64,000 nt of DNA from the UHGV virus genome UHGV-1366603; one strand, given 5' to 3'. Source of the stretch: a virus. A model generated the notes under the pieces. The model was given only the letters and a program-made list of their open reading frames with translations. It was not told the origin of the DNA and made no database searches. Within the stretch, counting starts at the first letter, position 1, and each line of letters opens with the position of its first letter. The position numbers were made by a program, and so were the translations under genes. This document shows, piece after piece, positions 1-64,000 of this stretch.

Positions 1-1
1 A

Positions 2-478
2 ATGGAAACCAGCCCGTTCTATCTGCTGCGTAACTCGTCGTATATGAACATGGGTGTCCACCTGACGATTGAGTTGTTCCGTGTGACTGCGCTGATTGCC
101 CAAGCTGCCATTCCGATTCTTCCGGTTATCTCTGTTACGTTCGGCATGATTCTGAACGACCCAGATAACACCATCTACGATCCGCCGCAGGAACGTTTTG
201 AAGCGATGCGCCGTACGCTGGTAGAAGAACTGAATACCATCAAAGACAAAAACACGAAAGCGGCTAACGAGCAACGTAAACGTATTCTGGATGGTATCGC
301 GGTAATTGACCGTATTCTCCTTACGGTTAAAGACAAAGATAACCTGTATCAGTTTATCTGGAAGACGCTGACACCGAAAGGGCGTCGTGACCGTGCTGCG
401 GTGGATTATCAGCGCGCTATCGGGAAGTATATGTCGAATGACCTCCGTATCGCTTCTGCCATGTTTAACGTCGATTAA
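2..478 (+). CDS. hypothetical protein, 5'-truncated at window edge
   Basis: Open frame from window start to stop at 476-478; next gene follows with RBS at 493. Confidence 0.6.
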   Translation: METSPFYLLRNSSYMNMGVHLTIELFRVTALIAQAAIPILPVISVTFGMILNDPDNTIYDPPQERFEAMRRTLVEELNTIKDKNTKAANEQRKRILDGIAVIDRILLTVKDKDNLYQFIWKTLTPKGRRDRAAVDYQRAIGKYMSNDLRIASAMFNVD

Positions 479-492
479 GTAAAGGTAAAACC

Positions 493-936
493 ATGACGCA
501 TAAAGTTTCTCTGAATTCGTTAGTTCTGGATTTTAAACGTGCTAACGAAGGTAAAGGTGTTCAGGCGCAGCGTGCCCTGACTGGCCTGGTTGCATTCTCG
601 CTGGCGTATAATGCTGATATGCCGGACAACGGACCGTATGGTTCTAACGAAGTTTCACAAATCAAACTTCGACCACTGATGAAAAACGTGGTATCCGACG
701 TTAACGAGCTTTACTGCGTTGACTTAGGCACTATTGAAGATCTGACCGTTGCGTTGTTCTGTAACCGTTACGACAGCGCCTGGGGTGGACGTCGTGCAAT
801 TGAAAACTTCTCCGTACGTGAGATTTTCAACGAAGCCTTAGGTGATGACGTTTGGAACACCGTCAACCTGTGGCTGGAACGTTTTGTCGACGCAGTGAAA
901 TTCTACATGGATGAAACGCGAGGCAAATTATCATGA
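493..936 (+). CDS. hypothetical protein
   Basis: 147-aa ORF, AAAGG RBS upstream, stop overlaps next start (ATGA). Confidence 0.7.
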   Translation: MTHKVSLNSLVLDFKRANEGKGVQAQRALTGLVAFSLAYNADMPDNGPYGSNEVSQIKLRPLMKNVVSDVNELYCVDLGTIEDLTVALFCNRYDSAWGGRRAIENFSVREIFNEALGDDVWNTVNLWLERFVDAVKFYMDETRGKLS

Positions 937-2606
937 GCATGGAAATGACAGCAAACATTGCACAGCCGCAATGGAAACTCGACGAACTTCCAACCATTAT
1001 CGAACAGCGAATGGAAGAACGTATCGATTCTGTCAGCCAGCTCAACCTCTACATGCAGCGTAACGAAGCCGATTTGATTTACGGTTCACGTATTATCGCG
1101 CAGATTGAAGCGATTCTTCGTGAAGTTCGTAAAGCGGGTCTAAACCGTGACGTTGCCGTAGCGACGGAATCTTTGCGTCCGGGTACCATTCCGAAAGCGG
1201 TGCAGAGCATCCTGACGTCGAACTACAGCCGTACTCATCAGAAAGAAACCGTCATCGCGCTAGAGTCTTACGCGAACTTCGGTAAGATCAGTCTTATCGT
1301 GATGGTAATGATGGGGATTATGAAAATCCTGAACTGGATTATCAGTAACGCTGTACCGTTTGCAGGGGCTGCTGACGTGGATGGGGACGAGTATCGTGAC
1401 AAACTCTTAGAGAAGATCGATGCGGTTCCTTTCATTGAACGTCTGAAAATCACCGCGCTGAAAGAAGCGTATATGGAGGCGTCAAAAGGACTGAAAGACG
1501 GTGAATTGAATAACCTGGAACTGGCTATTCTGATGGCGGATGAAGTCCTGACGAACATGAACGCAGAAGACCTGTTGAACAAGCTCAGTGCGGCACTGGG
1601 CCGTTCTCCGTTCGTAGGGATGTTTAAAGACTACACGAAACGTCGTCAGAACGAACAGCAGGTTATCCACGATATCCTCGATACGTTGCTGCGTACTAAT
1701 ATCGGTTGTGCGGTATTCAGTCAGCAGGTTTGTGACGAAGTGTACAAAGGTTTACCGGCGGACGTTCGTAAAGCAGGTGTCAACATTCCTAACGAAGCGT
1801 TCTACCGTCAGATGGGAAGAAACCTGGAGAGCTTCTCCGCAGGGTTAAAACGTCTAGAACAGTCGTTAAAAGACCTCAAGATGTATTACTTGTCAGGTGA
1901 CCGCACACTGGGCACAAATCAAGAAAACCGCATTAGTGCAACGGGCATCGTTCAAGCACTGGCGTTGCTTAACGGTGAAATCGAAATGGCGTTAACCGAT
2001 TTTGCATCGTGCCGTGGTGCACCGCTACCAACGATGATGGTGAAATCCGATCGTGGCTTAATCGGCTATTCGTCTCGCGAGTTCGGTAATGGTTTCATCA
2101 TCGCTTCTGCGGGGGTTAACTCGTATTTCGGTTCTGCGGCTAACATGGAAATTATGCGCCAGGAGCTGAGCTTTACCAGCGGTGATTCTCGTGAACTGTT
2201 AGCGTGTCTGATAACGTTAGTCCGTAGCGGGATTACTAAAGGACCAGCCGATACGTCTCTCGACCGCTTCAAAGTGGTGGAGAAACAGATCGAGAAAGTG
2301 GTTAGCCAGTTGAAAGACATGTCTCGCCAATCGCGTTCTGGTATGAACAGCAAAGCTTGGCAGATGATGGAACAAGCGTTCCGTGACGAAGCACAACGTT
2401 CAGAACTGTACGAACTGAACTTTGGTCGTGAACTGACGACGATGACCGTGATGGACCCAGACCGAAACGTGTGGGATTCTGTTGCGTTTACGACGGAACT
2501 GATTAAGTCCTGGACAACTGCCGCCGGTGCGCTGGCGACGATTCTGAAACGGGCTAAGAACAACCCGCTGGTAAAAGGTGGGAAGTTTAATAAACTCGTC
2601 GACTAA
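933..2606 (+). CDS. hypothetical protein (557 aa), probable virion/morphogenesis protein
   Basis: Long ORF translationally coupled to upstream gene; ends at bidirectional terminator. Confidence 0.75.
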   Translation: MSMEMTANIAQPQWKLDELPTIIEQRMEERIDSVSQLNLYMQRNEADLIYGSRIIAQIEAILREVRKAGLNRDVAVATESLRPGTIPKAVQSILTSNYSRTHQKETVIALESYANFGKISLIVMVMMGIMKILNWIISNAVPFAGAADVDGDEYRDKLLEKIDAVPFIERLKITALKEAYMEASKGLKDGELNNLELAILMADEVLTNMNAEDLLNKLSAALGRSPFVGMFKDYTKRRQNEQQVIHDILDTLLRTNIGCAVFSQQVCDEVYKGLPADVRKAGVNIPNEAFYRQMGRNLESFSAGLKRLEQSLKDLKMYYLSGDRTLGTNQENRISATGIVQALALLNGEIEMALTDFASCRGAPLPTMMVKSDRGLIGYSSREFGNGFIIASAGVNSYFGSAANMEIMRQELSFTSGDSRELLACLITLVRSGITKGPADTSLDRFKVVEKQIEKVVSQLKDMSRQSRSGMNSKAWQMMEQAFRDEAQRSELYELNFGRELTTMTVMDPDRNVWDSVAFTTELIKSWTTAAGALATILKRAKNNPLVKGGKFNKLVD

Positions 2607-2613
2607 AAAAAGA

Positions 2614-2656
2614 AGTACCCTACTCCTTTTCGGGAGTAGGGTAGCTTTTTATTTTT
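2614..2656. terminator. bidirectional intrinsic terminator
   Basis: Hairpin TACCCTACTCC/GGAGTAGGGTA flanked by A-run upstream and T-run downstream, between convergent genes. Confidence 0.8.
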
Positions 2657-2657
2657 C

Positions 2658-5612
2658 TTAGTCTGCGGTGGTGTCGTGACGGTTGTAAACGATAACAACA
2701 TCGTCTTTCAGACCGATGTCACCGCTGGCTTCAATATCCAGTTTCTTACCAATCGTTGCGCGTGCAGCTTCGGATACCACAGTAAACAGACGCATGTCTT
2801 TGTCTGGCCCCATCGCATCCAACTCAACGCCGATAATCGACGTGTCAAGCGTTTCGCTGAGCTTATTACCAATCTCTGTTGCCGAGATAGTAAGATGTGA
2901 ACCCAAGTAGTCGTTGATAACTTGAGACGTTTTCTTACGAATCTGCGTTAACAGATCGCTGTTGCTACGGTTAGCCGCTGTGAGGTAATAACGAACGGTA
3001 AACTGGTTTTCAGCCGGTATCGGTGTAACCACCCCGTCTTCGGTACGCGCATCGATATAACCCATCGTGGTGATAGGAACGAAATACCCTTCCGTACGCT
3101 CTAACAACATCGGTTTTAACGTCGGTAGAACCACGGTCACGTAGTTAACGATATTCTCAATAACCGCGTTCAGATAGGATTTCGCAGACGCTGTGGTAGC
3201 GAATTTATAACGTGCGTCGAAGACTGCCATTTCACTACGGAACTTAATAGAACGTGATTTCGCAATCTTAGGATTACCGTACTCGTCTTTTACTAAGTCC
3301 CCTTCGCGGTGCAGGATAATCTGCTGGCCGGTTTCGTCAAGCTTAGGATCGCCTTTACGGTGTTCATAAGTGATTTGTAGCGGTGGTGTACGGCCTGCGT
3401 CGTACGTGTAAACCGGAACCCCATTCTCATCACGTTTCACCACGTCAATTTCCCACGTTGCTAATACGTCTTTGTCGTAATACTCGTAGTTGATGCTGTC
3501 AGTAACAGCACGAGCTTTACGCCAATAGTACGTCATCGCTTTACCCAGTTCGATTTTGAATATCTCGTGGGTAATACCGATAGCGTCACGAGAAGGCGCT
3601 GTGATTAACGTATCCATCTCTACACGTTCGTAGTTCCCAGGGTAATAACCTGTGCAACCGTAGAACAGGTTAAAATCTGTCAACAGAGGAACGGGTGTTT
3701 CCGTTGGGTTACTTCCGTTAATGCGCGTGTTGGTGAGTACCAGTTCGTCGTTACGGTCAACGTCCAGGTTAGTTTCCAGCAAGAACTCCCAAACACGTTC
3801 GCTGCCCTGCTTACCGACTAACGTACCGTTAATGTACGCCAAGGTGTTATCGGAATTACGAGGGCGGAAAGACAGCTGTGCAAAGACTTGGTCATCAGTC
3901 AGTGCCTGGTAAGGTGCTTCTGACTTCGTAACCGTACGCAACACATAACCTGCTTCCGTTTTCTCGATAGTGTAGTCAGCGGTAACGACGCTGAGCTCCG
4001 TCGAGACGTTGGTCGCAATAAAGCGTTTGGAGTTTAATAGCGGTTTATCCAACTGGTAAATACGCACGTCAATCGCTTTGTTGTTAATATCAACAACGTA
4101 ATGGAACGGTGTAAACAAATAACGGTTCGTGTTTGCTGCGTTAATCAGGTCTTCCTTACGCATGGTCTTCGCTAACACCGTCATTTCGGCATCTACAGTC
4201 AGACTGGTATCCGTAAAGCGATACAGCGTATCAGGAAGAATGGTCAGGCGATTACCGTTGACTTTCACTGTCGGAAGATTAACCAGCTCGTTCCAGGAGA
4301 AATAGAACGGGGCAGTAATCGTACCAATCGGTGAACTGACGTTAGCAATTGTCGATTCCAACATCGGTGCTGTCATGAAGTACGTACGACTGGTCACGTA
4401 GTCGTTAGGTTTAGACAACGTGAGACCGTAATCGGAAACCGTAGCTTCAAGCTGCTTTTCTGTCACAGGCAGTTTACGAGCACCTACGGCGTTGTTAACA
4501 ACGCGAGTACGTAAATCGCTGAACGAAAGCTGACTACGACCACCCGACAGCATCTTCCCAGCTTTTGCTGCAAGCTGTTTAATAGAGAACGCTTTAATCG
4601 GGTTGATATAGTTCGCGTCGTACTCTTCGTTTAAATCGCGTAGACTGAAACTATACTCATCAGACGGGTATGCAGAGATGTCCAGCTCCAACGGCCCTAA
4701 GGTCGTATAGACGTCCATCCTGATAGTCCCACTGACGAGATTCTTCGCCATGTAAATAGATGGAATCGTACAACGGATGTTACCGTTACCCACCTGAATC
4801 AATGCTGTTGGTGTGTTCGGGTCGTAAACATCGCGACTGTGGGTGTGCTGAATCTCTACCCACTTGTTGCTACCCGTTGCCTTCATCCAAACACGAACGT
4901 AGAAGAATTTGTTAGTGTAAGCACGGGTCATGACGAAAGTATTGTTACCTTCGACGGTGTTACTTTCTTCTTTCACCGCATACTGCATAACCGGGATATG
5001 AATAGCCAGCAGCTGTGACGACGTTGTGTTAGTGGACGTTAGTTCCCATTCCAGTGCGTTCGTGGAAACTGGTGAAATCGGTGATTGTGTTTCAGTAATC
5101 CACAGTACCTGGAAAGCCGGGTTCTCGTTCGTTCCGTATGGAAGTACACGGATTTCAATTGGATATTGAATAGCAAACGTGTAACCAGAAACCGTAAAGA
5201 CCGTGTCACGTGGGATAACGACTTTACGAACCCCCGCGATTTGCAACGGATACGCTTTCGAGATTAAGCTGTCAACGTCAATTAACAGTAACAGTTCTGT
5301 AGTAGCAGGCTGCGCAAAGACGTCAACGTAATCCACGTCTGACATGTGTCGGAACAGGTCATCGTACGTCTGTGCCATTGACGGGAACGTTTTAGGAATA
5401 GATTCCTGGAGCCCCATCAACGTCGCGTGCCCCATCATTGTTCCCATTTCTGCCAAATAAACGACAGGGTCGGTAGGGTCACGGAGATAAATCTGACCAT
5501 CGGCATCTTCAACATCTTGAAGCTGGTTTAGCAGCATTGTCTGCATCGCCGCAGGGTTGTGTGCGAACAGCAGAAGTTTCTTTGCCAAAGTATCGTAAGT
5601 TGTTGAACTCAT
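2658..5612 (-). CDS. hypothetical large protein (984 aa), probable structural protein
   Basis: Long minus-strand ORF; start overlaps stop of upstream minus gene at 5612. Confidence 0.8.
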   Translation of the reverse strand: MSSTTYDTLAKKLLLFAHNPAAMQTMLLNQLQDVEDADGQIYLRDPTDPVVYLAEMGTMMGHATLMGLQESIPKTFPSMAQTYDDLFRHMSDVDYVDVFAQPATTELLLLIDVDSLISKAYPLQIAGVRKVVIPRDTVFTVSGYTFAIQYPIEIRVLPYGTNENPAFQVLWITETQSPISPVSTNALEWELTSTNTTSSQLLAIHIPVMQYAVKEESNTVEGNNTFVMTRAYTNKFFYVRVWMKATGSNKWVEIQHTHSRDVYDPNTPTALIQVGNGNIRCTIPSIYMAKNLVSGTIRMDVYTTLGPLELDISAYPSDEYSFSLRDLNEEYDANYINPIKAFSIKQLAAKAGKMLSGGRSQLSFSDLRTRVVNNAVGARKLPVTEKQLEATVSDYGLTLSKPNDYVTSRTYFMTAPMLESTIANVSSPIGTITAPFYFSWNELVNLPTVKVNGNRLTILPDTLYRFTDTSLTVDAEMTVLAKTMRKEDLINAANTNRYLFTPFHYVVDINNKAIDVRIYQLDKPLLNSKRFIATNVSTELSVVTADYTIEKTEAGYVLRTVTKSEAPYQALTDDQVFAQLSFRPRNSDNTLAYINGTLVGKQGSERVWEFLLETNLDVDRNDELVLTNTRINGSNPTETPVPLLTDFNLFYGCTGYYPGNYERVEMDTLITAPSRDAIGITHEIFKIELGKAMTYYWRKARAVTDSINYEYYDKDVLATWEIDVVKRDENGVPVYTYDAGRTPPLQITYEHRKGDPKLDETGQQIILHREGDLVKDEYGNPKIAKSRSIKFRSEMAVFDARYKFATTASAKSYLNAVIENIVNYVTVVLPTLKPMLLERTEGYFVPITTMGYIDARTEDGVVTPIPAENQFTVRYYLTAANRSNSDLLTQIRKKTSQVINDYLGSHLTISATEIGNKLSETLDTSIIGVELDAMGPDKDMRLFTVVSEAARATIGKKLDIEASGDIGLKDDVVIVYNRHDTTAD

Positions 5613-6916
5613 CAGTTAGTACCTGCCTCTGTAACAAGACCATTGACGCTGTCAAGTAATCCTGCTTTCTTGAGAATATATTGATAGTCTGCTTGGTAGA
5701 CATACCAGGTAAGCTTGCGCCGTACGGAATCGATATGTGGATAGCCGTAATAGTTAAATAAAGGCAATAACTGTGGCGCGATAGGAACAAGTTGGCTGCT
5801 GGCCATCGGGATAAAATTCCCCGAAGCGACTGAGCCGGGCTGCGGGAGCATATCTGGGTTAAACATCCCAACAGTTTTATTGAACATCTCCATGTAAAGC
5901 GGATCGTTAAACCGTGCCCCGATTGCTTGCCAGTTGATGTTAATCGTCACGTCGTCATTTAACTGCGGCTTTGAGTTATCGACGTTCGCCATTTGACCCG
6001 CGTTATCGTTCATCGGCCAGGCTACACAAATTGTCCAGAAACGGGTAATGTTCCCTAACGCATCGTAACGTAGACCGTAGATACGTGACTGGTAATCAAT
6101 GCGTCGTTGAATGGAGTTGCGCATCTTCGGACGGAACTTACCCATCTTAATACCCGCCATATACTCCAACCACACACCCATCATTCTCATTAACGGGTCA
6201 CCGTAGGGGTTGTTTAGGGACATTGACACAGAGAACGCGTTGTTGATTTCGTGCGTAGAATCAACCATACCCCACTGTTCGCGCATCAAGCCTTCACTGG
6301 CCATCCAGTTATCGACGGACTGATCGGGTGTTCCGCTTAAACTGATCAGCTGCGTACTGAGTATTGGTATGAACGCTTGTAGATTATCGAATCTTACCTG
6401 CGGCATAAACGGAGTACCTAAGCGGTTTCTTCGTATCCCCGTTTTGCTCTCAACAGGTGAGTCCGAAAACCCTAATTCGAAATCAGGGTCGAGAGCAGCA
6501 AGTATCGAATAATCTAAAGAGTCCTTCGGCTGCAATGCCATGTTTGACATTTTACGCGACTTGGCAATGTTGTCGTAGCACAGGTTGAAATCGGGCCGGG
6601 TAATAAATGTTAGACCACCGTATTCTCGGTTGATTGGCGTGGGGTTAGACGCCATCATATGGTTGAACCCCATGTAGGGGTTGGTCAAACGCTGCGCAGC
6701 AAGACCCAAACCTACAGTAAGGCGGATACGATCGTTCCATGCCGTAAGTTCGGTGTTTGCATCGTAAGGTGTTGCCGGATTGTTGTTGCTGAGTCGGTTA
6801 TTAAAATACCCGGCAACAGAAGGCACCGCGTCCGCGTTATTCGGATTGTGGAGAGAATCGTCGTAATCAGTATTCGGGTCATACCCCGGATCGTTCTTAT
6901 CTGTCTCGTCACTCAT
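5612..6916 (-). CDS. hypothetical protein (434 aa)
   Basis: Minus-strand ORF, GGAG RBS in palindrome AACTCCGGAGTT upstream of start at 6916. Confidence 0.75.
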   Translation of the reverse strand: MSDETDKNDPGYDPNTDYDDSLHNPNNADAVPSVAGYFNNRLSNNNPATPYDANTELTAWNDRIRLTVGLGLAAQRLTNPYMGFNHMMASNPTPINREYGGLTFITRPDFNLCYDNIAKSRKMSNMALQPKDSLDYSILAALDPDFELGFSDSPVESKTGIRRNRLGTPFMPQVRFDNLQAFIPILSTQLISLSGTPDQSVDNWMASEGLMREQWGMVDSTHEINNAFSVSMSLNNPYGDPLMRMMGVWLEYMAGIKMGKFRPKMRNSIQRRIDYQSRIYGLRYDALGNITRFWTICVAWPMNDNAGQMANVDNSKPQLNDDVTININWQAIGARFNDPLYMEMFNKTVGMFNPDMLPQPGSVASGNFIPMASSQLVPIAPQLLPLFNYYGYPHIDSVRRKLTWYVYQADYQYILKKAGLLDSVNGLVTEAGTN

Positions 6917-6942
6917 CTTTAACTCCGGAGTTCATTAGGAAA

Positions 6943-8049
6943 ATGTTAGAAAAAACGTTTGAGACAAGCGTTGTCTCTTTCCTCTCCAGACTTCCCATGC
7001 TGTTTCGTTCGCGTGCGGAGTCGATGGAGGAATTTAACTCCGTGCTCTATAATGAGCACATTACCTTAGTCGAACAAAGCCTGCTGGGTTTAGATTACCT
7101 TCCGGGAATTCTGGAGAAAATCCAAGTTTTGCTGGCAGGAAACCAACTTACTGCAATCTCACTGTTAACGGGTGTGCCTGACGTTGATATTATCGGTACG
7201 CTGGATCAAGTAAGCACTCGTCGTAGCGCACTCGATAACGCAGTGCGGAGCGGCTCACGCTTAGCAGCACTGGCAGTCGGCGAATCTTCCCGCCTAGGAT
7301 TACCATCATACGATAAAATCGGCATTGCTGTGGGTGAATGCGCCCGCCGTGTCGCACAGGAATCCAAAGGTTCCGTTACCGGCGGTAAAGCAGACCCGAT
7401 TAAACAACTGTTCGATCAGGAAGGACTGTCTAACGGGAAAATGTTCTCTGTAACGTTTGAACGTGACGGTAATAAAGTCGAACTTCCAATGCGTTTACGT
7501 TTGGACGTTAAGTCCCTTCCGACCGACCAGATTGAAACTCTGATTGCATTCAGCGACCAGACGAAAACGTTCTGGGAACGTTGGCTGCGTGCACGTGTAG
7601 GTGCACTGAGCTACGTTAAAGACATTGCGTTTTGTAACGACCTGGTAGAAGAATACCGTAAGAACCGTTATCGCGATAAGTCAGGCTACTATCGTAAGAT
7701 GATGGAGAAGAAAAACGGTAACTGGCTGTCTGGCTTGCTGACGCTGGCACCGTCTATTAATAACGCTTCTTCTGTCATGGTGGTTTCTCAAGACACTATC
7801 GACGGTCTGACTGCCCAGCTAGGCGGTGAGTTTGACGATTTCAATATTCGTCAGCGTGTCTTTAAAGACACCTTAACCGTCTATTACGTGGTAGTGGATA
7901 CCGCGTGGAACCGCGTTACTATTTATACTCGCGGTCAGAACGGTTCTCAGGAACTTGATAAATCCGATTTCAGCAAAGCGAAGTCCGGTAGCGCCGATGT
8001 GAACAAAATCATTGAAGCGTATCGCTCTGGCGCACAGCCAGTTCTTTAA
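6943..8049 (+). CDS. hypothetical protein (368 aa)
   Basis: ORF diverging from 5612..6916 with 26-bp spacer. Confidence 0.75.
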   Translation: MLEKTFETSVVSFLSRLPMLFRSRAESMEEFNSVLYNEHITLVEQSLLGLDYLPGILEKIQVLLAGNQLTAISLLTGVPDVDIIGTLDQVSTRRSALDNAVRSGSRLAALAVGESSRLGLPSYDKIGIAVGECARRVAQESKGSVTGGKADPIKQLFDQEGLSNGKMFSVTFERDGNKVELPMRLRLDVKSLPTDQIETLIAFSDQTKTFWERWLRARVGALSYVKDIAFCNDLVEEYRKNRYRDKSGYYRKMMEKKNGNWLSGLLTLAPSINNASSVMVVSQDTIDGLTAQLGGEFDDFNIRQRVFKDTLTVYYVVVDTAWNRVTIYTRGQNGSQELDKSDFSKAKSGSADVNKIIEAYRSGAQPVL

Positions 8050-8059
8050 GGGGTAAGGC

Positions 8060-8995
8060 ATGGCATTCCCGAATATGCTCGCTATGTTGTTGCCGAGCTT
8101 TGAAGCAACAAACTTGAAAAATCAGCTTTCGTCCAACTGCGATGCAATTGGCGAACAACTTTTACCACGTTTCCAGTCTTTACAAGAACTGGTAGCGTCG
8201 AAAGAAGGCAAACCGTTTAAATCGAAAACGGTACAAGAAATATCCGATGAAGTGGTTAACTACCTGCGGACTTCCGGTCTGGAAGCCAAAGGTCTCCGCA
8301 ATCCATCGATGTTAGAGTACATCGTTTCCTCGATGGAAAACGTGTTGCAGTTGCGTTCTTTCTTAGACCAATGTATTGCGCGTGACATTGGTAAATCGTT
8401 AGTCACGTCTTCAATGACGTTTAATAAATTAACGGTGCTCAGACTGCTTGACCTGATTGATTTCTTCACAGGTTACAGTGCTACGTTACTTAACTACGTT
8501 ACCGCAGAAGAGATTGCCGCTGTCGAAGGCTCGAATATTGAAGTGAAGGGCATCGGTCCGAATGACCTTCAATACCTCAATACTCGTTCGGTCTCTTACT
8601 GCATCGCCATCCGTGTTTTGGCAACGCCGGTAAATAAACTGAAAGCGGATTATGCCGAAATCCCAGAAGCGATTTTCAACGACGAAACTTACGGTGAGTT
8701 GGTTCAGCAGTTCGGTTCGGGCTCGACTGACCCGCTGGGAATGAGCAGTGTACCGTTCCCGATCTCATTGGTACTTCGCGTTCGTTTGAATATTGCTGAA
8801 AGGCAGATGGATAAATACGACGAGTGCGTAGAAGCAGCGAAAGCTGCGGAGTTGCGTATCCTGCTTTACAAAAAGCAAGTAGCGGAAGGTAAGGGAGATG
8901 CGCACATCGAAAAACTCATCGAGCTAAGTGAAAAGCATCTGTTGGAACTCAAGCATAAGCGTGAGCGTCTTGAGAAGAAATACGGTTTAGTGTAA
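8060..8995 (+). CDS. hypothetical protein (311 aa)
   Basis: ORF with AAGGGG RBS, 10 bp after previous stop. Confidence 0.75.
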   Translation: MAFPNMLAMLLPSFEATNLKNQLSSNCDAIGEQLLPRFQSLQELVASKEGKPFKSKTVQEISDEVVNYLRTSGLEAKGLRNPSMLEYIVSSMENVLQLRSFLDQCIARDIGKSLVTSSMTFNKLTVLRLLDLIDFFTGYSATLLNYVTAEEIAAVEGSNIEVKGIGPNDLQYLNTRSVSYCIAIRVLATPVNKLKADYAEIPEAIFNDETYGELVQQFGSGSTDPLGMSSVPFPISLVLRVRLNIAERQMDKYDECVEAAKAAELRILLYKKQVAEGKGDAHIEKLIELSEKHLLELKHKRERLEKKYGLV

Positions 8996-9012
8996 ACCGT
9001 TAGGAGAGCCTC

Positions 9013-9573
9013 ATGTTTGAGCACGATAGTCCCGATTTTAATGTGGCTGTAGAGCGCATTAAAACCTATATGTCGATTTTATCAAAAAACCCAATCGACA
9101 CACACGATGACGAGCTTATTCACAAAACGCTGGAAGCGTGTGCGGTTGTATTACCGTACTTTCGTCTGTTAGCTGCTGACTCTGTGCAGCAGGTATTATA
9201 TGACGAATATCCGCAGGTCGGATTTACCTTTAATACGTTTTATAACGAAAGCGTAGCCTTCCTGCTTGATGGTAAACGACGCACTGTGACGTTAGGACAG
9301 TGGTCCGTATTGCTGTCGTCGTACATGAATGATGTTCGCAATACGAAGAACGTTGAACAGACGGGCTCATTGGGTGCACGTCTTCTTGCTGCTGCGTTTG
9401 GTCGCCGGGGTACTGTACGTAATATGGGTTCCGCTCACCAGTCTGTTGAGTGTAGCAAACGTCTTTTATCTTATGCAGACCATGAACTGCTGGCACGCTG
9501 GATGACACGCCCGAACGGGTTGTCCGACATGATCTCGTCGTTAGCAGTGTTTTTGAAAATCGCACGTCCCTAA
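9013..9573 (+). CDS. hypothetical protein (186 aa)
   Basis: ORF with TAGGAGAG RBS. Confidence 0.75.
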   Translation: MFEHDSPDFNVAVERIKTYMSILSKNPIDTHDDELIHKTLEACAVVLPYFRLLAADSVQQVLYDEYPQVGFTFNTFYNESVAFLLDGKRRTVTLGQWSVLLSSYMNDVRNTKNVEQTGSLGARLLAAAFGRRGTVRNMGSAHQSVECSKRLLSYADHELLARWMTRPNGLSDMISSLAVFLKIARP

Positions 9574-9604
9574 GGGGGCCCCTCATTCTAGGGGCGTGTA
9601 ATTG

Positions 9605-9616
9605 GGTTATATAACC
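9605..9616. promoter_or_regulatory. perfect 12-bp palindrome GGTTATATAACC upstream of highly expressed paralog gene (candidate promoter/operator)
   Basis: Read directly; sits 17 bp upstream of ATG 9633 between RBS and a GC hairpin. Confidence 0.3.
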
Positions 9617-9632
9617 AAAGGAAATAAACGAA

Positions 9633-10904
9633 ATGGCAAATTTCGCAAAAACTCGCGCCGCTCGTGAATCAATGGAAGCGGCCGATGAAGTAATCGACGG
9701 TATCAGCAACGTTGAACCGGCAGAAGAGAACCTGGACGTCCAGCTTGCGGACGTTGCATCTATCGACGGTCAGCTCGAACAGCTGGAAACCGACGGTGAA
9801 ACCCTGGCTGCCGATACCGAGCGTACTGAAGACGCTATCGAACAGGCGGAAGAAGCCGTTGCTAACGGTGAAGAAATGCCGGAAGAAGCGGTTGCCCTGC
9901 ATGAAGTGGCACAGGAATCCATCGCACGTCGTTGGAACCTGGAGCGTACTAAACTGGCTCGCGAATCCTATCGCCGTGGCCGTGGCATGACTGCTGCTGC
10001 GCAGGAAGGCTGGAAAGAAACCCTGAAAGGTCTTTACGAGCGTTTCATTCAGTTCTGTAAAGAAGTAATTGCGAAGATCAAAGACCTGAAACTGAAATAT
10101 TTCAACGTCGGTAAGACCGCACAGAAACGTGCGAAGAAATATCAGGAAATGATCCGCAAGCTGGGCAAACAAGATAAAGACAACATTTCTGGCGGCTTTA
10201 TCACCAAACTGTCCATCGAAGGTAAATTCGATGCTGCTGGCTCTATTGCCATTGCTAAAGAAGTGACCGCAGGTAAAGCTAAAGGTGCTATCAGTGCACT
10301 GGAAAAACAAGCTGGTGAAGCTGTGACTGCTGTTACCAAAGGTGACGATGACGCATTCAAAGCGATGCGTGGTGATCAGCCGGTTGAACTGTTTGGTAAA
10401 GCAGCGTCTAAACTGCATTCTCTGCCGAACTTTGAAAACGGCGATGCGTCTAAACTGCTGGCTCTGCCGGGCAACGCTTACGTTCAGGCTGGTACTAAAG
10501 AACTGGCTGGCGGCCACAAGTTCACCGCAATTGCGTTCATGAGCACCGGTGACGCTTCTGACGATAAAGAAGTGGCTACTCCGTCTGTTTCCGAAATGGC
10601 TGGCGCGGCATCTGCTCTGGAAGCGATCGGTAAAGGCTTCGAAGCTGTACTGAAAGATTTCCGTGCTTACGATTCTGAAATCGTGAAACTGCAACAGGCT
10701 GCTGAAAAAGCGTCCAACGCGCTGAACAACGAAAAAGACGAAAGTAAGTGGGAAGGACTGCGTAATGCACGTCAGGCCGCTGATCAGTCTGTGAAGAACT
10801 ACCAGACCCTGAACCGTGCCGTTAGCTATGTTGCTAACACCGTTATTAGCGGTCTGAACGGTTACCTGGGTGCTGGTATCGGCGCGTACAAAAAGTCTAA
10901 ATAA
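9633..10904 (+). CDS. abundant acidic-N-terminus protein, paralog A (423 aa); candidate head internal/scaffold-like virion protein
   Basis: Starts MANFAKTRAARESMEA, same as downstream paralog; strongly host-optimised codons (ctg/cgt/ggt/aac); long antisense shadow ORF. Confidence 0.85.
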   Translation: MANFAKTRAARESMEAADEVIDGISNVEPAEENLDVQLADVASIDGQLEQLETDGETLAADTERTEDAIEQAEEAVANGEEMPEEAVALHEVAQESIARRWNLERTKLARESYRRGRGMTAAAQEGWKETLKGLYERFIQFCKEVIAKIKDLKLKYFNVGKTAQKRAKKYQEMIRKLGKQDKDNISGGFITKLSIEGKFDAAGSIAIAKEVTAGKAKGAISALEKQAGEAVTAVTKGDDDAFKAMRGDQPVELFGKAASKLHSLPNFENGDASKLLALPGNAYVQAGTKELAGGHKFTAIAFMSTGDASDDKEVATPSVSEMAGAASALEAIGKGFEAVLKDFRAYDSEIVKLQQAAEKASNALNNEKDESKWEGLRNARQAADQSVKNYQTLNRAVSYVANTVISGLNGYLGAGIGAYKKSK

Positions 10905-10943
10905 TTAGACTTACGCTCGTACAGTTCTTGAAATAAATCAATA

Positions 10944-10962
10944 GGGGAACGACGTGTTCCCC
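10944..10962 (+). other. intergenic hairpin GGGGAAC-GACGTG-TTCCCC between paralogs (weak terminator/processing site)
   Basis: Stem-loop seen in sequence; no strong T-run. Confidence 0.3.
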
Positions 10963-10980
10963 TTAGAGGAAAAGCTTAAA

Positions 10981-12243
10981 ATGGCAAATTTCGCAAAAAC
11001 TCGCGCCGCTCGTGAATCGATGGAAGCTACTGCTACTGTAGTTCCAGACGGCATCGAACTGCCAGCAGAATCTGTTGAAGGTACTCTGGCCGATATCGAA
11101 CATGATACCAAACCGATCGAAGCCCTGGACGCTGACGCTGAACTGCTGGCCGAAGACGGCGACGAAACTGATGCTCAACTGGATGTCCTGGATGAAGCTC
11201 AGGCCGCTGCCGACGGTGAAGGTGCTGGTGAAGACGGCGAAGAGCCGATGGACGCTGAAGAAGATATGCCGGACGACGCAGCGACTGCGCTGGACGTTGC
11301 TCAGGAATCTATCCGTTCTCGTTGGAACTTCGAACACCGTTCTTCCGTTGCACACGAATCCTACGGTTCTCGTAACCGTCGCCAGGTTGCTCGTGAATCC
11401 CTGTGGGAAGACATTAAAGCATTCCTGAAACGTATCTGGGAATGGCTGAAAGAACAAGGCCGTAAGATCAAAGATCGTTGGCTGAAATTCTCCAACCAGG
11501 GTAAATCCATCCAGGCTCGTTCTAAGAAATACGACGATGCTATTCGTAAACTGGGCAAACAGAAGAAAGATGAAATCTCTGGTGGCTTCATCAAGTCTCT
11601 GTCTATCGACGGTAAATTCGTTGGCGACGATCTGTCGCGCCTGAAGAATATCCTGAACCACGTCTCCACCTACTACAGTGGTAACGTTCAGAGCTTCCTG
11701 AACAACGGTACGGATATGGTTGGTAACGTCGTTAAAGGCGATGGTGCTAAAGTTGAGAAACTGAAAGCAGACTTCGCTGCTCTGGCTAAAGAAGACGTTA
11801 GCAAGTTCAAACTTGGTAACATGGCTCTGAAGATGGAGTACGACGAAGAAGGCGGATTTAGCTCCAGCTATGTGGAAGCTGAAAACCGTGCTGAAACCAA
11901 CGTGAAAACTCCGTCTGTTAGCGAACTGGCTAAGACCAATGCCTTCTTCAACGAAGTGGGTAAACAGATCGAGAAGAACGTTCTGGAATATCGTAAGACT
12001 GAACAGGCTCGCGAGAAATTCAGCCAGCAGATTGAGAAGCTGCTGAAAGAAATCGACAGCGTGAAGATCGACGAAAAACCGCAACTGACCGAATCTGTAC
12101 GTACCGCACGTCGTTACATCAACAGCATTAACCAGGCAGTGTCTCTGGGCGAGAAAGTTATTTCCTCTACTCAGAAACATCTGGCTGGCGGTCTGAACGG
12201 CTATATCTCCGCAGGTATCGCTGCTTACGAAAAATCTAAATAA
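10981..12243 (+). CDS. abundant acidic-N-terminus protein, paralog B (420 aa)
   Basis: Start set at MANFAKTRAARESMEA (track ORF begins upstream at 10954); shared N- and C-terminal motifs with paralog A (…GLNGY…AGI.AY.KSK). Confidence 0.85.
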   Translation: MANFAKTRAARESMEATATVVPDGIELPAESVEGTLADIEHDTKPIEALDADAELLAEDGDETDAQLDVLDEAQAAADGEGAGEDGEEPMDAEEDMPDDAATALDVAQESIRSRWNFEHRSSVAHESYGSRNRRQVARESLWEDIKAFLKRIWEWLKEQGRKIKDRWLKFSNQGKSIQARSKKYDDAIRKLGKQKKDEISGGFIKSLSIDGKFVGDDLSRLKNILNHVSTYYSGNVQSFLNNGTDMVGNVVKGDGAKVEKLKADFAALAKEDVSKFKLGNMALKMEYDEEGGFSSSYVEAENRAETNVKTPSVSELAKTNAFFNEVGKQIEKNVLEYRKTEQAREKFSQQIEKLLKEIDSVKIDEKPQLTESVRTARRYINSINQAVSLGEKVISSTQKHLAGGLNGYISAGIAAYEKSK

Positions 12244-12260
12244 TCTCTGATTGTTTAGTA

Positions 12261-12308
12261 GGAGAACCACCCTGTAATGGGGTGGTTCTCCCTTTTCTTT
12301 TTTTTTTC
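12261..12308 (+). terminator. intrinsic terminator
   Basis: GGAGAACCACCC-TGTAAT-GGGGTGGTTCTCC hairpin followed by long T-run. Confidence 0.9.
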
Positions 12309-12322
12309 GCATTAAAAATAAT

Positions 12323-12352
12323 CTCAGATAGATATTACCTTAGTGAGATTAC
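12323..12352 (+). promoter_or_regulatory. promoter-like motif copy 1 (CTCAGATAGATATTACCTTAGTGAGATTAC)
   Basis: 30-mer identical to 47177-47206; lies after terminator and 46 nt upstream of ATG. Confidence 0.55.
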
Positions 12353-12398
12353 GCTGTAATCATTTAACGACCTGTTTATTACGTTTAGGAGAATTATC

Positions 12399-13040
12399 AT
12401 GACACGTTACAATTTAGCCGACTTCTGCGATTGTGCCTTTTCTGTTGAAGGTGACAAACTTGTAATGGCTGCGCCAAACGCAAGAGTTTTATCGTTGTAT
12501 CAAGCCGAAGTTATTGCAATTTCGATTTGGTTGGCAAGGGCTATAGACGGCGGCTGTAAGGACCTTGATAAAGAAGTGTTGAAAGTCGGTCGTCGTGAAT
12601 TTGTGTATAAAGCAGAAATCCAGAACCGTTTACCAAAGACCTTTTTAAGCAGCTTGCTTAAAGATGTCAACACCCCAGTTGTCAGCCGAACATTTGACGG
12701 GGTGAAATATTACTCTTTTGAAGATTCGCACGTTGCTATCTGTGAAGGTGAGAATAAGTTTTTTACGACCGTTATCTACTTTCGTATTGCTGAACCTACG
12801 AAAGAAGAACTGGTTTGCAATACTGCGAACGATGTGGCCGTGATGCGTATGGACGATATCACCAGTGAACTATCTGGATTAAATGACATACCGCGTATTG
12901 TGGAGCGAGTCTTGGAAGGAGACGATTACTTTAAGTTGCTTCCGCTGGTAGCAAGCGAAGAAACAGAACAGGAAAGCGCTTTCATTCAGGTTAACCTTAC
13001 CGCTGCACAGGCGGTGGATCGTTTCTTCGAAGCTTTATAA
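12399..13040 (+). CDS. hypothetical protein (213 aa)
   Basis: ORF with TAGGAGAAT RBS downstream of promoter-like motif. Confidence 0.8.
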   Translation: MTRYNLADFCDCAFSVEGDKLVMAAPNARVLSLYQAEVIAISIWLARAIDGGCKDLDKEVLKVGRREFVYKAEIQNRLPKTFLSSLLKDVNTPVVSRTFDGVKYYSFEDSHVAICEGENKFFTTVIYFRIAEPTKEELVCNTANDVAVMRMDDITSELSGLNDIPRIVERVLEGDDYFKLLPLVASEETEQESAFIQVNLTAAQAVDRFFEAL

Positions 13041-13044
13041 TCAG

Positions 13045-13074
13045 AATGCCCTCCGTAGAGGGCATTATTTTTTC
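13045..13074 (+). terminator. intrinsic terminator
   Basis: AATGCCCTC-CGTA-GAGGGCATT hairpin followed by T-run. Confidence 0.8.
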
Positions 13075-13093
13075 GACCTTTAGGAGAATAGAA

Positions 13094-13645
13094 ATGAACA
13101 AATTTAATATCTTAGACGCTAAAATCGTATCCGAGTCTTCTATTCAGCAAGAAATCTTTCGTGTTCAGTTCGGTGAGAAAGTTCTGAATATTCCGCGCCC
13201 AGTTATGATTGGCTTAGCGATATTCGTTAACAACAGCCATTGCAACGGTTCGGCGTTGTCAGTTCTTGAGTACGGTAACTATCAGTTTTATATTCCAGAA
13301 CATCTCGAGTATAACCGTTTTATTGAACTTAAACCGTTCTATAAGTTCATGCTTGATGCAGGGTATTCGATTCTAACCAAAACGTATATTCGAGACTACT
13401 CGAAGTTAGAATCTTTCTATCGTGCTCGTGGTCTCCGTGTCCCACAACCGTTCGACGGATACCAGACCCGTGTTGTGTTAACTGCACCGCTAACGAAAGA
13501 ATTGGCTTCCTACAAACTGGATATCGAACAAAAACTGCTGCGTGACGACTTACTGAAAATCTATAACCAGTTGTCCGTGGTGCCTTCTTCAACTGTTTCG
13601 AACATTGAACCAGAGTACGGAATAAGACAATACATGGAAGGTTAA
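13094..13645 (+). CDS. hypothetical protein (183 aa)
   Basis: Start moved to ATG after TAGGAGAAT RBS; track start 13046 lies inside the terminator hairpin. Confidence 0.75.
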   Translation: MNKFNILDAKIVSESSIQQEIFRVQFGEKVLNIPRPVMIGLAIFVNNSHCNGSALSVLEYGNYQFYIPEHLEYNRFIELKPFYKFMLDAGYSILTKTYIRDYSKLESFYRARGLRVPQPFDGYQTRVVLTAPLTKELASYKLDIEQKLLRDDLLKIYNQLSVVPSSTVSNIEPEYGIRQYMEG

Positions 13646-13646
13646 G

Positions 13647-13952
13647 ATGAATCCGAGAGCCGACCGAATAGACGTGATACGTTTTGAAGAGTGTGAAACC
13701 GAGTACCAGGTTAAACGTATCGAATTACGTTTAGTTATCCCTAAGCTAAACGAACCTGAGTGGAACGGTGAGCTGATGGTGCCGCTCGCCGAACCAATTA
13801 AAACGGGAGCAGGTGAGATTAATTATCTTCATTTAGAAGCGGCTGGACGAAAAGTAACCGTTTGGCATCTTGCTGACGGTTACAAAACCAGTCAGCTTAC
13901 ACGTAAAGCTTTTATTCGGAAATTAAGAGAGTCGATGGGAGTTGTGAAATGA
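13647..13952 (+). CDS. hypothetical protein (101 aa)
   Basis: ORF starting 1 nt after previous stop; stop overlaps DHFR start. Confidence 0.7.
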   Translation: MNPRADRIDVIRFEECETEYQVKRIELRLVIPKLNEPEWNGELMVPLAEPIKTGAGEINYLHLEAAGRKVTVWHLADGYKTSQLTRKAFIRKLRESMGVVK

Positions 13953-14485
13953 CAGTTACTGTATCTTTGATTGCAGCAGCGGGACTTAATAATGAAATAG
14001 GGAAAGACAATAAACTCCCTTGGCATATTCCCGATGACTTGAAGAACTTCAAAGCACTCACGTCAGGTAAGGTCATCGTGATGGGACGTAAGACGTGGGA
14101 GTCGTTGGGGTATAAACCCTTACCAAACCGTCACCACGTTATCTTAACACGAAAACATGGCGGTGTTCCTGACATCGACGGTGTGTTGAACCTTAAAGGT
14201 GATATGGGGTCGGTTATCGAGTTTCTCAAGAAAGAAGTTGTGGAGAAAGATTACCCGAAAGAAATCTTTATTATTGGTGGCGCAGAGATTTACCAACAGG
14301 CGATGCCTTATGCGGATAAGATTTACTTGTCTCGTGTTGAGGTTAAGGTAGAGGGTGCAGATGCGTTCTTCCCTGAAATCGATCATGACGTGTTTAAATT
14401 GACTTATAACTTAACACACTGCTCGAAACCAGAAAGTGAAATTCCGCGTTGGCATTATCAGATTTGGAAAAGAGATGGAAACTGA
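13949..14485 (+). CDS. folA: dihydrofolate reductase
   Basis: Motifs matching E. coli FolA from memory: SLIAA…G…N.LPWH.P.DL..FK..T.GK..VMGRKTWES.G..PLP.R, IGG..IYQQ…A…YLS.V…VEGD..FP. Confidence 0.9.
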   Translation: MTVTVSLIAAAGLNNEIGKDNKLPWHIPDDLKNFKALTSGKVIVMGRKTWESLGYKPLPNRHHVILTRKHGGVPDIDGVLNLKGDMGSVIEFLKKEVVEKDYPKEIFIIGGAEIYQQAMPYADKIYLSRVEVKVEGADAFFPEIDHDVFKLTYNLTHCSKPESEIPRWHYQIWKRDGN

Positions 14486-14771
14486 GTTTGTAACCTTAGA
14501 AAAACTCTTTTTAGGCAGCGTCGCGAAAAGGAAGATAGCCAGTTTCACTTGGAGCCGTACTCCCGTAAAATACGCGTTTCTACGTCGTTTACACTACGAG
14601 AAAAGCATCAAGCTGGTCTTGGTCGTGTTGTTCGAAAACAAACGCGGATTGTTGATTAATAATCATCGTTTTGCGGCGGAAATCTGGGCGACCACATCTG
14701 GCGGCGAGGAAGCGTCTGTTGGCTTTGCTAACGATGAGGTTATCTTTGAGGGTATACCTTATCTGTTATAG
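14475..14771 (+). CDS. hypothetical protein (98 aa)
   Basis: Start placed at ATG overlapping DHFR stop; track ORF 14436 starts inside DHFR. Confidence 0.5.
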   Translation: METEFVTLEKLFLGSVAKRKIASFTWSRTPVKYAFLRRLHYEKSIKLVLVVLFENKRGLLINNHRFAAEIWATTSGGEEASVGFANDEVIFEGIPYLL

Positions 14772-14784
14772 CACAGATAAACAT

Positions 14785-14820
14785 AAAAGGGGACTTCGGT
14801 TCCCTTTTATTTTTTTTTCA
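14785..14820 (+). terminator. intrinsic terminator (UUCG tetraloop)
   Basis: AAAAGGGGAC-TTCG-GTTCCCTTTT followed by T-run. Confidence 0.8.
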
Positions 14821-14860
14821 TTTCGCGCCTGTGATATGACTATAACGAAGGAACAAGCCA

Positions 14861-16369
14861 ATGCAACAGTATTTTGAAATTCCGTCGTTAGACGCGACCA
14901 TTCGCAAACCAATAATCGATGGCGTTATACAACGTGTACTTAATGAATCAGGTATTGATAAAGCAGCGGTTGTTTTCCTCGATGAATTCAATAGCGCACA
15001 TCAGCCCGATTCCACGTTAGGCGACGGTACAGAAGTTGAGTACAGCTCGCCTGAAAAGGTGTATGTTGAAGTAGAAGAAGAACGCGATGAGTGGGCCAGA
15101 ATCAATCGTCAGGTTGGTCAGCAAGCCGAACCGTACTTCTTTGAAAACTCCGTCGATCAGGTGCGTGCCTGGCCCGTTAGAACGATGTATAACGTAACGG
15201 TAACGTTACGACGTACCAGTGCCTCGCGCGATGAGTTATTGCGCTGGACAAACCGTTTAGACTCGTTAGTGGACATGGGTCGGTATTCGACAATGACCGA
15301 GTCAGAAGCGTTTTATTATATTCCGAAGCCAGCACTGAAACTGTTGAATGCCTGCTATGTTGCCGCAGGAACTCGTGTACCGACGTTTGACGATTTTAAA
15401 GCCTATCTCAAAGCGTACTTTACCCCCGACGTGTTCCGCGCTGCTAACGTTGCCGGTGGTCAGGAATCTATTGCGGTACGCTATGCACCTACTCGCTTAG
15501 AGACTGTATACGACGTTCAGACACCTGCCTGGGATAAAGACGAGAACCACTGGGAAGCCACATTCGTTGTGCGTTTCTCTTATCAGCGTCCTGAAGAGAT
15601 TGTGGTTTCGTATCCGTATATCATCAACCAGACGCCGCTCCCTGATGAATACTGGCCAGAGATAGACCCACCGTGGGTGTCTAACGAAGAATTGGTGTAT
15701 CGTCATCCGCAACAAAAGAATCTCGATTCAACGTGGTGGATTAACGAAACCCGTCAGTATATTCGTTTACCGTATCTACTGTCACCGACAGAACAGTTCC
15801 ACCGTACACATTCCCCGTTAAAAGATAAACTCTTACACGTTTTCGGAACAGACGTTGTATTCGATGAAGACAACATGAGCTCACCGAAAGTGTTATCTGT
15901 GGAGGATTTACCGTACGAGTGGAATCCTGATTTGTTGCCGTATATCGAACACTGTCGTGCAATAGACCCTACCGGACAGACAGGTGTCTTCCGTGTGGAG
16001 TTGTTCGAAGAAGGCCAAATCATCGAACCGCGTTTCTATCATTGGGAAGACAATACCTTCTTTTTGAAAGGTCGTGATTTAAAAGTTAACAAGAGTTACT
16101 ACTTAACTGAATCGGTGATGTTCGACTGGCGAGGGATGAACCTGTGGCCACTCCAGCTTTATCCTAAAGCCGCGAAAGTGTTGATAGAATGGTTATTCCC
16201 GAAATGGGATGTACCGGACTGGTGGTGGGATAAACCCGTATTACCGCCGAGTGTTATCGACGACATTAATAAACTGATTCCTAACGTAGAAGCCCGCGTC
16301 TTGCTGACGGTGCTGAACTCGACCGTGATTACCATGCGAGGGACAGAGAATGCTCAAAGCGAAGCGTGA
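14861..16369 (+). CDS. hypothetical protein (502 aa), probable structural
   Basis: Long ORF, first of five-gene block ending at terminator 20418. Confidence 0.8.
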   Translation: MQQYFEIPSLDATIRKPIIDGVIQRVLNESGIDKAAVVFLDEFNSAHQPDSTLGDGTEVEYSSPEKVYVEVEEERDEWARINRQVGQQAEPYFFENSVDQVRAWPVRTMYNVTVTLRRTSASRDELLRWTNRLDSLVDMGRYSTMTESEAFYYIPKPALKLLNACYVAAGTRVPTFDDFKAYLKAYFTPDVFRAANVAGGQESIAVRYAPTRLETVYDVQTPAWDKDENHWEATFVVRFSYQRPEEIVVSYPYIINQTPLPDEYWPEIDPPWVSNEELVYRHPQQKNLDSTWWINETRQYIRLPYLLSPTEQFHRTHSPLKDKLLHVFGTDVVFDEDNMSSPKVLSVEDLPYEWNPDLLPYIEHCRAIDPTGQTGVFRVELFEEGQIIEPRFYHWEDNTFFLKGRDLKVNKSYYLTESVMFDWRGMNLWPLQLYPKAAKVLIEWLFPKWDVPDWWWDKPVLPPSVIDDINKLIPNVEARVLLTVLNSTVITMRGTENAQSEA

Positions 16370-17720
16370 TAAGCCGTCAACATTTGAACCCGTAGACCGG
16401 CCTATCCCCGAGTTAAATAAACCCCAGGACGGCGTAAAAGAAACCACCAATATCGTTACGCAACCCACCCGTACCACCGTTACTGATTTAGACCGTATTC
16501 CAAAGCAATACCTAATGAAGTATCTGGAAGGGTCAGCGTGGACGGTGGACTTCTTTAACTTCCTGAAAGGAAGAAACGACGCCAAGAAGTTTTTCGATTC
16601 GAAAGTGCTTACACCTGACCAACAGGTGGAGAAAATCATCGGGTTGGAACTGCGTGTAACGACACCGCTCGATCGTAGCCAAGACACCACGAACAAAACG
16701 TTCAGCATGTCAGGCGCTGCAACAATTGCAAACTCGATTATCCCTAACGAGGGTTGCTTTTTCATCGCCCCTATTGGTGATGGTCGTTTTGCGTTGTTTA
16801 ACGTTACCAACGTTGTGCGTATGTCGAATAACAAAGTCGCGACGTACAACATCGAATACACGTTACTTTTCGAAGTTGACCCAGAAACCGCAGAAACGAT
16901 TCGTCGTTGCACCGTACGTGAATACTACTACGTTGCAGAGCGTGCCTGGACAGGCGGTGATACACTTCTCACACCGAAAGAGTACCGCGCGTTCCTGGAA
17001 GTCGTTGACGCGATTGAAGATATTGAACAGACGTATGTGAAACGTTTCTACGACGGTGAAACGGCCACGTTGTTGTTCCCACACGATCGGCACAGTGACG
17101 GTTTGCGTAGCCGTGCTTACTACGACGTGTTCTTAGCGCTGTTTGTGCGCGCGCTGGGGTTACGTACCGTAGGTAAGGATATTCAGATTTATCCACATCC
17201 GCCGATGAACGTGGAGGATATTGAAACGGTGTGGACAGCGCTGCTGCAACAGTCGCCAACGTTCTTAGCAGATTACAAACGTGACAGTTCGGTGTGGCAA
17301 ACGAAAACTTTCCGTACGATGCAACATCGTAACTCGGTAACGTGGTCGCTGATTTCCGACACCCGATTCTTTACGGAAGAGTTAAAGCCAGGTTATGGGA
17401 TGGCGCAACGTTTCCCTGGCCAGTGGCCAGAATGGAAACCGTTTGAACCGGTTGAAGTTGAAAACTATCGTGGGAACGAAGGAGAGTCTATACCGGCCTT
17501 CTTACCGTTATCCTTTAAACCGTATCTGTTGAGCGAGACGTTCTACGACGGTTCTTACAGTTCGTTGTTGGAATACGGCTTGTACTTGTACCTGCATAAA
17601 CGTCCGCTACCGTCGGTAATTGCGTTAAAACTGTTTGAGGAAGTTTATAAGCTCCCGAAAGACGCACAGTTCTATTACATTCCGATGGTGTATCTGCTTT
17701 TAAGATATTCGAGGGATTAA
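16350..17720 (+). CDS. hypothetical protein (456 aa)
   Basis: ORF with GAGGGA RBS, 20-nt overlap with upstream gene. Confidence 0.8.
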   Translation: MLKAKRDKPSTFEPVDRPIPELNKPQDGVKETTNIVTQPTRTTVTDLDRIPKQYLMKYLEGSAWTVDFFNFLKGRNDAKKFFDSKVLTPDQQVEKIIGLELRVTTPLDRSQDTTNKTFSMSGAATIANSIIPNEGCFFIAPIGDGRFALFNVTNVVRMSNNKVATYNIEYTLLFEVDPETAETIRRCTVREYYYVAERAWTGGDTLLTPKEYRAFLEVVDAIEDIEQTYVKRFYDGETATLLFPHDRHSDGLRSRAYYDVFLALFVRALGLRTVGKDIQIYPHPPMNVEDIETVWTALLQQSPTFLADYKRDSSVWQTKTFRTMQHRNSVTWSLISDTRFFTEELKPGYGMAQRFPGQWPEWKPFEPVEVENYRGNEGESIPAFLPLSFKPYLLSETFYDGSYSSLLEYGLYLYLHKRPLPSVIALKLFEEVYKLPKDAQFYYIPMVYLLLRYSRD

Positions 17721-17721
17721 T

Positions 17722-18261
17722 GTGTCAGTGAAACGTAGTGCAGCGTTTATGCTGTTCCATAAGTGGGTAGCATGGCGTGTCCCTGAATGGACAACCATCA
17801 CCCAGTATATGTCGCAAGAACACGGATTGTTCTTGCCGGATGACGAAAAGAAAGCACGAGCGATTTTGTTGAACAAGAAAACGGTGTATATGCGGCCATT
17901 TGAAGTGGCGGTGTATGCTGAGACCGGTGCTGCGTTAGATGTTCATGATCCGAACGACGGTATTATCGTTTACGGGTATATCATGGAACACCTGGCAGAT
18001 TGGTTACATTACATGCAAGAACCTCACCTGACGACGCGTAAAGTGCCGATAGAAGGACTACGTCAGTTCAACGCCTTAGCATGTAAACTCTTTCCTGTTG
18101 CTAACCGTTACGGTTACTTTAAGAAACCGGAAGTGACGATGGCGACGTCGGTACAAGCGTTATTTGGAGAGGTGCGTTTAGAAACGCAGCAACACCGTTT
18201 TAACGATACGATAATGCGACGTATAGAAGCGATTTATCGTAAAAGGGGAGGTATACTGTAA
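17722..18261 (+). CDS. hypothetical protein (179 aa)
   Basis: ORF with apparent GTG start 1 nt after previous stop. Confidence 0.65.
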   Translation: MSVKRSAAFMLFHKWVAWRVPEWTTITQYMSQEHGLFLPDDEKKARAILLNKKTVYMRPFEVAVYAETGAALDVHDPNDGIIVYGYIMEHLADWLHYMQEPHLTTRKVPIEGLRQFNALACKLFPVANRYGYFKKPEVTMATSVQALFGEVRLETQQHRFNDTIMRRIEAIYRKRGGIL

Positions 18262-19580
18262 TGTCGTTTGGTCGGTTACAGAACATAGCAAACGTGCACA
18301 TTGCACAAGCGGCGGGATTACCGGCCATCGAATACGTACCTATCATTACGGTACGTGGTACAGTTATCAGCGTATTTAAAACGTTGTCGATAATCCATGC
18401 CAGTAACTTCGCACAGGACTTAACGACCATCACCCATCTTACCGTGATGATACCGTTGAGCCAACAGCGTGTGTTAACGTCCTCCGCAGACGGGGATTTG
18501 TCCGTGAAGATCTTAATGCGGACGATGAACAAGAAAACCGTTGCGAAACTCGACTATCGGGGTATCGTCGTGAACAACCACGATCCCGATATGGAATCGC
18601 CCACGATGTTCTTAGGTGAGTCTGACCAGAAAGCGTTAGCGGTCGTCACCCTGGAACTGATGGACGAGTCAATGTGGTTCTTACGTTGCCGTCAGGTCGG
18701 TGGGATTTATCACGAGACAGATGGCCTTAGCGTTGTTCGTGCGCTGCTGGCAGATACGTTACCTACCGGTGATGCGCCAGAAGGTCAGTTGGTGGGCGTG
18801 GAATACGAGGAAGAGGAGCAACAACCGTATCGGGATATTTTGATTCCTGACTCGGAAAGTTTCCTGTCTGTGTTCGATTACCTTCAGAATCGTTACGGGG
18901 TTTATAGCCAAGGATTGGGGGTGTTCCTTTACAAACACCGTTGGTATATTTTCCAACCTTGGGACTCTAAGAAGTTTTCATCAGCGAAGAATAAGCTGGT
19001 GATTATAAACCTACCGAAAGAGAAAGCAGCGTATCTGAATAAGACCTGCCACATTGACGGTGATGTGATTTACCTGATTTGTGGGGGTGATGTCCACACC
19101 TTCGAAGATAAAGACTCCTTAGCGCTAAACCAAGGTACCGGTTATCGTGTGGGGTCTATCCGTGCGTTGGATGGTCGTGCGTCCTCGTTCTCGTCAGGCG
19201 ACGTTTCTGCTACAACGTCTGATTCGTTCGTCTCAGCGGCTGACCCGACGCAATATCCAGGCGGCGTAGTTAACGCACCAATTGACCCGAACCAACACTT
19301 CTCGGACACAGATAAACCGCAACGGTCTAAGTTAGCGGCGGCGAAAGGGACGTTAACCGCAACAACCTGGAACGCTTCAACGTATGGCTTACTCCGTCCG
19401 GGGATGGCAGTAAAATACATTTATGCGAATAACTATGGTGTATACACGCGTTACGGAACATTAGTTGCAGAAGTTTTCCAAGGTGCAATTGATGGCGGTT
19501 CAGCGGCTTCACCACGGTTTAATACCATTAGTCAGTTGACGTTGTGGCTGACTAATGAAAATTTTACATCCACAACGTAA
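18261..19580 (+). CDS. hypothetical protein (439 aa)
   Basis: TAATG junction, AGGGGAGG RBS. Confidence 0.8.
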   Translation: MSFGRLQNIANVHIAQAAGLPAIEYVPIITVRGTVISVFKTLSIIHASNFAQDLTTITHLTVMIPLSQQRVLTSSADGDLSVKILMRTMNKKTVAKLDYRGIVVNNHDPDMESPTMFLGESDQKALAVVTLELMDESMWFLRCRQVGGIYHETDGLSVVRALLADTLPTGDAPEGQLVGVEYEEEEQQPYRDILIPDSESFLSVFDYLQNRYGVYSQGLGVFLYKHRWYIFQPWDSKKFSSAKNKLVIINLPKEKAAYLNKTCHIDGDVIYLICGGDVHTFEDKDSLALNQGTGYRVGSIRALDGRASSFSSGDVSATTSDSFVSAADPTQYPGGVVNAPIDPNQHFSDTDKPQRSKLAAAKGTLTATTWNASTYGLLRPGMAVKYIYANNYGVYTRYGTLVAEVFQGAIDGGSAASPRFNTISQLTLWLTNENFTSTT

Positions 19581-19612
19581 GTTATGTCGACAGCAACCTA
19601 AAGGATTTGTTA

Positions 19613-20413
19613 ATGAGCAATTTACTTACTTTCCGCATGTCTGGTCAAACGTTAATGCAGATTGACGAGTACGAAAAAGAACATTTCGCTAAACCGTCCA
19701 AACTGTTAGAACGTTGCTTAAAGGTTATTCCAGGCGGCGAGCATTGTCAGCTAGATTTCGTCATGGCGTCTTCTGCTGACAAAACGGTCTCTGTTATCTA
19801 CACGGTTGACGGAGTACAGGGCCATCGCTTATTACCGATTGAAGAAAAAGGTTCTTTGGGTAATTTGTTGTTCTTGCACGCAATCACGACAGCGGTAGTG
19901 ACGGGTGCACTGGAAGCACAGTACGGTTTCGCGTATTGCTATTTCTACGCACAGAAACTGGCGAATGCGGTAGTTCCAGGGGAGCCGGAAACGTATCCGA
20001 AGTATATCGAACGTTTGCTTCCGACACACTTTGCTGAGTCTGACGACTATGAGTTCAATGCTTTCCGTTTCACGATGATTGGCGAAGCACGCGATCCTGA
20101 AAACACCATCGCGTTACGTGCTGTTGTTCGTTACGCGGTAATTTCGTCTGACAGCGGAATGGCAAGCAACTTCAACGAAGTGTTCCCGGTTATGCAACTA
20201 GGTCCGTATATCACGTTTAACGCGTACGTACCGTTTACTTGTCAGTTAATCGGCCCGCAGGATAACGATTCTATCCTCCCGATTACTGAAGAGAAAGGTC
20301 TGCATATTCGTGACGCCGTAGAAGTCATCAACGATAAACGTTTTACGATCTCATCGAAAAGCGGCATTGCTGATGAAGAACTTGCGGTCGTGAACAAAAT
20401 GCAAGTGATGTAA
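19613..20413 (+). CDS. hypothetical protein (266 aa)
   Basis: Start set at ATG after AAAGGA RBS (track uses TTG at 19607). Confidence 0.75.
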   Translation: MSNLLTFRMSGQTLMQIDEYEKEHFAKPSKLLERCLKVIPGGEHCQLDFVMASSADKTVSVIYTVDGVQGHRLLPIEEKGSLGNLLFLHAITTAVVTGALEAQYGFAYCYFYAQKLANAVVPGEPETYPKYIERLLPTHFAESDDYEFNAFRFTMIGEARDPENTIALRAVVRYAVISSDSGMASNFNEVFPVMQLGPYITFNAYVPFTCQLIGPQDNDSILPITEEKGLHIRDAVEVINDKRFTISSKSGIADEELAVVNKMQVM

Positions 20414-20417
20414 AATT

Positions 20418-20457
20418 ATCCCGTTACCTTTGTGGGTAACGGGATGTCCTTTTATTT
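20418..20457 (+). terminator. intrinsic terminator
   Basis: TCCCGTTACC-TTTGTG-GGTAACGGGA hairpin then T-rich tail. Confidence 0.8.
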
Positions 20458-20577
20458 ACTCGTAAACGCGTCTTAGACGTTGTTTTACACCTTAAGACGA
20501 TTAATGGTGTTTAAAAAATAAAAGGTCGTCAGAATGCGATACAGCGCGTTTTAGAGGGTGTTTTAATTAAAATATTT

Positions 20578-20610
20578 TCAGATATATATTACTTAGGTGA
20601 GAGAATTACG
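20578..20610 (+). promoter_or_regulatory. promoter-like motif (TCAGATATATATTACTTAGGTGAGAGAATTACG)
   Basis: Variant of the 12323/47177 motif, contains TATATTAC and GTGAGA; 39 nt upstream of ATG 20650. Confidence 0.5.
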
Positions 20611-20649
20611 TAATACTCATTTATCGAATACCTAATTAGGAGCTATATC

Positions 20650-20793
20650 ATGATTTCTGTAAAACACAAAAAAGCTATCTTCGCTGTTGTTATCGCTGTT
20701 GTTCTGGGTTGCCTGTACCTGGATATCGACAAAGGCTACGACACTTGCATCGACAACGGTAACTCCGTTGCGCAGTGCACTGGTCGTGGTTAA
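20650..20793 (+). CDS. small single-pass membrane protein (47 aa), highly codon-optimised; missing from ORF track (<60 aa)
   Basis: TAGGAG RBS; MISVKHKKAIFAVVIAVVLGCLYLD… hydrophobic helix; own promoter-like motif and terminator. Confidence 0.7.
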   Translation: MISVKHKKAIFAVVIAVVLGCLYLDIDKGYDTCIDNGNSVAQCTGRG

Positions 20794-20798
20794 TGTAT

Positions 20799-20828
20799 AA
20801 GGCACCTTCGGGTGCCCTTAATTTTTTA
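20799..20828 (+). terminator. intrinsic terminator (UUCG tetraloop)
   Basis: GGCACC-TTCG-GGTGCC followed by T-run. Confidence 0.8.
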
Positions 20829-20847
20829 TCTATTGGAGTATTTTTAA

Positions 20848-21663
20848 ATGAAAACTATCAAAGACTATTTTCCGACCGGCATCAGTAGCGACCATTTCGT
20901 ACCAGCGGATTCGATGGAAATCATCAGTAAGTCCAGTAGCGGTGAGTTTGTTATTTACCTAACTAATGTAGGAGGTAGACCGAGTTTCATTCTCCTCGAG
21001 CCTAAAGAAGTAAGTGTCTGTACGGTTGCTGTAAATGTTTCTTGCAGCCTTAGCTGGTTGAAGTCCAGATTGCTACGCTTGCTCGTGGTTAATACTGACC
21101 CAGTAGTACGCTTAGAGCGATTAAAAGCAATGAATGAAGTTATCCTGGGTTTTCTGCTACATCCTATTTACGGTAACCCTAAAGTCGCAGAAGCAATACA
21201 AAACGTACAGTTGGTGGAGTGGAGTGATATTGACTACGAGCGTGCCTCCGAATTTGTATTACAGGCAGACGACAACACCGGTGTGTTCTCACGAACGTTA
21301 GATAATGTAACGGTAACTGCACGTGTGTTGTTTGGTTTACAGCGCGTAGAGTTTGAATTGAAACACGTCTACGTGAGCAATAAACCGGAGATGGTGGAAA
21401 CGTTGATTCGTGCGTTCGCATACCCGTTAGATGGTGAATGGGAACAGCAGATTAATGATGCGTTAGGAGCCATGCATTTCCTGGCTGAAACGTTAAGGAA
21501 GGATGAGAAATTGAAAGGTCGTGTTTATCCAGAACACGATTTTGTTTGTGAAGAATGTGGAGCACAGTATCAAATCCGTGTTCCTTTAACCGGCCTAACA
21601 TTCCCGCAAGCCAACGTGCAATGTAAGGAATGTGGCCATGTTCAATACGTAGCGATTAAATAA
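20848..21663 (+). CDS. hypothetical protein (271 aa) with C-terminal CxxC…CxxC zinc-ribbon
   Basis: ORF with GGAG RBS; C-terminus CEECGAQYQ…CKECGH. Confidence 0.8.
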   Translation: MKTIKDYFPTGISSDHFVPADSMEIISKSSSGEFVIYLTNVGGRPSFILLEPKEVSVCTVAVNVSCSLSWLKSRLLRLLVVNTDPVVRLERLKAMNEVILGFLLHPIYGNPKVAEAIQNVQLVEWSDIDYERASEFVLQADDNTGVFSRTLDNVTVTARVLFGLQRVEFELKHVYVSNKPEMVETLIRAFAYPLDGEWEQQINDALGAMHFLAETLRKDEKLKGRVYPEHDFVCEECGAQYQIRVPLTGLTFPQANVQCKECGHVQYVAIK

Positions 21664-21668
21664 AAGCA

Positions 21669-21713
21669 ACCCCTAATCCCGAAAAGGATTAGGGGTACAC
21701 TTTATTTATTTTC
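21669..21713 (+). terminator. intrinsic terminator
   Basis: CCCCTAATCC-CGAAAA-GGATTAGGGG then T-rich tail. Confidence 0.8.
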
Positions 21714-21737
21714 GCTCTTAAAAAAGGAAATTGTGTC

Positions 21738-21893
21738 ATGAAGAATGTTAATGCAATGCTTAACCAGTCATTTGTTAACCAACAGCGTTTTCAGGAACGC
21801 TTAGCACAACTTAAAACACAACACAGACCGCCACAACAAAGAGTGGTTAAGAGCAAGTTTGGCGAAATGGTTTTCGAAAGAAAATCTTTCTAA
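21738..21893 (+). CDS. small basic protein (51 aa), bracketed by two terminators; missing from ORF track
   Basis: ATG with AAGGAAA RBS; MKNVNAMLNQSFVNQQRFQERLAQLKTQHRPPQQRVVKSKFGEMVFERKSF. Confidence 0.45.
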   Translation: MKNVNAMLNQSFVNQQRFQERLAQLKTQHRPPQQRVVKSKFGEMVFERKSF

Positions 21894-21903
21894 TAACCGT
21901 TAA

Positions 21904-21930
21904 GGGGGTGTGACAGCACCCCCTTTTTTA
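21904..21930 (+). terminator. intrinsic terminator
   Basis: GGGGGTG-TGACAG-CACCCCC then TTTTTT. Confidence 0.8.
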
Positions 21931-22052
21931 CGCTTTAACTTTTCCAAAGAGAAGTTAAAGCAAGGTACGCTGCCACAACAGCGTACCTTTTACAACACCA
22001 TTACGTTTCCGTAATGGATTTCTTTAATCACCCTACAAAGAGGGCTTATACC

Positions 22053-22226
22053 ATGAACAATGGTTACTACTTTACTGACAAAATGCTTGCAGAACAGTAT
22101 GCAGCAAAAACCAATTTACAGCAACGTATCTACGAGTATAGTCAACTCGGCGTGAATAAACGATTAAAACCATCCACCAACCGTTTCACACAGATAATCA
22201 CTGAAAAAAGGAGCGAACGCTACTAA
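22053..22226 (+). CDS. small hypothetical protein (57 aa; track gives 22014 start)
   Basis: ORF ending before GGGGGTG…CACCCCC hairpin; start uncertain. Confidence 0.4.
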   Translation: MNNGYYFTDKMLAEQYAAKTNLQQRIYEYSQLGVNKRLKPSTNRFTQIITEKRSERY

Positions 22227-22234
22227 CTAATACA

Positions 22235-22254
22235 GGGGGTGCACTACCACCCCC
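22235..22254 (+). other. hairpin GGGGGTG-CACTAC-CACCCCC without T-run (same stem as terminator 21904)
   Basis: Read directly. Confidence 0.5.
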
Positions 22255-22361
22255 TACTTGGTTCAGTAGTTGACTTTCGTTCATAATTATTAGATGTCTT
22301 GTTTTTTTTTTGCTTTTCGGGACGCATAAGGGGTCGTAGGGGGAGCCGAAGCTCCCCAGAC

Positions 22362-23924
22362 TCAAAAGAGTTCGTCTCCCATACCGCCTGTAAAGACGTT
22401 AATCGACGATGCAGTTACTGTTTCTTCTTTATCGCAATCCCAAGGCAGAATGCCAACTTCACGGAAAGGTATTACTGTATAATGGTAAGCTTCTTTAGTA
22501 TCGATAATTGTACGGTGTTTACCACGTTGTACTTCTAAGTAACTATGTCCATTGACAACACGTTTGTTAAAATACATCTCACCGTCAGCTTCGTTATCCA
22601 AGCTGGAGCAGTTATCGTAAAGACCGCGACCTGGTAAGTTCTTGCAGAAACTTGCTGGGTCTAACGCTTTTAATTTTTTGCCTTCTGGTGAGATTTGGTG
22701 TGGTGCTAACAAGAAACCACGGTTACGTACTACCTGGATGTTTCGAGCGATACGATAAATTTCTTTAATGTCGCTACCGGCAATCCCGTTACCGTGACCT
22801 GCTTTACTGATAGTCCCGAAATAGTCTCCGCGAATCCCAGCTACATGATAACCTCGACGCTTTAAGTCCAGTATTAAGTCGTTTAAGTAGTGTATTTTAA
22901 AATCTGAGTTTGTGTGTTTCTGAAAGATGTATTCCCAACCGTTAGCCCGCATTTTACTACAGAGGTAGTCCGACATTTTTGTGTTGTGCAAAGCTTTCTC
23001 TTCGTCGGTAGCGTTTTCAGAAGCAACCATAACCGGTGCTTCACCTTCAAAATGACCGTAGAGCGCTTGGTACGCATACGCCAAGTTAACGTCCAGTTCG
23101 TTCTCTAAACTTAAATCGAGAATAACCGGCTGCAAATCCCCTTTAACGTTTTCCATTACTTTTTCAGGTGTATTGAATACCGGAATACTGATAGACAATA
23201 ACAGACTAAAAAGTGATTTACAGTTAAAAGGCAGTGCAGGCATTAGCCAAAGTTCTTCGGTAATCCCTTTGTTACAACCCAGCATCTGGTTAATGGCTTT
23301 CCATCCGGTACGTAAACCGTTACCCGCCGCTTTCTTACTGATGGAGTCGAACACGTGTACGAACGGTGCACGGTTATCCGTAATAAGTTCGCCTACAAGT
23401 GAGGGAATCTTATTATGAGAGCGTTCACTGAACGTAGAGAGACTATCTCTGAGGTCGTTGAGCGCCGTTTGTAAATCAACGCGCGTTTCGGTTCCGTTCA
23501 GTGCGCCTAACGTACGACCTAATTTTTGTTTCAGTTGTACGCCTTGAATAGCTTGACGTAATTGGAAGTAGTATTGTGCTACTTGACGGTTAAGATGCTC
23601 GATGCGTGCTTCTGGTTCTTCTGGAATATCATCTTCCAGGAATTTGGTAATCGTATCGTATAGAGGACGTATTTGCGTAGTGGCCAATTTCAAACGTTTC
23701 ATGACGTTTGTGTGGTCGTAAGGCATACCGCCGTCTATGATGGATGTGATGATATCCTTGATTTCGACGAGGGCGGCACGTTCGTCACCTTCCTCTACGT
23801 AATCAGGAAGCTTAGCCTCTAACAGCACTTTTCTTATGACCTCATGATCCTTCTCAGGGTCGGTCAACAGACTTTCAGTGTATAGTGTGGCTAATGCGGT
23901 TATCAACATCATTTTGTTATTCAT
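22362..23924 (-). CDS. hypothetical protein (520 aa)
   Basis: Long minus-strand ORF; AAGGA RBS overlapping start of divergent gene 23938. Confidence 0.8.
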   Translation of the reverse strand: MNNKMMLITALATLYTESLLTDPEKDHEVIRKVLLEAKLPDYVEEGDERAALVEIKDIITSIIDGGMPYDHTNVMKRLKLATTQIRPLYDTITKFLEDDIPEEPEARIEHLNRQVAQYYFQLRQAIQGVQLKQKLGRTLGALNGTETRVDLQTALNDLRDSLSTFSERSHNKIPSLVGELITDNRAPFVHVFDSISKKAAGNGLRTGWKAINQMLGCNKGITEELWLMPALPFNCKSLFSLLLSISIPVFNTPEKVMENVKGDLQPVILDLSLENELDVNLAYAYQALYGHFEGEAPVMVASENATDEEKALHNTKMSDYLCSKMRANGWEYIFQKHTNSDFKIHYLNDLILDLKRRGYHVAGIRGDYFGTISKAGHGNGIAGSDIKEIYRIARNIQVVRNRGFLLAPHQISPEGKKLKALDPASFCKNLPGRGLYDNCSSLDNEADGEMYFNKRVVNGHSYLEVQRGKHRTIIDTKEAYHYTVIPFREVGILPWDCDKEETVTASSINVFTGGMGDELF

Positions 23925-23937
23925 GGAGCATCCTTAA

Positions 23938-24462
23938 ATGCAAATTCGTTTTAGTCCACCGTGGGAAGTTCAGCCTAACATAGATAAAGGCGCTGCCGTT
24001 AAAAGTGTAGAATTGCTCCAGGCAGGGTTCTTTAACTGGTTATATGACTGTCCGAATGGTTTCAGTTCTATCATTATACCTGAAGTAAGTCGTTCTGCTA
24101 TTTATAAAGCGTTGATGGCTCCGCCTGTGCTTCCAGGTAAATATTATGATCAGGTGTTACGTCTGGTCGAATCAGGCGAAAAGGTTTCCCTTGACGATTT
24201 ATATGGGGAAACAATTCCTTGTCGCTTACGCTGGGTCTTTACCCAACGTGGTGATACGATTGTGGCGTCATTTGCAGAAGCGAAGTCCGGTTCGGGTTTT
24301 TCTTCGGGTGAAGACCACGCTGCGAAAAAGATGTTCTGCGCAGAACTTTTTAAATATATGCGTACCAAGACTCGCGTCGTGGATGACTGCTTCAGTACCT
24401 CAACGCAGTTTGCCGCTAACGAAGTGCTGACGCAATTATACGCATGTCATTTATCTCATTAA
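23938..24462 (+). CDS. hypothetical protein (174 aa)
   Basis: ORF with GGAG RBS, 13 bp from divergent gene start. Confidence 0.75.
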   Translation: MQIRFSPPWEVQPNIDKGAAVKSVELLQAGFFNWLYDCPNGFSSIIIPEVSRSAIYKALMAPPVLPGKYYDQVLRLVESGEKVSLDDLYGETIPCRLRWVFTQRGDTIVASFAEAKSGSGFSSGEDHAAKKMFCAELFKYMRTKTRVVDDCFSTSTQFAANEVLTQLYACHLSH

Positions 24463-24474
24463 GGTATTAAACAA

Positions 24475-26760
24475 ATGAAAGATACCCGAATCTCTAATTT
24501 AGAGAAACTCGTAGAAGCCGGTACTAGTCTGGCCCAAAACGTCATCGGCAACAACACCGCCAGCGAAATGTGGAATACGATTGTTGCAGGCGAGTCCGTA
24601 CGCAGCAACGCAAAAGTGTTTGGCGCTCTGCGTGACGAAGCATCACAGCACTATGCCAACGCTTTTGGTGGCAAGAAAATGTCTCATGCTGCGACTGTCG
24701 CCTCCGCAATGATTCTGGGCGCAGCTAACCACGGTAAAGACCTGCAAGAACGTGTTGCCCAGGAATACGCTAAGCCGGAATTCCACACCAAGTATAACCT
24801 GGATATTGGTATCCCTGGTGCGCAAGGTGGTGACTGGGGTCGTGAGCGCATGGTTGTTGCTCAGGAATACTACAGCAACAAAGACTACGACAAAAACCTG
24901 GGCCTGACCTGGACCCTGAACGTACGTGCTCTGGAAACTCAGTCCAAGTTTGCTGAAACACTGTTCCCGACCATTACCGTCGACACCAACGATGTTGGTA
25001 TTACCGTACGTACTAAAGTGACTACCGTTTCTCGCGGTATCATGAACGCGCTGCTGAGCAAAGACGTCGTTGAAGATCATCGTCGTCCGCTGCACAACGC
25101 ACTGACTGACCACACCGTTCTCCAGGACGAAGCGATCAACATCGTTCCTTACGTAATGGAAACCGGTGAAAACCAGGAATACTTCGTAAGCGAAGAACTG
25201 GTTCCGAACGAAACCGTTCGCCTGGGTCGTGTACCTCCGTATCCGACTAACTACCTGAGCTTTGCAAACGACACGCTGAACCTGTTCCAGCTGTCTGCGC
25301 ATCCGGGTATCGTTCAGGAAGGTTACGAAGAAACTGATGAAATCGCACCGGGTTGTGCTCTGGGCAGCCTGCTGATTTCTGTACGTAAACCGGCCGAAGA
25401 AGCGAAAGCGGGTAAATTCATCAAACTGCACGTTCGTGACATGCAGTTCGCAACCTTCCAGCGTCCTGCTGAAGGTGACGGCCGTGAACTGGTTCTGCAA
25501 TTCCGTCGTACCGCGTTCTCTCTGAATGCGAAAACCACTGACTGGAAAGGCGACGCTATTCCGGCTCTGCAAGCACTGGGCCAGAACTCCTACACCCTGC
25601 GCTACGTTATCACCATCACCATGTCCCTGTTCACCAGCGGCCAGTTCGGTGGTAAAGTAGACATTTCCGGCCACAAACTGGAAATCGAAGGTCTGTACGA
25701 TGCAACTGGTAACAAAGTTGATACCAAGTCTGGTACCGGTAAAGTTATCCTGGATGGCCTGAAACTTGAACTGATGGGCTGGCGCTTCGATGGTACTCGT
25801 ACCAACGAAAACCGTCGTACCCAGGGTCTTCTGCTTGACCCAATTTGGGAACAGGAAAACTACAAACTGCAATACGGTTCTCCGATTCTGACCAAGTCTC
25901 CGGTTGGTGTTGAATACGACGACACTGAACGTCTGGACGACCTGATCTCTGCGGTGAACATCCGTAACGAACAGCTGGCTATTACTCAGACGCTGTCTTA
26001 CACCGAAGCAGTACGTAACGCAGCCGCTGCGATGATCACTCCGTGGGACAAACCGGCTATCCGTGGTCTGGGCCGTCACTGGGTTGCTCCGTGGTTCAAA
26101 GAGTCTGACTACAAAGTCGATGAAGTTGTTCAGTCTCTGGATACCAAAGAAGCGCTGATCAACGCTCGTCAGGGTCTGTTGCAGCGTATCGGTAGCCAGG
26201 TAACTCAGGCTATCCAGGATTCTCGTTTCATTCCTGCACTGCGCCTGCTGACCGCTGATCCGGACATTCTGCCGAAAGTTATTATCGCAACTGACGAACC
26301 GACTGCATCTATGCTGCTGCTGGTTCAGGGCGACCAACGTCTGCTGGGCGACCGTTATGAATACGAAGTCGTTACCACCAACGATGACCGCTGGCGCATC
26401 TACAACGCAGCTGACGATTCCTGGACTCGTCGTCTGCAATGGTTCCTGAAAGTTCCGACTGCGGACGATGGTTCCTACTGCGTACTGAACTGGGGTAACC
26501 ACTTCTGGTCTCCGATCATGGTTACCAACATCAACATCCAGCGTAACGGTTCTACTTCTAAAGAACTGGCTGTACAGCCGCGTAACGCGCATATCTGCCA
26601 CTGCCCGATCACTGGTCTGATTTGGGTTAAAGGCATCACCAAACTGGTTGAAGAAAAACTGGCTTACAACGTTTCTGTAGAACAGAACGGCCAGAAACAA
26701 ACCGACGGTGGTGTAGCAGGTAATGTTGCTGGCGACGGTAAAGACAAAGCTGGTAAATAA
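24475..26760 (+). CDS. major virion structural protein (761 aa); candidate major capsid protein (alternatively tail sheath)
   Basis: Extreme host-optimised codon usage, strong terminator after it, 685-aa antisense shadow ORF; size matches phiKZ-type major capsid proteins (from memory). Confidence 0.85.
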   Translation: MKDTRISNLEKLVEAGTSLAQNVIGNNTASEMWNTIVAGESVRSNAKVFGALRDEASQHYANAFGGKKMSHAATVASAMILGAANHGKDLQERVAQEYAKPEFHTKYNLDIGIPGAQGGDWGRERMVVAQEYYSNKDYDKNLGLTWTLNVRALETQSKFAETLFPTITVDTNDVGITVRTKVTTVSRGIMNALLSKDVVEDHRRPLHNALTDHTVLQDEAINIVPYVMETGENQEYFVSEELVPNETVRLGRVPPYPTNYLSFANDTLNLFQLSAHPGIVQEGYEETDEIAPGCALGSLLISVRKPAEEAKAGKFIKLHVRDMQFATFQRPAEGDGRELVLQFRRTAFSLNAKTTDWKGDAIPALQALGQNSYTLRYVITITMSLFTSGQFGGKVDISGHKLEIEGLYDATGNKVDTKSGTGKVILDGLKLELMGWRFDGTRTNENRRTQGLLLDPIWEQENYKLQYGSPILTKSPVGVEYDDTERLDDLISAVNIRNEQLAITQTLSYTEAVRNAAAAMITPWDKPAIRGLGRHWVAPWFKESDYKVDEVVQSLDTKEALINARQGLLQRIGSQVTQAIQDSRFIPALRLLTADPDILPKVIIATDEPTASMLLLVQGDQRLLGDRYEYEVVTTNDDRWRIYNAADDSWTRRLQWFLKVPTADDGSYCVLNWGNHFWSPIMVTNINIQRNGSTSKELAVQPRNAHICHCPITGLIWVKGITKLVEEKLAYNVSVEQNGQKQTDGGVAGNVAGDGKDKAGK

Positions 26761-26775
26761 TACCGAATAAAAAGT

Positions 26776-26816
26776 GTCTAAGCCCTTCGGGGCTTAGACC
26801 TTTTATTTTTTTTTTC
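26776..26816 (+). terminator. intrinsic terminator (UUCG tetraloop)
   Basis: GTCTAAGCCC-TTCG-GGGCTTAGAC followed by long T-run. Confidence 0.9.
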
Positions 26817-26831
26817 TTTCTATTATTTTTT

Positions 26832-26856
26832 GGATAGATATTATCAAAGGGAGACT
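26832..26856 (+). promoter_or_regulatory. promoter-like motif (GGATAGATATTATCAAAGGGAGACT)
   Basis: Resembles AGATAGATATTAC core of other copies; after terminator. Confidence 0.4.
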
Positions 26857-26943
26857 GTCAGTTGGTTTAAAGGAGACTTTATGGAAAAATTACAGTTAAA
26901 ACTAAAGATATGTACCATTATTAAAACTTAATCTGGCCCCTAC

Positions 26944-27954
26944 ATGAACCGTCTTGATATTGATGTGGTGCCCAGTATTACTGACCGCTCGTTGTATCAA
27001 AAGTCAGGACTGCAAAAACTCATCACTTTTGAGAATAATACTGGTGTGCCAATTTACGTCACTGAAACCAGTGGCGGTAGCTTTATTTTAACTCCGTCCA
27101 AAAGCCCGGCTGATGAGCATGGGGTTGTTGTTTATGTAACGTATCAATCGTTCGGAAATCTGGTTAACCTGAACGGGTTTGCAGAAGTCTTACCAGAAAA
27201 ACAATTCACTAAATTCTGTGCAGATTTAAAGGAGAAAGGAGAGGTCACACTCCGATACGTGGTTGACGATATCGGTGCTTTATTACGTGGGGACTTGGTT
27301 GTATTGAAGCAGCTAGGATTCGCTTTTTCAATTACACCAGTTCGATTAGAAAGTACGCCACCGAGCGTAAGACCAGGAGGCGAGAGAACTGAATTTACAT
27401 TAGGTGTTATTGTTGTGCAGCGTTACGACGATCCCGAACTATATCGTTGGATTAGATTCTACGGAACGCGCATGGAAGTACAGCCGATACTATCGCGGTA
27501 TTACGAACCGGGTGTGTATATGGTAATCGGAGGAGGAGACAAAGTAGAAGGGAGTAGGATGATTCACTTCGAGTTCGATGACTTACTGTCACCGTTCCGT
27601 GTTTTTAAAGATAAAGAAACAGCCACTGCGTTTCGATGGCAAGAAACGTTACCGGATATTCACGAGATAAAGGAAAAGCTGGAAAGTCAATACAGAGAAA
27701 AATTAGAAAGTTTGGATTCGGCAAAAGACAAACTGGAAATAGAACACAAAAAACAACTACAGAATTTGGCTTTGGAAAAGGAGCGTTTGACTCTAGCGTA
27801 TAAACAACAAGAACTAGAAGCAAAGTCTCGGGCAGAGGCACGAAAAGAATTCTACGAGACTCGTTCTTACATTCGTAAAGATGGGTCAGACCTATTTAAA
27901 TCAGTCCCTGCGTATCTGGCGGCGGGTGTCGCATTTATAGGGATGCTAAAGTAA
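26944..27954 (+). CDS. hypothetical protein (336 aa) with C-terminal coiled-coil and hydrophobic tail
   Basis: ORF; repetitive KEKLESQYREKLESLDSAKDKLEIEHKKQLQNLALEKERL and C-terminal AYLAAGVAFIGML. Confidence 0.75.
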   Translation: MNRLDIDVVPSITDRSLYQKSGLQKLITFENNTGVPIYVTETSGGSFILTPSKSPADEHGVVVYVTYQSFGNLVNLNGFAEVLPEKQFTKFCADLKEKGEVTLRYVVDDIGALLRGDLVVLKQLGFAFSITPVRLESTPPSVRPGGERTEFTLGVIVVQRYDDPELYRWIRFYGTRMEVQPILSRYYEPGVYMVIGGGDKVEGSRMIHFEFDDLLSPFRVFKDKETATAFRWQETLPDIHEIKEKLESQYREKLESLDSAKDKLEIEHKKQLQNLALEKERLTLAYKQQELEAKSRAEARKEFYETRSYIRKDGSDLFKSVPAYLAAGVAFIGMLK

Positions 27955-27964
27955 GGAGCGTGGC

Positions 27965-29740
27965 GTGTTTAAAGATGCAATCAGAAAGCTTAAAGAGGAT
28001 GGCAAAATAGTACCCTTTAACCGAGCGATTGCGGAAGGTGTCGGTTATACACAGGCCAAAGACGGTATACACGAGCGTGTTCAGATTATCTTGAAACGTG
28101 AGCTGGATTATCATCCTGTTGATAATCCGCGTGTTCCTGAAGGGCTGGCTGTATTAGGCGTACGGTTAATGTCACCGTTTGAAACGTTCATCTATAAGCT
28201 GTCTCGTTCTGAGAGCAGCAGAATGGATAGACGTCGTGGCGTGATGTCCATTGCGAATACCGATGCGTATATGGTCATGTCAACATTCCGTATTCCAGGA
28301 GATTCTCGACCGATCTCAAGACCGATTAACTTACCCTTTATCCGTCGTGGCGGTTTAATGAACTATTACGGTACGACGTATCACGTTGCACCGGTTATTC
28401 ACCAGCCAGGTATCTGTCGCGAACACGGTGGGGTATTTGTTAACTTTGACTTTAAACGTAAAGCCTCGTTGAAATTCTGTAAGCAACCTGTCCGTGTGTT
28501 AGTCAACGGTAAAAAAGAGGAGCTATTCTTACCAGGCACCAAAAACCTGTTCAAAGCGAAGAACGCAACACATCCTGATACTGACGAGAAACCGTTAATG
28601 TATTGGTTGTTCGGACGTTACGGATTTAAAGAAGCGATTAAACGCTATACTGGTGTTGATGTAGAAATTTATCCGTCGTTTAAGATCCCAGAACTCGATC
28701 TCAACGAGAAAGTTGTAATCAGTTCCGGTGAATCGAAATATAACCGTTCGATAATGTACGCGGTTGTCGTACCCGCAGAAGCATTGCCGAACGTGGATAA
28801 AGTTGGTTGGGATCAAAACGAGCATTTGTTGCTGGCCGCAATTGCTGCGTTCTTCAAAGCCGCTCACTACTATTGCAGTAAACAATCTATTAAGAACGGT
28901 AACGTCACGCCGCTCCCGCCGCTGTTTACCGCAATTAATGAGTTAGCGATGGAAGACGATATTGCTAACCTGAACTCTGCTCCGATTTGGCGTGAGATTC
29001 TGGGAAGAAGTATCGTAGGACTAAAACCTTCCGATATTGAGTTAGCACACAGTATGGCGAAACACTATACTGAATGCGATCGCTACGTTAACTCAACGTT
29101 CCGTGCAGAACTGAAGATGACCGATCCTGACATTCCAGACGACATGGATATGTTTGATTTCTTCTGGTATGCAACGAAACTGATGGTACGTACCCGGTTG
29201 ACCAAACAGGGTGACATTCCGTCGATGTACGGAAAACGTTTAACCGTGACTGACTACTTACTGTTAGGTGACCGTGGGTTTACACCAACGGTAGCGGCTA
29301 TTCGTTTCCATCTGGGACAAACGGAGAATCGTTCGCCAGAATCCTGCGCGAATATGATTCGTAGCGCACTCAATAAAGAAATTGTCACGAGTCTGGTGTT
29401 GCGTAATATCACCGGTAACGGTGGTGTAAGCTATTTCAACGCATCAACAGAGTCCATGGTACTAGGAGTATCCACACACGCAATCAGTCAAACTGAAACG
29501 GAATCTAAACGTAACAGCAAAGGCGGTAAAACGGTTAACCTTAACGACCGTACGAAACATGCTTCTGCATCGCACCTAGAATGCGGTAACGTTTATTACA
29601 TTCCGAAGTCGTCCCCATTCAAATGGGGTGTCCTTAACCCGTACATGAAAACTAACCGTCAGTTAGTGATGGTCCGTAATCCAAAACTTGACGAGTTAAT
29701 CCAAGCAACCGAAGAAGACATTGCGAAGATTGGCCGTTAA
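27965..29740 (+). CDS. hypothetical protein (591 aa)
   Basis: ORF with AAGGAG RBS and apparent GTG start. Confidence 0.7.
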   Translation: MFKDAIRKLKEDGKIVPFNRAIAEGVGYTQAKDGIHERVQIILKRELDYHPVDNPRVPEGLAVLGVRLMSPFETFIYKLSRSESSRMDRRRGVMSIANTDAYMVMSTFRIPGDSRPISRPINLPFIRRGGLMNYYGTTYHVAPVIHQPGICREHGGVFVNFDFKRKASLKFCKQPVRVLVNGKKEELFLPGTKNLFKAKNATHPDTDEKPLMYWLFGRYGFKEAIKRYTGVDVEIYPSFKIPELDLNEKVVISSGESKYNRSIMYAVVVPAEALPNVDKVGWDQNEHLLLAAIAAFFKAAHYYCSKQSIKNGNVTPLPPLFTAINELAMEDDIANLNSAPIWREILGRSIVGLKPSDIELAHSMAKHYTECDRYVNSTFRAELKMTDPDIPDDMDMFDFFWYATKLMVRTRLTKQGDIPSMYGKRLTVTDYLLLGDRGFTPTVAAIRFHLGQTENRSPESCANMIRSALNKEIVTSLVLRNITGNGGVSYFNASTESMVLGVSTHAISQTETESKRNSKGGKTVNLNDRTKHASASHLECGNVYYIPKSSPFKWGVLNPYMKTNRQLVMVRNPKLDELIQATEEDIAKIGR

Positions 29741-29779
29741 CCACGAAAGACGTATTAAGACCTATTAGGAGAATTAAGA

Positions 29780-31390
29780 ATGGCAAGCTACAGTGAAACT
29801 CGTGAATTTATCTTGAAAGTTTTTATGGCTAAACAGGATCAACTGTTGAACTATCTCGTCGACGCGATGAACGCGAAAGGGATAAAAGAAGATCCGTTTG
29901 TTAATGCAGCCTGCATTGTGGGTAACTGGTATCTGCAAAACCGTCGTCCTATTGACCAAACTAACGTTGCGGTTATCGAAACCTTTAAGGCAACGCTCTA
30001 TAGCCGTCTGTTAGGTTTAGGTCTGACCCCGTTGCAGCCGGACATTCATAGCGCGTTAGAGAAAGCGTTTGTGCTGGCGAATCAGCTTGCAGAAGAAGCC
30101 CGTCGTGCAGGGCAGGGTGGATTTGGTGTACGTACTGAACCGGTTAACTTCGGTATTCAGAATTCGCAGAATGCGCAACCAACTGCACCGATTCAGGGTT
30201 CTTCTGTACCGATGGCCAGCTATACTCCGGCCGGTGTAACAGTGCAACCTGTACAACCCGCTCCGGTATTCGGCGGTACTCCGCAACCTCAACCTCAGCC
30301 GCAAACGCAGCCTGCTATTATTCAGCCGACTGTTCCGCAGGAAGTGATGAATAAAAGCAAGCCTGTGGATATGAATAAGGAAACGATGGATGACATCATT
30401 CAACGTGCTAACCGTCCTCACCATGACATTTTGCGGGTAGAAATTGTGGAAGACTATTTAGATCACGAGCTGAAAGAAAAGATTCAGCAAAACGTTGTTT
30501 CGCCGAAAGAAGCTAACACACGCGTCAAGAATTCTGTGTATGCAGAACATCGTGACTGGGGTGATAAGGTTAGTGAACTGGTTGAAGATAACGACAAACA
30601 ATATTGCTCGTATGACGATGCGGGTATCATGGTGAAAGTCGAAAGCGAATATCGTCTGTATCCGATGGCACAGACTGAAACTTCTGCGGTGTATCTCCAG
30701 GAGTTTTATAGCTCGGTTCGCCAGATTATCGACGATCTCGATACCGTACGTGATATTGACGATATTGAAAAGCTGATGGAGCGTGTTTCTAACGACGTCT
30801 TCAGACTGCGTGACCTTGCACAGCGTCTGTTAATGTACTTCCTCACCAAATCTGATGAGAATGAAACGTATCGTAGCGAATGCTCAGCGTTTACTCGTCG
30901 TTTCATTGCAACATTAACCGTGCTGGTTCACAACGCGATCTCCGTGGCATCTGCTTACGGTAAAGACGTTCCGGGTACGAAATTCGTACAGTTGGAATGC
31001 TGCCTGGATGACATGACCTACTTTAAAGAGACAGTGTATGGTCGTACCATCGGTGAAAACGGCGTGAGCAAGTCTGCGGATTACTTCCGTGAAATGTTCC
31101 TGCTGATTGCGCGTTCTCTGCGTAAGCTGCACATTCGTCTGACCTGCGATAATAAAGCCATTGAACTGTCTCAGGTAACGTACACGATTTCTCTGCAAGC
31201 AGATTATCAATCCGCTAACGATCGTCATATCGTGGAAATCTCATCGTTTGGTAATAGCTTCGAACCGATTGTTTCAATCTACGAAGTCATTAACCAGAAA
31301 GCACCAGAAGCGTTCATTAAACTTAAGACCCCGTCTCACGTTTATTCGCTACTGAGCACCGGTGACGTTACTGCACCAGTTCGTTATTAA
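29780..31390 (+). CDS. hypothetical protein (536 aa) with Pro/Gln-rich linker
   Basis: TAGGAGAAT RBS; PQPQPQPQTQP linker. Confidence 0.8.
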   Translation: MASYSETREFILKVFMAKQDQLLNYLVDAMNAKGIKEDPFVNAACIVGNWYLQNRRPIDQTNVAVIETFKATLYSRLLGLGLTPLQPDIHSALEKAFVLANQLAEEARRAGQGGFGVRTEPVNFGIQNSQNAQPTAPIQGSSVPMASYTPAGVTVQPVQPAPVFGGTPQPQPQPQTQPAIIQPTVPQEVMNKSKPVDMNKETMDDIIQRANRPHHDILRVEIVEDYLDHELKEKIQQNVVSPKEANTRVKNSVYAEHRDWGDKVSELVEDNDKQYCSYDDAGIMVKVESEYRLYPMAQTETSAVYLQEFYSSVRQIIDDLDTVRDIDDIEKLMERVSNDVFRLRDLAQRLLMYFLTKSDENETYRSECSAFTRRFIATLTVLVHNAISVASAYGKDVPGTKFVQLECCLDDMTYFKETVYGRTIGENGVSKSADYFREMFLLIARSLRKLHIRLTCDNKAIELSQVTYTISLQADYQSANDRHIVEISSFGNSFEPIVSIYEVINQKAPEAFIKLKTPSHVYSLLSTGDVTAPVRY

Positions 31391-31400
31391 GTTTGGATTG

Positions 31401-31427
31401 GGGGTGGAAACATCCCCATTTTTAAGG
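31401..31427 (+). terminator. weak intrinsic terminator
   Basis: TGGGG-TGGAAACAT-CCCCA then TTTTT. Confidence 0.4.
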
Positions 31428-31434
31428 AGTGTGT

Positions 31435-31683
31435 ATGGCCGCTTATGTTGATTACAGTAAAGCCAAGATAGAGCTAAACGTAATTGATACCGTAGAGCGT
31501 TTAAAGCAACAACTTTCTTTGGAGTTATATCAACTTCGCGTCCGTATTCACGAGCGTGAACAACTTATTGAGAAACGTCCATTATTTATCGACGAGAAGC
31601 AGGTAAAACTTATCACTGCGGAGTTAGAAGTTATGGCCACAGAGAAACTGTTACTCGAAGAACGTATCGCTGCTATTGGTTAA
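31435..31683 (+). CDS. small coiled-coil protein (82 aa)
   Basis: AAGGAG RBS 5 nt upstream of ATG (track starts at GTG 31429). Confidence 0.7.
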   Translation: MAAYVDYSKAKIELNVIDTVERLKQQLSLELYQLRVRIHEREQLIEKRPLFIDEKQVKLITAELEVMATEKLLLEERIAAIG

Positions 31684-31693
31684 TCACCACACA

Positions 31694-31727
31694 AGGAGAG
31701 CTTCGGCTCTCCTCCTTTATTTTTATT
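31694..31727 (+). terminator. intrinsic terminator (UUCG tetraloop)
   Basis: GGAGAGC-TTCG-GCTCTCC then T-rich tail. Confidence 0.8.
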
Positions 31728-31771
31728 CCCCAATTTATTATAGCCGCCCACTATAGCGAGGGAATGAGGAA

Positions 31772-32071
31772 ATGATTAAATATGTTGTTATTAATGTAAA
31801 CTACGAACGTAGTCCACGTTTTCGCTTCGAATTACCTGAAACCAATGCAACCATGGAGTTTAATCGTTACCTGTTAGAACATTCAAACACCAAAGTCAAT
31901 CACGGTAGATACTGGCTTATCTACTATAATGCCCGTAATGAGTTACTGAAAGCCGTTAAGAAATCAGGTCAGTCAGAACTGTTAGCGAAACTGATGGCGT
32001 TTGATAACGATCCTTTAGCGATAGGAATTATGTTAGACCTTGCTATCAATAAAGACGAGATAGCGTGGTGA
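31772..32071 (+). CDS. hypothetical protein (99 aa)
   Basis: ORF with GAGGA RBS. Confidence 0.7.
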   Translation: MIKYVVINVNYERSPRFRFELPETNATMEFNRYLLEHSNTKVNHGRYWLIYYNARNELLKAVKKSGQSELLAKLMAFDNDPLAIGIMLDLAINKDEIAW

Positions 32072-32077
32072 AAAAAA

Positions 32078-32133
32078 AAGAAAGCTACTCCGACCCCAGA
32101 AGGGTCGGAGTAAGCTCGAATTATTTTTTTTTT
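32078..32133. terminator. bidirectional intrinsic terminator
   Basis: A9 run, CTCCGACCC-CAGAA-GGGTCGGAG hairpin, T11 run, between convergent genes. Confidence 0.85.
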
Positions 32134-32138
32134 GCTAT

Positions 32139-34856
32139 TTAGAGAGTTTCATCGGTGTTTTCGTCTGTACCGGTATCCGTCTCGTCCGTGCCTTCAGTTG
32201 AAACGTCTTCTTCCGTTGTCGTATCGGTTTCTGTCGTTTCATCATCGGTCATGTCCAAGTCTTCATCACCGCCCAGATCGTCACCACCTAAGTCCTCATC
32301 GCCTCCTAAGCCACCGTCATCTTCAGTGCCGCCACCAAAGTCGCTACCACCGCCGAAGTTATTGGCGTCTTCAGGATTCAGATCGGCTGCTTTTGCTAAC
32401 GTCTGAACTTTACCTGTCGCACGTTTTGCTAACTGAATCAGCGTCTTCGATGCCGCTGCAATTTCATCAGAAATCATCTTGACGTTTTCACCACGTTTAT
32501 CTTCATCGTAGATCAAATCAAACAGATCGGTTTCGATGCCCTGATTACGTAGCCAGTTGCGCGCGTAGAAGGTCTTAACCATCGTCTTGAGGTCATCAGG
32601 TGACATTTCAATACCTTCGTTCTGAAGCATATTAGCAATGTCATCCGTGACCACCAGATCTGCAAGTTTCTCGATAAATTCATAGCGTTTATCGAAGAGA
32701 TCAGCTTGAGATGCTGTTGCAGAAGTATCGGGCGGCGGCAAGGTGACCTTCATACCGTTGATAAACTTCGCCATATACTCTGACGTTTGTTTTGTCATCT
32801 CTTCGCTAGTTACATTCGGATTCTGCTCACGGATATACTCAACGATAATACGGATGAGTTCTGCTTGCAGTTTCGGTGAAGCTTGCAGACTGTTTGTAAC
32901 GTAGCGCGTAAGCGGGGTTGAGAGAATTTCCTGTTTCTTCACAATCTGTTGAGTAACCAACAGCGATTTAGAATAAATCTGAGAAGCAAACTCCAGGTTC
33001 TCCGGGGTAAGTACAAGGTCAGGATCAACACACGCGATGTGACATGTACGGCGTAACAGGTTCTCGTCGATTTGTTGATCAGGAACTTTATACTCCGGCG
33101 TGGTATCAGACACAGACACTTTGTGGCTGGCGTAGTAATCGTTACCCGTTACGTTAAAGGCAATCCCCGCATTAGCCCCCATTGACCAGGCGTCGTTGAT
33201 ATCGCCCCACATCGGCAGACGTCGATTGTAGGAGTTAAGGATATCTGATTTAACTTGGTCAACGGTTTTCTGACCGTTTGCATCATCTGGTGACAGCTCA
33301 ATGTCATACTGCATGTGACGTGCCGAGTTCAGTACAGATGAGTTCATCGTTGCGAACAGCAGCGCCATCCTGACAGTAGAGATAATAAAGGAGCGTTCAG
33401 TAATAGAAACCCCGATACCGTCCTCGTTAAAGTCCGTTGCAAAATAGCATAGGTTATTAACCGGAATGTAAACCACCTGAGTATGACGTTTTGCGAGATG
33501 ACGCGCCAACAGAATACGACCGAATGTTTCGGTAATATTCATGCTGATTTCTGCGCCACCTAGTGCCTGACTTAATGCGCGAGCAAATTCGTTTTCAGCG
33601 ATTTCACCACAACGTGCACTTAAACGGTTGGCGATTTCCGGGGTAATACGAGAAGTGTTCCCTAAGCCCAGATTAGAACGGTTAATGATGCTGTCCGTCA
33701 TCCCGTCGTTATTCAGGTAGTTCATAAAGTTCGCATCGCCGTACAGCGAGGAGCGAGCATTGATGAAGTTACCCATGTCATCTACGATGGTCAGATAACC
33801 AATAGGGTTACGAACGTCATCGCCAATTACCAGTGGCAGCGTTGACTCTGCGGGCAGTAAACGTTCGATGTATTCGATTTTGTTATTCTCATCCATTGAG
33901 ATAATAGGAATATCACCGTACGTTTGTGTTTTCGGTGTTGACTTATACGCCTCGTTTAAATCGCCCAAGTTAATGAACCCTTTTTCAGCAGCGTCACGCT
34001 GACGGTCATCGAAAGATTGGTTAGGGTCGAACGGACTGCCACCGTTTGGTGTAGACGGCTTTTCATATGCGGCTTGCTCTAATTGCCCGTACAATCCCGT
34101 ACGTGCGTTCTCATGCGCGATACGACGATACAAATCCGGCAGCATGGTAATGCGTGGGTTATCGGTAATCGTGATTTCCATCTGGAATTTATCCGAGAAC
34201 ATCGAATCATGCTTACCGAAATCGATTTTCAACGTTTGAGGACCAGTAACGGCTCCGTGTAAACGGTTGAGAATTGATTCTACACCAACTCGCTGCCCTT
34301 CTTTCGGCGCATTAATAGGCCCGAGAATACCAAGCTGTTGTTCGAAGAACGCCGTTTGAGAACGACGAACAGATTCAGTAGCGACCTTTGTATTCAGGCC
34401 GAATAATTGGTCGAAGCCGGTATCCGAGATTATCATCACTGGACTTGCGCCTTTGGTTTTTAACGCATCGTAAATCCACTGATATAATTTCTTAGGTAGC
34501 TGACGAATGTTATCGTGATAATCACGGGTCGGTGTCAGTAGCGCGTTACGCAGATCAATGGGGATGTCCGCGATGTTGTCGTAAATCAACGTCGTGTTGA
34601 TTAAGTCTTTTGTTGATAGCAGGCTCGAAGTTGCAATAGTAACGATTGTTTCGAGTTCAGGTAACGCATCAAAGATACGTTCCGCATTTTTGATAGTACG
34701 AATACGTGAACTCGCAATTGCCGTGAGTTCTTGACGTGTTGGCGTAGAACCACCCTCGCTACGCGTACCGCGTTGTTGCTGAGGTGCTGGGCCCGTAGTT
34801 TTACGAAGAATTGCAGCTACGGCGGGGTCGCCCGTTAATTTACTAATATCGTCCAT
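32139..34856 (-). CDS. large protein (905 aa) with Gly/Asp/Glu/Thr-rich acidic C-terminal tail; candidate portal or other head protein
   Basis: Long minus ORF; C-terminus GGGSDFGGGTEDDGGLGGDEDLGGDDLGGDEDL…TDETDTGTDENTDETL; GGAG RBS. Confidence 0.8.
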   Translation of the reverse strand: MDDISKLTGDPAVAAILRKTTGPAPQQQRGTRSEGGSTPTRQELTAIASSRIRTIKNAERIFDALPELETIVTIATSSLLSTKDLINTTLIYDNIADIPIDLRNALLTPTRDYHDNIRQLPKKLYQWIYDALKTKGASPVMIISDTGFDQLFGLNTKVATESVRRSQTAFFEQQLGILGPINAPKEGQRVGVESILNRLHGAVTGPQTLKIDFGKHDSMFSDKFQMEITITDNPRITMLPDLYRRIAHENARTGLYGQLEQAAYEKPSTPNGGSPFDPNQSFDDRQRDAAEKGFINLGDLNEAYKSTPKTQTYGDIPIISMDENNKIEYIERLLPAESTLPLVIGDDVRNPIGYLTIVDDMGNFINARSSLYGDANFMNYLNNDGMTDSIINRSNLGLGNTSRITPEIANRLSARCGEIAENEFARALSQALGGAEISMNITETFGRILLARHLAKRHTQVVYIPVNNLCYFATDFNEDGIGVSITERSFIISTVRMALLFATMNSSVLNSARHMQYDIELSPDDANGQKTVDQVKSDILNSYNRRLPMWGDINDAWSMGANAGIAFNVTGNDYYASHKVSVSDTTPEYKVPDQQIDENLLRRTCHIACVDPDLVLTPENLEFASQIYSKSLLVTQQIVKKQEILSTPLTRYVTNSLQASPKLQAELIRIIVEYIREQNPNVTSEEMTKQTSEYMAKFINGMKVTLPPPDTSATASQADLFDKRYEFIEKLADLVVTDDIANMLQNEGIEMSPDDLKTMVKTFYARNWLRNQGIETDLFDLIYDEDKRGENVKMISDEIAAASKTLIQLAKRATGKVQTLAKAADLNPEDANNFGGGSDFGGGTEDDGGLGGDEDLGGDDLGGDEDLDMTDDETTETDTTTEEDVSTEGTDETDTGTDENTDETL

Positions 34857-34867
34857 TGGGGTCTCCG

Positions 34868-37051
34868 ATGCAGAGATTTAACATATTTCGTGAACAGAAC
34901 ATCGCGTTGGCGAAATCACTGATTATTAAATCAGAATCAATCGCACAACAGATGAATCTGGCAATAACCGAGAACGGCGGTTTCGTTTCCGATAACCGAA
35001 GTACGTGGCGATACTACCTGCATTTAGCAGGACAACGTCACGAATGGGATAAGCCCATTTACATAACGTCGCTCGACACGCAAGAGCAGATAGAATTAAC
35101 GACAGCCAACCTGTCCCGTCATAAAAAGACCTCAAACGTATTTCGTTCGAACGGCGAGTACATTGAGGAGCTGATCAGAACGTATCCTGACTACGCGATT
35201 TATATCCGAGGTGTGTTTAATCCGGTGGATATAAACTACGCCATCCGTGTGGCCGACTGCTCTATCCTCTATTACGACAGTTCATTAGTGGAGTCGCAAG
35301 AGACGTCGCTGATGTCGAGATTGGAAGACAGAATAAGGGCAGCTCATGTTCGCTATATGTCAGAAGGGTGGAAAGTTCACAACGATGCGTTCGTGTTAGC
35401 GTTCTACTGTATTCTGTATCCGCAGCTACCCGGCATTATTGGTTACATCCGTTCTTCTTTACAGCATACCACGGAAACGCATTCGTTTTACGTGACAGAG
35501 TTCTTAGCATCACACCAAGAACTTCACGAGTTTATGCCTTATCTGACCCAGAAACAGAAATTCATTCTGTATCGGAATATTCGTTACTGGGAGCGTAACT
35601 CAGGGAAAGAGGAGATTTTCGACTGGCAGATTGATGCGCTACTGACAGGTTGGGGGATGCCTGCGGTTGGGTATAATGTTGCGCAACAGATACACGAACC
35701 GAAGGATGATGACGATTCCACGTTAACACCGTTACCGATTGGTTATCAGCAATCGCTTAACTATACGGAAAAGGATTCTGGTCGAGACCTTGACATTGTA
35801 ACGACGACGGACATTATCCAGAAGGAAGTCGCGTTAGCGTACAATAACCCGGCGTACGAACCGGAGTATCAGGAAGACTTAGATACCCGTTTAAGTTTAA
35901 CGCAATACCCTAACCTGAAAACCAAACTCATTGAAGTTACAGCAGTCGACCCAGAGGCGATTGAGCGCTTCGAGTATCTGCATAACCTCTTTAACGAATG
36001 GGTACATCTCGTCGCGAAAGGGAAATACAACATTTACCACGAGATTCTTAACCCAACAAACGGGGATACCTTAAAGCTTAGCTCAAAAGAGTTATTGGCG
36101 CTGTTCTTGTACGCGGCGTATAAAGGGTATTCTGACGTTGCGTTAGAAGAGATTCCTGTGTTCAACGTATTCGGGGTGTTAATCAAACGCTGGGTTCCAT
36201 TCGACGAAATGGAACAACATTTAATCCCGAGCTGGGAAAACCGTTTCGATGCGTTGATTAACTATTATACCGATACGCACACAGAAGTCGTCGGAACGAT
36301 TCTCAGTGCTGACGAACTCTACGACACGGTTAATGAAATCATTACCCAGAAACGTCGTCGTTGGCGTTATAGCCAAAACCGTCGGAAGATTCCTGACCGC
36401 GCTGCGGGCTTGATGCTGTTTAACTACCATTATCGTGATTATCGTTGCGATTTAAAACTGAACTACCGTAACTACGATGAGTTCTTTAAAACGTTTGGGT
36501 TAGATTATACGTTGGTTTCTGCGGAGACGTGGCAAGACATTGCTATTGACGCGTTTAACACCGCAACTAACCTCGAAACCCGCGCAACGATTTCACAGTC
36601 TGAGATTCAGCGTGCGATGGTACGACTGATGACGAAGCTGTCATCCTACACCGTACATTTTGCTGCACGAATGGGGTCAGATTCTTACGACGTTATGGAC
36701 CCGCTCTGTCCTATCTTAGGGGATATCCCTATGAGTGGGGAGGGGTCGGTTACCATTATTGAACCCCTCTTAGGCGTACAGCAAGTTACGCGTCACCAGT
36801 ATATGTCCACCGACACTGTGTTACCGGCAGCGCCTGTTATTAAAGAACTGTCGATGCCGCAGCACATCAAACTCAGGATGAACATTTACATGGGCATCCG
36901 AGTGAAAGTAACACAGCAGGTTGTGGTGGATATTAACGAGCCGACTACCGGGGTTGTTAAAGTGAAATCTTCGCTTGACGATTGGACGTTAAACGAACAG
37001 GTGAAAATTAACGATCTGGACGGCTTCACGCTTGACCAGCTACCTAAGTGA
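34868..37051 (+). CDS. hypothetical large protein (727 aa)
   Basis: Start set at ATG 34868 (track uses TTG 34856); diverges 11 bp from 905-aa gene start. Confidence 0.8.
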   Translation: MQRFNIFREQNIALAKSLIIKSESIAQQMNLAITENGGFVSDNRSTWRYYLHLAGQRHEWDKPIYITSLDTQEQIELTTANLSRHKKTSNVFRSNGEYIEELIRTYPDYAIYIRGVFNPVDINYAIRVADCSILYYDSSLVESQETSLMSRLEDRIRAAHVRYMSEGWKVHNDAFVLAFYCILYPQLPGIIGYIRSSLQHTTETHSFYVTEFLASHQELHEFMPYLTQKQKFILYRNIRYWERNSGKEEIFDWQIDALLTGWGMPAVGYNVAQQIHEPKDDDDSTLTPLPIGYQQSLNYTEKDSGRDLDIVTTTDIIQKEVALAYNNPAYEPEYQEDLDTRLSLTQYPNLKTKLIEVTAVDPEAIERFEYLHNLFNEWVHLVAKGKYNIYHEILNPTNGDTLKLSSKELLALFLYAAYKGYSDVALEEIPVFNVFGVLIKRWVPFDEMEQHLIPSWENRFDALINYYTDTHTEVVGTILSADELYDTVNEIITQKRRRWRYSQNRRKIPDRAAGLMLFNYHYRDYRCDLKLNYRNYDEFFKTFGLDYTLVSAETWQDIAIDAFNTATNLETRATISQSEIQRAMVRLMTKLSSYTVHFAARMGSDSYDVMDPLCPILGDIPMSGEGSVTIIEPLLGVQQVTRHQYMSTDTVLPAAPVIKELSMPQHIKLRMNIYMGIRVKVTQQVVVDINEPTTGVVKVKSSLDDWTLNEQVKINDLDGFTLDQLPK

Positions 37052-37058
37052 GAAAACC

Positions 37059-37586
37059 ATGGCATATCGCGTCGACTTAACGAAAACTCCGAAACAAATT
37101 CTGGTAGATCGTATTAACTACGTTTTCGGGGTATCCTATACCACTGATAACATCGATTTTAACGATAAAGGTGTGCAGCCACTGACGAAAGACGAAGCCC
37201 GTCGTTACGGACTGGAATCGAAAGTGGCGGCCGACTTTAAAAACGGTGTTACAGGGAACCAGGAATTCATCTTAACCCGTGTTGACCTGGCAACGTTCTT
37301 AGCTGACGAACCGGTTACAGTACCGAAAGGCGAAGTAACCAGCAGCCAAGAACTGGCAGACTATATCGTTGCCCAGACCGGTATTGATTTGACCAAAGAT
37401 GACATTATGATCGAGCCTATCAGTGAGGAACTCGATTCTTATGATGTTCGCTTAGTCCCGAATCACTTATCTTTTAAAGGAACGATTCCGGTCGTATTTA
37501 CTGACCCCACACCACGCACGTTGGCGTCTCTCGTGACGAAACTTGCGCTGGACGGGTTCCGCCCTGGAGAATTAATCAATGTCTAA
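37059..37586 (+). CDS. hypothetical protein (175 aa)
   Basis: Start set at first ATG (track TTG at 37032 overlaps upstream gene). Confidence 0.65.
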   Translation: MAYRVDLTKTPKQILVDRINYVFGVSYTTDNIDFNDKGVQPLTKDEARRYGLESKVAADFKNGVTGNQEFILTRVDLATFLADEPVTVPKGEVTSSQELADYIVAQTGIDLTKDDIMIEPISEELDSYDVRLVPNHLSFKGTIPVVFTDPTPRTLASLVTKLALDGFRPGELINV

Positions 37587-38466
37587 TGTCAAAGTTTACG
37601 ACGGTAAACTCTCGACGGTAACACTTAATGCGATGCGTCTGGCTACCGCATTAATTACCGGTGCCGATGTGCAATACCCACAGAAGTCCACACTGAATGA
37701 GTTTTATAAGCTCATGCAAACCCCAGTGCCGGACGGTAAAGCACGTCCCCATTTGCAGTACATGGCGATTGGTAACCGTGGCCACATGGTCGACACATCA
37801 GACGTTGTTGCTGATGTTGTTCCTGTAGCTAAAGAACCTATCGCGTCCGGGATGTTTTCACGCGTTCCGTTTGTCCTGCGTACTAAAGACAACGATTTGT
37901 CTGATGAACAGCGTAAGAACTACGCTTTCCGTACTCTGGAAACCATCAACAAACGTGAGTATTGGGCGTACTACTTAAAACGCATTGACATGCGTGCAGT
38001 AAAAACTACCGACTACGACATTAAGCGTGAGAACGGTGTTGAAACTGTAGAAGACTTTGTCTATACGGATACTGAACTGAACCCGGTACCGAAAGTGTTA
38101 CCGGACTACGATTACGACGATGACGGTACCGTTGCAATTCCTGACGGCCGTTATGTGGAATCAGGCGCAGACCTGGTTATTCCGTGGACGGACTTTGACG
38201 TTCAGGAGTACATGAACGTGACCAGCATTATGCGCGGTAGCCCTCGTAGTTCGATTATCTCTGAACTGGCACTGTGCTCTGGTTTAGACCAAGTAACGTC
38301 TGGTGACTCTGCCACAGGTTCGAAGTTCAGCTACACTGAAGCTATCGGTGTACAAGCCCTGTATTACATTTCGATGTTTACTAACCTGGCGCAGACGAAC
38401 GATAAACTGTCACTGACAATCCGTATCGGTCAACCTGCACCGTTCTTCTTAGGGACAGCGAATTAA
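37579..38466 (+). CDS. hypothetical protein (295 aa)
   Basis: GGAGA RBS, 8-nt overlap with upstream gene. Confidence 0.8.
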   Translation: MSNVKVYDGKLSTVTLNAMRLATALITGADVQYPQKSTLNEFYKLMQTPVPDGKARPHLQYMAIGNRGHMVDTSDVVADVVPVAKEPIASGMFSRVPFVLRTKDNDLSDEQRKNYAFRTLETINKREYWAYYLKRIDMRAVKTTDYDIKRENGVETVEDFVYTDTELNPVPKVLPDYDYDDDGTVAIPDGRYVESGADLVIPWTDFDVQEYMNVTSIMRGSPRSSIISELALCSGLDQVTSGDSATGSKFSYTEAIGVQALYYISMFTNLAQTNDKLSLTIRIGQPAPFFLGTAN

Positions 38467-39110
38467 TGTTGATTCCTGAGCCGAGACTTCCCGATAAAAT
38501 GGTCAGGATCGCGGCGATAGACCCCGGTACGAGCCATCTCGGGATGGCGGTGCTGGATTGGGAATATGGCAGCGACCAAGCCGAAGTGGTGTGGGCTGAT
38601 ACCATGCACGTATTAGACCCAACACATCCAAGTGCGTTTGCAGAGTGTGTCGGTAAACGCGACGATCGCTTAGTAAAACTCGAAGCGTGCTACCGTGAGT
38701 TTCTTCGGATTGCGCGTCCGACGTTTGTTGCAACAGAAACGCCGTTTATGCGGCGGGCAAAACTCTCCGCGTATGAGTCTGGCGTAGAGTTACAGCTGAT
38801 GTTAAGACGGGCGTTATGGGACGTGTTTCCAGAGAAAGTCTTACACGGGTTCAATCCGATTATTGTAAAATCATTCGTTGGTGTGGAAGCGAAAGGAACG
38901 GACAAAACAGATATGTTTCGTGCCGTAACGAAGTTGTATCGCGACCACGCGTTGTTTGACATTACAACGTTGGATGAGCACAGTATCGATGCCGTGGCGG
39001 TGGGGAATATCTTTGTCAGGGTAAACCTGTTAAACTTGAATAGTCTCCTACCGCCAAAACAAAAGTCTGCTAAGACAGCAAAACGGCGGAGAAGACGTCG
39101 GAGGAAATAG
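38466..39110 (+). CDS. putative RuvC-like Holliday-junction resolvase/endonuclease with poly-Arg C-terminal tail
   Basis: N-terminal VRIAAIDPGTSHLGMAVLD (RuvC IDPG motif), internal ETPF and DEHSIDAVAVG acidic motifs, C-terminal KRRRRRRRK. Confidence 0.55.
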   Translation: MLIPEPRLPDKMVRIAAIDPGTSHLGMAVLDWEYGSDQAEVVWADTMHVLDPTHPSAFAECVGKRDDRLVKLEACYREFLRIARPTFVATETPFMRRAKLSAYESGVELQLMLRRALWDVFPEKVLHGFNPIIVKSFVGVEAKGTDKTDMFRAVTKLYRDHALFDITTLDEHSIDAVAVGNIFVRVNLLNLNSLLPPKQKSAKTAKRRRRRRRK

Positions 39111-39112
39111 CG

Positions 39113-39691
39113 ATGTCGCAACCAACACAAGACGTGTCAGCCGCAATTCTTGACATTCTTATCCAAGCAGGAAACAGAAAGTTAAGTAAAGAGCAGTCCG
39201 AAGAACTGTCTAAGATTCTCAAAGACAACTTCGGTGACGACGTCTCTGTAGACGTAACGCGGTCGGGTACAAAGATTCTGTCGGAGCTACGCCCAACGCT
39301 TCTTGAGAACATTGGAAAGATGGCGGAAAACTTTCAGCAGCAAGCCACAAACGCTGTAGAGAGTTTAGGTGACGAAGTAAGCAAAGAAACGATGTTGACA
39401 CTGTGGCCAAAACTTGCCGGTGCACAGAAGTTCATTATTGTTCTGCTTGCACTCGCCACTGTGGTCGTGACAGGCTTCTTAGCGTACGACACGCATCAGA
39501 ACTTTCCAAAAGACAGTATGGAAGTGTTATTTGTATCCTTACTTCCGCTGTTCGGATTGGTAGTATTTGCAACGTGGCCAATTAAAACGTTGGCTTACAA
39601 GTCGTTGGAGATTGCTACCAAAGTTGTCGAGAAGAAACTTGAGAAATCAGGTCAGGTCGTCGCGAAGACGGAAACAAAGACAGCGAAATAA
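39113..39691 (+). CDS. membrane protein (192 aa), two predicted TM helices
   Basis: Hydrophobic segments FIIVLLALATVVVTGFLAY and LFVSLLPLFGLVVFATW. Confidence 0.75.
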   Translation: MSQPTQDVSAAILDILIQAGNRKLSKEQSEELSKILKDNFGDDVSVDVTRSGTKILSELRPTLLENIGKMAENFQQQATNAVESLGDEVSKETMLTLWPKLAGAQKFIIVLLALATVVVTGFLAYDTHQNFPKDSMEVLFVSLLPLFGLVVFATWPIKTLAYKSLEIATKVVEKKLEKSGQVVAKTETKTAK

Positions 39692-39693
39692 AA

Positions 39694-39735
39694 CCAACCT
39701 CTACCTTCGGGTAGAGGTTTTCTTCTTTTTATTTT
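39694..39735 (+). terminator. intrinsic terminator (UUCG tetraloop)
   Basis: AACCTCTACC-TTCG-GGTAGAGGTT then T-rich tail. Confidence 0.85.
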
Positions 39736-39743
39736 ACAATTTT

Positions 39744-39760
39744 TGATCATACTGTGAGAC
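39744..39760 (+). promoter_or_regulatory. promoter-like element with GTGAGA half-site (TGATCATACTGTGAGAC)
   Basis: After terminator, upstream of AAGGAGACTT RBS and ATG 39780; shares TGTGAGA with other copies. Confidence 0.35.
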
Positions 39761-39779
39761 TTGAACAAGGAGACTTATC

Positions 39780-40433
39780 ATGGAACCACTACGTTTAATG
39801 ACCAGAACGCTACTGATTCCTATCTGGGAATTGAAGCTTGCCCCATTGCCTGCCTCTAATGGGGAGGTCATTGATTTTATTAAAGACGAAGAATTCGTGT
39901 TGACGGCTTTCCAGGAGACGCTGCATCGTTATTATAATGCAGTGCCTTTATCTGGCGGATTAGATTGCCCTGGTGTAGAAGGGAGTACGTCTGCGTTAAT
40001 TGCAGAGTATTTAGAACAGAAAGGAATCGGGGTTGGGAAAGGTCGGGTTTATGTGGACGTCGATAAACTGAAGAGTTATCAGATTGAGCTGACGTTTCAG
40101 ATAAGAAAATTACTTACTCGCTACGGTCTTTTCTCGATTAACTGTAAGGTTGATGACGTACGGATGTTAGACCACGGTTTTACCACCGCCCTCAAAACTT
40201 GTCGCGGTAAAAGATTCGTACAATTTGCGTGGTGGGTACCAGTATTGCGTGGTGAGAGAAAAACGGTGGAGGGGTTGTACGGCTGGGCGCTATGGAGCGA
40301 AGTTCCAGTAAATAAACTCGATGCGGTTATTCCAAAGCACCGAAACGTTCCGCTTAGCAGTTTATTTACTTCCGGCGAGAACACTACGTGGGCTGAATTC
40401 GTTAATAACGTTATGTCAATTGGGGAACAATGA
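39780..40433 (+). CDS. hypothetical protein (217 aa)
   Basis: AAGGAGAC RBS; first gene of accessory block. Confidence 0.8.
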   Translation: MEPLRLMTRTLLIPIWELKLAPLPASNGEVIDFIKDEEFVLTAFQETLHRYYNAVPLSGGLDCPGVEGSTSALIAEYLEQKGIGVGKGRVYVDVDKLKSYQIELTFQIRKLLTRYGLFSINCKVDDVRMLDHGFTTALKTCRGKRFVQFAWWVPVLRGERKTVEGLYGWALWSEVPVNKLDAVIPKHRNVPLSSLFTSGENTTWAEFVNNVMSIGEQ

Positions 40434-40909
40434 TGCAGCAATTAGATATTACTGAAGACAAAATCTCCGCTAAATTTCCACAATTACGCGAATACATTAA
40501 GGACTTAAACTCGATACGCGAAACACCTGTTCGTATTACGTTAGCGATAGAAGACGATATTACGCACGGTATTGCGATTTGGGAACCGGGCAATCTTATC
40601 TATCTGGTGGTAGCAGAAGGTTCTCGTCGTTTCGGCGTGGGTTCGTTCTTATTGCAGTACGTTCAGTTGAATTCCGATCGTCAAATGGTGACGTGTCGTG
40701 TCCACCCTTCGAACATTGACGGCCTGTGTTTCTTTTCGAAAAAAGGCTACCAGATTGACCGTTGGTATATCGCCAGCGACTCTCGTCGGTATTTTCGTAT
40801 GACGAACGGTAACGTTGTTTCGTCATACGCCCCGCCGGAAGAAGGATATTTGGTGGATTTTATCGAAAACACGCCCATCTTTCTCTCTGTTGCGGATAAA
40901 ATTTATTAA
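40430..40909 (+). CDS. GNAT-family acetyltransferase (159 aa)
   Basis: GNAT motif A-like LVVAEGSRRFGVGSFLL; ATGA coupling to upstream gene. Confidence 0.6.
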   Translation: MMQQLDITEDKISAKFPQLREYIKDLNSIRETPVRITLAIEDDITHGIAIWEPGNLIYLVVAEGSRRFGVGSFLLQYVQLNSDRQMVTCRVHPSNIDGLCFFSKKGYQIDRWYIASDSRRYFRMTNGNVVSSYAPPEEGYLVDFIENTPIFLSVADKIY

Positions 40910-40925
40910 CCGTTGAGAGTCTAAA

Positions 40926-41402
40926 ATGATACGTGTCGAATATGAGACGCGGTGCTTAGAAGACAATCGAGCAAAAGCATTACGTTGTGTTGAAATCGTC
41001 CCCGAACACGAACTGGATATTCAAGCTGGTAAGGTTCGGGGCGTTCCGGTTAAGATCGTACAACATAGCCATTGTTCGCAATATAAAGAGAAAGCTGTCC
41101 CAGTAGTACGTTCCAGTAAACGAGAAGACTTTTCAGAACTCCGTAAGTGTTTTCAACGACACTACCGCCGGAGTAAATGGAAAGTGTTGGTATTAATGTT
41201 AGTCGACGATTTCATTAAAGACCTGGTTTGGGAAGAAGTGCTTAAAGAGCGTGGTTTTCAACCCAAACCGTTCTCGTATCACTGGGAACGTTTCAAAAAG
41301 AAATACCACGAGTCATTGCGTTGGTCTCCGAACACCCGGAATATGATGCCGCGTTTAGAGTCAATGTCTTGGCTTCGTGTTTATCTCGATGAGGTAAACT
41401 GA
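40926..41402 (+). CDS. hypothetical protein (158 aa)
   Basis: ORF; stop overlaps next start. Confidence 0.7.
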   Translation: MIRVEYETRCLEDNRAKALRCVEIVPEHELDIQAGKVRGVPVKIVQHSHCSQYKEKAVPVVRSSKREDFSELRKCFQRHYRRSKWKVLVLMLVDDFIKDLVWEEVLKERGFQPKPFSYHWERFKKKYHESLRWSPNTRNMMPRLESMSWLRVYLDEVN

Positions 41403-41791
41403 TGAAACGTTTTATTACTCCATTTCTAATGTTACTTTCGTTTTCTGTATTAGCGGATTTTAAACCTTACGATATCAGTCGTTACGAACCTGCTGTTCCT
41501 GGCGATAAACCGGTTGTGTTTAAAGCAGACGACCAACCCGTCACTGCGGTTCAAAACGATGAGTTTGCAGTGGTGAATTACGGCAAAACGGACTTATGCC
41601 CTGCGGGTGGATTTTATCTGGTGAACATCAAACGTCGAACTTATCAGTTTGTTGATCCGGGTAGCTGCTCTGCAATGGTTAAGGTGACGTTAGAAACCGT
41701 ACCTTACACGAATAAAAACATTAATATACAACGTTTAACCTTTTATGCGGGTGATGAAATCACAGCACGTTATCCGTTATACGGGTATTAG
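41402..41791 (+). CDS. secreted/periplasmic protein (129 aa) with N-terminal signal peptide
   Basis: MKRFITPFLMLLSFSVLA signal-like N-terminus; two Cys pairs. Confidence 0.7.
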   Translation: MKRFITPFLMLLSFSVLADFKPYDISRYEPAVPGDKPVVFKADDQPVTAVQNDEFAVVNYGKTDLCPAGGFYLVNIKRRTYQFVDPGSCSAMVKVTLETVPYTNKNINIQRLTFYAGDEITARYPLYGY

Positions 41792-41814
41792 TGATTAGCC
41801 CCCACGGAGTTCGT

Positions 41815-42453
41815 ATGTCTTTTGTAATTGATTTCGACGTTGGCCACAGACAGAACTTACTTAATCTCGTTAGTTATTGTAACAGTGACAGTGTACGGAA
41901 AAAGCTTTCGGCTGAAAAGGTAGACGTTACGCTCGTCGGTGCCCCAACACCGGAAGGACGCTATAAGGTAAAGTTAACGAACCGTAACGACATAAACGAT
42001 GCGGTACTGATTACCTACACAAAGCTTCAACTGAACGACTTCCTTGAGATTCCTGCCAAGTATCTGGATTGGTTTGATTTCGAAAACGGTCAACCTAAGA
42101 ACTACGATACGTGGGCAGCTTCCGCTAAAGTCGCTGTAGAGAAAATGTGCCAAGACCGAGGTATGGTGATATCGCGCGCTTGGGACACCGGTTCACAGTG
42201 TCACATTGAGTTTGACGAGTCTATCGAACGCTATGTGGTTGTTTACGAGTGCGACTCTTTTATTTATAGTGCGAGAAACCGATTCATCTTACCTCTACAC
42301 TTAGGGCAGGTGATTAACGACACGACATTAGACGGTCTTGATTACAATAACGAACTGAACAAGAAACCATTGGCGGATTTGGACGGTGAGTTAGAAGTGT
42401 GGATGGGTCAGGCGTTGGTTGAGACAGTCGTCTTAAGCGGCCTGGAAATGTAG
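41815..42453 (+). CDS. hypothetical protein (212 aa; track gives GTG start 41791)
   Basis: ATG preceded by GGAG RBS. Confidence 0.7.
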   Translation: MSFVIDFDVGHRQNLLNLVSYCNSDSVRKKLSAEKVDVTLVGAPTPEGRYKVKLTNRNDINDAVLITYTKLQLNDFLEIPAKYLDWFDFENGQPKNYDTWAASAKVAVEKMCQDRGMVISRAWDTGSQCHIEFDESIERYVVVYECDSFIYSARNRFILPLHLGQVINDTTLDGLDYNNELNKKPLADLDGELEVWMGQALVETVVLSGLEM

Positions 42454-42465
42454 TAGTAACGGTGG

Positions 42466-42506
42466 GTAGAGAGAGCTTTCGGGCTCTCTCTACTTTTCTT
42501 TTTTTT
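42466..42506 (+). terminator. intrinsic terminator
   Basis: GTAGAGAGAGC-TTTCGG-GCTCTCTCTAC followed by T-run. Confidence 0.9.
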
Positions 42507-42535
42507 CATTAACGACGGTCTTTATGGAGGTGACC

Positions 42536-43090
42536 ATGAAAGAATATAAAATCGCGATCATCGGGTCTCGAGAAACACCGGAAGACGTTATGCAGGAAAT
42601 GTTGGAAACGTTACGGGAAGGGTTTCGAATCTTACGAAAGAAAGGCTACACGATTACCACCCGTTCTGGAGGATGTTATAAAGGCCCAGACCAACTTCAG
42701 TTCATGTTAGCACGCACCGAGGACGTTAAGAGCGTTTGTTACCTGCCGGATGAAAAGAAAATGTGGCTAGGGAAAATACACCCTAAAGTAGAGTTCCGTT
42801 ATATCCCACAAGACGTGCAGTACCGAGCAGTTGTTGCTTCACTCCACCCAAACCCAGATAAGCTCTCACCGATTGCCTGGGCGTTACACGGTCGTAATCT
42901 GAATATCATCTCAGGTGACCGTTTAGACGAACCGGTAGACGCAGTGTATTATTTCAGCGACCACGACAAACACGGAAACGCAAAGGGTGGTACTGCGATG
43001 GGTGTAAAATACGCGAAGTCAGTCGACGTTCCTTGTTACTACCATACCGCCGATCGAGATAAGTGGTTGGAAAGTCTTCGTTTATTATGA
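42536..43090 (+). CDS. SLOG/DprA-like Rossmann-fold protein (184 aa)
   Basis: KIAIIGSRE…TITTRSGGCYKGPDQ resembles DprA/Smf and SLOG-family glycine-rich motifs; GGAGGTG RBS. Confidence 0.5.
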   Translation: MKEYKIAIIGSRETPEDVMQEMLETLREGFRILRKKGYTITTRSGGCYKGPDQLQFMLARTEDVKSVCYLPDEKKMWLGKIHPKVEFRYIPQDVQYRAVVASLHPNPDKLSPIAWALHGRNLNIISGDRLDEPVDAVYYFSDHDKHGNAKGGTAMGVKYAKSVDVPCYYHTADRDKWLESLRLL

Positions 43091-43240
43091 ACTTGACTTT
43101 AACCGCTTTACAAAGGGAATCCCGATAAGCGTCGTAGTTGAGTTCAGCGATTCGCCGTGCGATGGGAACAGAAGTTACTGCGTATCCGACAGCAGGGTGA
43201 ACTGGGTAAAAGTAAGATCAAAGCAAACGAGTAAATTATC

Positions 43241-44374
43241 ATGTCAACGTTAGATAGCGACTTAGAAGTGCTTTGTGACGATTACGACCGACTCGTAGCG
43301 TTAGAATCCATTGGAGTAAAAGATAATTATCCGGCTATCGTTGCTATCCGTAAACGTTGGCTTTTGGATGATGTGGTTGTTGCGTCAGAGTCTTCGGCCA
43401 TGATGCACCGCGCACAGTTTTTGTCAGACACGGAACCTGATAAAGGGATAGGCAAAGCGGCTGCGCGACTCACCGGACGTGCTGTTCGTGGCGTCAGTCG
43501 GGTAGCAGGCCGTGCTGCCAGTGCAGGTGCAAAAGCATCAGCGAACTTTGCAGGTAAACATTCCAAACAGCTTGCTTTACGTTTTGTGGACTTTGCTGAG
43601 GCTGCGGGTAAAGAAGTCATTAAGGAATTAAAAGAAGCGACGTCTAAAGCGACGACCTTAGAGCGCAAACTGCAAAAGTTAAATGCACGTCTAAGTTTAA
43701 TCGGTGACAAAGACACCTTAAAACCGGTTGACTGCGACACGGGAAGCTGGACGACCAAAGTTTGTTTAGAAGACAAACCTAATGTAAAAGCGTGTATTGA
43801 GTTCAGTAAGAACCTGAACGCAATGGATGCGATGGTCAACGATTATACCGTTAAAACGCGTACTATTCTCGGTAAGAGTAAGAAAGTTACTGAGAGTGGT
43901 TTGGAGAGAGTAGGTCGGTCAACGAACTGGGCGATTAAACGTAGTGCAGGGTTGTTCGGTATTATCGATCCGTTTAAAACGGTGAAAGCGTATCCGTGGC
44001 CAGGTAACGTGGTGGTCGTTGAACACGACAACGGTAAGATTGAGTGGGCGATTGCCCGTGATGGTGATTTTGGCCACACAATCAAATCTCTGAACTTACA
44101 CGAAATCGGTTCAGCTCTCGAAGCCGTTGAAAAAATTATCCGTGCTTTACGTCAGCGTGGTACGAAGCGTCGTAGTGTTGGTTATACCGGTATTTACGAT
44201 GAAATTCAGCGAATGAAAAAAGAATTGAAATCGTTAGACGGTCGTGAATTACGTGACGCTACCGTTCGGTATAAAAACGCACTGCGTTTAGAAGATGCGT
44301 TTACTACCTCGTTAGTGCGTGTTGCGGAAGGCTTACTGGAATGGTGCAGGTTGTCGCTGATTGAGGTTAAATAA
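43241..44374 (+). CDS. hypothetical protein (377 aa), Ala/Arg-rich N-terminal region
   Basis: ORF; TAATG coupling to downstream GNAT. Confidence 0.75.
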   Translation: MSTLDSDLEVLCDDYDRLVALESIGVKDNYPAIVAIRKRWLLDDVVVASESSAMMHRAQFLSDTEPDKGIGKAAARLTGRAVRGVSRVAGRAASAGAKASANFAGKHSKQLALRFVDFAEAAGKEVIKELKEATSKATTLERKLQKLNARLSLIGDKDTLKPVDCDTGSWTTKVCLEDKPNVKACIEFSKNLNAMDAMVNDYTVKTRTILGKSKKVTESGLERVGRSTNWAIKRSAGLFGIIDPFKTVKAYPWPGNVVVVEHDNGKIEWAIARDGDFGHTIKSLNLHEIGSALEAVEKIIRALRQRGTKRRSVGYTGIYDEIQRMKKELKSLDGRELRDATVRYKNALRLEDAFTTSLVRVAEGLLEWCRLSLIEVK

Positions 44375-44841
44375 TGCGTATCACTATTATTCTCAAACCC
44401 GACAGTAAATACGGAAAGTTATACGGCGACCAGGTACTCAAACTGCACAACATGTTGTTCGCAGAAGAGAAAGTGCGTATTAGTCAGTTAACTGGACGTG
44501 ACACGTTCAACCCCATCGAACGTTTAGAAGAGATTTGGCCTCAAGATTATCTCTGTGCTTGTGCGGTGGGTGACAACGAACAGCTTCTGGGATTTATGAC
44601 GTTCTCATTGGGTTCTTGCTCAAAAGACACGTTTGTTTACATCGGGAATTACTATGTGATTCCTGAAGCACGCTCTCAAGGGGTAGGGCGTGCGCTTATG
44701 GACAAAGTCCGTGAATACGGAAAGTCTAAAGGTTGTGGTTGGATGAGTCTGGATGTGTTAGACAACAACGTTAAAGCTATCTCCTTGTATGAGAAAATGG
44801 GATTCCGTACCGAATGCAGGGAAATGATAAAGGAAATCTAA
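44374..44841 (+). CDS. GNAT-family N-acetyltransferase (155 aa)
   Basis: Classic GNAT motifs YVIPEARSQGVGRALMDKV and AISLYEKMGF. Confidence 0.8.
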   Translation: MRITIILKPDSKYGKLYGDQVLKLHNMLFAEEKVRISQLTGRDTFNPIERLEEIWPQDYLCACAVGDNEQLLGFMTFSLGSCSKDTFVYIGNYYVIPEARSQGVGRALMDKVREYGKSKGCGWMSLDVLDNNVKAISLYEKMGFRTECREMIKEI

Positions 44842-44842
44842 A

Positions 44843-45475
44843 ATGGCTGCAAGATTCGTACCGTTTCATGACGGGTCTAGATATACTTTTGGTGTAGAGC
44901 GTTACGCTGTGGGTTTTCGTCCTGGTTGGAGAGTGGTACGAATCGATAAAGCGTGTTGGTGTTTACCGACCGGCATTTTTGATTACTTTACGCCTGAAGC
45001 TTTAACGCGGTTTGTTTCTCTGGGTTCTCCCACGCAACGTGCTGCGTGGGAAAAGAATATTCGTTGCCGTTATTTGGGTAAAACACGAAACGCGACGGTA
45101 CGCGGTGTTTATCACGTAGGAAGCCGTTGGTTACACGTTGAGCCAACACATCTCCGTTGTGCCGTCACGCCCTTTAACGGTGAATATCGCGGTCAGGTGT
45201 ACACTGGGTTACATTTTGCGTTCCCGGATAACCCTGACCTTAATTATTTTCTGGCTACCCCGAAAGACGTTACATTAGCCACGTTCTATAAATACCTTTT
45301 GTTCTATCCTGCGTACGTCGTTGCAGAATACGAACACAAAGCATTTCCTCTACCTTACGGTAGAGACAGGAGATTAGCAGGATGTTCTATCGAGAACTTC
45401 AGCAATACACCGACGCTCTCCGAAAAGCGACCATTGATGCTCACAACAACCTCAGAGATGTCGTTAGCGTTATAG
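44843..45475 (+). CDS. hypothetical protein (210 aa)
   Basis: ORF beginning 2 nt after GNAT stop; 3' end overlaps next ORF by 94 nt. Confidence 0.6.
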   Translation: MAARFVPFHDGSRYTFGVERYAVGFRPGWRVVRIDKACWCLPTGIFDYFTPEALTRFVSLGSPTQRAAWEKNIRCRYLGKTRNATVRGVYHVGSRWLHVEPTHLRCAVTPFNGEYRGQVYTGLHFAFPDNPDLNYFLATPKDVTLATFYKYLLFYPAYVVAEYEHKAFPLPYGRDRRLAGCSIENFSNTPTLSEKRPLMLTTTSEMSLAL

Positions 45476-45753
45476 AACAGTGTTCGGATGTATTGTATGC
45501 GGAAACGATTGAAACGCCAACCCGCGACGGTGTGAAATCGCTCCAGCTACACGTTTGTAGTAAACACGGCAGTCTGTCGTTAAACTTCCGTGTAGGTTTA
45601 GATTATTACATGGTTCGTAAGAGCTATTTAAGTTGTGACGGTGACCTCTATCCGGTTGTCTGGAACAACGATTATTCTAAGTTTGTTTATCCACTTGAAG
45701 AACACCGACGCACGGTTTATGAATTTGTGAAAGCTGTTCTCGAGGGGTTCTAA
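45382..45753 (+). CDS. hypothetical protein (123 aa)
   Basis: ORF with AGGAG RBS. Confidence 0.6.
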   Translation: MFYRELQQYTDALRKATIDAHNNLRDVVSVIEQCSDVLYAETIETPTRDGVKSLQLHVCSKHGSLSLNFRVGLDYYMVRKSYLSCDGDLYPVVWNNDYSKFVYPLEEHRRTVYEFVKAVLEGF

Positions 45754-45766
45754 AGAGGGTATTGTG

Positions 45767-46372
45767 ATGTCAGAGATGATTCTCGACTCATTACTGCTGA
45801 TTACGGTGGCGTATATCAACAAAACCGGTAAGCTACCAAAGCGTGGGGTGACGATTGAACGGGAGGGGTTTAAGCACCGCTACCCGTTAACGAAAGTTCT
45901 CGATTTGGCAGCGCGGTTAGCGAAGATGCGTAGACCGACGTCAGACGCAGCACCGAAGTACGTCTTAGTGGTACTCCAACGTGCGATTTCTGAAGTCCGT
46001 CGTGCGCGTCGTCGTGCCTCGTTTCGCTTTTATCCAAACTCTACGCAACAGGTTGTGGGGGTCTATAACGAAATGGTTGTTGATTTACGTGCCGAACGCT
46101 GTAACGTTACAGGACTTGCGTATAACCGCCTCAAACGCATTCTGGACGACTCAGACGCGTTTACCACACCGCAAGAAGGTCAAGCGGCTTTAGCGCTTCT
46201 ACGAGGCGCTGAGCTCGTTATTGTGGACACCGCAGTACAGGCCGCAAGAATGCAGCACTATCTTGCTAAGCAAGGGTTAGTTTTACTGTGTGTACCGTCT
46301 GCACAGACTGCTAATCTTACCGCACCGGAAACGTCAGAAGTGTGGAGTGGTCCGATTGTTGACCATCAATAA
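45767..46372 (+). CDS. hypothetical protein (201 aa)
   Basis: ATG after AGAGGG RBS (track GTG 45764). Confidence 0.7.
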   Translation: MSEMILDSLLLITVAYINKTGKLPKRGVTIEREGFKHRYPLTKVLDLAARLAKMRRPTSDAAPKYVLVVLQRAISEVRRARRRASFRFYPNSTQQVVGVYNEMVVDLRAERCNVTGLAYNRLKRILDDSDAFTTPQEGQAALALLRGAELVIVDTAVQAARMQHYLAKQGLVLLCVPSAQTANLTAPETSEVWSGPIVDHQ

Positions 46373-46379
46373 AACCTTA

Positions 46380-46416
46380 CCCCTACCTATCGGTAGGGGC
46401 GGGTTTCTTTTTTATC
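46380..46416 (+). terminator. intrinsic terminator
   Basis: CCCCTACC-TATCG-GGTAGGGG then T-run. Confidence 0.85.
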
Positions 46417-46510
46417 CTAAAATTTATTACAACCAATAGCTATTATGTGAACGCCGGTATGGAATAAAGAAGTATCGGTTTAAATTTTTGTGCGTAAAGG
46501 TAAAACGATA

Positions 46511-47134
46511 ATGCTTAAGACAGTGTCTATTGATGGCCCTGACTTTTCTGGGAAATCGACGTTGTGCAAAATGGTAAAAGGTATGCTGGAATCTGCGGGG
46601 TTAAAGGTCTGCATCCGTAATCACCCTACGACGGAGACCGAAGCGGGTATCCGCGCACGCAGTTTAGTCATTCAGTCCGCAGCAAAAGCAAAAATTGCCG
46701 AAGCGATGTGCGACGATTTCCTCCACACGTTAGACCATGTTGTTGACGATTACGATGTTGTTATTTTCGACAGGTTCTGTCCCTCTACAGTCGTTTACCA
46801 GGGTGTCGACGGTAAAGACGAAGTTTTCCGACGTAAGCTAACGCGTCATTTCCACGCACCAGATTTGTACGTTTGGACAGATGTGGATTACGACGGCGCA
46901 GTAGCACGCTTTAAGAAACGGGTAGAAGAACAAGGTAAGAATTGGGACGATGAGGTTCTTACCGTTAAGTATTTAAAAGACAACCAAAGTTGGGAAGCGT
47001 TACGTGACCACTACCGCTTCGCCCACCACATTCTCACTGAAGGCGGTTGTCTACACCATTTATTACCCGTGAAGCAAGACGACGATTACCGGTTAAAAGC
47101 GGCTGAAATCGTTGCTTGTATTTTAGAGAATTAA
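46511..47134 (+). CDS. tmk: thymidylate (dNMP) kinase-like P-loop kinase
   Basis: P-loop GPDFSGKST and DRF.PSTVVYQG matching E. coli Tmk DRH.LSTQAYQG (from memory); start set at ATG 46511 (track GTG 46490). Confidence 0.75.
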   Translation: MLKTVSIDGPDFSGKSTLCKMVKGMLESAGLKVCIRNHPTTETEAGIRARSLVIQSAAKAKIAEAMCDDFLHTLDHVVDDYDVVIFDRFCPSTVVYQGVDGKDEVFRRKLTRHFHAPDLYVWTDVDYDGAVARFKKRVEEQGKNWDDEVLTVKYLKDNQSWEALRDHYRFAHHILTEGGCLHHLLPVKQDDDYRLKAAEIVACILEN

Positions 47135-47141
47135 TCACATA

Positions 47142-47176
47142 CCCCTACCTTCGGGTAGGGGGTTATTTAATTTTTT
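47142..47176 (+). terminator. intrinsic terminator (UUCG tetraloop)
   Basis: CCCCTACC-TTCG-GGTAGGGG then T-run; same stem as terminator 46380. Confidence 0.85.
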
Positions 47177-47206
47177 CTCAGATAGATATTACCTTAGTGA
47201 GATTAC
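47177..47206 (+). promoter_or_regulatory. promoter-like motif copy 2 (CTCAGATAGATATTACCTTAGTGAGATTAC)
   Basis: Identical 30-mer to 12323-12352; same 46-nt spacing to ATG and similar leader. Confidence 0.55.
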
Positions 47207-47252
47207 ACAATAACCTCTTTACGACTTGTTCTACAGATTAGGATTAATTACC

Positions 47253-47612
47253 ATGACTTATAATCACAACTCTATTGTTTTAGCAAAACGTAAATTCGGT
47301 CTTCATCTTTCTTACGTGATTCGTCATTTGACAGCGAAAGACATTACACAGCGTGAACTTGCCCAGCTTGCGAAAGTTTCACAATCGGTTATTTCATCTA
47401 TTAAGAACGATCGTAGCGAACGCCTGAGTCTACCGATAATGATGAAGGTTGCTGATGCAGTTCGTCTGAAATACCAGATTACGTTTAATTCCATTAAAGG
47501 GCGTTGCTCAGTAACGGTTCACGTAGAGTCTGCGTTGGACTACGTTGCAAATACGTCCCTTAAACGTACCGCGAAGAATATTCGTTTTGTTACTAACAGC
47601 GCAACACACTAA
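47253..47612 (+). CDS. helix-turn-helix (XRE/Cro-like) DNA-binding protein (119 aa)
   Basis: HTH-like segment ITQRELAQLAKVSQSVISSIKN; ATG after TTAGGA RBS (track TTG 47226). Confidence 0.6.
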   Translation: MTYNHNSIVLAKRKFGLHLSYVIRHLTAKDITQRELAQLAKVSQSVISSIKNDRSERLSLPIMMKVADAVRLKYQITFNSIKGRCSVTVHVESALDYVANTSLKRTAKNIRFVTNSATH

Positions 47613-47633
47613 CCAACCTAAAGGAGTAATATC

Positions 47634-48317
47634 ATGGCACCGAGAACTAAGAAAACCGAAGTTAAAGAAACTGTAGAAAAGCCGACTGATAATAAGGAAG
47701 CGGAAGTTAAGCAGACTGGGCCTAACAAGAAACTTGTGCTTATGTCACCCGCCACAGAAATACACGGGGATAAAATCTTAAGTTACACTCCGCGCGCGAG
47801 TTTAACGATCGATATTTACCATTACCCGGTATTCGACCTGTACACGCTTGTCTGTCGACTCGACGATGAGATACTGGCAGTCGTTCCAGGTATCCACAAA
47901 GAAAAACTGCTTACGGGTTCAGTCATTAGCGAGATTTTCCTGCGCTTGATGTTTAAATCAGACGATAAGATGATCAGCCAGATTGCTAGTAAATTGACTG
48001 ACTTCTTTGTTGAGGCTTCAACGTGGTTAGGCTTTCACCCAACGGCTTATTTCGTTTTCGACACCAAAATGTTGTATGCTGAAATGGGCGATAGCGTTAA
48101 ATATCCTATCTTGCTTAATGAAGAAGTCGTTCCTTTTTCCCTTACCAGTCCTAACAAACATCTTCGCTTTCATCCGGCGTTAGAAAGCCTGATTGAATAC
48201 AATCGGTTGGAAAAATATTACGCTTATCATCGCATGTTCTTTGAACTTCTGCGTGATAAATTAAGAGGCAAAGTTCCAGATTCTAGTGCAGCATTCACTA
48301 GTTCTAAGCTTTGGTAG
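47634..48317 (+). CDS. hypothetical protein (227 aa)
   Basis: ORF with AAGGAG RBS. Confidence 0.75.
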   Translation: MAPRTKKTEVKETVEKPTDNKEAEVKQTGPNKKLVLMSPATEIHGDKILSYTPRASLTIDIYHYPVFDLYTLVCRLDDEILAVVPGIHKEKLLTGSVISEIFLRLMFKSDDKMISQIASKLTDFFVEASTWLGFHPTAYFVFDTKMLYAEMGDSVKYPILLNEEVVPFSLTSPNKHLRFHPALESLIEYNRLEKYYAYHRMFFELLRDKLRGKVPDSSAAFTSSKLW

Positions 48318-48330
48318 TTTGTAACAAACA

Positions 48331-48358
48331 GGGAGCTTCGGCTCCCTTTTTCTTTTTA
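48331..48358 (+). terminator. intrinsic terminator (UUCG tetraloop)
   Basis: GGGAGC-TTCG-GCTCCC followed by T-run. Confidence 0.85.
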
Positions 48359-48403
48359 CAACTTTTTCTTTTGTTGTGAGGAAAGCCGATAAGGAGTATT
48401 AAA

Positions 48404-49390
48404 ATGGTATATCGTAAAACGATAGAAAGAACCTCTTCTGATTTAACCGTAGGACGCTTAACCCGTAGAGATATTCGCAATCCTCAACTTCAGGCATGTT
48501 TAACGGGCCCTAACGGTGCGGTGATTCGTGAAGCACTGTGCAATACTGAGCTGAATACGTTCTCTTTACAAAAAGGAAAAACAATCCAAGGGTTTATCAT
48601 CACAAAACACATTTACGGTGATCCAACGTTACACTGCTTGTATATGCATGAAATTGTACCTGGGTGTTTGAACAAACTGAGCCTTCTATTGGTACTTGAC
48701 TATACTGGGTTTACGTACCTTAACCGAATTGCCAGGGGCGTGGAAGAAATCGCTGAGCTTAACGATTTAGGGTTTAGACATACCCACACAGCATATCGTT
48801 TAGGTACGCGTAAGCTACTGGATGTCACTTTACCGACGAACGTGAAGAACGTCTCCGGCGACTTCTATAAAGACTTAACCAGAGCACAACGTGAACAGCT
48901 CATGACGTTGTTTGGCACTAGCGTCGTTGAAAACATCAATGCTGACCCTGTAACGCGTTCTCGACAAATAATGCCGCAAGTTGAAACATTGGTGGAATTA
49001 GCGCGGCACGTCAATCACTACACTTACGTTTGGATGGACGGTAATGACGTTGTGGGTGTGGTGCAAGTTAAATCACGCAATCTTAGCGAGTGCGAACTAA
49101 AAGCCATTGCGGTAAGTGAATCACACCGGGGCCGTGGGATTGGGCGTGCGTTGTTGTACCGTGCTTTACAGATTGCTTCGACAACAGCAGCACCGTTAGA
49201 AATAGGCTGTTACAATAACAACCCAGCATTTAGACACCTGGCTGTAGATTTGTTTAAATTCCGTCCCTACGAGTACGAATTTGTTTTAGTGCGCGACGAC
49301 GATGTCGTCAGTTGGGAGCGTCGGAAAAACCGCGTCGAGTTAGTGTTAGGCGACGAAATGTCATCGTTACAAGGCGGAATTAATGCATAA
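48404..49390 (+). CDS. GNAT-domain protein (328 aa), C-terminal acetyltransferase domain, possibly tandem GNAT
   Basis: C-terminal AIAVSESHRGRGIGRALLYRALQ GNAT motif; AAGGAG RBS. Confidence 0.65.
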   Translation: MVYRKTIERTSSDLTVGRLTRRDIRNPQLQACLTGPNGAVIREALCNTELNTFSLQKGKTIQGFIITKHIYGDPTLHCLYMHEIVPGCLNKLSLLLVLDYTGFTYLNRIARGVEEIAELNDLGFRHTHTAYRLGTRKLLDVTLPTNVKNVSGDFYKDLTRAQREQLMTLFGTSVVENINADPVTRSRQIMPQVETLVELARHVNHYTYVWMDGNDVVGVVQVKSRNLSECELKAIAVSESHRGRGIGRALLYRALQIASTTAAPLEIGCYNNNPAFRHLAVDLFKFRPYEYEFVLVRDDDVVSWERRKNRVELVLGDEMSSLQGGINA

Positions 49391-50198
49391 ACCAATTATA
49401 AAGTGGATGGGTGGTAAATCACGGATTATCGACACCTTACTACAAGTCTTACCTGAACGTACAACATTCGTTGAACCGTTTGTTGGTGCAGGGTCGGTGT
49501 TTTTGAACACACGTTATAAACGTTACATTCTTGCTGACTCTAACCCCGATTTAATACAGTTGCTGAATGTGGCGAAAGACCAACCTGAAGAACTTATCTT
49601 AAAGTCGAAACCACTATTCGAAGACGGTAACGATTGTATTAAGTATATGGAACGCCGTGAGTTGTTTAATCGCGAAACGGATATGGCTCCGTTAGACCGG
49701 GCAGCAATGTTTCTGTACTTAATGCGTCACGGTTTTAACGGGATGTGTCGTTACAACGGCAGCGGGGGTTTTAACGTTCCGTTTGGTCGCTATCCTAACG
49801 GTGTGTATTACCCGTTAGACGAGATTCGTGGTTGGGCTAAACGTTGTCAAGAACCGGAATACTTAGAAATTGTTTGTGAAGATTTCCGAACAGTTTTAGA
49901 GCGTACACCGGAAGAGAGTGTGATTTACGCAGACCCGCCTTATATACCGCTCTCAGAGACCGCTAAACACGCCCAATACCATCGGAAGGAGTTTTCCCAG
50001 GCTGACCATCGAGAACTCGCCAGAGCGCTGTTTAAGCAGGTTGAGAGGGGGAATAGCGTTGTGTTGTCCAATGCAGATACGTTACTAACGCGTGAGATTT
50101 ATTACGGGTTCGAATGGCGTTCTGTGGAAGTAGGGCGATACATGGGTGCGTCAGGTGCTGCCCGTAAAACGGTAACGGAATTGTTAGGAGTGCTCTAA
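49383..50198 (+). CDS. dam: DNA adenine methyltransferase (Dam, GATC N6-adenine MTase)
   Basis: IKWMGGKSR, VEPFVGAGSVFLNT, YILADSNPDLI, FNGMCRYNG.GGFNVPFGRY, DPPYIPLS, all matching E. coli Dam from memory. Confidence 0.9.
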   Translation: MHKPIIKWMGGKSRIIDTLLQVLPERTTFVEPFVGAGSVFLNTRYKRYILADSNPDLIQLLNVAKDQPEELILKSKPLFEDGNDCIKYMERRELFNRETDMAPLDRAAMFLYLMRHGFNGMCRYNGSGGFNVPFGRYPNGVYYPLDEIRGWAKRCQEPEYLEIVCEDFRTVLERTPEESVIYADPPYIPLSETAKHAQYHRKEFSQADHRELARALFKQVERGNSVVLSNADTLLTREIYYGFEWRSVEVGRYMGASGAARKTVTELLGVL

Positions 50199-50971
50199 TG
50201 CGTATAGTGGATATCCACGATTATCGTAATGACCATTTAGCGATTGGTGTCGATGGGAAAATGGTTTCGTTAACCCGCGTACGCAAAGGGTTAATGGAAA
50301 AGGAGATCATTCGGGAGTCCGAAGACCCTACCTTTATCATCCTTTCGAACACTAATCAGTTACAGGGCATCTTTTCAGGGCGTGCTGACGGTAAGATTTT
50401 CTATATGTCCGCAATCGTTGTGTTTGCGAAGAAGAACATTAACTTCGCCCAACTCAAACGTTTGTTAAACGTGAAGATGTTTGATGTCACCTACCCTGCT
50501 AATGACCTAAAACGTCGTGATCAGTTAATGACGTTTTTAGGTATGCAACCAACGTCTATCGATTACGACCTTACGATTACTGAGAAGCCGGAAGTGCGCA
50601 CTGACTTACCTGACGTAGACGATGTTGAATCCTTAACGTTAGAAGAGACGTTTACGATTCCTAAGGTTGTTAATGTCAACCTGGACACGCATTGTTTAGG
50701 GTTGTTAGCCGTAGGTGCAGCAGAAGGGTTGTGTTGTCGTAAAGACGGTAAGGTTGAAGGTATCTTAGTCTATTCGAAAATCAACGAAAAGACGTTTGCC
50801 ACTGAAGGCTTTTTCTATAACGATTGCACTTACGGAAACGCACTACTAACCACGTATTTCCGTATTGCTTATCTGAAAGGCGCAACTGTACGCCTCACGT
50901 TTCCATACACAGCCCCACCGTCTATGGGTGGAGTTGAGGTAGAACCATTAACCGGCCACTTTATCTTTTAA
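50198..50971 (+). CDS. hypothetical protein (257 aa)
   Basis: TAATG coupling to Dam. Confidence 0.75.
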   Translation: MRIVDIHDYRNDHLAIGVDGKMVSLTRVRKGLMEKEIIRESEDPTFIILSNTNQLQGIFSGRADGKIFYMSAIVVFAKKNINFAQLKRLLNVKMFDVTYPANDLKRRDQLMTFLGMQPTSIDYDLTITEKPEVRTDLPDVDDVESLTLEETFTIPKVVNVNLDTHCLGLLAVGAAEGLCCRKDGKVEGILVYSKINEKTFATEGFFYNDCTYGNALLTTYFRIAYLKGATVRLTFPYTAPPSMGGVEVEPLTGHFIF

Positions 50972-50980
50972 GGATGATGA

Positions 50981-51208
50981 ATGGAAATCAAACGTATTGT
51001 AACCAAAAACAAACAGATTGTTTACGTCGCAGGCGATAACGAATTCTCGGCGGTAATCAACAGCGAAAATGCGCTCATTATCGGTTATCCGGGTAAAGTT
51101 ATTACGCGCAGTCACCAACGTGTGATTGACAAACTTATCGCAAAAGCGAAAGCGCGTGACGGTGTTGGTTCAGTACAAACCCACACGGGGTTAACGCTGG
51201 CCCTCTAG
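50981..51208 (+). CDS. hypothetical protein (75 aa)
   Basis: ORF with AAGGA RBS. Confidence 0.6.
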   Translation: MEIKRIVTKNKQIVYVAGDNEFSAVINSENALIIGYPGKVITRSHQRVIDKLIAKAKARDGVGSVQTHTGLTLAL

Positions 51209-51247
51209 TCAGCAGGTAATATGACCTCTTAACTGGAGACTTTAATA

Positions 51248-51754
51248 ATGAGTGAGACTCTGGATTTTAATCAGCTCGAACAACACGATTTCGACCTCGG
51301 TGTTCGTGATATCGATGCTGATCATGAAACACGTTGTAAAGAGCTGTTTAACCGTTACGGTCAGCTCATCACCGGTGCCTCTGACGACACCGAATTCAGT
51401 TTAGATGAGTTTGAAAAAGTTCTGTCGTGTTTTATCACTGACTGTCTGGCGAAGAAAGCGTTGCTGGTCGAACTGAACTTAGACTCCGTCGAACCTACTG
51501 ATGCTCACGCCGTGTTGAAAGAGTCCATTATCCCAACTGATGAGATTATGGACACGGTAGCCGGTATTCGCGGTACGTTTGAAACTGCCGTAGAAGAATA
51601 CACGGAACAGCTTCGTGAATCAGGACTGACGTTGTGTGCGCCAGCAGGTGAGCCATTACCGTCCGACGAAGAAACTGAAGAAGCGCGTAGTCGCTTAGCG
51701 CGTTATGTTATTACGTCTATCTTGGTAGATGATCGCGAAGAGAATCTGCTATAA
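51248..51754 (+). CDS. strongly acidic protein (168 aa), candidate DNA mimic
   Basis: GGAGACTT RBS; very high Asp/Glu content. Confidence 0.7.
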   Translation: MSETLDFNQLEQHDFDLGVRDIDADHETRCKELFNRYGQLITGASDDTEFSLDEFEKVLSCFITDCLAKKALLVELNLDSVEPTDAHAVLKESIIPTDEIMDTVAGIRGTFETAVEEYTEQLRESGLTLCAPAGEPLPSDEETEEARSRLARYVITSILVDDREENLL

Positions 51755-51757
51755 GCT

Positions 51758-51797
51758 GCCCCTCTCTCCGTTTGGAGAGAGGGTGTATTTATTTTTA
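51758..51797 (+). terminator. intrinsic terminator
   Basis: GCCCCTCTCTCC-GTTT-GGAGAGAGGG then T-rich tail. Confidence 0.85.
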
Positions 51798-51852
51798 CGC
51801 GTATAGCCGTAGTTATGCACAAGTAAACAAAATTAATTGAGGAAACAATCTG

Positions 51853-52170
51853 ATGTGGTTAAGTGCTATTCACCGTGATTTGCCAAAACGTGACGTGTCG
51901 TTTACTGTTGAGGACGCACCGATTGAGGTAGGCGTCGCTAAATTCGAAAGAATCGAAGAAGGGCAGTTTGTTGTAATGGATGGCAACGACAACGAATTTA
52001 TGTTGTATCATCCAGAAGTGGATACCTCTGAAATTTGTGACGGTGTTCTTTTGTTGTCCTGGCAAAACCAAGAAACTAAAGAATGGATGTGGTGTGTTGC
52101 TAAACCGACAAATGAAGCTGGAACCGCATACGTGTTTGGGGAAATTTATGTCGAACCCGAGCCACACTAA
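51853..52170 (+). CDS. hypothetical protein (105 aa)
   Basis: ORF with GAGGA RBS. Confidence 0.7.
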   Translation: MWLSAIHRDLPKRDVSFTVEDAPIEVGVAKFERIEEGQFVVMDGNDNEFMLYHPEVDTSEICDGVLLLSWQNQETKEWMWCVAKPTNEAGTAYVFGEIYVEPEPH

Positions 52171-52217
52171 TTTCGATATAGCTTCAGCATTGTGTTGTTA
52201 ATGGTCTAAAAAATTTA

Positions 52218-52248
52218 AGATATATTTCATCTATGTGAGAATTCTCAC
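52218..52248 (+). promoter_or_regulatory. promoter-like element with perfect 14-bp palindrome GTGAGAATTCTCAC (52235-52248)
   Basis: AGATATAT… then TGTGAGAATTCTCAC; 24 nt upstream of ATG 52272. Confidence 0.45.
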
Positions 52249-52271
52249 TTAACTAAATGGAGTAATCTAAA

Positions 52272-52541
52272 ATGGCTAAGATTTACATTGTTGAGAAACG
52301 TGCGGGTAATGTTCTTTCCTATTACGAAGAAGGTAAACCTGAAAAAGTTAAAACACTCAAACTCGACGGGTATGAAGTGAAGAGTTTACGCAAAGGTGTG
52401 AAGATTACCTTTAAAGGTTTGGCTCGCGTAAATAACTTACACATTGTTAAGGCCGATGGTACGATGGCTGCGTTAGCGCCTGTCAGTGCTGCGAAAACGA
52501 CAGCCGGTCGTGGCTGCTACGGTAGCAGTCGTAAGATTTAA
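52272..52541 (+). CDS. small basic protein (89 aa), monocistronic unit
   Basis: TGGAG RBS; promoter-like element before and terminator after. Confidence 0.7.
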   Translation: MAKIYIVEKRAGNVLSYYEEGKPEKVKTLKLDGYEVKSLRKGVKITFKGLARVNNLHIVKADGTMAALAPVSAAKTTAGRGCYGSSRKI

Positions 52542-52546
52542 GCAGT

Positions 52547-52588
52547 GCCCCTCTCTCCTAACGGAGAGAGGGTACTTTTATTTTTCTT
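52547..52588 (+). terminator. intrinsic terminator
   Basis: GCCCCTCTCTCC-TAAC-GGAGAGAGGG then T-rich tail; stem identical to terminator 51758. Confidence 0.85.
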
Positions 52589-52599
52589 CGAGGTGCGTG

Positions 52600-53088
52600 A
52601 TGACAACGGTATTAGTAACAAAGGATTACATTTTAGCTGACCGACTTGTGGACTATGCTGGCACAGTTAAAGAATTGCCCAAACTACATAAACACAAAAA
52701 CAAGTTTGTTTTCTACACTGGGGAACGTGTACTGGACACCGAGTTTTGGAAAATATCAATGACCGCTGTTATAGAAAAATATTTAGACGTGGATAAACGC
52801 AAGGAAGTTGAGCCTTTGCTTGTGGATTTTTTCGAAAAAGAGCGAATATTCGATCAGATTGTCATTTTTACGGCTAGAAAAACTCATTGGCTCACATTAG
52901 TAGCAGGTAAGTTTGAAGATCTTGTAATAAATGAAAATGCGGTTTGGGCAACGGGTTCTGGTGGAGGTTTTGCACGGGCTGCTTGGGCGACAGGAATATC
53001 AGAAAAGAAAATTATGCCGTTGGTAGGTTCTATTGATCCGTCTAGCTCGACCACCTATGACTTGTTTTACAGGAAGAGTTTACGATGA
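52600..53088 (+). CDS. HslV/proteasome-beta-like Ntn-hydrolase peptidase candidate (162 aa)
   Basis: Start set at ATG after GAGGTG RBS (track ORF 52486 runs through the terminator); N-terminus MTT…; ENAVWATGSGGGFARAAWATG resembles HslV [21 protein letters not shown]. Confidence 0.5.
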   Translation: MTTVLVTKDYILADRLVDYAGTVKELPKLHKHKNKFVFYTGERVLDTEFWKISMTAVIEKYLDVDKRKEVEPLLVDFFEKERIFDQIVIFTARKTHWLTLVAGKFEDLVINENAVWATGSGGGFARAAWATGISEKKIMPLVGSIDPSSSTTYDLFYRKSLR

Positions 53089-53606
53089 AAATAAATGCGG
53101 TTTTAATTGGCGATGAAATATTCGTGAATACAAAAACACAATATTTGTGTTACGAAGGTATTACTGTAATAGATGAGTATTACGGTAAATACGGTTGGTG
53201 GATTCCATCCCCTAATTCTTTACGATTAGAAGAAGCTTTAACTGCTGAAGAGAACAAACTGGATGATGAATGGACTTATATTAGCTCTGTAATTGATGTT
53301 AGCGGACGAATTAAAGACGTCTACTGGGCTAAAGGTATAGGGTGGCGTGTTACGCTACATCAAGCCACACCGGTAAGATTGTTGTACGACCACACTGACA
53401 CTTCGGAGTTAGCGTTTACCATTGAGACGCTCTCGGTGCGTAAAGATTTAGATAACGTAGGTAAAGGGAAGTGGTCGATTGAACGTATAGAGGAAATTCT
53501 CAGTCACTTTAAAGCCAACAACCAATTTAAACGTTGGTGTACGCTACCTGAGTTAGTAGAAGAGTTGAAAAAGCGGGATTGCAAGCCGCTACCTTTTAAT
53601 CCGTAA
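53085..53606 (+). CDS. hypothetical protein (173 aa), translationally coupled to HslV-like gene
   Basis: ATGA overlap. Confidence 0.7.
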   Translation: MKINAVLIGDEIFVNTKTQYLCYEGITVIDEYYGKYGWWIPSPNSLRLEEALTAEENKLDDEWTYISSVIDVSGRIKDVYWAKGIGWRVTLHQATPVRLLYDHTDTSELAFTIETLSVRKDLDNVGKGKWSIERIEEILSHFKANNQFKRWCTLPELVEELKKRDCKPLPFNP

Positions 53607-53650
53607 CTTTTTACGAATGCAGCTATTTTAATGATTAGGAGAATATAGAG

Positions 53651-54046
53651 ATGACAGCAATACTAGGTGTAATGGCAAGAAAAGCCGACATCGTTGAAAC
53701 GTTTATTGAACAATACAACAACTCGCCGTATACGCGTTTTAGATTACATAAACCGAAGAATAGTACAGAATGGGTTCGTTGGTTCAGGATTTGGGATAAA
53801 ACAATAAGTAAAATTGATCCGTTATTTAGAATAACGGTTGAACCAGCTTATTGGATTGTAATGGAAATTTCGCTATTACGTATTATCGAAAAACGTCCGA
53901 TTGACACTATGACGATGTTTGGGAAAGATACGTATAAAATGTTGACCAACGGTTTTGTGGGTAATGGGGAACACACGTTGTATCAAGCGATGCTGGAAAT
54001 GTGTTTGTTCGATTTAGTTACTTACGAATTGGGGATTTCAAAATGA
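53651..54046 (+). CDS. hypothetical protein (131 aa)
   Basis: TAGGAGAAT RBS. Confidence 0.7.
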   Translation: MTAILGVMARKADIVETFIEQYNNSPYTRFRLHKPKNSTEWVRWFRIWDKTISKIDPLFRITVEPAYWIVMEISLLRIIEKRPIDTMTMFGKDTYKMLTNGFVGNGEHTLYQAMLEMCLFDLVTYELGISK

Positions 54047-54507
54047 ATTGCTTCGAATCTAAAGAAATTGTTGAGTTGTTTAAGCAGCGTGAGAAAACAA
54101 CATTCCGTGACCTGTACGATTCCGATTACCGTCCTCTGTTTGCGGTATTGTTGAAACTGGATAAAGAACCCGAAATCGCACTAGCAGAGGTTCAGCATCA
54201 TCACATCAGTTTCGTGTTAACTGAAAACAAGGAACGTTGGGTAGATGACATACTGGGTCGTATTGCGCTTTTGGAAACACCGCATCGTTGGGAAGTGGTT
54301 ATTCAGAAATCACTCTTCCCGCGTGAAGACATTTTCAACAACTATCGTCCGAAACAGTATTACAACCACGACGGGTCGCCAAAACGTGCTTTCCTGGCAC
54401 CACAACACTTCGTAACCTACGTAACGTTGCGTTACAAAGACACCGTGGTGCCGTTTGACACCTACCTGGAAATGCGTGAGATAATCTTAGGGAAGAATCC
54501 GTCATGA
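54043..54507 (+). CDS. hypothetical protein (154 aa)
   Basis: ATG overlapping previous stop (ATGA); track ORF 54001 over-extends. Confidence 0.65.
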   Translation: MNCFESKEIVELFKQREKTTFRDLYDSDYRPLFAVLLKLDKEPEIALAEVQHHHISFVLTENKERWVDDILGRIALLETPHRWEVVIQKSLFPREDIFNNYRPKQYYNHDGSPKRAFLAPQHFVTYVTLRYKDTVVPFDTYLEMREIILGKNPS

Positions 54508-54986
54508 TTCAATTTTCTGTTGACTCAGAAAGACTGGCGTCATTTAAAGAGCGTGCTCAGACTGCAATCAAAAACGGTTACATTGAGAAAGGTGTTCGTG
54601 ATACTTGTAAACTAATCAACGGCCATCCGCACCTGGCGACAATGTGGAGCTGTGAAGGTCACGGTATGTATTCTAAATCGCCGGGAAACTTGCATATTGT
54701 TTTTGCAACAGATGGTATCGGAAGCCAGCTTCCAATGCAGATTATGTCCGAACTTGCAAAAAGCGATCTGCCCAATTTCTGGAATCTTAGTTTGTGTCGT
54801 CTTTATATACCGGACGCATACACGGATTTGGTATATCTTGAACCTGACTATGGGTTAAACACCGACGACACGTCTTACTGGTCTTGGAAAATCGGATACA
54901 TGTGCTTGATTAATCGTCCGGCATTAATTGAGGCACGACAGGCTCTTTATAAAGCATTTCACACAGTATTAGTTGAGAATAAATAA
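54504..54986 (+). CDS. hypothetical protein (160 aa)
   Basis: ATGA coupling. Confidence 0.7.
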   Translation: MIQFSVDSERLASFKERAQTAIKNGYIEKGVRDTCKLINGHPHLATMWSCEGHGMYSKSPGNLHIVFATDGIGSQLPMQIMSELAKSDLPNFWNLSLCRLYIPDAYTDLVYLEPDYGLNTDDTSYWSWKIGYMCLINRPALIEARQALYKAFHTVLVENK

Positions 54987-55678
54987 TGGCTACCAAACAA
55001 AAGAAACCTCGTAACAAAAAGTATAACCCGAAAGCAGCTGCTAACCGTACTGCACACACCATTGCTGAAAATGCGTTAAACCGCATTACTTTCGTCGGTA
55101 GCTCAATTCGTCCTATCGGTCCGTACGCAGGTCGTGGTTTCCAGTTTACAACGTCGCCGCGTATGCGCATGGCAGCGACCGATATGTTAATCGGTGGTCT
55201 GTTTGACGAACCACGTAACTGGAAGTTATGGGTTGCGCATCTGTACGAAACGGATAATGGTGTACAGGCAGAAACCGTCGTGGCCACGCTTGACGATTAC
55301 ACGTTAAGTGATTTCTGTCAACACGGCGACAAAATCATCAAGTCGCTACGTGAGACAGAAGAAAACTACTTCGGTTACGCTTTCGTTGCTGCGCCTAACG
55401 AACGCTATGATTTCGACCAGGGAGAAGAACGTTTACTGGAAAACTTCATGCATTCTGGACTGTTAGACAAATCCTTACACTTACCTGAAGAAGAACTGAT
55501 GGTTTCGCGTAAGGATATGGTAACGTTGCTGTTAGCCGACCGTGGTCGTTTTGATATCACCGAGCCGCATGTGCGTAAAGTACAGAAACTCGTGGATAAA
55601 GTAGACGAAACTGACCTGGACACTAATGAAGTCGCAACACGTATTCAAAGTGTAGTAAACCAGATTGAGGATTACTAA
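54986..55678 (+). CDS. hypothetical protein (230 aa), basic N-terminus
   Basis: TAATG coupling. Confidence 0.75.
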   Translation: MATKQKKPRNKKYNPKAAANRTAHTIAENALNRITFVGSSIRPIGPYAGRGFQFTTSPRMRMAATDMLIGGLFDEPRNWKLWVAHLYETDNGVQAETVVATLDDYTLSDFCQHGDKIIKSLRETEENYFGYAFVAAPNERYDFDQGEERLLENFMHSGLLDKSLHLPEEELMVSRKDMVTLLLADRGRFDITEPHVRKVQKLVDKVDETDLDTNEVATRIQSVVNQIEDY

Positions 55679-55680
55679 AC

Positions 55681-56211
55681 GTGATAGCACGACTTGTGAG
55701 TTGGTTTAAGCAATGTCGTGCAAAGGCGGTCGAATGGCCGCCTATTACGCATGACGAGAAAGTGGCTCTTTTTTTGAGATATAACAAAGACTTGAAGAGA
55801 TTAGGTGGATTAATGCGCTTAACGGAACGTCAGGTTTTTGCTAAGATTTCGAGCAGCGAGTTGCGTAAAGAAGTAATTCCACACCTATCCTTTTTAGGGC
55901 AGGTTTATGCAATTACGACAGAGGAATTTTTATCAACCCAAGGTAGCGAACGGCCACATATTCGGTTTTCCGTCGTAGGTGAACCTGATACGGTAGGTGA
56001 AATCGATTTTAAGATGCTGTATCGCAGAATAAAAGATGATGGGTTTATACATGTTAAACGATTATCAGAAACTTCTGTGGTGATTTATCATCGCACTGAT
56101 CAGGATTTGTTAGGGTGCGTTATAAGGCTAACAAATTTACGTAGTTTTTACGTTGATTTACTTACAGACTTTTATCCGGAACCTTGGTGTTTTATAGATG
56201 AAAATAAATGA
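55681..56211 (+). CDS. hypothetical protein (176 aa)
   Basis: Apparent GTG start after GAGGA RBS. Confidence 0.6.
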   Translation: MIARLVSWFKQCRAKAVEWPPITHDEKVALFLRYNKDLKRLGGLMRLTERQVFAKISSSELRKEVIPHLSFLGQVYAITTEEFLSTQGSERPHIRFSVVGEPDTVGEIDFKMLYRRIKDDGFIHVKRLSETSVVIYHRTDQDLLGCVIRLTNLRSFYVDLLTDFYPEPWCFIDENK

Positions 56212-56410
56212 CGGATATATCATTTCAGCAATCGTTTCAACTGCGTTGATTGTAGCGATGTTGATGTTCTACGTTAAGACGTCTGACGAATCACGTAGAG
56301 ACTCCCTTTATCGTGAATGTATGTCAGGCACTACTGTAGATAATCCACGCTACGCTGAATTAGTAATGGCGTGTACGGAATACGCTAATCGAATGGGAGG
56401 AGGGAAATGA
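56198..56410 (+). CDS. small membrane-anchored protein (70 aa), paralog of next gene
   Basis: N-terminal hydrophobic helix; LYREC…AELVMAC motif shared with 56407 gene. Confidence 0.6.
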   Translation: MKINDGYIISAIVSTALIVAMLMFYVKTSDESRRDSLYRECMSGTTVDNPRYAELVMACTEYANRMGGGK

Positions 56411-56604
56411 AAATTTGGTTGCCGATTCTAGTTTTTATCGTTATTGCAGGGGCACTCGCAAGTGCTGAGTTAGATAGCCGTACTTTAGAAACGAAACGTG
56501 AATTGTACCAGGACTGTATAAAGGATTACACACCGGGTACAGAGCTTCATGCACAGGCTGTAAAAAGCTGTGCGTTGATGGCTGAATCGCAGACTCGCTC
56601 CTAA
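56407..56604 (+). CDS. small signal-peptide/membrane-anchored protein (65 aa), paralog of previous gene
   Basis: GGAGGG RBS; MKIWLPILVFIVIAGALASA; LYQDC…AQAVKSC motif. Confidence 0.65.
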   Translation: MKIWLPILVFIVIAGALASAELDSRTLETKRELYQDCIKDYTPGTELHAQAVKSCALMAESQTRS

Positions 56605-56978
56605 TGCGTATCTGGACGCTACAACTCGCTAAGTGGCGGTTAGCTAAGCAGAAAGGATTTCACGCAGTGGATATCACTGTGAAGTCAGGTCGAAAGGAAC
56701 TCGCCCCCGACTGGGATTTCCTAATGGCGTATAAATCTTCTGCCAAGGACGCTGCCGCTGAACGTGAGTACACGATAAAGTATTTGTACAAACTCGAACG
56801 ACTGTTAGATACTGATGCCGAAGTTTTAGTGTCATTACTCAGACACGATGACTTGGTTTTGATGTGTTACTGTCCCGTAGGTAAGTTTTGTCATCGTCAC
56901 CTACTGGCGAACAAACTTCAAGAAGTAGGAATGATGTTCGGTATCGACGTTGCGTTGTGTGGAGAATTAACCGAATGA
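56604..56978 (+). CDS. DUF488-like protein (124 aa)
   Basis: LVLMCYCPVGKFCHRHLLA resembles the conserved C.C…CHR motif of DUF488/YeaO-type proteins (from memory). Confidence 0.5.
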   Translation: MRIWTLQLAKWRLAKQKGFHAVDITVKSGRKELAPDWDFLMAYKSSAKDAAAEREYTIKYLYKLERLLDTDAEVLVSLLRHDDLVLMCYCPVGKFCHRHLLANKLQEVGMMFGIDVALCGELTE

Positions 56979-57039
56979 AAAATTTTATCAAAACCTTCCG
57001 AAAATCACCAATCGTTCTTGATTTTTAGGTACAGAATAG

Positions 57040-57088
57040 TCTCCTACCGCCCGATTCTATGGGCGGTAGGTGTTTTATTTTTTTTTGA
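57040..57088 (+). terminator. intrinsic terminator
   Basis: CCTACCGCCC-GATTCTAT-GGGCGGTAGG followed by T-run. Confidence 0.9.
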
Positions 57089-57102
57089 TCTTGGAGGGTT
57101 AA

Positions 57103-57666
57103 GTGGCCACATCTTACGTACCTGATTTGAGTCTGACCTCAGCAGAGCTAGTGGTCGCTTTAATCAATCATGATAACGGGTTACAGCTTACGCTAAACGA
57201 AATACGTATTAGTGGAACTGTAACAAACCCATCCCCAACAACTTCGCGTCGTAACACTATCACTGAAATCAGTAAAATCAGAAAACCGGATGGTGCGTCT
57301 GTTGTGGTTTATTACGACAGACTCGACGCAGATGAAGTATTAACGTATGAACCCATTCTGATTTCGTTAGACGGTACTGAAGACAACGTTCGTGACATTC
57401 TTAGTGTTGTAAATGAATTCTGCGGAACGAACTTACAACCCGAGGATTTACGTGCTTCAGATATCACTTTAGGTAACGATCCCATTTCCGTTAACGTTGC
57501 TGACGATTCTCCTGCCTGGATGAATGCGTTTATGGTGACGTTATTTGATAAAACCGAACGTGCGTTAGCGAACGAAGAAGATGAAATCTTCTGCATCGGT
57601 GACGATAGCGTTCTTACATTCGAGGTTACAGATGGCGACAGCACTGAAGAAGACGAGACTCCATGA
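57103..57666 (+). CDS. hypothetical acidic protein (187 aa), first gene of tail fibre module
   Basis: Apparent GTG start after GGAGGG RBS. Confidence 0.65.
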   Translation: MATSYVPDLSLTSAELVVALINHDNGLQLTLNEIRISGTVTNPSPTTSRRNTITEISKIRKPDGASVVVYYDRLDADEVLTYEPILISLDGTEDNVRDILSVVNEFCGTNLQPEDLRASDITLGNDPISVNVADDSPAWMNAFMVTLFDKTERALANEEDEIFCIGDDSVLTFEVTDGDSTEEDETP

Positions 57667-58093
57667 GCTCGAAAGCTACGCAGGCACACCGCAGGGTGGG
57701 GTACTGCTGTATAGCAAAGACAATAAAGAATATAAAATTGATGTTGATAAGTTAGCCCCGGTTGCGACAGTCACAACGGTTAACGGTGCGAATAATGCAG
57801 CCACGCTGGATTTCAATACCAGCACTGACATTATTCTGGTGTTAAACGATCCCACCACTACAGTGAAGTTCGCAGCCCTTACCAACGTTGCGGAAAATAC
57901 CCGTTTCGAAGTAATGCTAACGTTTAAGCAAGGAACGGGGGCGAATAAAGTAACCTGGCCTGAAAACGTTAAGTGGCCTCACGGTGCACAACCGGTTTTA
58001 TCCTACGCGGCAAATGCGGAGGACACTCTGTCGCTTTATACCCTTGATGGGGGTGCCACCTGGAAAGGTTCTCTTCTTGCAGCGGGTTACTAA
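57632..58093 (+). CDS. tail fibre N-terminal anchor-domain protein (153 aa)
   Basis: Start set at MATALKKTRLHELESYAGTPQGGVLLYSKDNKEYKIDV, which parallels the N-terminus of the 61177 fibre; GAGG RBS. Confidence 0.6.
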   Translation: MATALKKTRLHELESYAGTPQGGVLLYSKDNKEYKIDVDKLAPVATVTTVNGANNAATLDFNTSTDIILVLNDPTTTVKFAALTNVAENTRFEVMLTFKQGTGANKVTWPENVKWPHGAQPVLSYAANAEDTLSLYTLDGGATWKGSLLAAGY

Positions 58094-61000
58094 ATGAGAA
58101 AACATTTTCAGCGTCACGCGATTAGCTACGCGTTATCGTTAGCTTACGGACACCAATCCTTCGTTACCCGGAATACGGGAACGACTCACGACGCGCACAA
58201 CGAACACTATATTCAAAACGAAGAAGGTGTTCTGTCGAATAACCGTCATTTCATTGCTGACACTATGGCGGAATACCAACCGAACGGGGACGCGACGACC
58301 GAGGGTCAGTCGTTACACGTTATTGGTTACTGCCACATGTATATCGCAACGAAAGACGAAAGATGGTTAGATGCGGCGAAACACGCCTGGGATGCGTACA
58401 ACACGTACTTCTACGTCGGACAACCTATTCCGACCACACCCCAGCGTCGGATTTGTAACTGGTTGGTAAACGGGAAAGAACCGGTATTAGCACATTACCC
58501 AATACACCCTACAGAACCTACCCAAGGTGGGTATAAAAGCGTCCCTGTAAGGTTTACAAACGGACAGTGTAAAATACCGCATGGTGCACCGTTCTGGGGA
58601 GAGTATTTGGATACCTTTACGTTTGCGCATCGTGGTCACCCTGCCTGGGAAGCCATTAACGCAGACGTACAGATTATTAAGGAAGACAAAGAAGGGTCAA
58701 TTAATTGGGAAGACGTTTTAACTCACGTTATTACCAATCCTGATAAACCCTACGAGGCCAAAGCCTGGGTTGATTGGCCTACGTTATTAAACAACGCTAC
58801 AGGGTACACCCCGCTTTGGGGTGGCAGTGCAACAAAAGCCCCTAAACACGACGTTGACTGGATAATTGCCTGGACAGGTAACAAAATCCAGGATAGTGAG
58901 ATTATTGAGACAGGATTAGCAGACGCTGATAAAGGTACCGTACAGTTAAAAGACACGCAGTTAAACGGTGTCTATTTGATTAACTACGCGGTAAAACTGC
59001 CTGTCGAACACGGGGGTTACGAGTTTAAACGTAACGAACCGTGGCACAACCGTCCAGTTCACACGCCGTTCTTAGGATCGAAAAACCAATACGGTAACGC
59101 CGCTGATGCTGAACTGTGGTTTATTGACGCCTGTTATTTGCTGTGGCGAATCACGGGTGAAGAGAAATACAAACAAGCATTAGACTGTGCTTTCTACACA
59201 GCACACGAGTACACGTATATTGATGCGGTAGATAAATTCTTCCGTCGTTCTACCGCTGCGGAAACACCGTTTACGGATGGTATTTCGTACGACTTCAATT
59301 ACCCGGACACCGTAAGTGCTACCTACGGCCGTGATGAGAATGGGGATATTACCATCCATGTGCCTGAAGCGGCACAACACTTTATGGAGCAGAAAGCGGT
59401 TCGATTCAGGATTAACAAAGACTCCAAACTACGTGTCACGTACGGCGGGGTTTGTAAGAACGGTGATCCTGTCTACTGTAAAGCAATGGTAAACATTAAC
59501 CCTGTGAAAGCCGACACCGAGGAAGTAAACTGGTACGGCTTAACCTTACCTCAGTCTACGGTAAATACCGTTAAGCAGTACGATATTGACTTAGGCCAAC
59601 TTGCCCGTATCACCACCCCAGAAGGAGAAGACTACCTGATAGCCGACGCCCGTGCGTGTTCGGACTATGGTGGTTGTACGTGGGAAGAACGTTTTGAGAA
59701 CAGCATTTACGACGGTCGCGCGGGTACCGTTATAGAAGCTGAATTTCCTGATGACGGTGCCGGGTTTATTATCGGGTTCTGGTTAACCGCTGAAGAGAAG
59801 GTAAAACCGGTTTCTATTGTCTACCGTGCGGACGCAGATTTTAACCTGCGTTTAGTCGACAGTGATAACTGGCGTTGGTGGTGGATGTTACCCAACACAA
59901 ACAACGAATGGCGTCAGGTAACGTTGAATCCGGATGATGCCACACTTTCCGGTTATCAGCCAGACCACACAGACGACGACCCTAAACCGGCAGCACCGAA
60001 TTTCGATAAGGTGGATCAGGTCACGATTCTCCCTGACTCTACGGTTGACCATGCACATTTTGCCTACTATTGTGTTAACGATGTTCCACCGCTCTTTAAT
60101 AAAGACGACGGTTATATTCTCACCTTCCGTATTGGGTTACGCGGCGGTGGAGAGTATGATGCGAAGGTCGGCGACTGTACGATCAAAGATTACCGATTGG
60201 ATTCGTTAGCGTATTGTCCGGGTACGATACCGTTCTCGAACAACTATTCAGAAGGTTCAGAACAGTTAGGTGCCTGGCACGGGATGCCTTATCCGGGTTA
60301 TCAGTATCCGTTTATGTACACTATCCACAAAGACGACCGGTATAAGCTGTGGTTAGATAACCAGATTCAATTCTTGTACGATTCGCAGTTGGCTTACCAA
60401 CGGCAACTCGGTGAATTAGGGCCCGGTTGTGCAGCGTATATCTGGAACCGTTGGGACAACTACAGCTACGGAGAAGCAGATACCTGGACAACGTTCCATT
60501 GGGGCGACGACCATCCGTGGGCAGGGTATCAACCTCGTGCGTTTCATGCTGCGTGTCGGTGCTGGTACGAACTGAAACTAAGAGGTAAAGAGATTCCTGA
60601 GGCGTTAACAAGCTATATTGAAAACTGGGTGAATTGGCTAGGTGGGTTTGTGGATCGGTTTAACGGACACACCCCTAACGAGTTCCCTACAGCACCTGAT
60701 AAACCCGTTTGGGTGGAAGATGACTTCACCGCACATATGTGTGCGTTGTGGTTAGCAGGCTGTTGTTGGGCATTACTCGCTGGTGCAACTAATCCGAACT
60801 ACGATAAGGTAGTTAATGCGGCAATTAAGGAGTTAGGTGAAGGGTTTACGATTACCTCAATTCCGAATAAGCCGATTAACGGGGCGTGGTCTCCAGCCGC
60901 TCGAGAGTCTTCCGATAACGGAATGGCTTTTGGGTTCTACAGTGGGGAAGCGTTCCGTGCGTTAGGTCTCTACGTTACTTACAAAACCTACGGAGCCAAC

Positions 61001-61099
61001 GCTAATATTTATCGTGACTTAGCGATTGCTGACCACAGTCAAGCGGTCTTAGACGTTACGTTAACGATAGAAGACGATGCATTAAAACCAGAGCAATAA
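58094..61099 (+). CDS. large tail spike/fibre-associated protein (1001 aa), possible polysaccharide-degrading domain
   Basis: ORF starting directly after anchor-domain gene; large aromatic-rich protein next to tail fibre. Confidence 0.75.
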   Translation: MRKHFQRHAISYALSLAYGHQSFVTRNTGTTHDAHNEHYIQNEEGVLSNNRHFIADTMAEYQPNGDATTEGQSLHVIGYCHMYIATKDERWLDAAKHAWDAYNTYFYVGQPIPTTPQRRICNWLVNGKEPVLAHYPIHPTEPTQGGYKSVPVRFTNGQCKIPHGAPFWGEYLDTFTFAHRGHPAWEAINADVQIIKEDKEGSINWEDVLTHVITNPDKPYEAKAWVDWPTLLNNATGYTPLWGGSATKAPKHDVDWIIAWTGNKIQDSEIIETGLADADKGTVQLKDTQLNGVYLINYAVKLPVEHGGYEFKRNEPWHNRPVHTPFLGSKNQYGNAADAELWFIDACYLLWRITGEEKYKQALDCAFYTAHEYTYIDAVDKFFRRSTAAETPFTDGISYDFNYPDTVSATYGRDENGDITIHVPEAAQHFMEQKAVRFRINKDSKLRVTYGGVCKNGDPVYCKAMVNINPVKADTEEVNWYGLTLPQSTVNTVKQYDIDLGQLARITTPEGEDYLIADARACSDYGGCTWEERFENSIYDGRAGTVIEAEFPDDGAGFIIGFWLTAEEKVKPVSIVYRADADFNLRLVDSDNWRWWWMLPNTNNEWRQVTLNPDDATLSGYQPDHTDDDPKPAAPNFDKVDQVTILPDSTVDHAHFAYYCVNDVPPLFNKDDGYILTFRIGLRGGGEYDAKVGDCTIKDYRLDSLAYCPGTIPFSNNYSEGSEQLGAWHGMPYPGYQYPFMYTIHKDDRYKLWLDNQIQFLYDSQLAYQRQLGELGPGCAAYIWNRWDNYSYGEADTWTTFHWGDDHPWAGYQPRAFHAACRCWYELKLRGKEIPEALTSYIENWVNWLGGFVDRFNGHTPNEFPTAPDKPVWVEDDFTAHMCALWLAGCCWALLAGATNPNYDKVVNAAIKELGEGFTITSIPNKPINGAWSPAARESSDNGMAFGFYSGEAFRALGLYVTYKTYGANANIYRDLAIADHSQAVLDVTLTIEDDALKPEQ

Positions 61100-61121
61100 T
61101 AACCCGCTTATAAAAAATATT

Positions 61122-61150
61122 GGGGGGGGGTAAGCTACTCCCCCGATCTT
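61122..61150 (+). other. G9 homopolymer tract plus weak hairpin (possible weak terminator)
   Basis: TGGGGGGGGG TAAGCTACT CCCCC then GATCTTT. Confidence 0.3.
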
Positions 61151-61176
61151 TAGCTCCCGATAGAGAACTTAATATC

Positions 61177-64000
61177 ATGGCGAAAGCGGTAAAGAAAATA
61201 CGATTGCATAATCTTAGGCCGTATACCGGTGATATCGGTGAAGGCGTTTTACTTTTCTCCAAGGATGAGAAAGATTATAAGTTACCAGTCCGTGAGGTTA
61301 TTGCAGATATTGACACCGTACGTAATGCGGTGGCTGATGCACAAACAGCAGCAGCGCAATCACAAGAAGCTGCAACTCAGGCTACACAAGCAAAGAATTT
61401 AGCAGAAACAGCAAAACAACAAACTGACACCGTTGCGGCTACGGTTGCTCAACAAGCACAAACCGTAACAGAAAAAGCAACGGAAGTCGGTACAAAACAC
61501 ACTGAAGTGTTAGCCGCGAAAACGGCGGTAGATACCCAGGTTGTGTCCGTTAATGAGAAAGCGCAAGCGGTAGCGGCAAGTGAGGCCAACGTCACGCAAG
61601 CAGAGACTACTGTTACGAAGAAAGCAGAAGCCGTTGCGACACAAGCCGGTCAAGTTGAACAGTCTCTTACGGCAGTTAACGAAGCTGTCGCGTCGGTAGA
61701 GTCGTCAAAAGCCTCTGTAGAAGCTACAGCAACGCAAGTTACCTCGGACAAAGAAACCGCAGAGAATGCGGCAACCCGTTCTGAGGCAGCCGCTAAGCGA
61801 GCAGAAGAAATTGTTGCACAAGGTACTGTTGATGCAACAACGTCCAGTAAAGGTATCGTTAAACTTAATAATACCTTAACCAGTGACTCGGTTACTGAAG
61901 CTGCTACTCCGTCAACGGTTAAGCAGTTAAATGATGATTTGCAGTTAAAAGCAAACCGTCACAACCCAACCTTTACCGGTACGGTAAAAGCACCAACCCC
62001 TGCTGCGGATTCTAACGACACGAGTGTCTCAACGACTGCATGGGTACGACAAGCGATTGCTGAATTAGTGGACTCTTCTCCCGAGACGTTAGATACGTTA
62101 TCAGAAATTGCAGCCGCGTTAGGAAACGATCCTAACTTTGCGACAACGATAACGAATCAGCTCGCGGGTAAACAGCCGTTAAGTCCGTTACTGACAGCGA
62201 TTGCCGCAGTCACCACCGCTGCAAACAAACTCCCTTACTTTACCGGTAGTAATCAGGTAGGGTTAGCGGATTTCACCTCGACCGCACGCGATTTATTAGC
62301 AAAAGGGTCGACGGCCGATATCATTAGCTTCCTGGGTTTGAAAACTACCGTCGATAAAGCTGCGGGGGCGATGCAGCGCAATTCTAATGGTGCAGATATT
62401 CCTGACAAAGCCACCTTCGCGAAGAATATTGGATTGTCAGCAGAGACGTATCTGAAGTTTAATGGGGAGATGGCAGTAGATGCAGATATCAACACCTTCG
62501 GCCCAGTCGAAGCGTTTATGGGTGTTTGGTCTAAAGCCACGTCTACGAATGCAACAATTGCAAAGAACTTCCCGGAAGATGATGCAGTTGGTTACTTAGA
62601 AGTATTCAAAGCAGGTAACTACAGCGGAAGTCAACGTTTTACCATACGTAACGGTAACGTCTATACTCGTCGTTTAACAGGAACCTGGAACGGTACTAAC
62701 GGCCCTTGGTCACCCTGGAGAATGACAACCACCGCGAACCGTCCGCTCTCTACCACTATTGACCTTAACACCTTAGGTGGTGTTGAACACATGGGTCAGT
62801 GGCGTAACTCCAGTTCTTCTCTTGCGACGTTCGATCGTCATTATCCCGAAGAAGGTGGTAATGCTCAAGGTGTGTTAGAAGTAATGGAAGGTGGTCTCTA
62901 CGGACGTATGCAACGTTACACCACTCGTCGTGGTACGATGTATATCCGTGGGTTGACTGCGACTTGGGATGCGTCTAATCCGCAGTGGGAAGACTGGATT
63001 CAAGTTGGGTATCAGGTAGACGGTGCCTACTATAAGGGTAGCTTTAATAACTTAACTAAACCCGGTCGTTTTAGTGTTACCGGTGAGGCTACTGACGGAC
63101 CGTTAACAGGGCCTTCTGGTGAAACTTTGTTAGGTGTCTGTGAAGTCACCCTGCGCTTAGACGGTGTAGGTGTCGAACAAAATTACACCACTTACGGTAC
63201 AGGTGCTATTTATAAAGGTCGTAAGTTCCATCGTATCCGTACGGGGAATGTCTGGAGCGAGTGGCGTGAAGTTTATACGTCTAGTTCATTAGCGATGCTT
63301 TTAGGAATCGGTGGAGTTGCAGCTAAGGTCGATCCGTTGGACTGGCAAACCTACGACTTCGTTCCTGGACAGATGTTAACGACACCGTTGAACACCATGA
63401 AAAACATTCCTGCGGGAATGGATTGGGGTGTGATCAACGGTAACTTAGTTAACATCCTTGTAGGTCCGTCTGACGACACTGGTACCGGCCGCAGTATGCT
63501 GGTTTGGCGTAGCACGGTGTCTACTGCCAACTATCGCTTCTTTGCGGTACGTATCGCCGGTGAGAAGGGTAGTCGTACGATTACACCACGCCAGATGCCT
63601 GTATTGAACGCAGCGCACACCTGGGCAGAGAAACAGACCTTTGCAAAAGGGTTAGCAGGTGAGTTAACAGGCAATGCTTCAACCGCCACTAAATTAAAGA
63701 CGGCACGTAGAATTGGTGGGGTCGCCTTCGACGGTAGCGGCGATGTTAACCTCCCAGGTGTTAACCAACAAGGTAATCAAAACACCACGGGTAACGCCGC
63801 GACAGCCACTAAACTTCAAACTGCCAGAAATATTAACGGTGTGAGATTCGATGGTTCTGCTGACATCAATATCAACACCCTGGTGGGTCGTGGTCGGGTT
63901 ACCGCTCTAACCGGTTCAAACAAAGGTACACCTGGTATTCAAATGTACGAAGTTTACAATAACGGTTATCCAACCGCTTATGGTAACTTACTGCATTTGG
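61177..64000 (+). CDS. tail fibre protein, 3'-truncated at window edge
   Basis: Not in ORF track (no stop in window); Ala/Thr/Gln-rich coiled-coil, SSKGIVKLNN…ATPSTVKQLND and NPTFTGTVKAPTPAADSNDTSVSTTAWVRQAI tail-fibre motifs, two tail-fibre repeats near 63673-63870. Confidence 0.85.
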   Translation, partial: MAKAVKKIRLHNLRPYTGDIGEGVLLFSKDEKDYKLPVREVIADIDTVRNAVADAQTAAAQSQEAATQATQAKNLAETAKQQTDTVAATVAQQAQTVTEKATEVGTKHTEVLAAKTAVDTQVVSVNEKAQAVAASEANVTQAETTVTKKAEAVATQAGQVEQSLTAVNEAVASVESSKASVEATATQVTSDKETAENAATRSEAAAKRAEEIVAQGTVDATTSSKGIVKLNNTLTSDSVTEAATPSTVKQLNDDLQLKANRHNPTFTGTVKAPTPAADSNDTSVSTTAWVRQAIAELVDSSPETLDTLSEIAAALGNDPNFATTITNQLAGKQPLSPLLTAIAAVTTAANKLPYFTGSNQVGLADFTSTARDLLAKGSTADIISFLGLKTTVDKAAGAMQRNSNGADIPDKATFAKNIGLSAETYLKFNGEMAVDADINTFGPVEAFMGVWSKATSTNATIAKNFPEDDAVGYLEVFKAGNYSGSQRFTIRNGNVYTRRLTGTWNGTNGPWSPWRMTTTANRPLSTTIDLNTLGGVEHMGQWRNSSSSLATFDRHYPEEGGNAQGVLEVMEGGLYGRMQRYTTRRGTMYIRGLTATWDASNPQWEDWIQVGYQVDGAYYKGSFNNLTKPGRFSVTGEATDGPLTGPSGETLLGVCEVTLRLDGVGVEQNYTTYGTGAIYKGRKFHRIRTGNVWSEWREVYTSSSLAMLLGIGGVAAKVDPLDWQTYDFVPGQMLTTPLNTMKNIPAGMDWGVINGNLVNILVGPSDDTGTGRSMLVWRSTVSTANYRFFAVRIAGEKGSRTITPRQMPVLNAAHTWAEKQTFAKGLAGELTGNASTATKLKTARRIGGVAFDGSGDVNLPGVNQQGNQNTTGNAATATKLQTARNINGVRFDGSADININTLVGRGRVTALTGSNKGTPGIQMYEVYNNGYPTAYGNLLHL
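63673..63870 (+). repeat. two tandem phage tail-fibre repeats (protein level)
   Basis: NASTATKLKTARRIGGVAFDGSGDVNL and NAATATKLQTARNINGVRFDGSADINI. Confidence 0.7.

Follow-up and report, generated by a model that had tools for sequence, protein, structure and literature searches.

A collinear mid-genome block of minor head protein orthologues, enzymes and lineage-specific cassettes in an SPN3US-like jumbo phage

A run of 31 plus-strand genes (65–377 aa) occupies about 17 kb (39780-56978) of a 64,000-nt viral sequence, UHGV-1366603 (the window). It is probably the local version of the gp87–gp120 mid-genome module of Seoul-like, nucleus-forming (phiKZ-related) jumbo phages such as SPN3US, a reading to which we assign a probability of roughly 70%. 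The original prediction had described the block as a candidate accessory island for host takeover or counter-defence; spelled out, this view takes its genes to be dispensable, often exchanged and early-expressed. The gene order is conserved across SPN3US-like phages of enterobacteria and the content is a mixture of minor head proteins, DNA and nucleotide enzymes and a few fast-changing genes, which argues for a largely ordinary genome module and against a discrete anti-defence island; the island reading is only partly supported.

Results

Judged by sequence similarity, the window is from an SPN3US-like (Seoul-like, phiKZ-related) jumbo phage: in tblastn the 377-aa ORF at 43241–44374 matched 62 jumbo phages, SPN3US being the best at 59%. 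The closest known system is the SPN3US interval gp87–gp121 (JN641803, 85.6–105.7 kb), together with the same interval in Erskinevirus, Wellingtonvirus and Machinavirus phages of Erwinia, and the block corresponds to gp87–gp120. SPN3US homologues of 23 of the 31 genes lie on the same strand at strictly increasing coordinates, most of the ORFs have full-length PHROG matches, and the backbone is kept in Seoulvirus, Erskinevirus, Wellingtonvirus and Machinavirus phages. The location is also alike: upstream lie counterparts of the SPN3US major capsid protein (gp75), the portal (gp81) and the virion proteins gp82–84, and downstream those of the tail-associated gp122–124. The terminator and promoter-like punctuation and the domain set (three GNATs, DprA-like, phiKZ_IP, Tmk-like, HTH, Dam and DUF488) are shared as well. 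Despite this, amino acid identity to SPN3US is low, 24–67% as compared with 36–84% in the flanks, a difference that speaks for an island. Moreover, 12 of the 35 SPN3US-interval genes are absent here (gp93, 99, 102, 103, 107, 111, 113, 116–119 and 121), although a gp103 counterpart may be present and diverged beyond recognition, while 8 genes of the block are absent from SPN3US, namely the HslV-like cassette and six lineage-restricted genes. What is conserved as a module is thus the backbone and not the entire block.

Of the 30 gene junctions, 16 are overlaps or gaps of no more than 3 nt, and in 20 the distance does not exceed 25 nt, in line with the original prediction of about 30 small coupled genes between structural modules. 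The repeated terminators were likewise recovered: the gaps between genes hold eight strong intrinsic terminators on the plus strand (Table 1), and the 38.5–58.4 kb segment contains 30 terminator-like sites versus 18.4 ± 4.0 in shuffles. The element TTTTTAC–N14-17–TATGTGA occurs upstream of four units other than the HTH unit and is conserved across genera, although a relaxed pattern search for it was not specific. It shares the TATG motif with late promoters of phiKZ (PMC7598289), and its temporal class can be inferred from phiKZ only. A promoter-like element, TTTTAC–N–ACTGTGAGA, follows the first terminator.

Table 1. Features of the block and its boundaries in window coordinates.
Feature	Coordinates	Strand	Evidence
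Intrinsic terminator, end of upstream gp86-like unit	39696..39719	+	Terminator scan
gp87-like, 217 aa	39780..40433	+	PHROG 8034 9e-10; no PDB relative
GNAT acetyltransferase, gp88-like	40430..40909	+	PHROG 7861 'acetyltransferase' 1.6e-67; 7/7 relatives
gp89-like, basic	40926..41402	+	PHROG 9187 1.5e-67; 7/7 relatives
gp90-like, predicted N-terminal signal peptide MKRFITPFLMLLSFSVLA cut before D	41402..41791	+	PHROG 5248; 7/7 relatives
gp91-like	41791..42453	+	41% identity, 95% coverage to gp91
Intrinsic terminator, 14-bp stem	42464..42495	+	Terminator scan
DprA/SLOG-like, gp92-like	42524..43090	+	PHROG 768 5.9e-41; 7/7 relatives
Non-coding spacer, indel hot spot	43091..43240		blastn gap; ORF in U078609/U095954
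phiKZ_IP-family internal head protein, gp94-like	43241..44374	+	Largest gene, 377 aa
GNAT acetyltransferase, gp95-like	44374..44841	+	Pfam 64.5 bits
gp96-like	44843..45475	+	PHROG 9255 1.8e-60; 7/7 relatives
gp97-like	45382..45753	+	44% identity, 100% coverage to gp97 (SPN3US 'Head')
gp98-like, basic	45764..46372	+	57% identity, 100% coverage to gp98 (SPN3US virion)
Terminator (46380), indel hot spot, promoter-like TTATTAC–N–TATGTGA	46380..46489	+	Scan, relatives
Thymidylate-kinase-like P-loop kinase, gp100-like	46490..47134	+	Pfam 61.2 bits, cut-off 27
Intrinsic terminator	47142..47161	+	Terminator scan
Early-type promoter-like element TCAGATAGATATTACCTTAGTGAGA	47178..47202	+	Upstream of HTH gene
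Cro/C1-type HTH regulator, gp101-like	47253..47612	+	Pfam HTH_26, HTH_3; PHROG 7126 1.2e-31
Hypervariable 227-aa protein	47634..48317	+	At SPN3US gp103 position; disordered Lys-rich N-terminus
Intrinsic terminator	48330..48347	+	Terminator scan
Two-domain protein, C-terminal GNAT, gp104-like	48404..49390	+	Pfam 44.3 bits
Orphan Dam-family N6-adenine DNA methyltransferase, gp105-like	49383..50198	+	Pfam 2.5e-56
gp106-like	50198..50971	+	PHROG 9941 1.1e-27
gp108-like, small, basic	50981..51208	+	PHROG 7896; 7/7 relatives
Very acidic protein, gp109-like	51248..51754	+	pI 4.15, net charge −26
Intrinsic terminator, then promoter-like TTTTTAC–N–TTATGCA	51760..51783	+	Terminator scan
gp110-like, acidic	51853..52170	+	PHROG 9789 2.1e-40; 7/7 relatives
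gp112-like, small, basic	52272..52541	+	PHROG 12339; comparison with relatives
Intrinsic terminator	52549..52572	+	Terminator scan
HslV-like candidate N-terminal-nucleophile (Ntn) peptidase	52600..53088	+	PHROG 1040 2e-7; GC 0.40 (low)
HslV-like cassette partner gene	53085..53606	+	34% identity to Huxley gp126
Two lineage-restricted genes (53651–54046, 54043–54507)	53651..54507	+	Kept in close relatives
gp114-like	54504..54986	+	PHROG 7413; comparison with relatives
gp115-like	54986..55678	+	PHROG 6965; comparison with relatives
Three lineage-restricted genes (176, 70, 65 aa)	55681..56604	+	At SPN3US gp116–119 position
DUF488-N3a, gp120-like	56604..56978	+	Pfam PF22751 47 bits, cut-off 27; 7/7 relatives
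Indel hot spot, then terminator hairpin (57043)	56979..57070	+	Scan, relatives

Mass spectrometry of purified SPN3US virions detected orthologues of six products of the block (gp91, gp94, gp95, gp97, gp98 and gp109), and four of these (gp91, gp94, gp97 and gp109) are assigned there to the head, gp91 being of low copy number (PMC5694885 Suppl. Table 1). The six proteins encoded here are presumably packaged as well, although their identity to these orthologues, 41–60%, weighs against the extrapolation. The gp109 orthologue is the acidic protein that had been proposed as a candidate DNA mimic; its acidity is confirmed, and SPN3US gp109 is a mid-abundance head protein (SC/M 2.26, 93% sequence coverage; PMC5694885 Suppl. 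Table 1).

The phiKZ_IP-type internal head protein at 43241–44374 had been overlooked in the original prediction. It is 60% identical to SPN3US gp94, matches PHROG 2497 (7.8e-74) and, like the phiKZ inner-body proteins, Pfam PF12699 (29.7 bits, gathering cut-off 27). Its conserved N-terminal region contains the A-x-E prohead protease motifs ALE-22 and ASE-50; all members of the gp94 family have ALE-22 and an A-x-E at about residue 50. In SPN3US, gp94 counts among the head proteins (PMC5694885) and may undergo protease cleavage. With an SC/M of 0.84, gp94 is a low-copy protein near the portal's value, in contrast to the SPN3US ejection proteins gp53/gp54 with more than 600 copies, and BLASTP gave no match (E below 0.01) between the 377-aa protein and the gp53/54-like proteins that the window itself encodes at 9633–12243. 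The start codon of the following GNAT gene and the stop codon of the gene for the head protein overlap, and the pair is kept in all relatives. The best PDB matches of this GNAT are diamine, nourseothricin and polyamine acetyltransferases, and in SPN3US virions gp95 has an SC/M of 0.85 (PMC5694885 Suppl. Table 1).

The six virion orthologues weigh against an island and could suggest that the whole block extends the head-morphogenesis module, supplying assembly factors and minor head components such as protease-like proteins, chaperones and modifying enzymes, with GNATs and peptidase acting on capsid proteins rather than on the host. The position between head and tail genes, the HslV-like peptidase, the TATG-type elements and a prohead protease paralogue (gp117; PMC5694885) in the interval of two close relatives all fit this idea. 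Nevertheless, we consider it the least probable explanation, since it is not obvious what the Dam methylase, Tmk-like kinase, DprA-like protein and HTH regulator would do in morphogenesis, gp87, gp94, gp95, gp104, gp117 and gp119 were not found in the text of the SPN3US essential-gene paper, and several genes were gained or lost between near-identical relatives, which is unexpected for assembly factors.

Nearly all domains named in the original prediction were recovered by searches against Pfam, PHROG and NCBIfam; PDB sequences, PADLOC, BFVD and a phage collection of 50,697 records were also used. For 20 of the 31 products no relative was found in the PDB sequence search, a point on the side of the island view. 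All three GNATs were identified, albeit the one at 40430 by PHROG and an R-x-x-G-x-G motif seen by eye, its Pfam Acetyltransf_7 score of 16.9 bits being under the cut-off. Dam was recovered with an NCBIfam TIGR00571 score of 253.9 bits (cut-off 114.85) and a best PADLOC model of 'orphan MTase' (2e-85), and visual inspection showed its FVGAGS and DPPY motifs. The Tmk-like kinase scored 52.3 bits against the NCBIfam dTMP kinase model, under the equivalog cut-off of 83.25, and the DprA/SLOG-like protein was recognised by PHROG, with no sequence match in Pfam, NCBIfam or the PDB. DUF488, the HTH domain and the candidate HslV-like peptidase were also retrieved, and the secreted protein was predicted only by inspection of its signal peptide. 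The conserved genes include the fast-evolving ones for the gp87-like protein (26% identity to its collinear SPN3US counterpart) and the gp104-like protein (29%), and that for the very divergent gp106-like protein (20–24% to relatives). Both the orphan Dam, the sole gene with a recognised anti-defence role, and the three GNATs would suit an island; Dam aside, profile, PADLOC and PDB searches gave no likeness to characterised anti-defence proteins.

A gene-content comparison with relatives, which had been proposed as a check on the island idea, did reveal variability, with gene-sized indels at five sites among close relatives and further mosaic segments, located at unit boundaries. Nonetheless, 17 of the 31 genes have collinear homologues in every one of the seven relatives compared, a set drawn from four or more named genera. 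The spacer at 43091..43240 holds a 294-aa internal-head-protein paralogue (33% identity to the 43241 protein) in the two nearest relatives, U078609 and U095954; the site at 46380..46489 holds a 204-aa gene in two of four close relatives, and that at 56979..57070 a gp117-like prohead protease paralogue of about 150 aa in two. Six lineage-restricted genes (the 227-aa gene, the pair at 53651–54507 and the three at 55681..56604) have no homologue among the 50,697 phage records. The block is therefore not the invariant set of virion and replication genes that had been named in advance as evidence against an island. Variable cassettes are lower in GC, a further point in favour of exchange, and the block shows more plasticity than the structural genes on either side. 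On the other hand, dN/dS values of 0.02–0.33 for all genes, below 0.35 throughout, indicate purifying selection across the block, including the pair at 53651–54507 (0.03–0.19), of which the 53651 gene is missing from one close relative.

The HslV-like gene is shared only with Machinavirus/Derbicusvirus-type phages, and M-T-T, D14, K28 and G119/G121 of its product are invariant. Its likely true start is 52600, as a longer ORF would contain the terminator at 52549; the start at 54043 is likewise a probable correction. Huxley gp126, the homologue of the partner gene, adjoins gp125. The 70- and 65-aa proteins each have an N-terminal hydrophobic segment and two cysteines. The paralogy that had been proposed for small membrane proteins of the block is weak (BLASTP E 0.07).

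The early-type element TCAGATAGATATTACCTTAGTGAGA has an exact second copy at 12324 (0 expected by chance) and variants at 20578 and 26836. Within the block it is found only at the unit of the HTH regulator, for which we place the likely true start at 47253, and the 227-aa protein, and its position upstream of the HTH gene is kept in seven relatives. The 227-aa protein is only 38–39% identical in two relatives in which neighbouring genes are 88–90% identical; its relatives fall in only 11 clusters, all of the same lineage, and its top BFVD match has an E-value of 8.6e-6. A hypervariable gene beside an HTH regulator in an early-type unit recalls acr–aca operons, anti-defence loci with an HTH regulator, and this is again consistent with an island. 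The likeness lies in the strong conserved promoter, the small HTH protein and the adjoining hypervariable gene. Unlike in acr–aca operons, the HTH gene is first and not last in its unit, no known anti-defence protein resembles the variable one, and the promoter is an instance of the early-type element that serves the phage generally, present at three other sites in the window. With an early-type element at only one of about eight units, we regard an island of early-expressed counter-defence genes as an unlikely description of the block as a whole, though less so than a pure head-assembly module.

Discussion

Under the preferred reading, a mid-genome module of SPN3US-like phages infecting Enterobacteriaceae and Erwiniaceae, the collinear backbone would have been inherited vertically and would be divided into about eight terminator-delimited transcription units, most of them probably transcribed by the non-virion polymerase from promoters of the TATG type. 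One part would encode low-copy capsid-internal proteins, namely the gp91-like and gp97/98-like proteins, the phiKZ_IP protein with its putatively cleavable N-terminus, the GNAT translationally coupled to it and the acidic gp109-like protein; all of these presumably end up in the head, the GNAT perhaps entering the capsid along with the phiKZ_IP protein. A second part would comprise the DNA and nucleotide enzymes (orphan Dam, Tmk-like kinase and DprA/SLOG-like protein), a third the single early-promoter unit of HTH regulator and hypervariable protein, and a fourth the lineage-specific cassettes, probably inserted at unit boundaries.

Capsid-packaged effectors that are injected into the host include T4 Alt and IPI* and the P1 Dar proteins. 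The orthologues of a GNAT enzyme and a small acidic protein are similarly present in SPN3US virions, presumably inside the capsid, and hence could enter the cell together with the DNA, although neither protein here is related in sequence to the T4 and P1 effectors. A packaged GNAT and acidic protein would be suited to very early action in the host, by a mechanism other than that originally predicted.

Synteny with SPN3US-like jumbo phages

A megablast search with the whole block (39780–56978) matched none of 50,697 phage records, so the relationships of the block had to be traced at the protein level. The 377-aa product of 43241–44374 yielded tblastn matches in 62 jumbo phages, the best of which was to Salmonella phage SPN3US (59%). 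For the synteny analysis, every window gene was searched with tblastn against the matching interval of seven relatives, SPN3US, SPAsTU, pEa_SNUABM_29, phiEaH2, Asesino, Wellington and Huxley. SPN3US homologues were identified for 23 of the 31 block genes, all on the same strand and in strictly increasing coordinates, corresponding to the SPN3US gene products gp87–gp120. The upstream flank was homologous to gp75–86, including the major capsid protein, the portal and the virion proteins gp82–84 of SPN3US, and the downstream flank to gp122–124, which agrees with the placement of the block between head and tail genes in the original prediction. Gene order, strand and position between head and tail genes were thus those of the SPN3US gp87–gp120 module. 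Identity to SPN3US was 24–67% within the block. The genes on either side reached 36–84%, and for most of the structural ones among them the value was >60%. Eight block genes had no SPN3US counterpart, and 12 SPN3US genes of the interval had none in the block.

We consider it probable, at roughly 70%, that the block is this phage's version of a module conserved and collinear among the Seoul-like jumbo phages. Such a module would interleave minor capsid-internal proteins, enzymes of DNA and nucleotide metabolism, a single early regulatory unit and a small number of exchangeable cassettes. From sequence, the same segment had been proposed as a candidate accessory island of host-takeover or anti-defence genes. 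As a description of its contents this was accurate, but the term island was too strong, since most of the segment is backbone, a fifth of the genes have virion-protein orthologues and an orphan Dam methylase is the only recognisable anti-defence function. The island reading was to be given up if the segment proved syntenic and invariant across related phages, with virion or replication products only. The block was neither invariant nor wholly made up of virion or replication genes, which leaves that reading unrefuted; 17 of the 31 genes were found in all seven relatives and six have orthologues among virion proteins.

Directly upstream of the block, the gene at 38466–39110 encodes a protein with a poly-Arg C-terminus that is RuvC-like (and so annotated in phage Wellington); a membrane protein gene follows at 39113–39691. 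Their SPN3US orthologues, gp85 and gp86, are absent from the list of SPN3US virion proteins, and the run of non-structural genes may therefore start at 38466 rather than at 39780.

Four close relatives, 150–225 kb in length, were identified among the IMG/VR contigs (81–98% nucleotide identity). Contigs of about 224 kb in NCBI assemblies from E. coli and from serovars of Salmonella enterica also carried proteins of the lineage (P0010, P0021, P0037 and P0056, relatives of the 47634 and 52600 products). This occurrence fits the Seoul-like jumbo phages, which are reported to persist in bacterial isolates and to encode chimallin (bioRxiv 10.1101/2024.12.31.630880).

Orthologues of virion proteins

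Six SPN3US proteins of this interval, gp91, gp94, gp95, gp97, gp98 and gp109, are found in purified virions (PMC5694885, Supplementary Table 1); their window orthologues are listed in the table. The product of 43241–44374, orthologous to gp94, passed the family threshold of the Pfam phiKZ_IP profile (PF12699, 29.7 bits, cut-off 27, E = 5e-7) and matched PHROG 2497, 'internal head protein' (7.8e-74). The entry for gp94 reads 'Head, could be processed AME-60' (PMC5694885, Supplementary Table 1), and its cleavage was again noted as possible in a later study (PMC10052503). In the gp94 family, the first approximately 55 residues are highly conserved, and ALE-22 and an A-x-E near position 50 are invariant; A-x-E is the cleavage motif of the SPN3US prohead protease. 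By analogy to gp94, the 43241 product is presumably packaged in the capsid and may be processed by this protease.

The start of the adjacent acetyltransferase gene, 44374, overlaps the stop of the head protein gene, and the two are neighbours in every relative. The abundance indices in SPN3US are 0.84 for gp94, 0.85 for gp95, the acetyltransferase, and 0.93 for the portal (PMC5694885, Supplementary Table 1), and we infer that the 44374 product may bind the head protein and reach the capsid with it. Of the solved structures, diamine, nourseothricin and polyamine acetyltransferases are the closest to this product (E from 5e-10 to 1e-6). The acidic protein encoded at 51248, highlighted earlier as a candidate DNA mimic, is indeed strongly acidic (pI 4.15, net charge −26) and had no sequence relative in the PDB. 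Its orthologue gp109 is a head protein, entered as 'Head' with an SC/M of 2.26 and 93% coverage (PMC5694885, Supplementary Table 1).

These proteins could conceivably be effector cargo delivered with the capsid, a reading that we regard as unlikely. The phiKZ_IP-family protein would then bring the acetyltransferase into the cell, where it would act in the first seconds of infection, ahead of any phage gene expression, and the gp109-like protein would be part of the same cargo. Equally doubtful is a separate proposal for the 227-aa product of 47634–48317, which would serve in an arms race against host defence or against rival nucleus-forming phages in the same hosts.

Elsewhere in the window, the paralogous ORFs 9633–10904 and 10954–12243 share the N-terminus MANFAKTRAARESMEA and correspond to gp53 and gp54, SPN3US ejection proteins of very high abundance that also have identical N-termini (PMC5694885).

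Gene content variation and selection

Comparison of the block with the four close relatives revealed five gene-sized indel sites (see table) and further mosaic segments, so gene content was variable, but this concerned a minority of the block genes. The variable genes were poorer in GC (0.37–0.42) than the block (0.44) and the window (0.46). Six block genes had no homologue in the collection of 50,697 phage records; that these are not genes was rejected because they are conserved in the four IMG/VR relatives with dN/dS values of 0.03–0.28. Across all 31 genes dN/dS was 0.02–0.33, versus 0.01–0.10 for the head genes, indicating that the block genes are real and functional but under less constraint than the head genes.

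The gene for the 227-aa protein was hypervariable. In two relatives its identity was 38–39%, against 88–90% for the genes next to it, with the divergence distributed along its whole length. The protein was represented by just 11 protein clusters, all from this lineage and with no Pfam domain. Its AlphaFold model was usable (pLDDT 74.5, pTM 0.74), with a disordered, Lys-rich segment in the N-terminal 30 residues, and resembled no solved structure. A Foldseek search of viral models gave one significant match, to a 215-aa protein (E = 8.6e-6, TM 0.55, 14% identity), and weaker matches to similar-sized proteins of Erwinia jumbo phages. A positional orthologue of SPN3US gp103 that evolves very fast would fit the model and the gene position; BLASTP and hhalign (probability 1.2%) gave no clear relationship between the two proteins.

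Also variable is the cassette of the HslV-like gene (52600–53088) and its partner (53085–53606). In the HslV-like gene, identity was 70–72% to relatives with about 97% identity elsewhere, but 90% to a more distant one, a pattern that indicates mosaic exchange. The cassette is shared only with Erwinia phages of the Machinavirus/Derbicusvirus type (locus L008, 31562–36271, and loci L017 and L018), in which a gene with an HslU domain lies a few kb away. Neither the window nor the loci of the four close relatives yielded a homologue of an HslU-type ATPase partner. The protein itself matched PHROG 1040 weakly (2e-7), had no match in Pfam, NCBIfam or the PDB (phmmer and profile search), and gave a poor AF2 model (pLDDT 64.5). 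A proteasome-type Ntn peptidase would be expected to match the proteasome fold and to have an N-terminal Thr nucleophile with conserved Asp, Lys and Gly-Ser-Gly residues; M1-T2-T3, D14, K28 and G119/G121 (Gly-x-Gly) are invariant in the family of the HslV-like protein.

Functional assignments

Acetyltransferases of the GNAT type were required to match a profile above threshold and to contain the acetyl-CoA motif R/Q-x-x-G-x-G/A. All three that had been predicted were recovered, two above the Pfam threshold and the third through its PHROG family and motif (see table). None reached an NCBIfam equivalog cut-off. The Dam methylase (49383–50198, D12 class) was recovered as well (TIGR00571, 253.9 bits, cut-off 114.85; Pfam, 191.7 bits), with FVGAGS and DPPY motifs. 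The HTH regulator was likewise recovered with Pfam, and the DUF488-like protein with PF22751, DUF488-N3a (47 bits, cut-off 27).

The best PADLOC model for the methylase was 'orphan MTase', and nothing else in the block was matched by PADLOC. Searches against Pfam, PHROG, NCBIfam, PADLOC and the PDB for homology to characterised anti-defence proteins left this methylase as the sole candidate. GATC is scarce in the window (112 observed versus 277.7 expected, O/E 0.40) and in the block (O/E 0.33), despite the predicted phage-encoded methylase.

For the thymidylate-kinase-like protein, the similarity held but the identity did not. The gp100-like product matched Pfam Thymidylate_kin (61.2 bits, cut-off 27) at profile positions 1–143 of 185 only and scored 52.3 bits with TIGR00041, under the equivalog cut-off of 83.25 for a true dTMP kinase; Tmk-like P-loop kinase is the best description. 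The DprA/SLOG-like protein matched a single PHROG family (768, 'DprA-like', 5.9e-41), with negative results in Pfam, NCBIfam and PDB sequence searches. A PDB sequence search of 20 other products gave no relative at E <= 0.1.

Terminators and promoter-like elements

The block consists of short, mostly overlapping plus-strand genes, as originally described (31 genes, 65–377 aa). Sixteen of the 30 gene junctions overlap or are separated by at most 3 nt, and nine gaps are at least 40 nt long. The repeated terminators were also borne out, with eight strong plus-strand sites, all in intergenic gaps. Scans detected 30 terminator-like sites versus 18.4 ± 4.0 in shuffled sequence, and 26 sigma-70 sites versus 31.4, so that host-type promoters are no feature of the block. 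No tRNA or Rfam family was found in scans of the window. On its longest reading the HslV-like ORF would contain the terminator at 52549, and a start at 52600 is therefore most likely for this gene; a similar argument places the likely starts of the HTH gene and of the ORFan next to the HslV-like cassette at 47253 and 54043, respectively. Upstream of the gp122-like gene, the loop of the 57043–57070 hairpin holds TATG(T/G)G, which is conserved in SPN3US, SPAsTU, pEa_SNUABM_29 and Asesino, and a terminator and a start-site motif may thus be superimposed.

Features of the block and promoter-like elements of the window
Feature	Position	Observation
Strong intrinsic terminators (+)	39696, 42464, 46380, 47142, 48330, 51760, 52549, 57043	hairpin-plus-T-run scan
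TTTTTAC–N14-17–TATGTGA elements	39725–39760, 46415–46450, 48352–48380, 51793–51818, 52205–52240	same positions in relatives' loci L002–L008
Early-type element	12324–12348, 20578–20606, 26836–26860, 47178–47202	tCAGATAkATATTACyTAgGTGAGA
GNAT	44374	Pfam 64.5 bits; RSQGVG
GNAT	48404	Pfam 44.3 bits; RGRGIG
GNAT	40430	Pfam 16.9 bits (below cut-off 27); RRFGVG; PHROG acetyltransferase 1.6e-67
Orthologues of six virion proteins	41791, 43241, 44374 (GNAT), 45382, 45764, 51248 (acidic protein)
Indel	43140–43202	294-aa head-protein paralogue missing from window
Indel	46431–46490	204-aa gene missing from window, in two of four relatives
Indel	52171–52196	gp111-like gene missing from window
Indel	53651–54046	gene missing from one relative
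Indel	56980–57044	gp117-like prohead-protease paralogue (about 150 aa) missing from window

A 25-nt element, TCAGATAGATATTACCTTAGTGAGA, occurs in two exact copies, at 12324 and 47178, where none is expected by chance, and in variant form at 20578 and 26836. All seven relatives, which belong to several genera, carry it ahead of the HTH gene. In jumbo phages with RNA polymerases of their own, the motifs at early promoters are AT-rich and highly conserved (PMC7598289), and by this comparison we read the element as a putative early-type promoter, which in the block would drive the HTH and 227-aa genes only. A literature search for the literal phiKZ early-promoter word returned unrelated papers only.

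Two ORFs downstream of other copies were noted by eye. The ORF at 13949–14485 reads like a dihydrofolate reductase (…GKDNKLPWHIPDDLKNFKALT…VMGRKTWESLG…). The product of a small ORF at about 20650–20800, MISVKHKKAIFAVVIAVVLGCLYLD…, has a membrane segment at its N-terminus and a tail that contains Cys, an architecture like that of two small proteins at 56198–56604.

A second element, TTTTTAC–N14-17–(T/A)ATGTGA(A/C), lies directly 3' of the terminators upstream of the gp87-, gp100-, gp104- and gp110-like genes and is kept across genera as well as in the window. It contains TATG, which defines the late promoters of phiKZ (PMC7598289), and possibly represents the promoter class of the non-virion polymerase of these phages; a relaxed regular expression for TATG-type promoters was too unspecific to map the class across the window. 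As a sequence signal for early expression, the block has the early-type element ahead of one unit, at 47178; other units have the TATG-type element.

Implications for the Seoul-like jumbo phages

Seoul-like jumbo phages, candidates for phage therapy, occur widely among isolates of Salmonella and E. coli, and no function is known for most of their genes. The block alone reveals no new kind of system. Mapping onto SPN3US separates a conserved backbone, some of whose products, an acetyltransferase among them, are presumably packaged in the capsid, from a small variable set and from regulatory punctuation. The search for counter-defence or takeover genes is thereby narrowed from about 31 genes to the Dam methylase and four reasonable candidates for a host-directed role, namely the head protein with its GNAT, the acidic head protein, the hypervariable gene linked to the HTH gene, and the HslV-like cassette.

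Follow-up and report, generated by a model that had tools for sequence, protein, structure and literature searches.

The 64,000-nucleotide stretch of the virus genome UHGV-1366603 analyzed here (the window) carries three neighboring open reading frames, GNAT1, GNAT2, and GNAT3, which raise the question of whether they truly encode GNAT acetyltransferases and, if so, what each of them acts on. All three reading frames described in the original prediction are present, at 159, 155, and 328 aa (Table 1). The explanation we favor, which we hold to be moderately probable as a whole, is that these are three diverged GNATs, of which GNAT2 would be a packaged polyamine enzyme, GNAT3 a tandem protein, and GNAT1 a compact one.

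Table 1. Features of the acetyltransferase region, in window coordinates.
Feature	Position	Strand	Basis or remark
217-aa ORF, PHROG 8034	39780..40433	+	first gene past terminator-like hairpin
GNAT1, compact single-domain GNAT, 159 aa	40430..40909	+	PHROG 7861, PDB 7DQG
Motif A (RRFGVG) of GNAT1	40625-40642		
Internal head protein, phiKZ_IP family	43241..44374	+	PF12699 6.3e-8; PHROG 2497 4.5e-74
GNAT2, single-domain GNAT, 155 aa	44374..44841	+	PF00583, orthology, synteny
Motif A (RSQGVG) of GNAT2	44671-44688		
123-aa ORF, SPN3US gp97 ortholog	45382..45753	+	tblastn 44% identity; PHROG 8535 6.9e-41
Terminator-like GC hairpin AGGGAGC-TTCG-GCTCCCT, then TTTTTCTTTTT	48330..48347	+	between 227-aa ORF and GNAT3
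GNAT3, tandem GNAT, 328 aa, SPN3US gp104 ortholog	48404..49390	+	PF00583, AF2 model
N-terminal pseudo-GNAT domain, aa 14-133	48443-48802		CoA loop absent
C-terminal GNAT domain, aa 147-296	48842-49291		
Motif A (RGRGIG) of GNAT3	49127-49144		
Dam-type N6-adenine DNA methyltransferase	49383..50198	+	PF02086 1.2e-57; PADLOC orphan MTase 1.3e-86
257-aa ORF, PHROG 9941	50198..50971	+	ortholog of SPN3US gp106, Kwan gp133 (BLAST network)

All three ORFs are genuine GNAT-superfamily genes. GNAT2 and GNAT3 match PF00583 above its gathering score of 20.7 (E=8.8e-19, 68.3 bits and E=5e-12, 46.6 bits, respectively), and only GNAT1 falls short of the Pfam gathering score (19.9 bits versus 27). This shortfall is what speaks for the view that the motifs are chance matches and that the ORFs do not encode acetyl-CoA-binding proteins. 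That view retains next to no probability and is refuted by GNAT-profile E-values of 1e-12 to 1e-69, by a crystallized ortholog titled as an acetyltransferase, and by confidently predicted GNAT folds. GNAT1 itself matches PHROG 7861 ("acetyltransferase") at 5e-69 and PDB 7DQG at 4.8e-61, the latter entry being titled "Crystal structure of Salmonella phage acetyltransferase" and 100% identical in sequence to SPN3US gp88. Its family profile retrieves GNATs exclusively from the PDB and aligns with the GNAT2 family profile in hhalign (93.9% probability, E=1.6e-7), and many of its orthologs have Pfam GNAT matches. The predicted model of GNAT1 is mediocre (pLDDT 69.9; TM 0.57 to 7DQG by Foldseek).

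The motifs quoted in the original prediction are real. Each protein contains exactly one Q/R-x-x-G-x-G/A, at the site expected for the pyrophosphate-binding motif A at the beta4-alpha3 junction (R66-G71 in GNAT1, R100-G105 in GNAT2, and R242-G247 in GNAT3), and this motif is kept across the orthologs of all three. The element order beta1-alpha1-alpha2-beta2-beta3-beta4-alpha3-beta5-alpha4-beta6 of the fold is found as well. The motif-B tyrosine, Y139 in GNAT2, is replaced by Phe in GNAT1. In the GNAT3 of the window, Ala stands at the position of the Tyr found in SPN3US-type orthologs and in P0015, so catalysis in these two proteins may be unusual or weak.

The window comes from a new phage distantly related to the SPN3US/Asesino/phiEaH2 jumbo phages; it has their gene order, which recurs in the closest metagenomic relative (L006), but no match at the nucleotide level. 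Synteny and orthology of the window genes were traced in SPN3US, Asesino, phiEaH2, and Caitlin. GNAT1, GNAT2, and GNAT3 are syntenic orthologs of SPN3US gp88, gp95, and gp104, which already carry acetyltransferase annotations. By this comparison the gene trio is conserved in synteny among the SPN3US-like jumbo phages (Seoulvirus, Erskinevirus, Machinavirus, and Wellingtonvirus), and the three acetyltransferase genes, although genuine, are ordinary for such phages. Asesino and phiEaH2 have no GNAT3 in the syntenic region, so the gene is dispensable in part of the group. What is directly observed is that the three genes exist, that they are homologous to GNATs, and that they have syntenic orthologs, together with their domain architecture and the anatomy of their junctions.

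The three proteins are strongly, and presumably anciently, diverged from one another: pairwise BLAST returns zero similarity, homology being detectable at the profile level only. This fits different acceptors, and to this extent the proposed diversification of acetylation targets stands; the toxin and RimI types suggested alongside it found no support. Taken at full strength, that proposal makes the GNATs diversified host-takeover or toxin-like effectors acting on proteins or aminoacyl-tRNAs in the manner of AtaT/TacT or Rim enzymes, each with an upstream partner. GNAT1 and GNAT2 do resemble AtaT/TacT and RimI in having the GNAT fold in a single domain of ~150-175 aa. RimI is the top, albeit subthreshold, NCBIfam model for GNAT2 and GNAT3, reviews have suggested that the GNATs of jumbo phages play Rac-like or ribosomal-protein-type roles (PMC7824862), and SPN3US gp95 was negative in a spermidine assay. 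We nevertheless consider this reading quite improbable. Scores against RimI TIGR01575 are 16 bits for GNAT1, 49 for GNAT2, and 27.2 for GNAT3, far under the 86.4-bit cut-off, so that a bona fide RimI is not supported for any of the three; more generally, none of the three reaches an NCBIfam equivalog cut-off (SpeG/PaiA, RimI, AAC, or MshD). In Foldseek, AtaT appears for GNAT1 only at rank 38 (E=0.02) and is absent among the best 60 structural matches of GNAT3. Upstream of the three genes lie the 217-aa ORF, an internal head protein gene, and a terminator, and a Pfam search of the upstream ORFs found no antitoxin-like (DUF1778/RHH) domain. With a marginal structural match and no antitoxin partner, an AtaT/TacT-type toxin is likewise unsupported. 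The acetylation of spermidine by two GNAT2 orthologs also argues against the effector reading.

The original prediction further had each GNAT gene coupled in translation to a preceding gene of unknown function. This description holds only for GNAT1, whose start is overlapped by the stop of the 217-aa ORF (ATGA), a weak ortholog of SPN3US gp87 (26% identity). GNAT1 and SPN3US gp88 (7DQG) are syntenic, equal in length, and 58% identical, and they share motif A (SRRxGVG) and a C-terminal tail that is invariant in the family alignment and lies outside the GNAT core, while differing over the remaining 42% of the sequence. Neither an acceptor nor any biochemistry for gp88 was found in the literature searched, so 7DQG gives a fold rather than a function. 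GNAT1 is a compact single-domain GNAT with an intact motif A, and we expect it to be a non-virion protein.

GNAT2 is also coupled to its upstream gene, the stop codon of which overlaps the GNAT2 start (TAATG). The partner is an internal head protein, 60% identical by tblastn to its SPN3US ortholog, the head protein gp94, and the upstream gene is therefore not one of unknown function. The two genes are tightly coupled in every relative examined, and an ortholog of SPN3US gp97 nearby shows that GNAT2 belongs to a small module of head-protein genes. In SPN3US, gp95 is assigned to the head, with a mean PSM count of 41 for virions and 32 for tailless heads and a normalized head/WT ratio of 1.11; its N-terminus is intact (PMC10052503 Tables S2/S6). 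SPN3US gp94 and gp97 are head proteins by mass spectrometry as well, and the head-protein table of that phage gives gp95 no function (PMC10052503). GNAT2 is 47% identical to gp95 and has the same neighbors, the internal head protein gp94 and the head protein gp97. Packaging was measured in SPN3US only (Scheuch et al., Viruses 2023, PMC10052503), and for the phage of the window it is suggested by orthology and by the stop/start overlap.

A candidate acceptor is provided by the GNAT2 orthologs of two other phages, phiEaH2 (YP_007237670) and Caitlin (YP_009292176), identified like SPN3US gp95 by synteny and sequence. Each of them yielded N-acetylspermidine when tested in E. coli BL21 delta-speG, and they are the only GNAT2 orthologs for which acetyl transfer has been demonstrated (Li et al., PNAS 2023, PMC9992855). 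In the identical assay, N-acetylspermidine was absent for the SPN3US ortholog (YP_009153389; PMC9992855), which may mean that spermidine is not the conserved physiological acceptor or that the protein was poorly expressed. GNAT2 is orthologous to the N-acetylspermidine-forming enzymes, but its identity to them is only 49% (phiEaH2) and 45% (Caitlin), and it is equally distant from the inactive SPN3US protein. It shares with the active enzymes a position immediately downstream of the internal head protein gene, a length of 154-155 aa, 53 invariant positions (motif A and Y139 among them), and the residues D10, D110, and D130, which are N, E, and G in SPN3US. The solved structures nearest to GNAT2 by sequence are the SSAT2/thialysine (5.4e-10), nourseothricin, and DpA polyamine (9e-7) acetyltransferases. 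It scores 25.4 bits against PaiA NF053587, with a cut-off of 250, and the SpeG model is not among its matches; GNAT2 is thus outside the bacterial SpeG/PaiA families, though it may work like them.

The best reading of GNAT2 is that it is probably a head-packaged polyamine N-acetyltransferase that would be ejected into the cell. It would be co-produced with the internal head protein through the stop/start overlap, packaged in the capsid, and would presumably enter the cell with the DNA, where, drawing on the acetyl-CoA of the host, it could N-acetylate spermidine or related polyamines and so inactivate them as soon as infection begins. Spermidine acetylation and head packaging, like the crystal structure for GNAT1, are borrowed from experiments on orthologs, and we infer that the window's own proteins act alike.

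A rather unlikely alternative accepts that GNAT2 is packaged and ejected and makes its real target a macromolecule, such as a host protein at the site of entry, or else the internal head and ejection proteins of the phage. SSAT-like GNATs are often promiscuous, and the Erwinia-phage orthologs would then act on spermidine through such promiscuity. The presence in the head of an SPN3US ortholog that is inactive on spermidine in vivo, and the constant coupling to the internal head protein gene, are consistent with such a target. However, the two orthologs active on spermidine come from different genera, and the nearest solved relatives acetylate diamines, polyamines, or aminoglycosides rather than proteins. 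Moreover, since acetyl-CoA is not expected within the capsid, the phage is unlikely to modify its own head proteins there.

GNAT3 is, as had been suspected, a tandem GNAT, with two GNAT-fold domains in its AF2 model and low-confidence tails (aa 1-11 and 304-328). The model aligns over 194-219 residues with the tandem GNATs MshD, VipF, 3TT2, and MAB_4324, and its Foldseek matches in BFVD include FemAB and N-myristoyltransferase. Compared with MshD (1OZP, mycothiol synthase), Legionella VipF (6WQB), MAB_4324 (7Q3A), clavulanate Orf14 (2WPW), and 3TT2, sequence identity is only 8-18%, and GNAT3 is not a member of the MshD family TIGR03448 (22.9 bits, cut-off 163.1). GNAT3 also has extra conserved N- and C-terminal tails relative to MshD-type tandem GNATs. 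The N-terminal domain of MshD still binds acetyl-CoA, whereas that of GNAT3 lacks motif A and the CoA loop. The first domain of GNAT3 is thus likely dead, and the C-terminal domain, which retains the acetyl-CoA pyrophosphate-binding loop, is the probable catalytic one. We expect GNAT3 to be a non-virion protein; its N-terminal domain has kept the fold and lost the loop and probably serves, MshD-like, as an acceptor-binding or scaffold module.

The predicted upstream coupling of GNAT3 did not bear out. The gene is preceded by an 86-nt gap containing the GC hairpin, a T-run, and its own Shine-Dalgarno sequence (AAGGAG), and the segment 48318-48403 folds with an MFE of -22.8 kcal/mol (z = -2.08). 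The overlap is instead downstream, where the Dam gene starts 8 nt before the end of GNAT3. GNAT3 would head its own transcription unit and be translationally linked to the methylase gene. In L006 this overlap is 20 nt, and the order GNAT3, Dam, PHROG 9941 protein recurs in SPN3US and Kwan. Together with the existence of Mom-type GNAT-superfamily DNA modifiers in jumbo phages (PMC7824862), these arrangements could place GNAT3 in a module with Dam and a double-GNAT-like 257-aa protein that acts on DNA or nucleotides, for example, in acyl modification or as a methylation regulator, rather than as a stand-alone small-molecule or protein acetyltransferase. We regard this as very unlikely. Asesino and phiEaH2 retain Dam and PHROG 9941 proteins without GNAT3, and the link is therefore not obligatory; in SPN3US the GNAT3 ortholog and Dam are separated by a 30-nt gap instead of overlapping; and Pfam, PHROG, and structural searches found no similarity to Mom.

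The 257-aa ORF contains no recognizable CoA motif, and its hhalign match is collinear but not significant. In Foldseek, the GNAT3 model matches two predicted structures, that of Kwan A0A1B2IE56 (276 aa) and that of J7KKF1, confirmed as phiEaH2 gp030. The 257-aa ORF may possibly encode a further double-GNAT-fold protein, a lead that comes from these model comparisons and from the BLAST network.

The original prediction placed three GNAT acetyltransferases in this region, and the ORF listing contains all three (here GNAT1, GNAT2, and the larger GNAT3) on the plus strand exactly at the coordinates it had claimed, with the peptides it had quoted. Each protein carries one Q/R-x-x-G-x-G/A motif at the position expected for a GNAT. 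GNAT2 (8.8e-19) and GNAT3 (5e-12) exceed the Pfam gathering score for PF00583, and GNAT1 alone falls below its Pfam cut-off (19.9 bits vs 27). GNAT1 matches PHROG 7861 "acetyltransferase" at 5e-69 and PDB 7DQG at 4.8e-61, its family profile retrieves only GNATs from the PDB (3LD2 at 1e-4, then YjaB, NATA1, and GNAT8), and it aligns with the GNAT2 family profile across the GNAT core at 93.9% probability (E=1.6e-7). Chance matching of the motifs is ruled out by these Pfam, PHROG, PDB, and profile matches. Pairwise BLAST among the three proteins finds no similarity and their homology is visible at the profile level only, so recent paralogy was rejected; judged by sequence, the three GNAT lineages are ancient and independent, without recent duplication. 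That these are real GNATs diverged from one another is thus borne out.

Features of the region discussed in the text
Feature	Position	Strand	Length	Remark
214-aa ORF	38466-39110	+	214 aa	
GNAT1	40430-40909	+	159 aa	
129-aa ORF	41402-41791	+	129 aa	downstream of GNAT1
Internal head protein gene	43241-44374	+		upstream of GNAT2
GNAT2	44374-44841	+	155 aa	
227-aa ORF	47634-48317	+	227 aa	directly upstream of GNAT3
GNAT3	48404-49390	+	328 aa	
GNAT3 C-terminal tail	49313-49390	+		aa 304-328
Dam methylase gene	49383-50198	+		downstream of GNAT3
257-aa ORF	50198-50971	+	257 aa	two genes downstream of GNAT3
Terminator-like hairpin	39696-39719	+		
Terminator-like hairpin	42464-42495	+		
Terminator-like hairpin	46380-46399	+		
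Terminator-like hairpin	47142-47161	+		
Terminator-like hairpin	48330-48347	+		in spacer upstream of GNAT3
Terminator-like hairpin	51760-51783	+		
Inferred unit	39780-42453			GNAT1 is second gene
Inferred unit	42524-46372			contains GNAT2
Inferred unit	46490-47134			
Inferred unit	47226-48317			
Inferred unit	48404-51754			GNAT3 is first gene
T-rich stretches ending TTAC (examples)	39730, 46423, 47180, 48355, 51791			

The functional classes first suggested for these proteins, AtaT/TacT-type toxins and Rim-type acetyltransferases, found no support. None of the three reaches a curated NCBIfam equivalog cut-off (including those for RimI, AAC(6'), PaiA, and MshD), and none matches a PADLOC defence or anti-defence model. 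In a Foldseek search with the GNAT1 model all matches listed are GNAT-type acyltransferases (Ard1, AAC(3), AAC(6'), RimI), with AtaT only at rank 38 (E=0.02). The original interpretation was partly right, and the observation beneath it is correct except for its claim about coupling.

That claim, that each GNAT gene is translationally coupled to an upstream gene of unknown function, holds for GNAT1, whose ATG overlaps the stop codon of an unknown 217-aa ORF (ATGA). The GNAT2 start codon likewise shares bases with the stop codon of the gene before it (TAATG), but this gene encodes an internal head protein (PF12699 phiKZ_IP; PHROG 2497 at 4.5e-74; 60% identity to SPN3US gp94). GNAT3 is uncoupled upstream, being preceded by an 86-nt spacer with a GC hairpin, a T-run, and an AAGGAG Shine-Dalgarno sequence (spacer MFE -22.8 kcal/mol, z = -2.08); its 3' end overlaps the Dam methylase gene by 8 nt, an arrangement also found in the closest relative. 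Two sites retained in the internal head protein, A-L-E (residues 20-22, LVALES) and A-S-E (near residues 48-50), conform to A-X-E, the motif of the SPN3US prohead protease gp245; cleavage of SPN3US gp94 at ALE-22 has been proposed for this protease. GNAT2 of the window has AEE at aa 30-32, which is without counterpart in SPN3US gp95.

Megablast of the 40-50 kb stretch of the window against 50,697 phage records returned no match; by nucleotide sequence the phage is new, and its relatives are detected by protein searches only. Protein comparison shows the entire region to be collinear with Salmonella phage SPN3US (Seoulvirus) and with the Erwinia phages Asesino, phiEaH2, Caitlin, and Kwan, and further large ORFs of the window match this group's major head protein, virion structural proteins, tail proteins, DnaB-like helicase, and polymerase. 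Gene order is identical in the closest relative, a 225-kb metagenomic scaffold. The SPN3US counterparts (JN641803 numbering) of GNAT1, GNAT2, and GNAT3 are gp88, gp95, and gp104, with gp94 corresponding to the gene upstream of GNAT2 and gp105 to the downstream Dam methylase. SPN3US-like jumbo phages share the trio as a conserved feature, and their records, in which the three genes are ~29-67% identical to those of the window, already list all three as acetyltransferases. A crystal structure exists for one ortholog, and for another ortholog group both activity and location in the virion have been published; the three GNATs as such, being divergent copies of annotated genes, add little. A partial GNAT3 copy (97% identical) lies on a 1.2-kb NCBI contig filed under Escherichia coli (P0003) and is probably phage DNA carried within a bacterial assembly; since this fragment was deposited as an E. 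coli protein, it hints at an enterobacterial host for the lineage.

The value of the analysis lies in joining separate papers on the ortholog group of GNAT2, which acetylates spermidine in Erwinia phages and is head-packaged in SPN3US. By sequence, the nearest solved relatives of GNAT2 are diamine/polyamine and related small-molecule acetyltransferases (SSAT2/thialysine at 5.4e-10, nourseothricin acetyltransferase at 9.6e-10, and the DpA polyamine acetyltransferase at 9e-7). Candidate spermidine acetyltransferases from phages were expressed by Li et al. (PNAS 2023, PMC9992855) in E. coli BL21 delta-speG; N-acetylspermidine was formed with phiEaH2 YP_007237670 and Caitlin YP_009292176, but not with SPN3US YP_009153389. 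We find that these three proteins are syntenic orthologs of GNAT2 (49%, 45%, and 47% identical to it, respectively), each encoded directly after the internal head protein gene. Virion mass spectrometry scored SPN3US gp95 as a head protein, with 39, 38, and 46 PSM in virions and 29, 29, and 39 in tailless heads (normalised head/WT ratio 1.11). The protein keeps an intact N-terminus, escapes cleavage by the prohead protease, and is listed without a function (Scheuch et al., Viruses 2023, PMC10052503, supplementary tables). The same tables place its neighbours gp94 and gp97 among the head proteins (PMC10052503), and orthologs of both are present in the window.

By analogy with these orthologs, GNAT2 is most likely a head-packaged polyamine N-acetyltransferase, which would be co-translated with the internal head protein, packaged into the capsid, and become active on meeting host acetyl-CoA. 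The negative SPN3US assay is real counter-evidence to this reading. There are 8 positions at which only the SPN3US protein differs from both active enzymes and the Asesino ortholog, and GNAT2 agrees with the active enzymes at half of these (I6, D10, D110, D130) and is unlike both groups at the other 4, which is a weak sign of activity at best. Ejection of GNAT2, its own activity, and its physiological acceptor are what we infer; a packaged, probably ejected polyamine acetyltransferase co-translated with an internal head protein is a synthesis of the two papers, and it concerns relatives rather than the window phage itself. If activity and packaging hold in one phage, the protein would be an injected polyamine-inactivating enzyme. 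Li et al. raise a question of timing, namely why lytic phages should carry a spermidine acetyltransferase (PMC9992855), and an injected enzyme would answer it.

In SPN3US virions gp88, the ortholog of GNAT1, was not detected (PMC10052503). This protein is 100% identical to PDB 7DQG, "Crystal structure of Salmonella phage acetyltransferase", for which a literature search found no publication, and GNAT1 is 58% identical to it. In the GNAT1 family R66 and G69 of motif A are invariant, as are a Phe at the position of the motif-B tyrosine of GNAT2 and a C-terminal extension outside the canonical GNAT core (RYFRMTN...PEE..L...PIFLS.A, aa 120-155). The AF2 model of GNAT1 is of moderate quality (pLDDT 69.9), and since it is poor at aa 90-107 and reaches only TM 0.57 to 7DQG, the true structure may depart from it there, for example by strand exchange or dimerisation. 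Downstream of GNAT1, the 129-aa ORF begins with a signal-peptide-like segment (MKRFITPFLMLLSFSVLA), and its product may be exported. The 214-aa ORF has a poly-Arg/Lys end (KRRRRRRRK), and a RuvC-type crossover junction endonuclease is annotated at the same position in Kwan.

The suggestion that the largest protein is a tandem GNAT was confirmed by structure prediction. Pfam GNAT profiles match GNAT3 at residues 198-279 only, with no Pfam match in the N-terminal 147 residues, and BLASTP finds no similarity between its two halves. In a confident AF2 model (pLDDT 82.8, pTM 0.76), built on an 11-sequence alignment from two homolog searches, both aa 14-133 and aa 147-296 show the GNAT order of elements, so that the duplication is visible in the predicted structure and not in the sequence. 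For this phage group, recognising gp104-type proteins as tandem GNATs usefully improves the annotation. A caveat for the predicted activity is that in the window lineage Ala replaces the canonical motif-B Tyr. SPN3US gp104 is a non-virion protein (PMC10052503), and the syntenic regions of Asesino and phiEaH2 contain no GNAT3 counterpart, which implies that it is dispensable within part of the group. Model confidence is low at aa 1-11 and in the C-terminal tail, where S303, W304, R306, N309, R310, Q323, and G325 are invariant from the window phage to SPN3US; the tail may be an interaction or targeting segment.

When the GNAT3 model was compared by Foldseek with predicted viral structures, its own orthologs ranked first (TM about 0.8). 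Next came proteins from these phages labelled "uncharacterized": Kwan A0A1B2IE56 (276 aa, E=8e-10), phiEaH2 J7KKF1 (256 aa, E=9.5e-9), and Kwan A0A1B2IE03 (215 aa, E=9e-7). FemAB and N-myristoyltransferases, whose folds are classic double GNATs, were also among the matches. J7KKF1 is phiEaH2 gp030, which is orthologous to SPN3US gp107, and A0A1B2IE03 is Kwan gp127; by organism and length, A0A1B2IE56 corresponds to Kwan gp133, encoded by the next gene after Dam. The 257-aa ORF (PHROG 9941) belongs to the SPN3US gp106/Kwan gp133 family (BLAST E 1e-14 to 1e-19). Because predicted structures of this family, like those of the gp107 type, match the GNAT3 model (E 1e-8 to 1e-10, TMt 0.56-0.60), we suggest that the ORF encodes a double-GNAT fold like that of GNAT3, in which no CoA motif can be recognised. 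It has no Pfam, NCBIfam, or PDB match, its PDB profile search was empty, and its hhalign alignment is collinear and not significant; a GNAT assignment by sequence was rejected, and the ORF is kept as a structure-based lead only. The gp107-type paralog is present in SPN3US, Asesino, and phiEaH2 and absent from the window. The hint that "hypothetical" neighbours share the tandem-GNAT fold is useful for annotating this group.

The orphan 227-aa ORF has no PHROG or Pfam match and no tblastn match in SPN3US, Asesino, phiEaH2, or Caitlin, all of which have an ORF of similar size (about 215 aa) at its position. Kwan gp127, from the block upstream of the Kwan GNAT3 ortholog, has a GNAT3-like predicted fold; sequence comparison did not link the 227-aa ORF to it or to SPN3US gp103.

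A joint reading, which we regard as rather unlikely, would have capsid-delivered GNAT2 acetylate spermidine at time zero and the GNAT3-Dam-257-aa unit hide a family of double-GNAT folds. Pre-made GNAT2 would leave the capsid with the genome and acetylate host or DNA-bound spermidine, and the transient local polyamine depletion would blunt spermidine-dependent host nucleases or CRISPR adaptation before phage gene expression. This family of double-GNAT-fold proteins would be small, and most of its members would no longer bind CoA and would have taken on a new role as non-enzymatic binders. If true, GNAT2 would be a virion-delivered metabolite-inactivating effector, and there would be a reason why lytic jumbo phages encode a spermidine acetyltransferase although phages need spermidine.

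Nearly every intergenic gap contains a strong GC hairpin, often with a TTCG tetraloop, followed by a T-run, and these terminator-like elements suggest a purely sequence-based map of hairpin-delimited operons (see table). A scan for sigma-70-like promoters stayed at background (20 found vs 18.6 expected), which is unsurprising since this phage group encodes its own RNA polymerases. T-rich stretches ending in TTAC occur ~10-40 nt after several of the terminators, and these might be phage-RNAP promoters placed directly after them.

Follow-up and report, generated by a model that had tools for sequence, protein, structure and literature searches.

The gene at positions 41402 to 41791 of the window, by which we mean the whole 64,000-nucleotide stretch of viral DNA analyzed here, is genuine and conserved, and it belongs to an SPN3US-like jumbo phage. 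On the strength of sequence comparison, we consider it very likely that its product is exported through Sec, cut by signal peptidase I (SPase I) after Ala18, and left in the periplasm as a probably disulfide-bonded beta domain, its SPN3US homolog, gp90, being undetected in virions. The explanation that we favor as a whole, with somewhat better than even confidence, is that of a non-virion exported protein with a periplasmic all-beta domain, remotely related to YfjS/YafY of E. coli, that would play an envelope-binding role.

The gene lies in a compact unit of the window, whose features are as follows.

39696..39729, + strand: terminator-like hairpin with a 10-bp stem and a T-run, at the upstream end of the five-gene unit
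39780..41402, + strand: three upstream genes of the unit, encoding a 217-aa protein (PHROG 8034), a GNAT acetyltransferase (PHROG 7861), and a 158-aa protein (PHROG 9187)
41391..41394, + strand: GAGG Shine-Dalgarno sequence, 7 nt before the ATG of the gene under study, read directly from the sequence
41402..41791, + strand: coding sequence of the 129-aa precursor, with an ATG start, 129 codons, and a TAG stop, read from the sequence
41816..42453, + strand: downstream gene of the unit (PHROG 10571), whose counterpart in SPN3US encodes gp91, found in virions and associated with the tail
42464..42505, + strand: terminator-like hairpin with a 14-bp stem and a T-run, closing the five-gene unit

The N terminus of the protein is unambiguous, since its frame opens (stop to stop) only at 41393, three codons before the ATG at 41402, which is therefore the first possible start. 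The TGA of the preceding gene (41400 to 41402) shares one base with this ATG in the sequence TGATG, an overlap that suggests translational coupling, and the strand opposite the gene holds nothing beyond a 34-codon ORF. The gene is the fourth of five between two strong terminator-like hairpins, for which narrower limits are 39696 to 39719 and 42464 to 42495; the three genes upstream of it are tightly packed or overlapping, and for the PHROG 10571 gene downstream the ATG at 41816 is a likelier start than the GTG at 41791. Matches resembling sigma-70 promoters near the gene reached 9 of 12 positions and numbered 13, compared to a mean of 6.7 in shuffled sequence; because they are weak and only about twice as frequent as the shuffled expectation, we regard them as uninformative. 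GC content of the gene is only slightly below that of neighboring genes and so gives no sign of recent acquisition. The window holds no paralog of the gene along its 64 kb.

Gene order around this unit is the same in the window, SPN3US, phiEaH2, and Kwan, running from a virion protein through a RuvC-like protein, a membrane protein, the 217-aa protein, the acetyltransferase, the PHROG 9187 protein, the protein under study, and the PHROG 10571 protein to a DprA-like protein, an internal head protein, and a further acetyltransferase. Its neighbors are thus virion and DNA metabolism genes, not lysis genes or obvious host interaction genes. The earlier note had assigned the gene to an accessory block; instead, virion genes surround it in a block of conserved synteny, and its position is kept in ~61 SPN3US-like phages.

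Judged at the protein level, the window is from a new SPN3US/phiEaH2-like jumbo phage of the Chimalliviridae. When the locus was compared by megablast with 50,697 phage records, nothing matched, which makes the window a new species-level relative. The protein is a homolog of SPN3US gp90 (SPN3US_0090; YP_009153384), phiEaH2 gp014 (G173_gp014), and Kwan gp109, and it matches the PHROG 5248 HMM over its full length (E = 9.3e-38, with residues 1 to 127 on profile positions 1 to 128 of 129). Homologs were matched in 61 phage records (34 from phages of Erwinia, 23 of Salmonella, 2 of Escherichia, 1 of Enterobacteria, and 1 of Proteus), and identity to annotated phage homologs ranged from 45 to 66%. 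The gene has been deposited many times before, in each case as a hypothetical protein (PHROG 5248). The adjacent 295-aa virion protein has counterparts in 259 phiKZ-like jumbo phages, with identity reaching ≥60% in 62, while no homolog of the protein under study was detected in phiKZ, PhiPA3, EL, or RAY. The gene is accordingly lineage specific, being conserved across the enterobacterial SPN3US supergroup yet not part of a variable accessory block. Metagenomic homologs were recovered at 84 to 88% identity, and divergent ones (38 to 50%) occupy the same syntenic block. A fragment 93% identical to the protein in an Enterobacter quasiroggenkampii assembly hints at the host. SPN3US itself is a member of the Chimalliviridae that uses flagella as its receptor (PMC11428620). 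SPN3US gp90 is unmentioned in the literature searched, where matches to "gp90" concern phiKZ. The published proteins of the phiKZ lysis cassette are unrelated to it.

We based the signal peptide call on rule-based criteria combined with comparative conservation. The parts of the predicted protein are listed below.

41402..41455, + strand: predicted Sec/SPase I signal peptide, residues 1 to 18, MKRFITPFLMLLSFSVLA, called from the rules, Ala18 conservation, and low pLDDT
41456..41788, + strand: mature domain of 111 aa (12.5 kDa, pI 5.3), modeled by AlphaFold as one short helix and seven beta-strands
41597..41599, + strand: codon of Cys66, invariant across the family, in the loop just before strand 3
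41666..41668, + strand: codon of Cys89, invariant across the family, in the loop just after strand 4

A type I signal peptide has a positive n-region, an h-region of ~7 to 15 or more residues, and small uncharged residues at −3 and −1. The n-region of the protein is MKR (charge +2) and its h-region, FITPFLMLLSFSVLA, consists of 15 uncharged residues, with a best Kyte-Doolittle mean of 2.34 over 8 residues and 2.5 over 9. Residues −3 to −1 are V-L-A, small at −3 and −1, placing the predicted cut after Ala18, between VLA and DF, with DFKP as the next residues. The protein thus shows these sequence features of a type I signal peptide, and those of SPase II (a lipobox Cys at +1) and Tat substrates are absent: it lacks a lipobox and a twin-arginine motif, it is not hydrophobic anywhere further along, its first 65 residues include no Cys, and its n-region is K-R, unlike the R-R-x-F-L-K of Tat.

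A crude signal peptide filter applied to the window kept 3 of 123 ORFs (≥70 aa, six frames). The other two are marginal, with hydrophobic runs of 9 to 10 residues, so that the full architecture occurs in this protein only. All 35 family members examined retain this architecture, even though their signal sequences have diverged, and Ala at −1 is invariant in alignments of the phage subfamily. Because it is unique among the 123 ORFs of the window and kept in every family member examined, we conclude that the architecture is beyond chance. In the AlphaFold model, residues 1 to 20 have low confidence, and the folded domain begins directly past the predicted cleavage site. The earlier note had described a Sec-like N terminus on a 129-aa Cys-containing protein, a description borne out by the architecture, the conserved A-x-A site, and the two Cys; its proposal of a phage-encoded secreted protein likewise stands, in that the rules and family conservation support a predicted cleavable Sec-type signal peptide. 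This comparative case for export appears to be new.

The mature domain is predicted with confidence, the AlphaFold2 model having a mean pLDDT of 85 (mostly above 90 in the mature domain) and an all-beta fold plus a short helix. Motifs that are invariant or nearly so include NYG, CPAGG(F/Y)YLVN, YQxxDxGxC, LTF, and a C-terminal RYPLYxY-COOH. The two Cys sit at the two ends of the hairpin formed by strands 3 and 4, which makes a Cys66-Cys89 disulfide geometrically plausible in the model, and we infer that they are disulfide partners. Two invariant Cys also fit an oxidized periplasmic protein. Conserved polar residues that are candidates for the surface are N59, N75, R78, Q82, D85, and R123. No catalytic signature was found in the protein, and its predicted fold has no solved relative. 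Searches of Pfam, NCBIfam, PADLOC, and PDB sequences placed it in no family, and neither it nor four relatives matched the defense models of PADLOC-DB; a YafY-family protein (P0050) had a weak match to a PADLOC WYL model (E = 0.008). We found no similarity between the protein and any known exclusion protein or any defense or anti-defense family.

Among related phages, Kwan carries a tandem array, gp200 to gp203, each member with its own predicted signal peptide and the family Cys motif, and these match the family profiles at E values from 1e-10 to 1e-3. The equivalent array in SPN3US is ACQ60_gp086 to gp083 (SPN3US_0180 to 0183). SPN3US and Kwan hence have five members each of this putatively exported family, one at the locus studied here (locus A) and four in tandem elsewhere in the genome, and a second locus was also found by tblastn in several other phages. 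CR5/Derbicus/Phobos-type phages have a single divergent copy, elsewhere in the genome. The window carries the locus A member only, and an array in its phage would lie ~75 kb from the gene. The place of the protein in a five-member family of predicted exported paralogs of SPN3US-type chimalliviruses appears to be a new finding. Among the 83 proteins of the SPN3US virion proteome, gp90 and gp180 to gp183 are absent, and gp84, gp91, gp94, and gp95 are present (PMC5105663, Table S4). Gene 90 is omitted from the CoreGenes Table S1 of the same study (PMC5105663), an omission that fits the absence of the gene from CR5 at this locus.

The family also reaches into bacterial genomes. A profile search of 1.84 billion representative proteins returned 27 matches at E values up to 0.001. 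About 20 of the 27 are small (108 to 134 aa) and have retained a signal peptide, C-P-A-G, the second of the two Cys, and a Y-P-L-Y terminus, the E values of the small secreted relatives running from ~4e-12 to 9e-4. Giant proteins that matched part of the profile were rejected as compositional or repeat artifacts belonging to unrelated repeat families (DUF7507, YDG, and RTX). A profile of the bacterial sequences alone aligned to the phage profile in hhalign at 99.75% probability (E = 3e-27). Where an origin was established for these relatives, it was Serratia, Yersinia, a MAG of the Casimicrobiaceae, or a bacterial contig of 3.7 Mb, and their contexts are all mobile elements. Those of Serratia sp. 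DD3 and Yersinia intermedia lie in a CP4-57-like island with AlpA, YfjJ, EcsC, and DUF3944, where they come after a YfjR homolog (38 to 40% identity, E values of ~1e-48 to 1e-51). This same slot after yfjR is occupied by yfjS in E. coli CP4-57 and by yafY in CP4-6. In Serratia sp. DD3, a small membrane ORF lies between the YfjR homolog and the relative, and past the relative are genes for an antirestriction protein (65% identical to YafX), RadC, and CbeA/CbtA. In Serratia proteamaculans, the relative belongs to an island that carries an integrase, and genes for antirestriction, RadC, and CbtA begin two genes downstream of it. A further relative (P0038) is a moron of an integrated prophage, next to the terminase genes and on the opposite strand. 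That the family extends to rare, apparently exported proteins of bacterial mobile elements is new.

Profile comparisons point to a remote relationship with YfjS/YafY. A mixed alignment of phage and bacterial sequences matched a clean YafY/YfjS alignment in hhalign at 96.5% probability (E = 1e-9); the match spans 115 columns and brings both Cys into register, and Cys66 of the phage protein falls on the first conserved Cys of YafY/YfjS. The value was 92.7% (E = 4e-7) when signal peptides were removed and 95.3% (E = 2e-8) for a super-alignment of 29 mature-only sequences, compared to at most 2.5% for column-shuffled controls. A phage-only profile reached just 1 to 5% against YfjS/YafY. Since neither this profile nor the window protein alone suffices, the link depends on bridging sequences. 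The window protein did not match Pfam PF20494 (gathering threshold of 27 bits), and 1 of 16 family members had a weak match to it (E = 0.044, 14.3 bits). At the BLAST level the link is invisible: a tblastn search of a YafY-family protein against phages returned nothing relevant. Pairwise identity between the phage protein and YfjS/YafY is ~10 to 20%, with a shared core of G-C-x-x-G-x-Y-Y-L-V-(N/D)...C.

The predicted structures are compatible with this relationship, and the place of the bacterial relatives in the yfjS slot also speaks for it. An AlphaFold model of a YafY-family protein, of moderate confidence (pLDDT 72.8), has the same order of helix and seven strands and the same Cys loops as the phage protein, a comparison of order and not a superposition. 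A Foldseek search of this model against the predicted viral structures of BFVD returned small Erwinia jumbo phage proteins first (E values of 1e-3 to 3e-2, TM scores of 0.39 to 0.48); the top matches were Kwan proteins of 135 aa and 126 aa, lengths that match the Kwan paralogs hitting the family profiles. YafY/YfjS have the lipobox LFL(I/S)AC-DD, in which Asp at +2 is the signal for inner membrane retention, whereas the phage protein and nearly all of its relatives have A-x-A sites without Cys. We therefore place the phage protein outside PF20494, as a remote and probably soluble relative of the SPase I type in a superfamily of YfjS/YafY-like proteins. The remote relationship that ties the family to YfjS/YafY and to the slot of yfjS in CP4-type islands appears to be new.

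In the mechanism that we favor, the precursor would be synthesized in the cytoplasm, its N-terminal signal peptide would direct it through SecYEG, and signal peptidase I would cut it after Ala18. The 111-residue all-beta domain would fold in the periplasm, where the Cys66-Cys89 disulfide would clamp the base of the strand 3/strand 4 hairpin, and the mature protein would bind a component of the host envelope, protecting or conditioning the envelope of the infected cell. We favor an envelope-binding role because the beta domain is compact, has conserved polar residues that may lie at the surface, and lacks a catalytic motif and because relatives of the protein are prophage and island cargo; exported cargo of mobile elements typically acts on the envelope, from which we infer such a role here. 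By analogy with other exported proteins of mobile elements, such binding may resemble superinfection exclusion or receptor masking. We put forward this envelope-binding role as a whole tentatively, as the likeliest single action but at well below even odds. That the relatives are apparently exported proteins encoded by prophages and integrative islands makes the envelope enzyme inhibition or exclusion suggested in the earlier note somewhat more plausible as a hypothesis.

Several other readings of the protein deserve weight. Its N terminus might remain uncleaved, as a signal anchor or a releasable SAR sequence, tethering the beta domain to the periplasmic face of the inner membrane as a functional analog of YfjS/YafY, which are lipid anchored, or of the antiholin RI of T4. 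YfjS/YafY are indeed anchored in the inner membrane, the h-region of the phage protein is moderately hydrophobic and contains Pro and Ser, and some relatives have uncharged N-terminal stretches of 20 to 24 residues. However, an h-region of 15 residues is too short for a stable transmembrane helix, and a small-x-small site follows the h-region in every member, with the invariant Ala(−1) in phages. An RI-like role in particular is at odds with an all-beta domain, RI being helical, and with the absence of adjacent holin, endolysin, or spanin genes. The features of a spanin or RI lysis cassette are likewise missing, there being no lipobox and the gene keeping company with acetyltransferase, virion, and DprA-like genes. 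We consider a tethered form unlikely. Slightly less weight goes to a periplasmic inhibitor of peptidoglycan hydrolases (lysozyme or lytic transglycosylase), acting in the manner of Ivy, MliC/PliC, PliG, or T4 Sp. Its target would be either the tail lysozyme that a superinfecting phage brings along or the muralytic enzymes of the phage itself, which it would keep in check. The protein is small, periplasmic by prediction, putatively disulfide bonded, and beta-rich like several inhibitor families; the paralog in Derbicus/Phobos-type phages adjoins the gene for a 2474-aa tail protein with an SLT domain; and two relatives have faint matches to Lipocalin_4 (E of ~0.025). Nevertheless, the comparison with lysozyme inhibitors that the earlier note had suggested came out negative, with no match in sequence or fold to Ivy, MliC/PliC, PliG, or PliI, and we think such an inhibitor improbable.

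A different possibility is that the protein manipulates Cpx or sigma-E envelope stress signaling from the periplasm, with no direct receptor block. The C-terminal Y-x-F of outer membrane proteins activates DegS, and the C terminus of the phage subfamily, which is invariably Y-x-Y-COOH, resembles it. In the predicted fold, however, the last beta-strand is made up of these residues, which may therefore be unexposed. YafY is an inner membrane lipoprotein and one of only two E. coli lipoproteins that activate Cpx when overproduced, and its deletion gave no phenotype in reported assays (PMC6538781). The activation of Cpx by YafY speaks for a signaling role, but it was an effect of overproducing an anchored protein whose deletion is without phenotype, and the homology of the phage protein to YafY is remote; such a role is, in our estimate, also improbable. 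More doubtful still is a reading in which the five proteins, one conserved and four in an array, form a YafY-like battery that acts in the periplasm on Cpx and/or DegS-sigma-E sensing. If this were true, flagella, the receptor of SPN3US, would be shut down and the envelope remodeled via stress pathways, giving exclusion and progeny protection by signaling and not by receptor blocking, and it would provide a first function for the cryptic prophage lipoproteins YfjS/YafY. Finally, the gene lies between virion genes, and the homolog of its downstream neighbor, gp91, is tail associated, as might be expected of a structural or assembly protein whose hydrophobic N terminus is incidental. Yet gp90 is not among the 83 SPN3US particle proteins, it is difficult to see why a cytoplasmic assembly factor would conserve an A-x-A site and a pair of Cys, and bacterial relatives are found in non-phage islands, so that we regard a structural role as highly improbable. 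An exported protein with an envelope-binding role remains the reading that we prefer.

Nucleus-forming jumbo phages have been studied almost entirely inside the cytoplasm, with attention to the nuclear shell, protein import, and RNA polymerases, and in the literature searched we found no periplasm-exported proteins of these phages apart from lysis proteins. The retention of one or more small, putatively exported proteins throughout an enterobacterial clade, and of five in SPN3US and Kwan, points to an unexplored phage-envelope interface, whether for exclusion, receptor masking, stress signaling, or lysis control. The YfjS/YafY link ties these phage genes to an uncharacterized slot of CP4-type islands, elements that most E. 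coli carry, and given this remote link, function learned in either system would inform the other. SPN3US has an amber mutant genetic system (PMC5105663), which makes the role of the family directly testable. Should the function prove to be routine exclusion, the result would be a useful annotation and no surprise.

The closest known counterparts of the protein are SPN3US gp90, phiEaH2 gp014, and Kwan gp109, which resemble it in length, signal peptide, Cys pair, motifs, and syntenic position, and differ in that gp90 and the annotated homologs come from phages without a megablast-level DNA match to the window. Among characterized systems, T4 Imm/Sp, T5 Llp, phi80/N15 Cor, and P22 SieA are small exclusion proteins that are not part of the virion and are often prophage morons, as is the relative P0038; a signal peptide, a lipobox, or a transmembrane segment targets them to the envelope. 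No similarity of the protein to them was detected in sequence or fold. The likeness is one of kind and not of family, and we know of no exclusion phenotype for the family of the phage protein. Lysozyme inhibitors such as Ivy, MliC/PliC, PliG, and PliI are, like the predicted mature protein, small, periplasmic, beta-rich, and often disulfide bonded. Like the predicted phage protein, YfjS (CP4-57) and YafY (CP4-6) are small exported proteins of mobile elements with a predicted helix and seven strands and with two Cys in equivalent loops. They differ from it in carrying the lipobox L-x-A-C-D and a lipid anchor in the inner membrane, whereas the phage protein should be soluble.

The gene of the 129-aa protein lies in a five-gene unit (39780-42453) that is enclosed by two terminator-like hairpins, the first of which also scores on the minus strand, and two genes encoding GNAT acetyltransferases flank the conserved syntenic block. 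The features in this region are as follows.

38466-39110, + strand, RuvC-like resolvase (PHROG 159)
39113-39691, + strand, 192-aa protein of unknown function (PHROG 8722)
39696-39719, + strand, strong terminator-like hairpin, 10-bp stem with T-run
40430-40909, + strand, GNAT acetyltransferase
41791-42453, + strand, PHROG 10571 gene, with the GTG start at 41791 of the ORF list
42464-42495, + strand, strong terminator-like hairpin, 14-bp stem with T-run
44374-44841, + strand, GNAT acetyltransferase

Directly 5′ of the terminator at which this unit begins is the PHROG 8722 gene, whose product contains two long hydrophobic stretches, FIIVLLALATVVVTGFLAY and VLFVSLLPLFGLVVFATWPI, and is probably an integral membrane protein. 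At its C-terminus the RuvC-like resolvase has a conspicuous run of arginines, KRRRRRRRK. For the downstream PHROG 10571 gene, the GTG is a less likely start than the ATG at 41816, which has a GGAG ribosome-binding site, since the PHROG alignment begins only at residue 9. In SPN3US the homolog of this gene's product, gp91, occurs in virions but not in tailless particles and is therefore tail-associated. Unusually for such an enzyme, gp95 (17.6 kDa), the SPN3US homolog of the 44374-44841 acetyltransferase, is detected in purified virions.

Divergent paralogs of the 129-aa protein occur in other jumbo phages, including two tandem arrays of four that both lie outside the window. The comparison segments containing them are L016 (Kwan), L023 (SPN3US), and L011 (Derbicus/Phobos-type contigs).

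L016:11807-13490, Kwan gp200-gp203, paralog array
L023:15784-17493, SPN3US ACQ60_gp086-083, paralog array
L016:5682-5903, Kwan gp191, DUF1471/BhsA-like small stress protein
L023:10064-10273, SPN3US ACQ60_gp094, DUF1471/BhsA-like small stress protein
L011:6437-12384, region of the divergent paralog P0039

Each array paralog has its own signal peptide, some have four Cys residues, and a lipobox-like L-A-A-C may be present in SPN3US gp086. None of the SPN3US array paralogs was found in the SPN3US virion proteome. In both phages, the DUF1471/BhsA-like gene, which encodes a further host-like, normally exported envelope protein, lies a few kilobases from the array. The P0039 gene is convergent with a 730-aa gene, and next after the latter comes a gene for a 2474-aa protein with an SLT (tail lysozyme-like) domain.

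Clear signal peptides are likewise found on the products of the first genes after yfjS and yafY in the Escherichia coli cryptic prophages, as on those of yfjS and yafY themselves.

L022:15149-15616, yfjT, CP4-57
L014:7621-8088, ykfB, CP4-6

Around yfjS/yafY, CP4-type islands thus carry several genes whose products are exported and have no known function. The deposited protein P0003, a 90-aa fragment with 93% identity to the 129-aa protein, comes from a 643-bp contig assigned to Enterobacter quasiroggenkampii, which suggests that Enterobacter hosts this phage or a close relative.

All phage members of the subfamily at the conserved syntenic position (locus A) end in R-Y-P-L-Y-x-Y-COOH (alignment A1; codons 41771-41788 here). 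Because these residues make up the last predicted beta-strand, the terminal Y-x-Y may not be exposed. In outer-membrane proteins, a C-terminal Y-x-F activates DegS, and the terminal Y-x-Y of the locus A subfamily resembles this motif.
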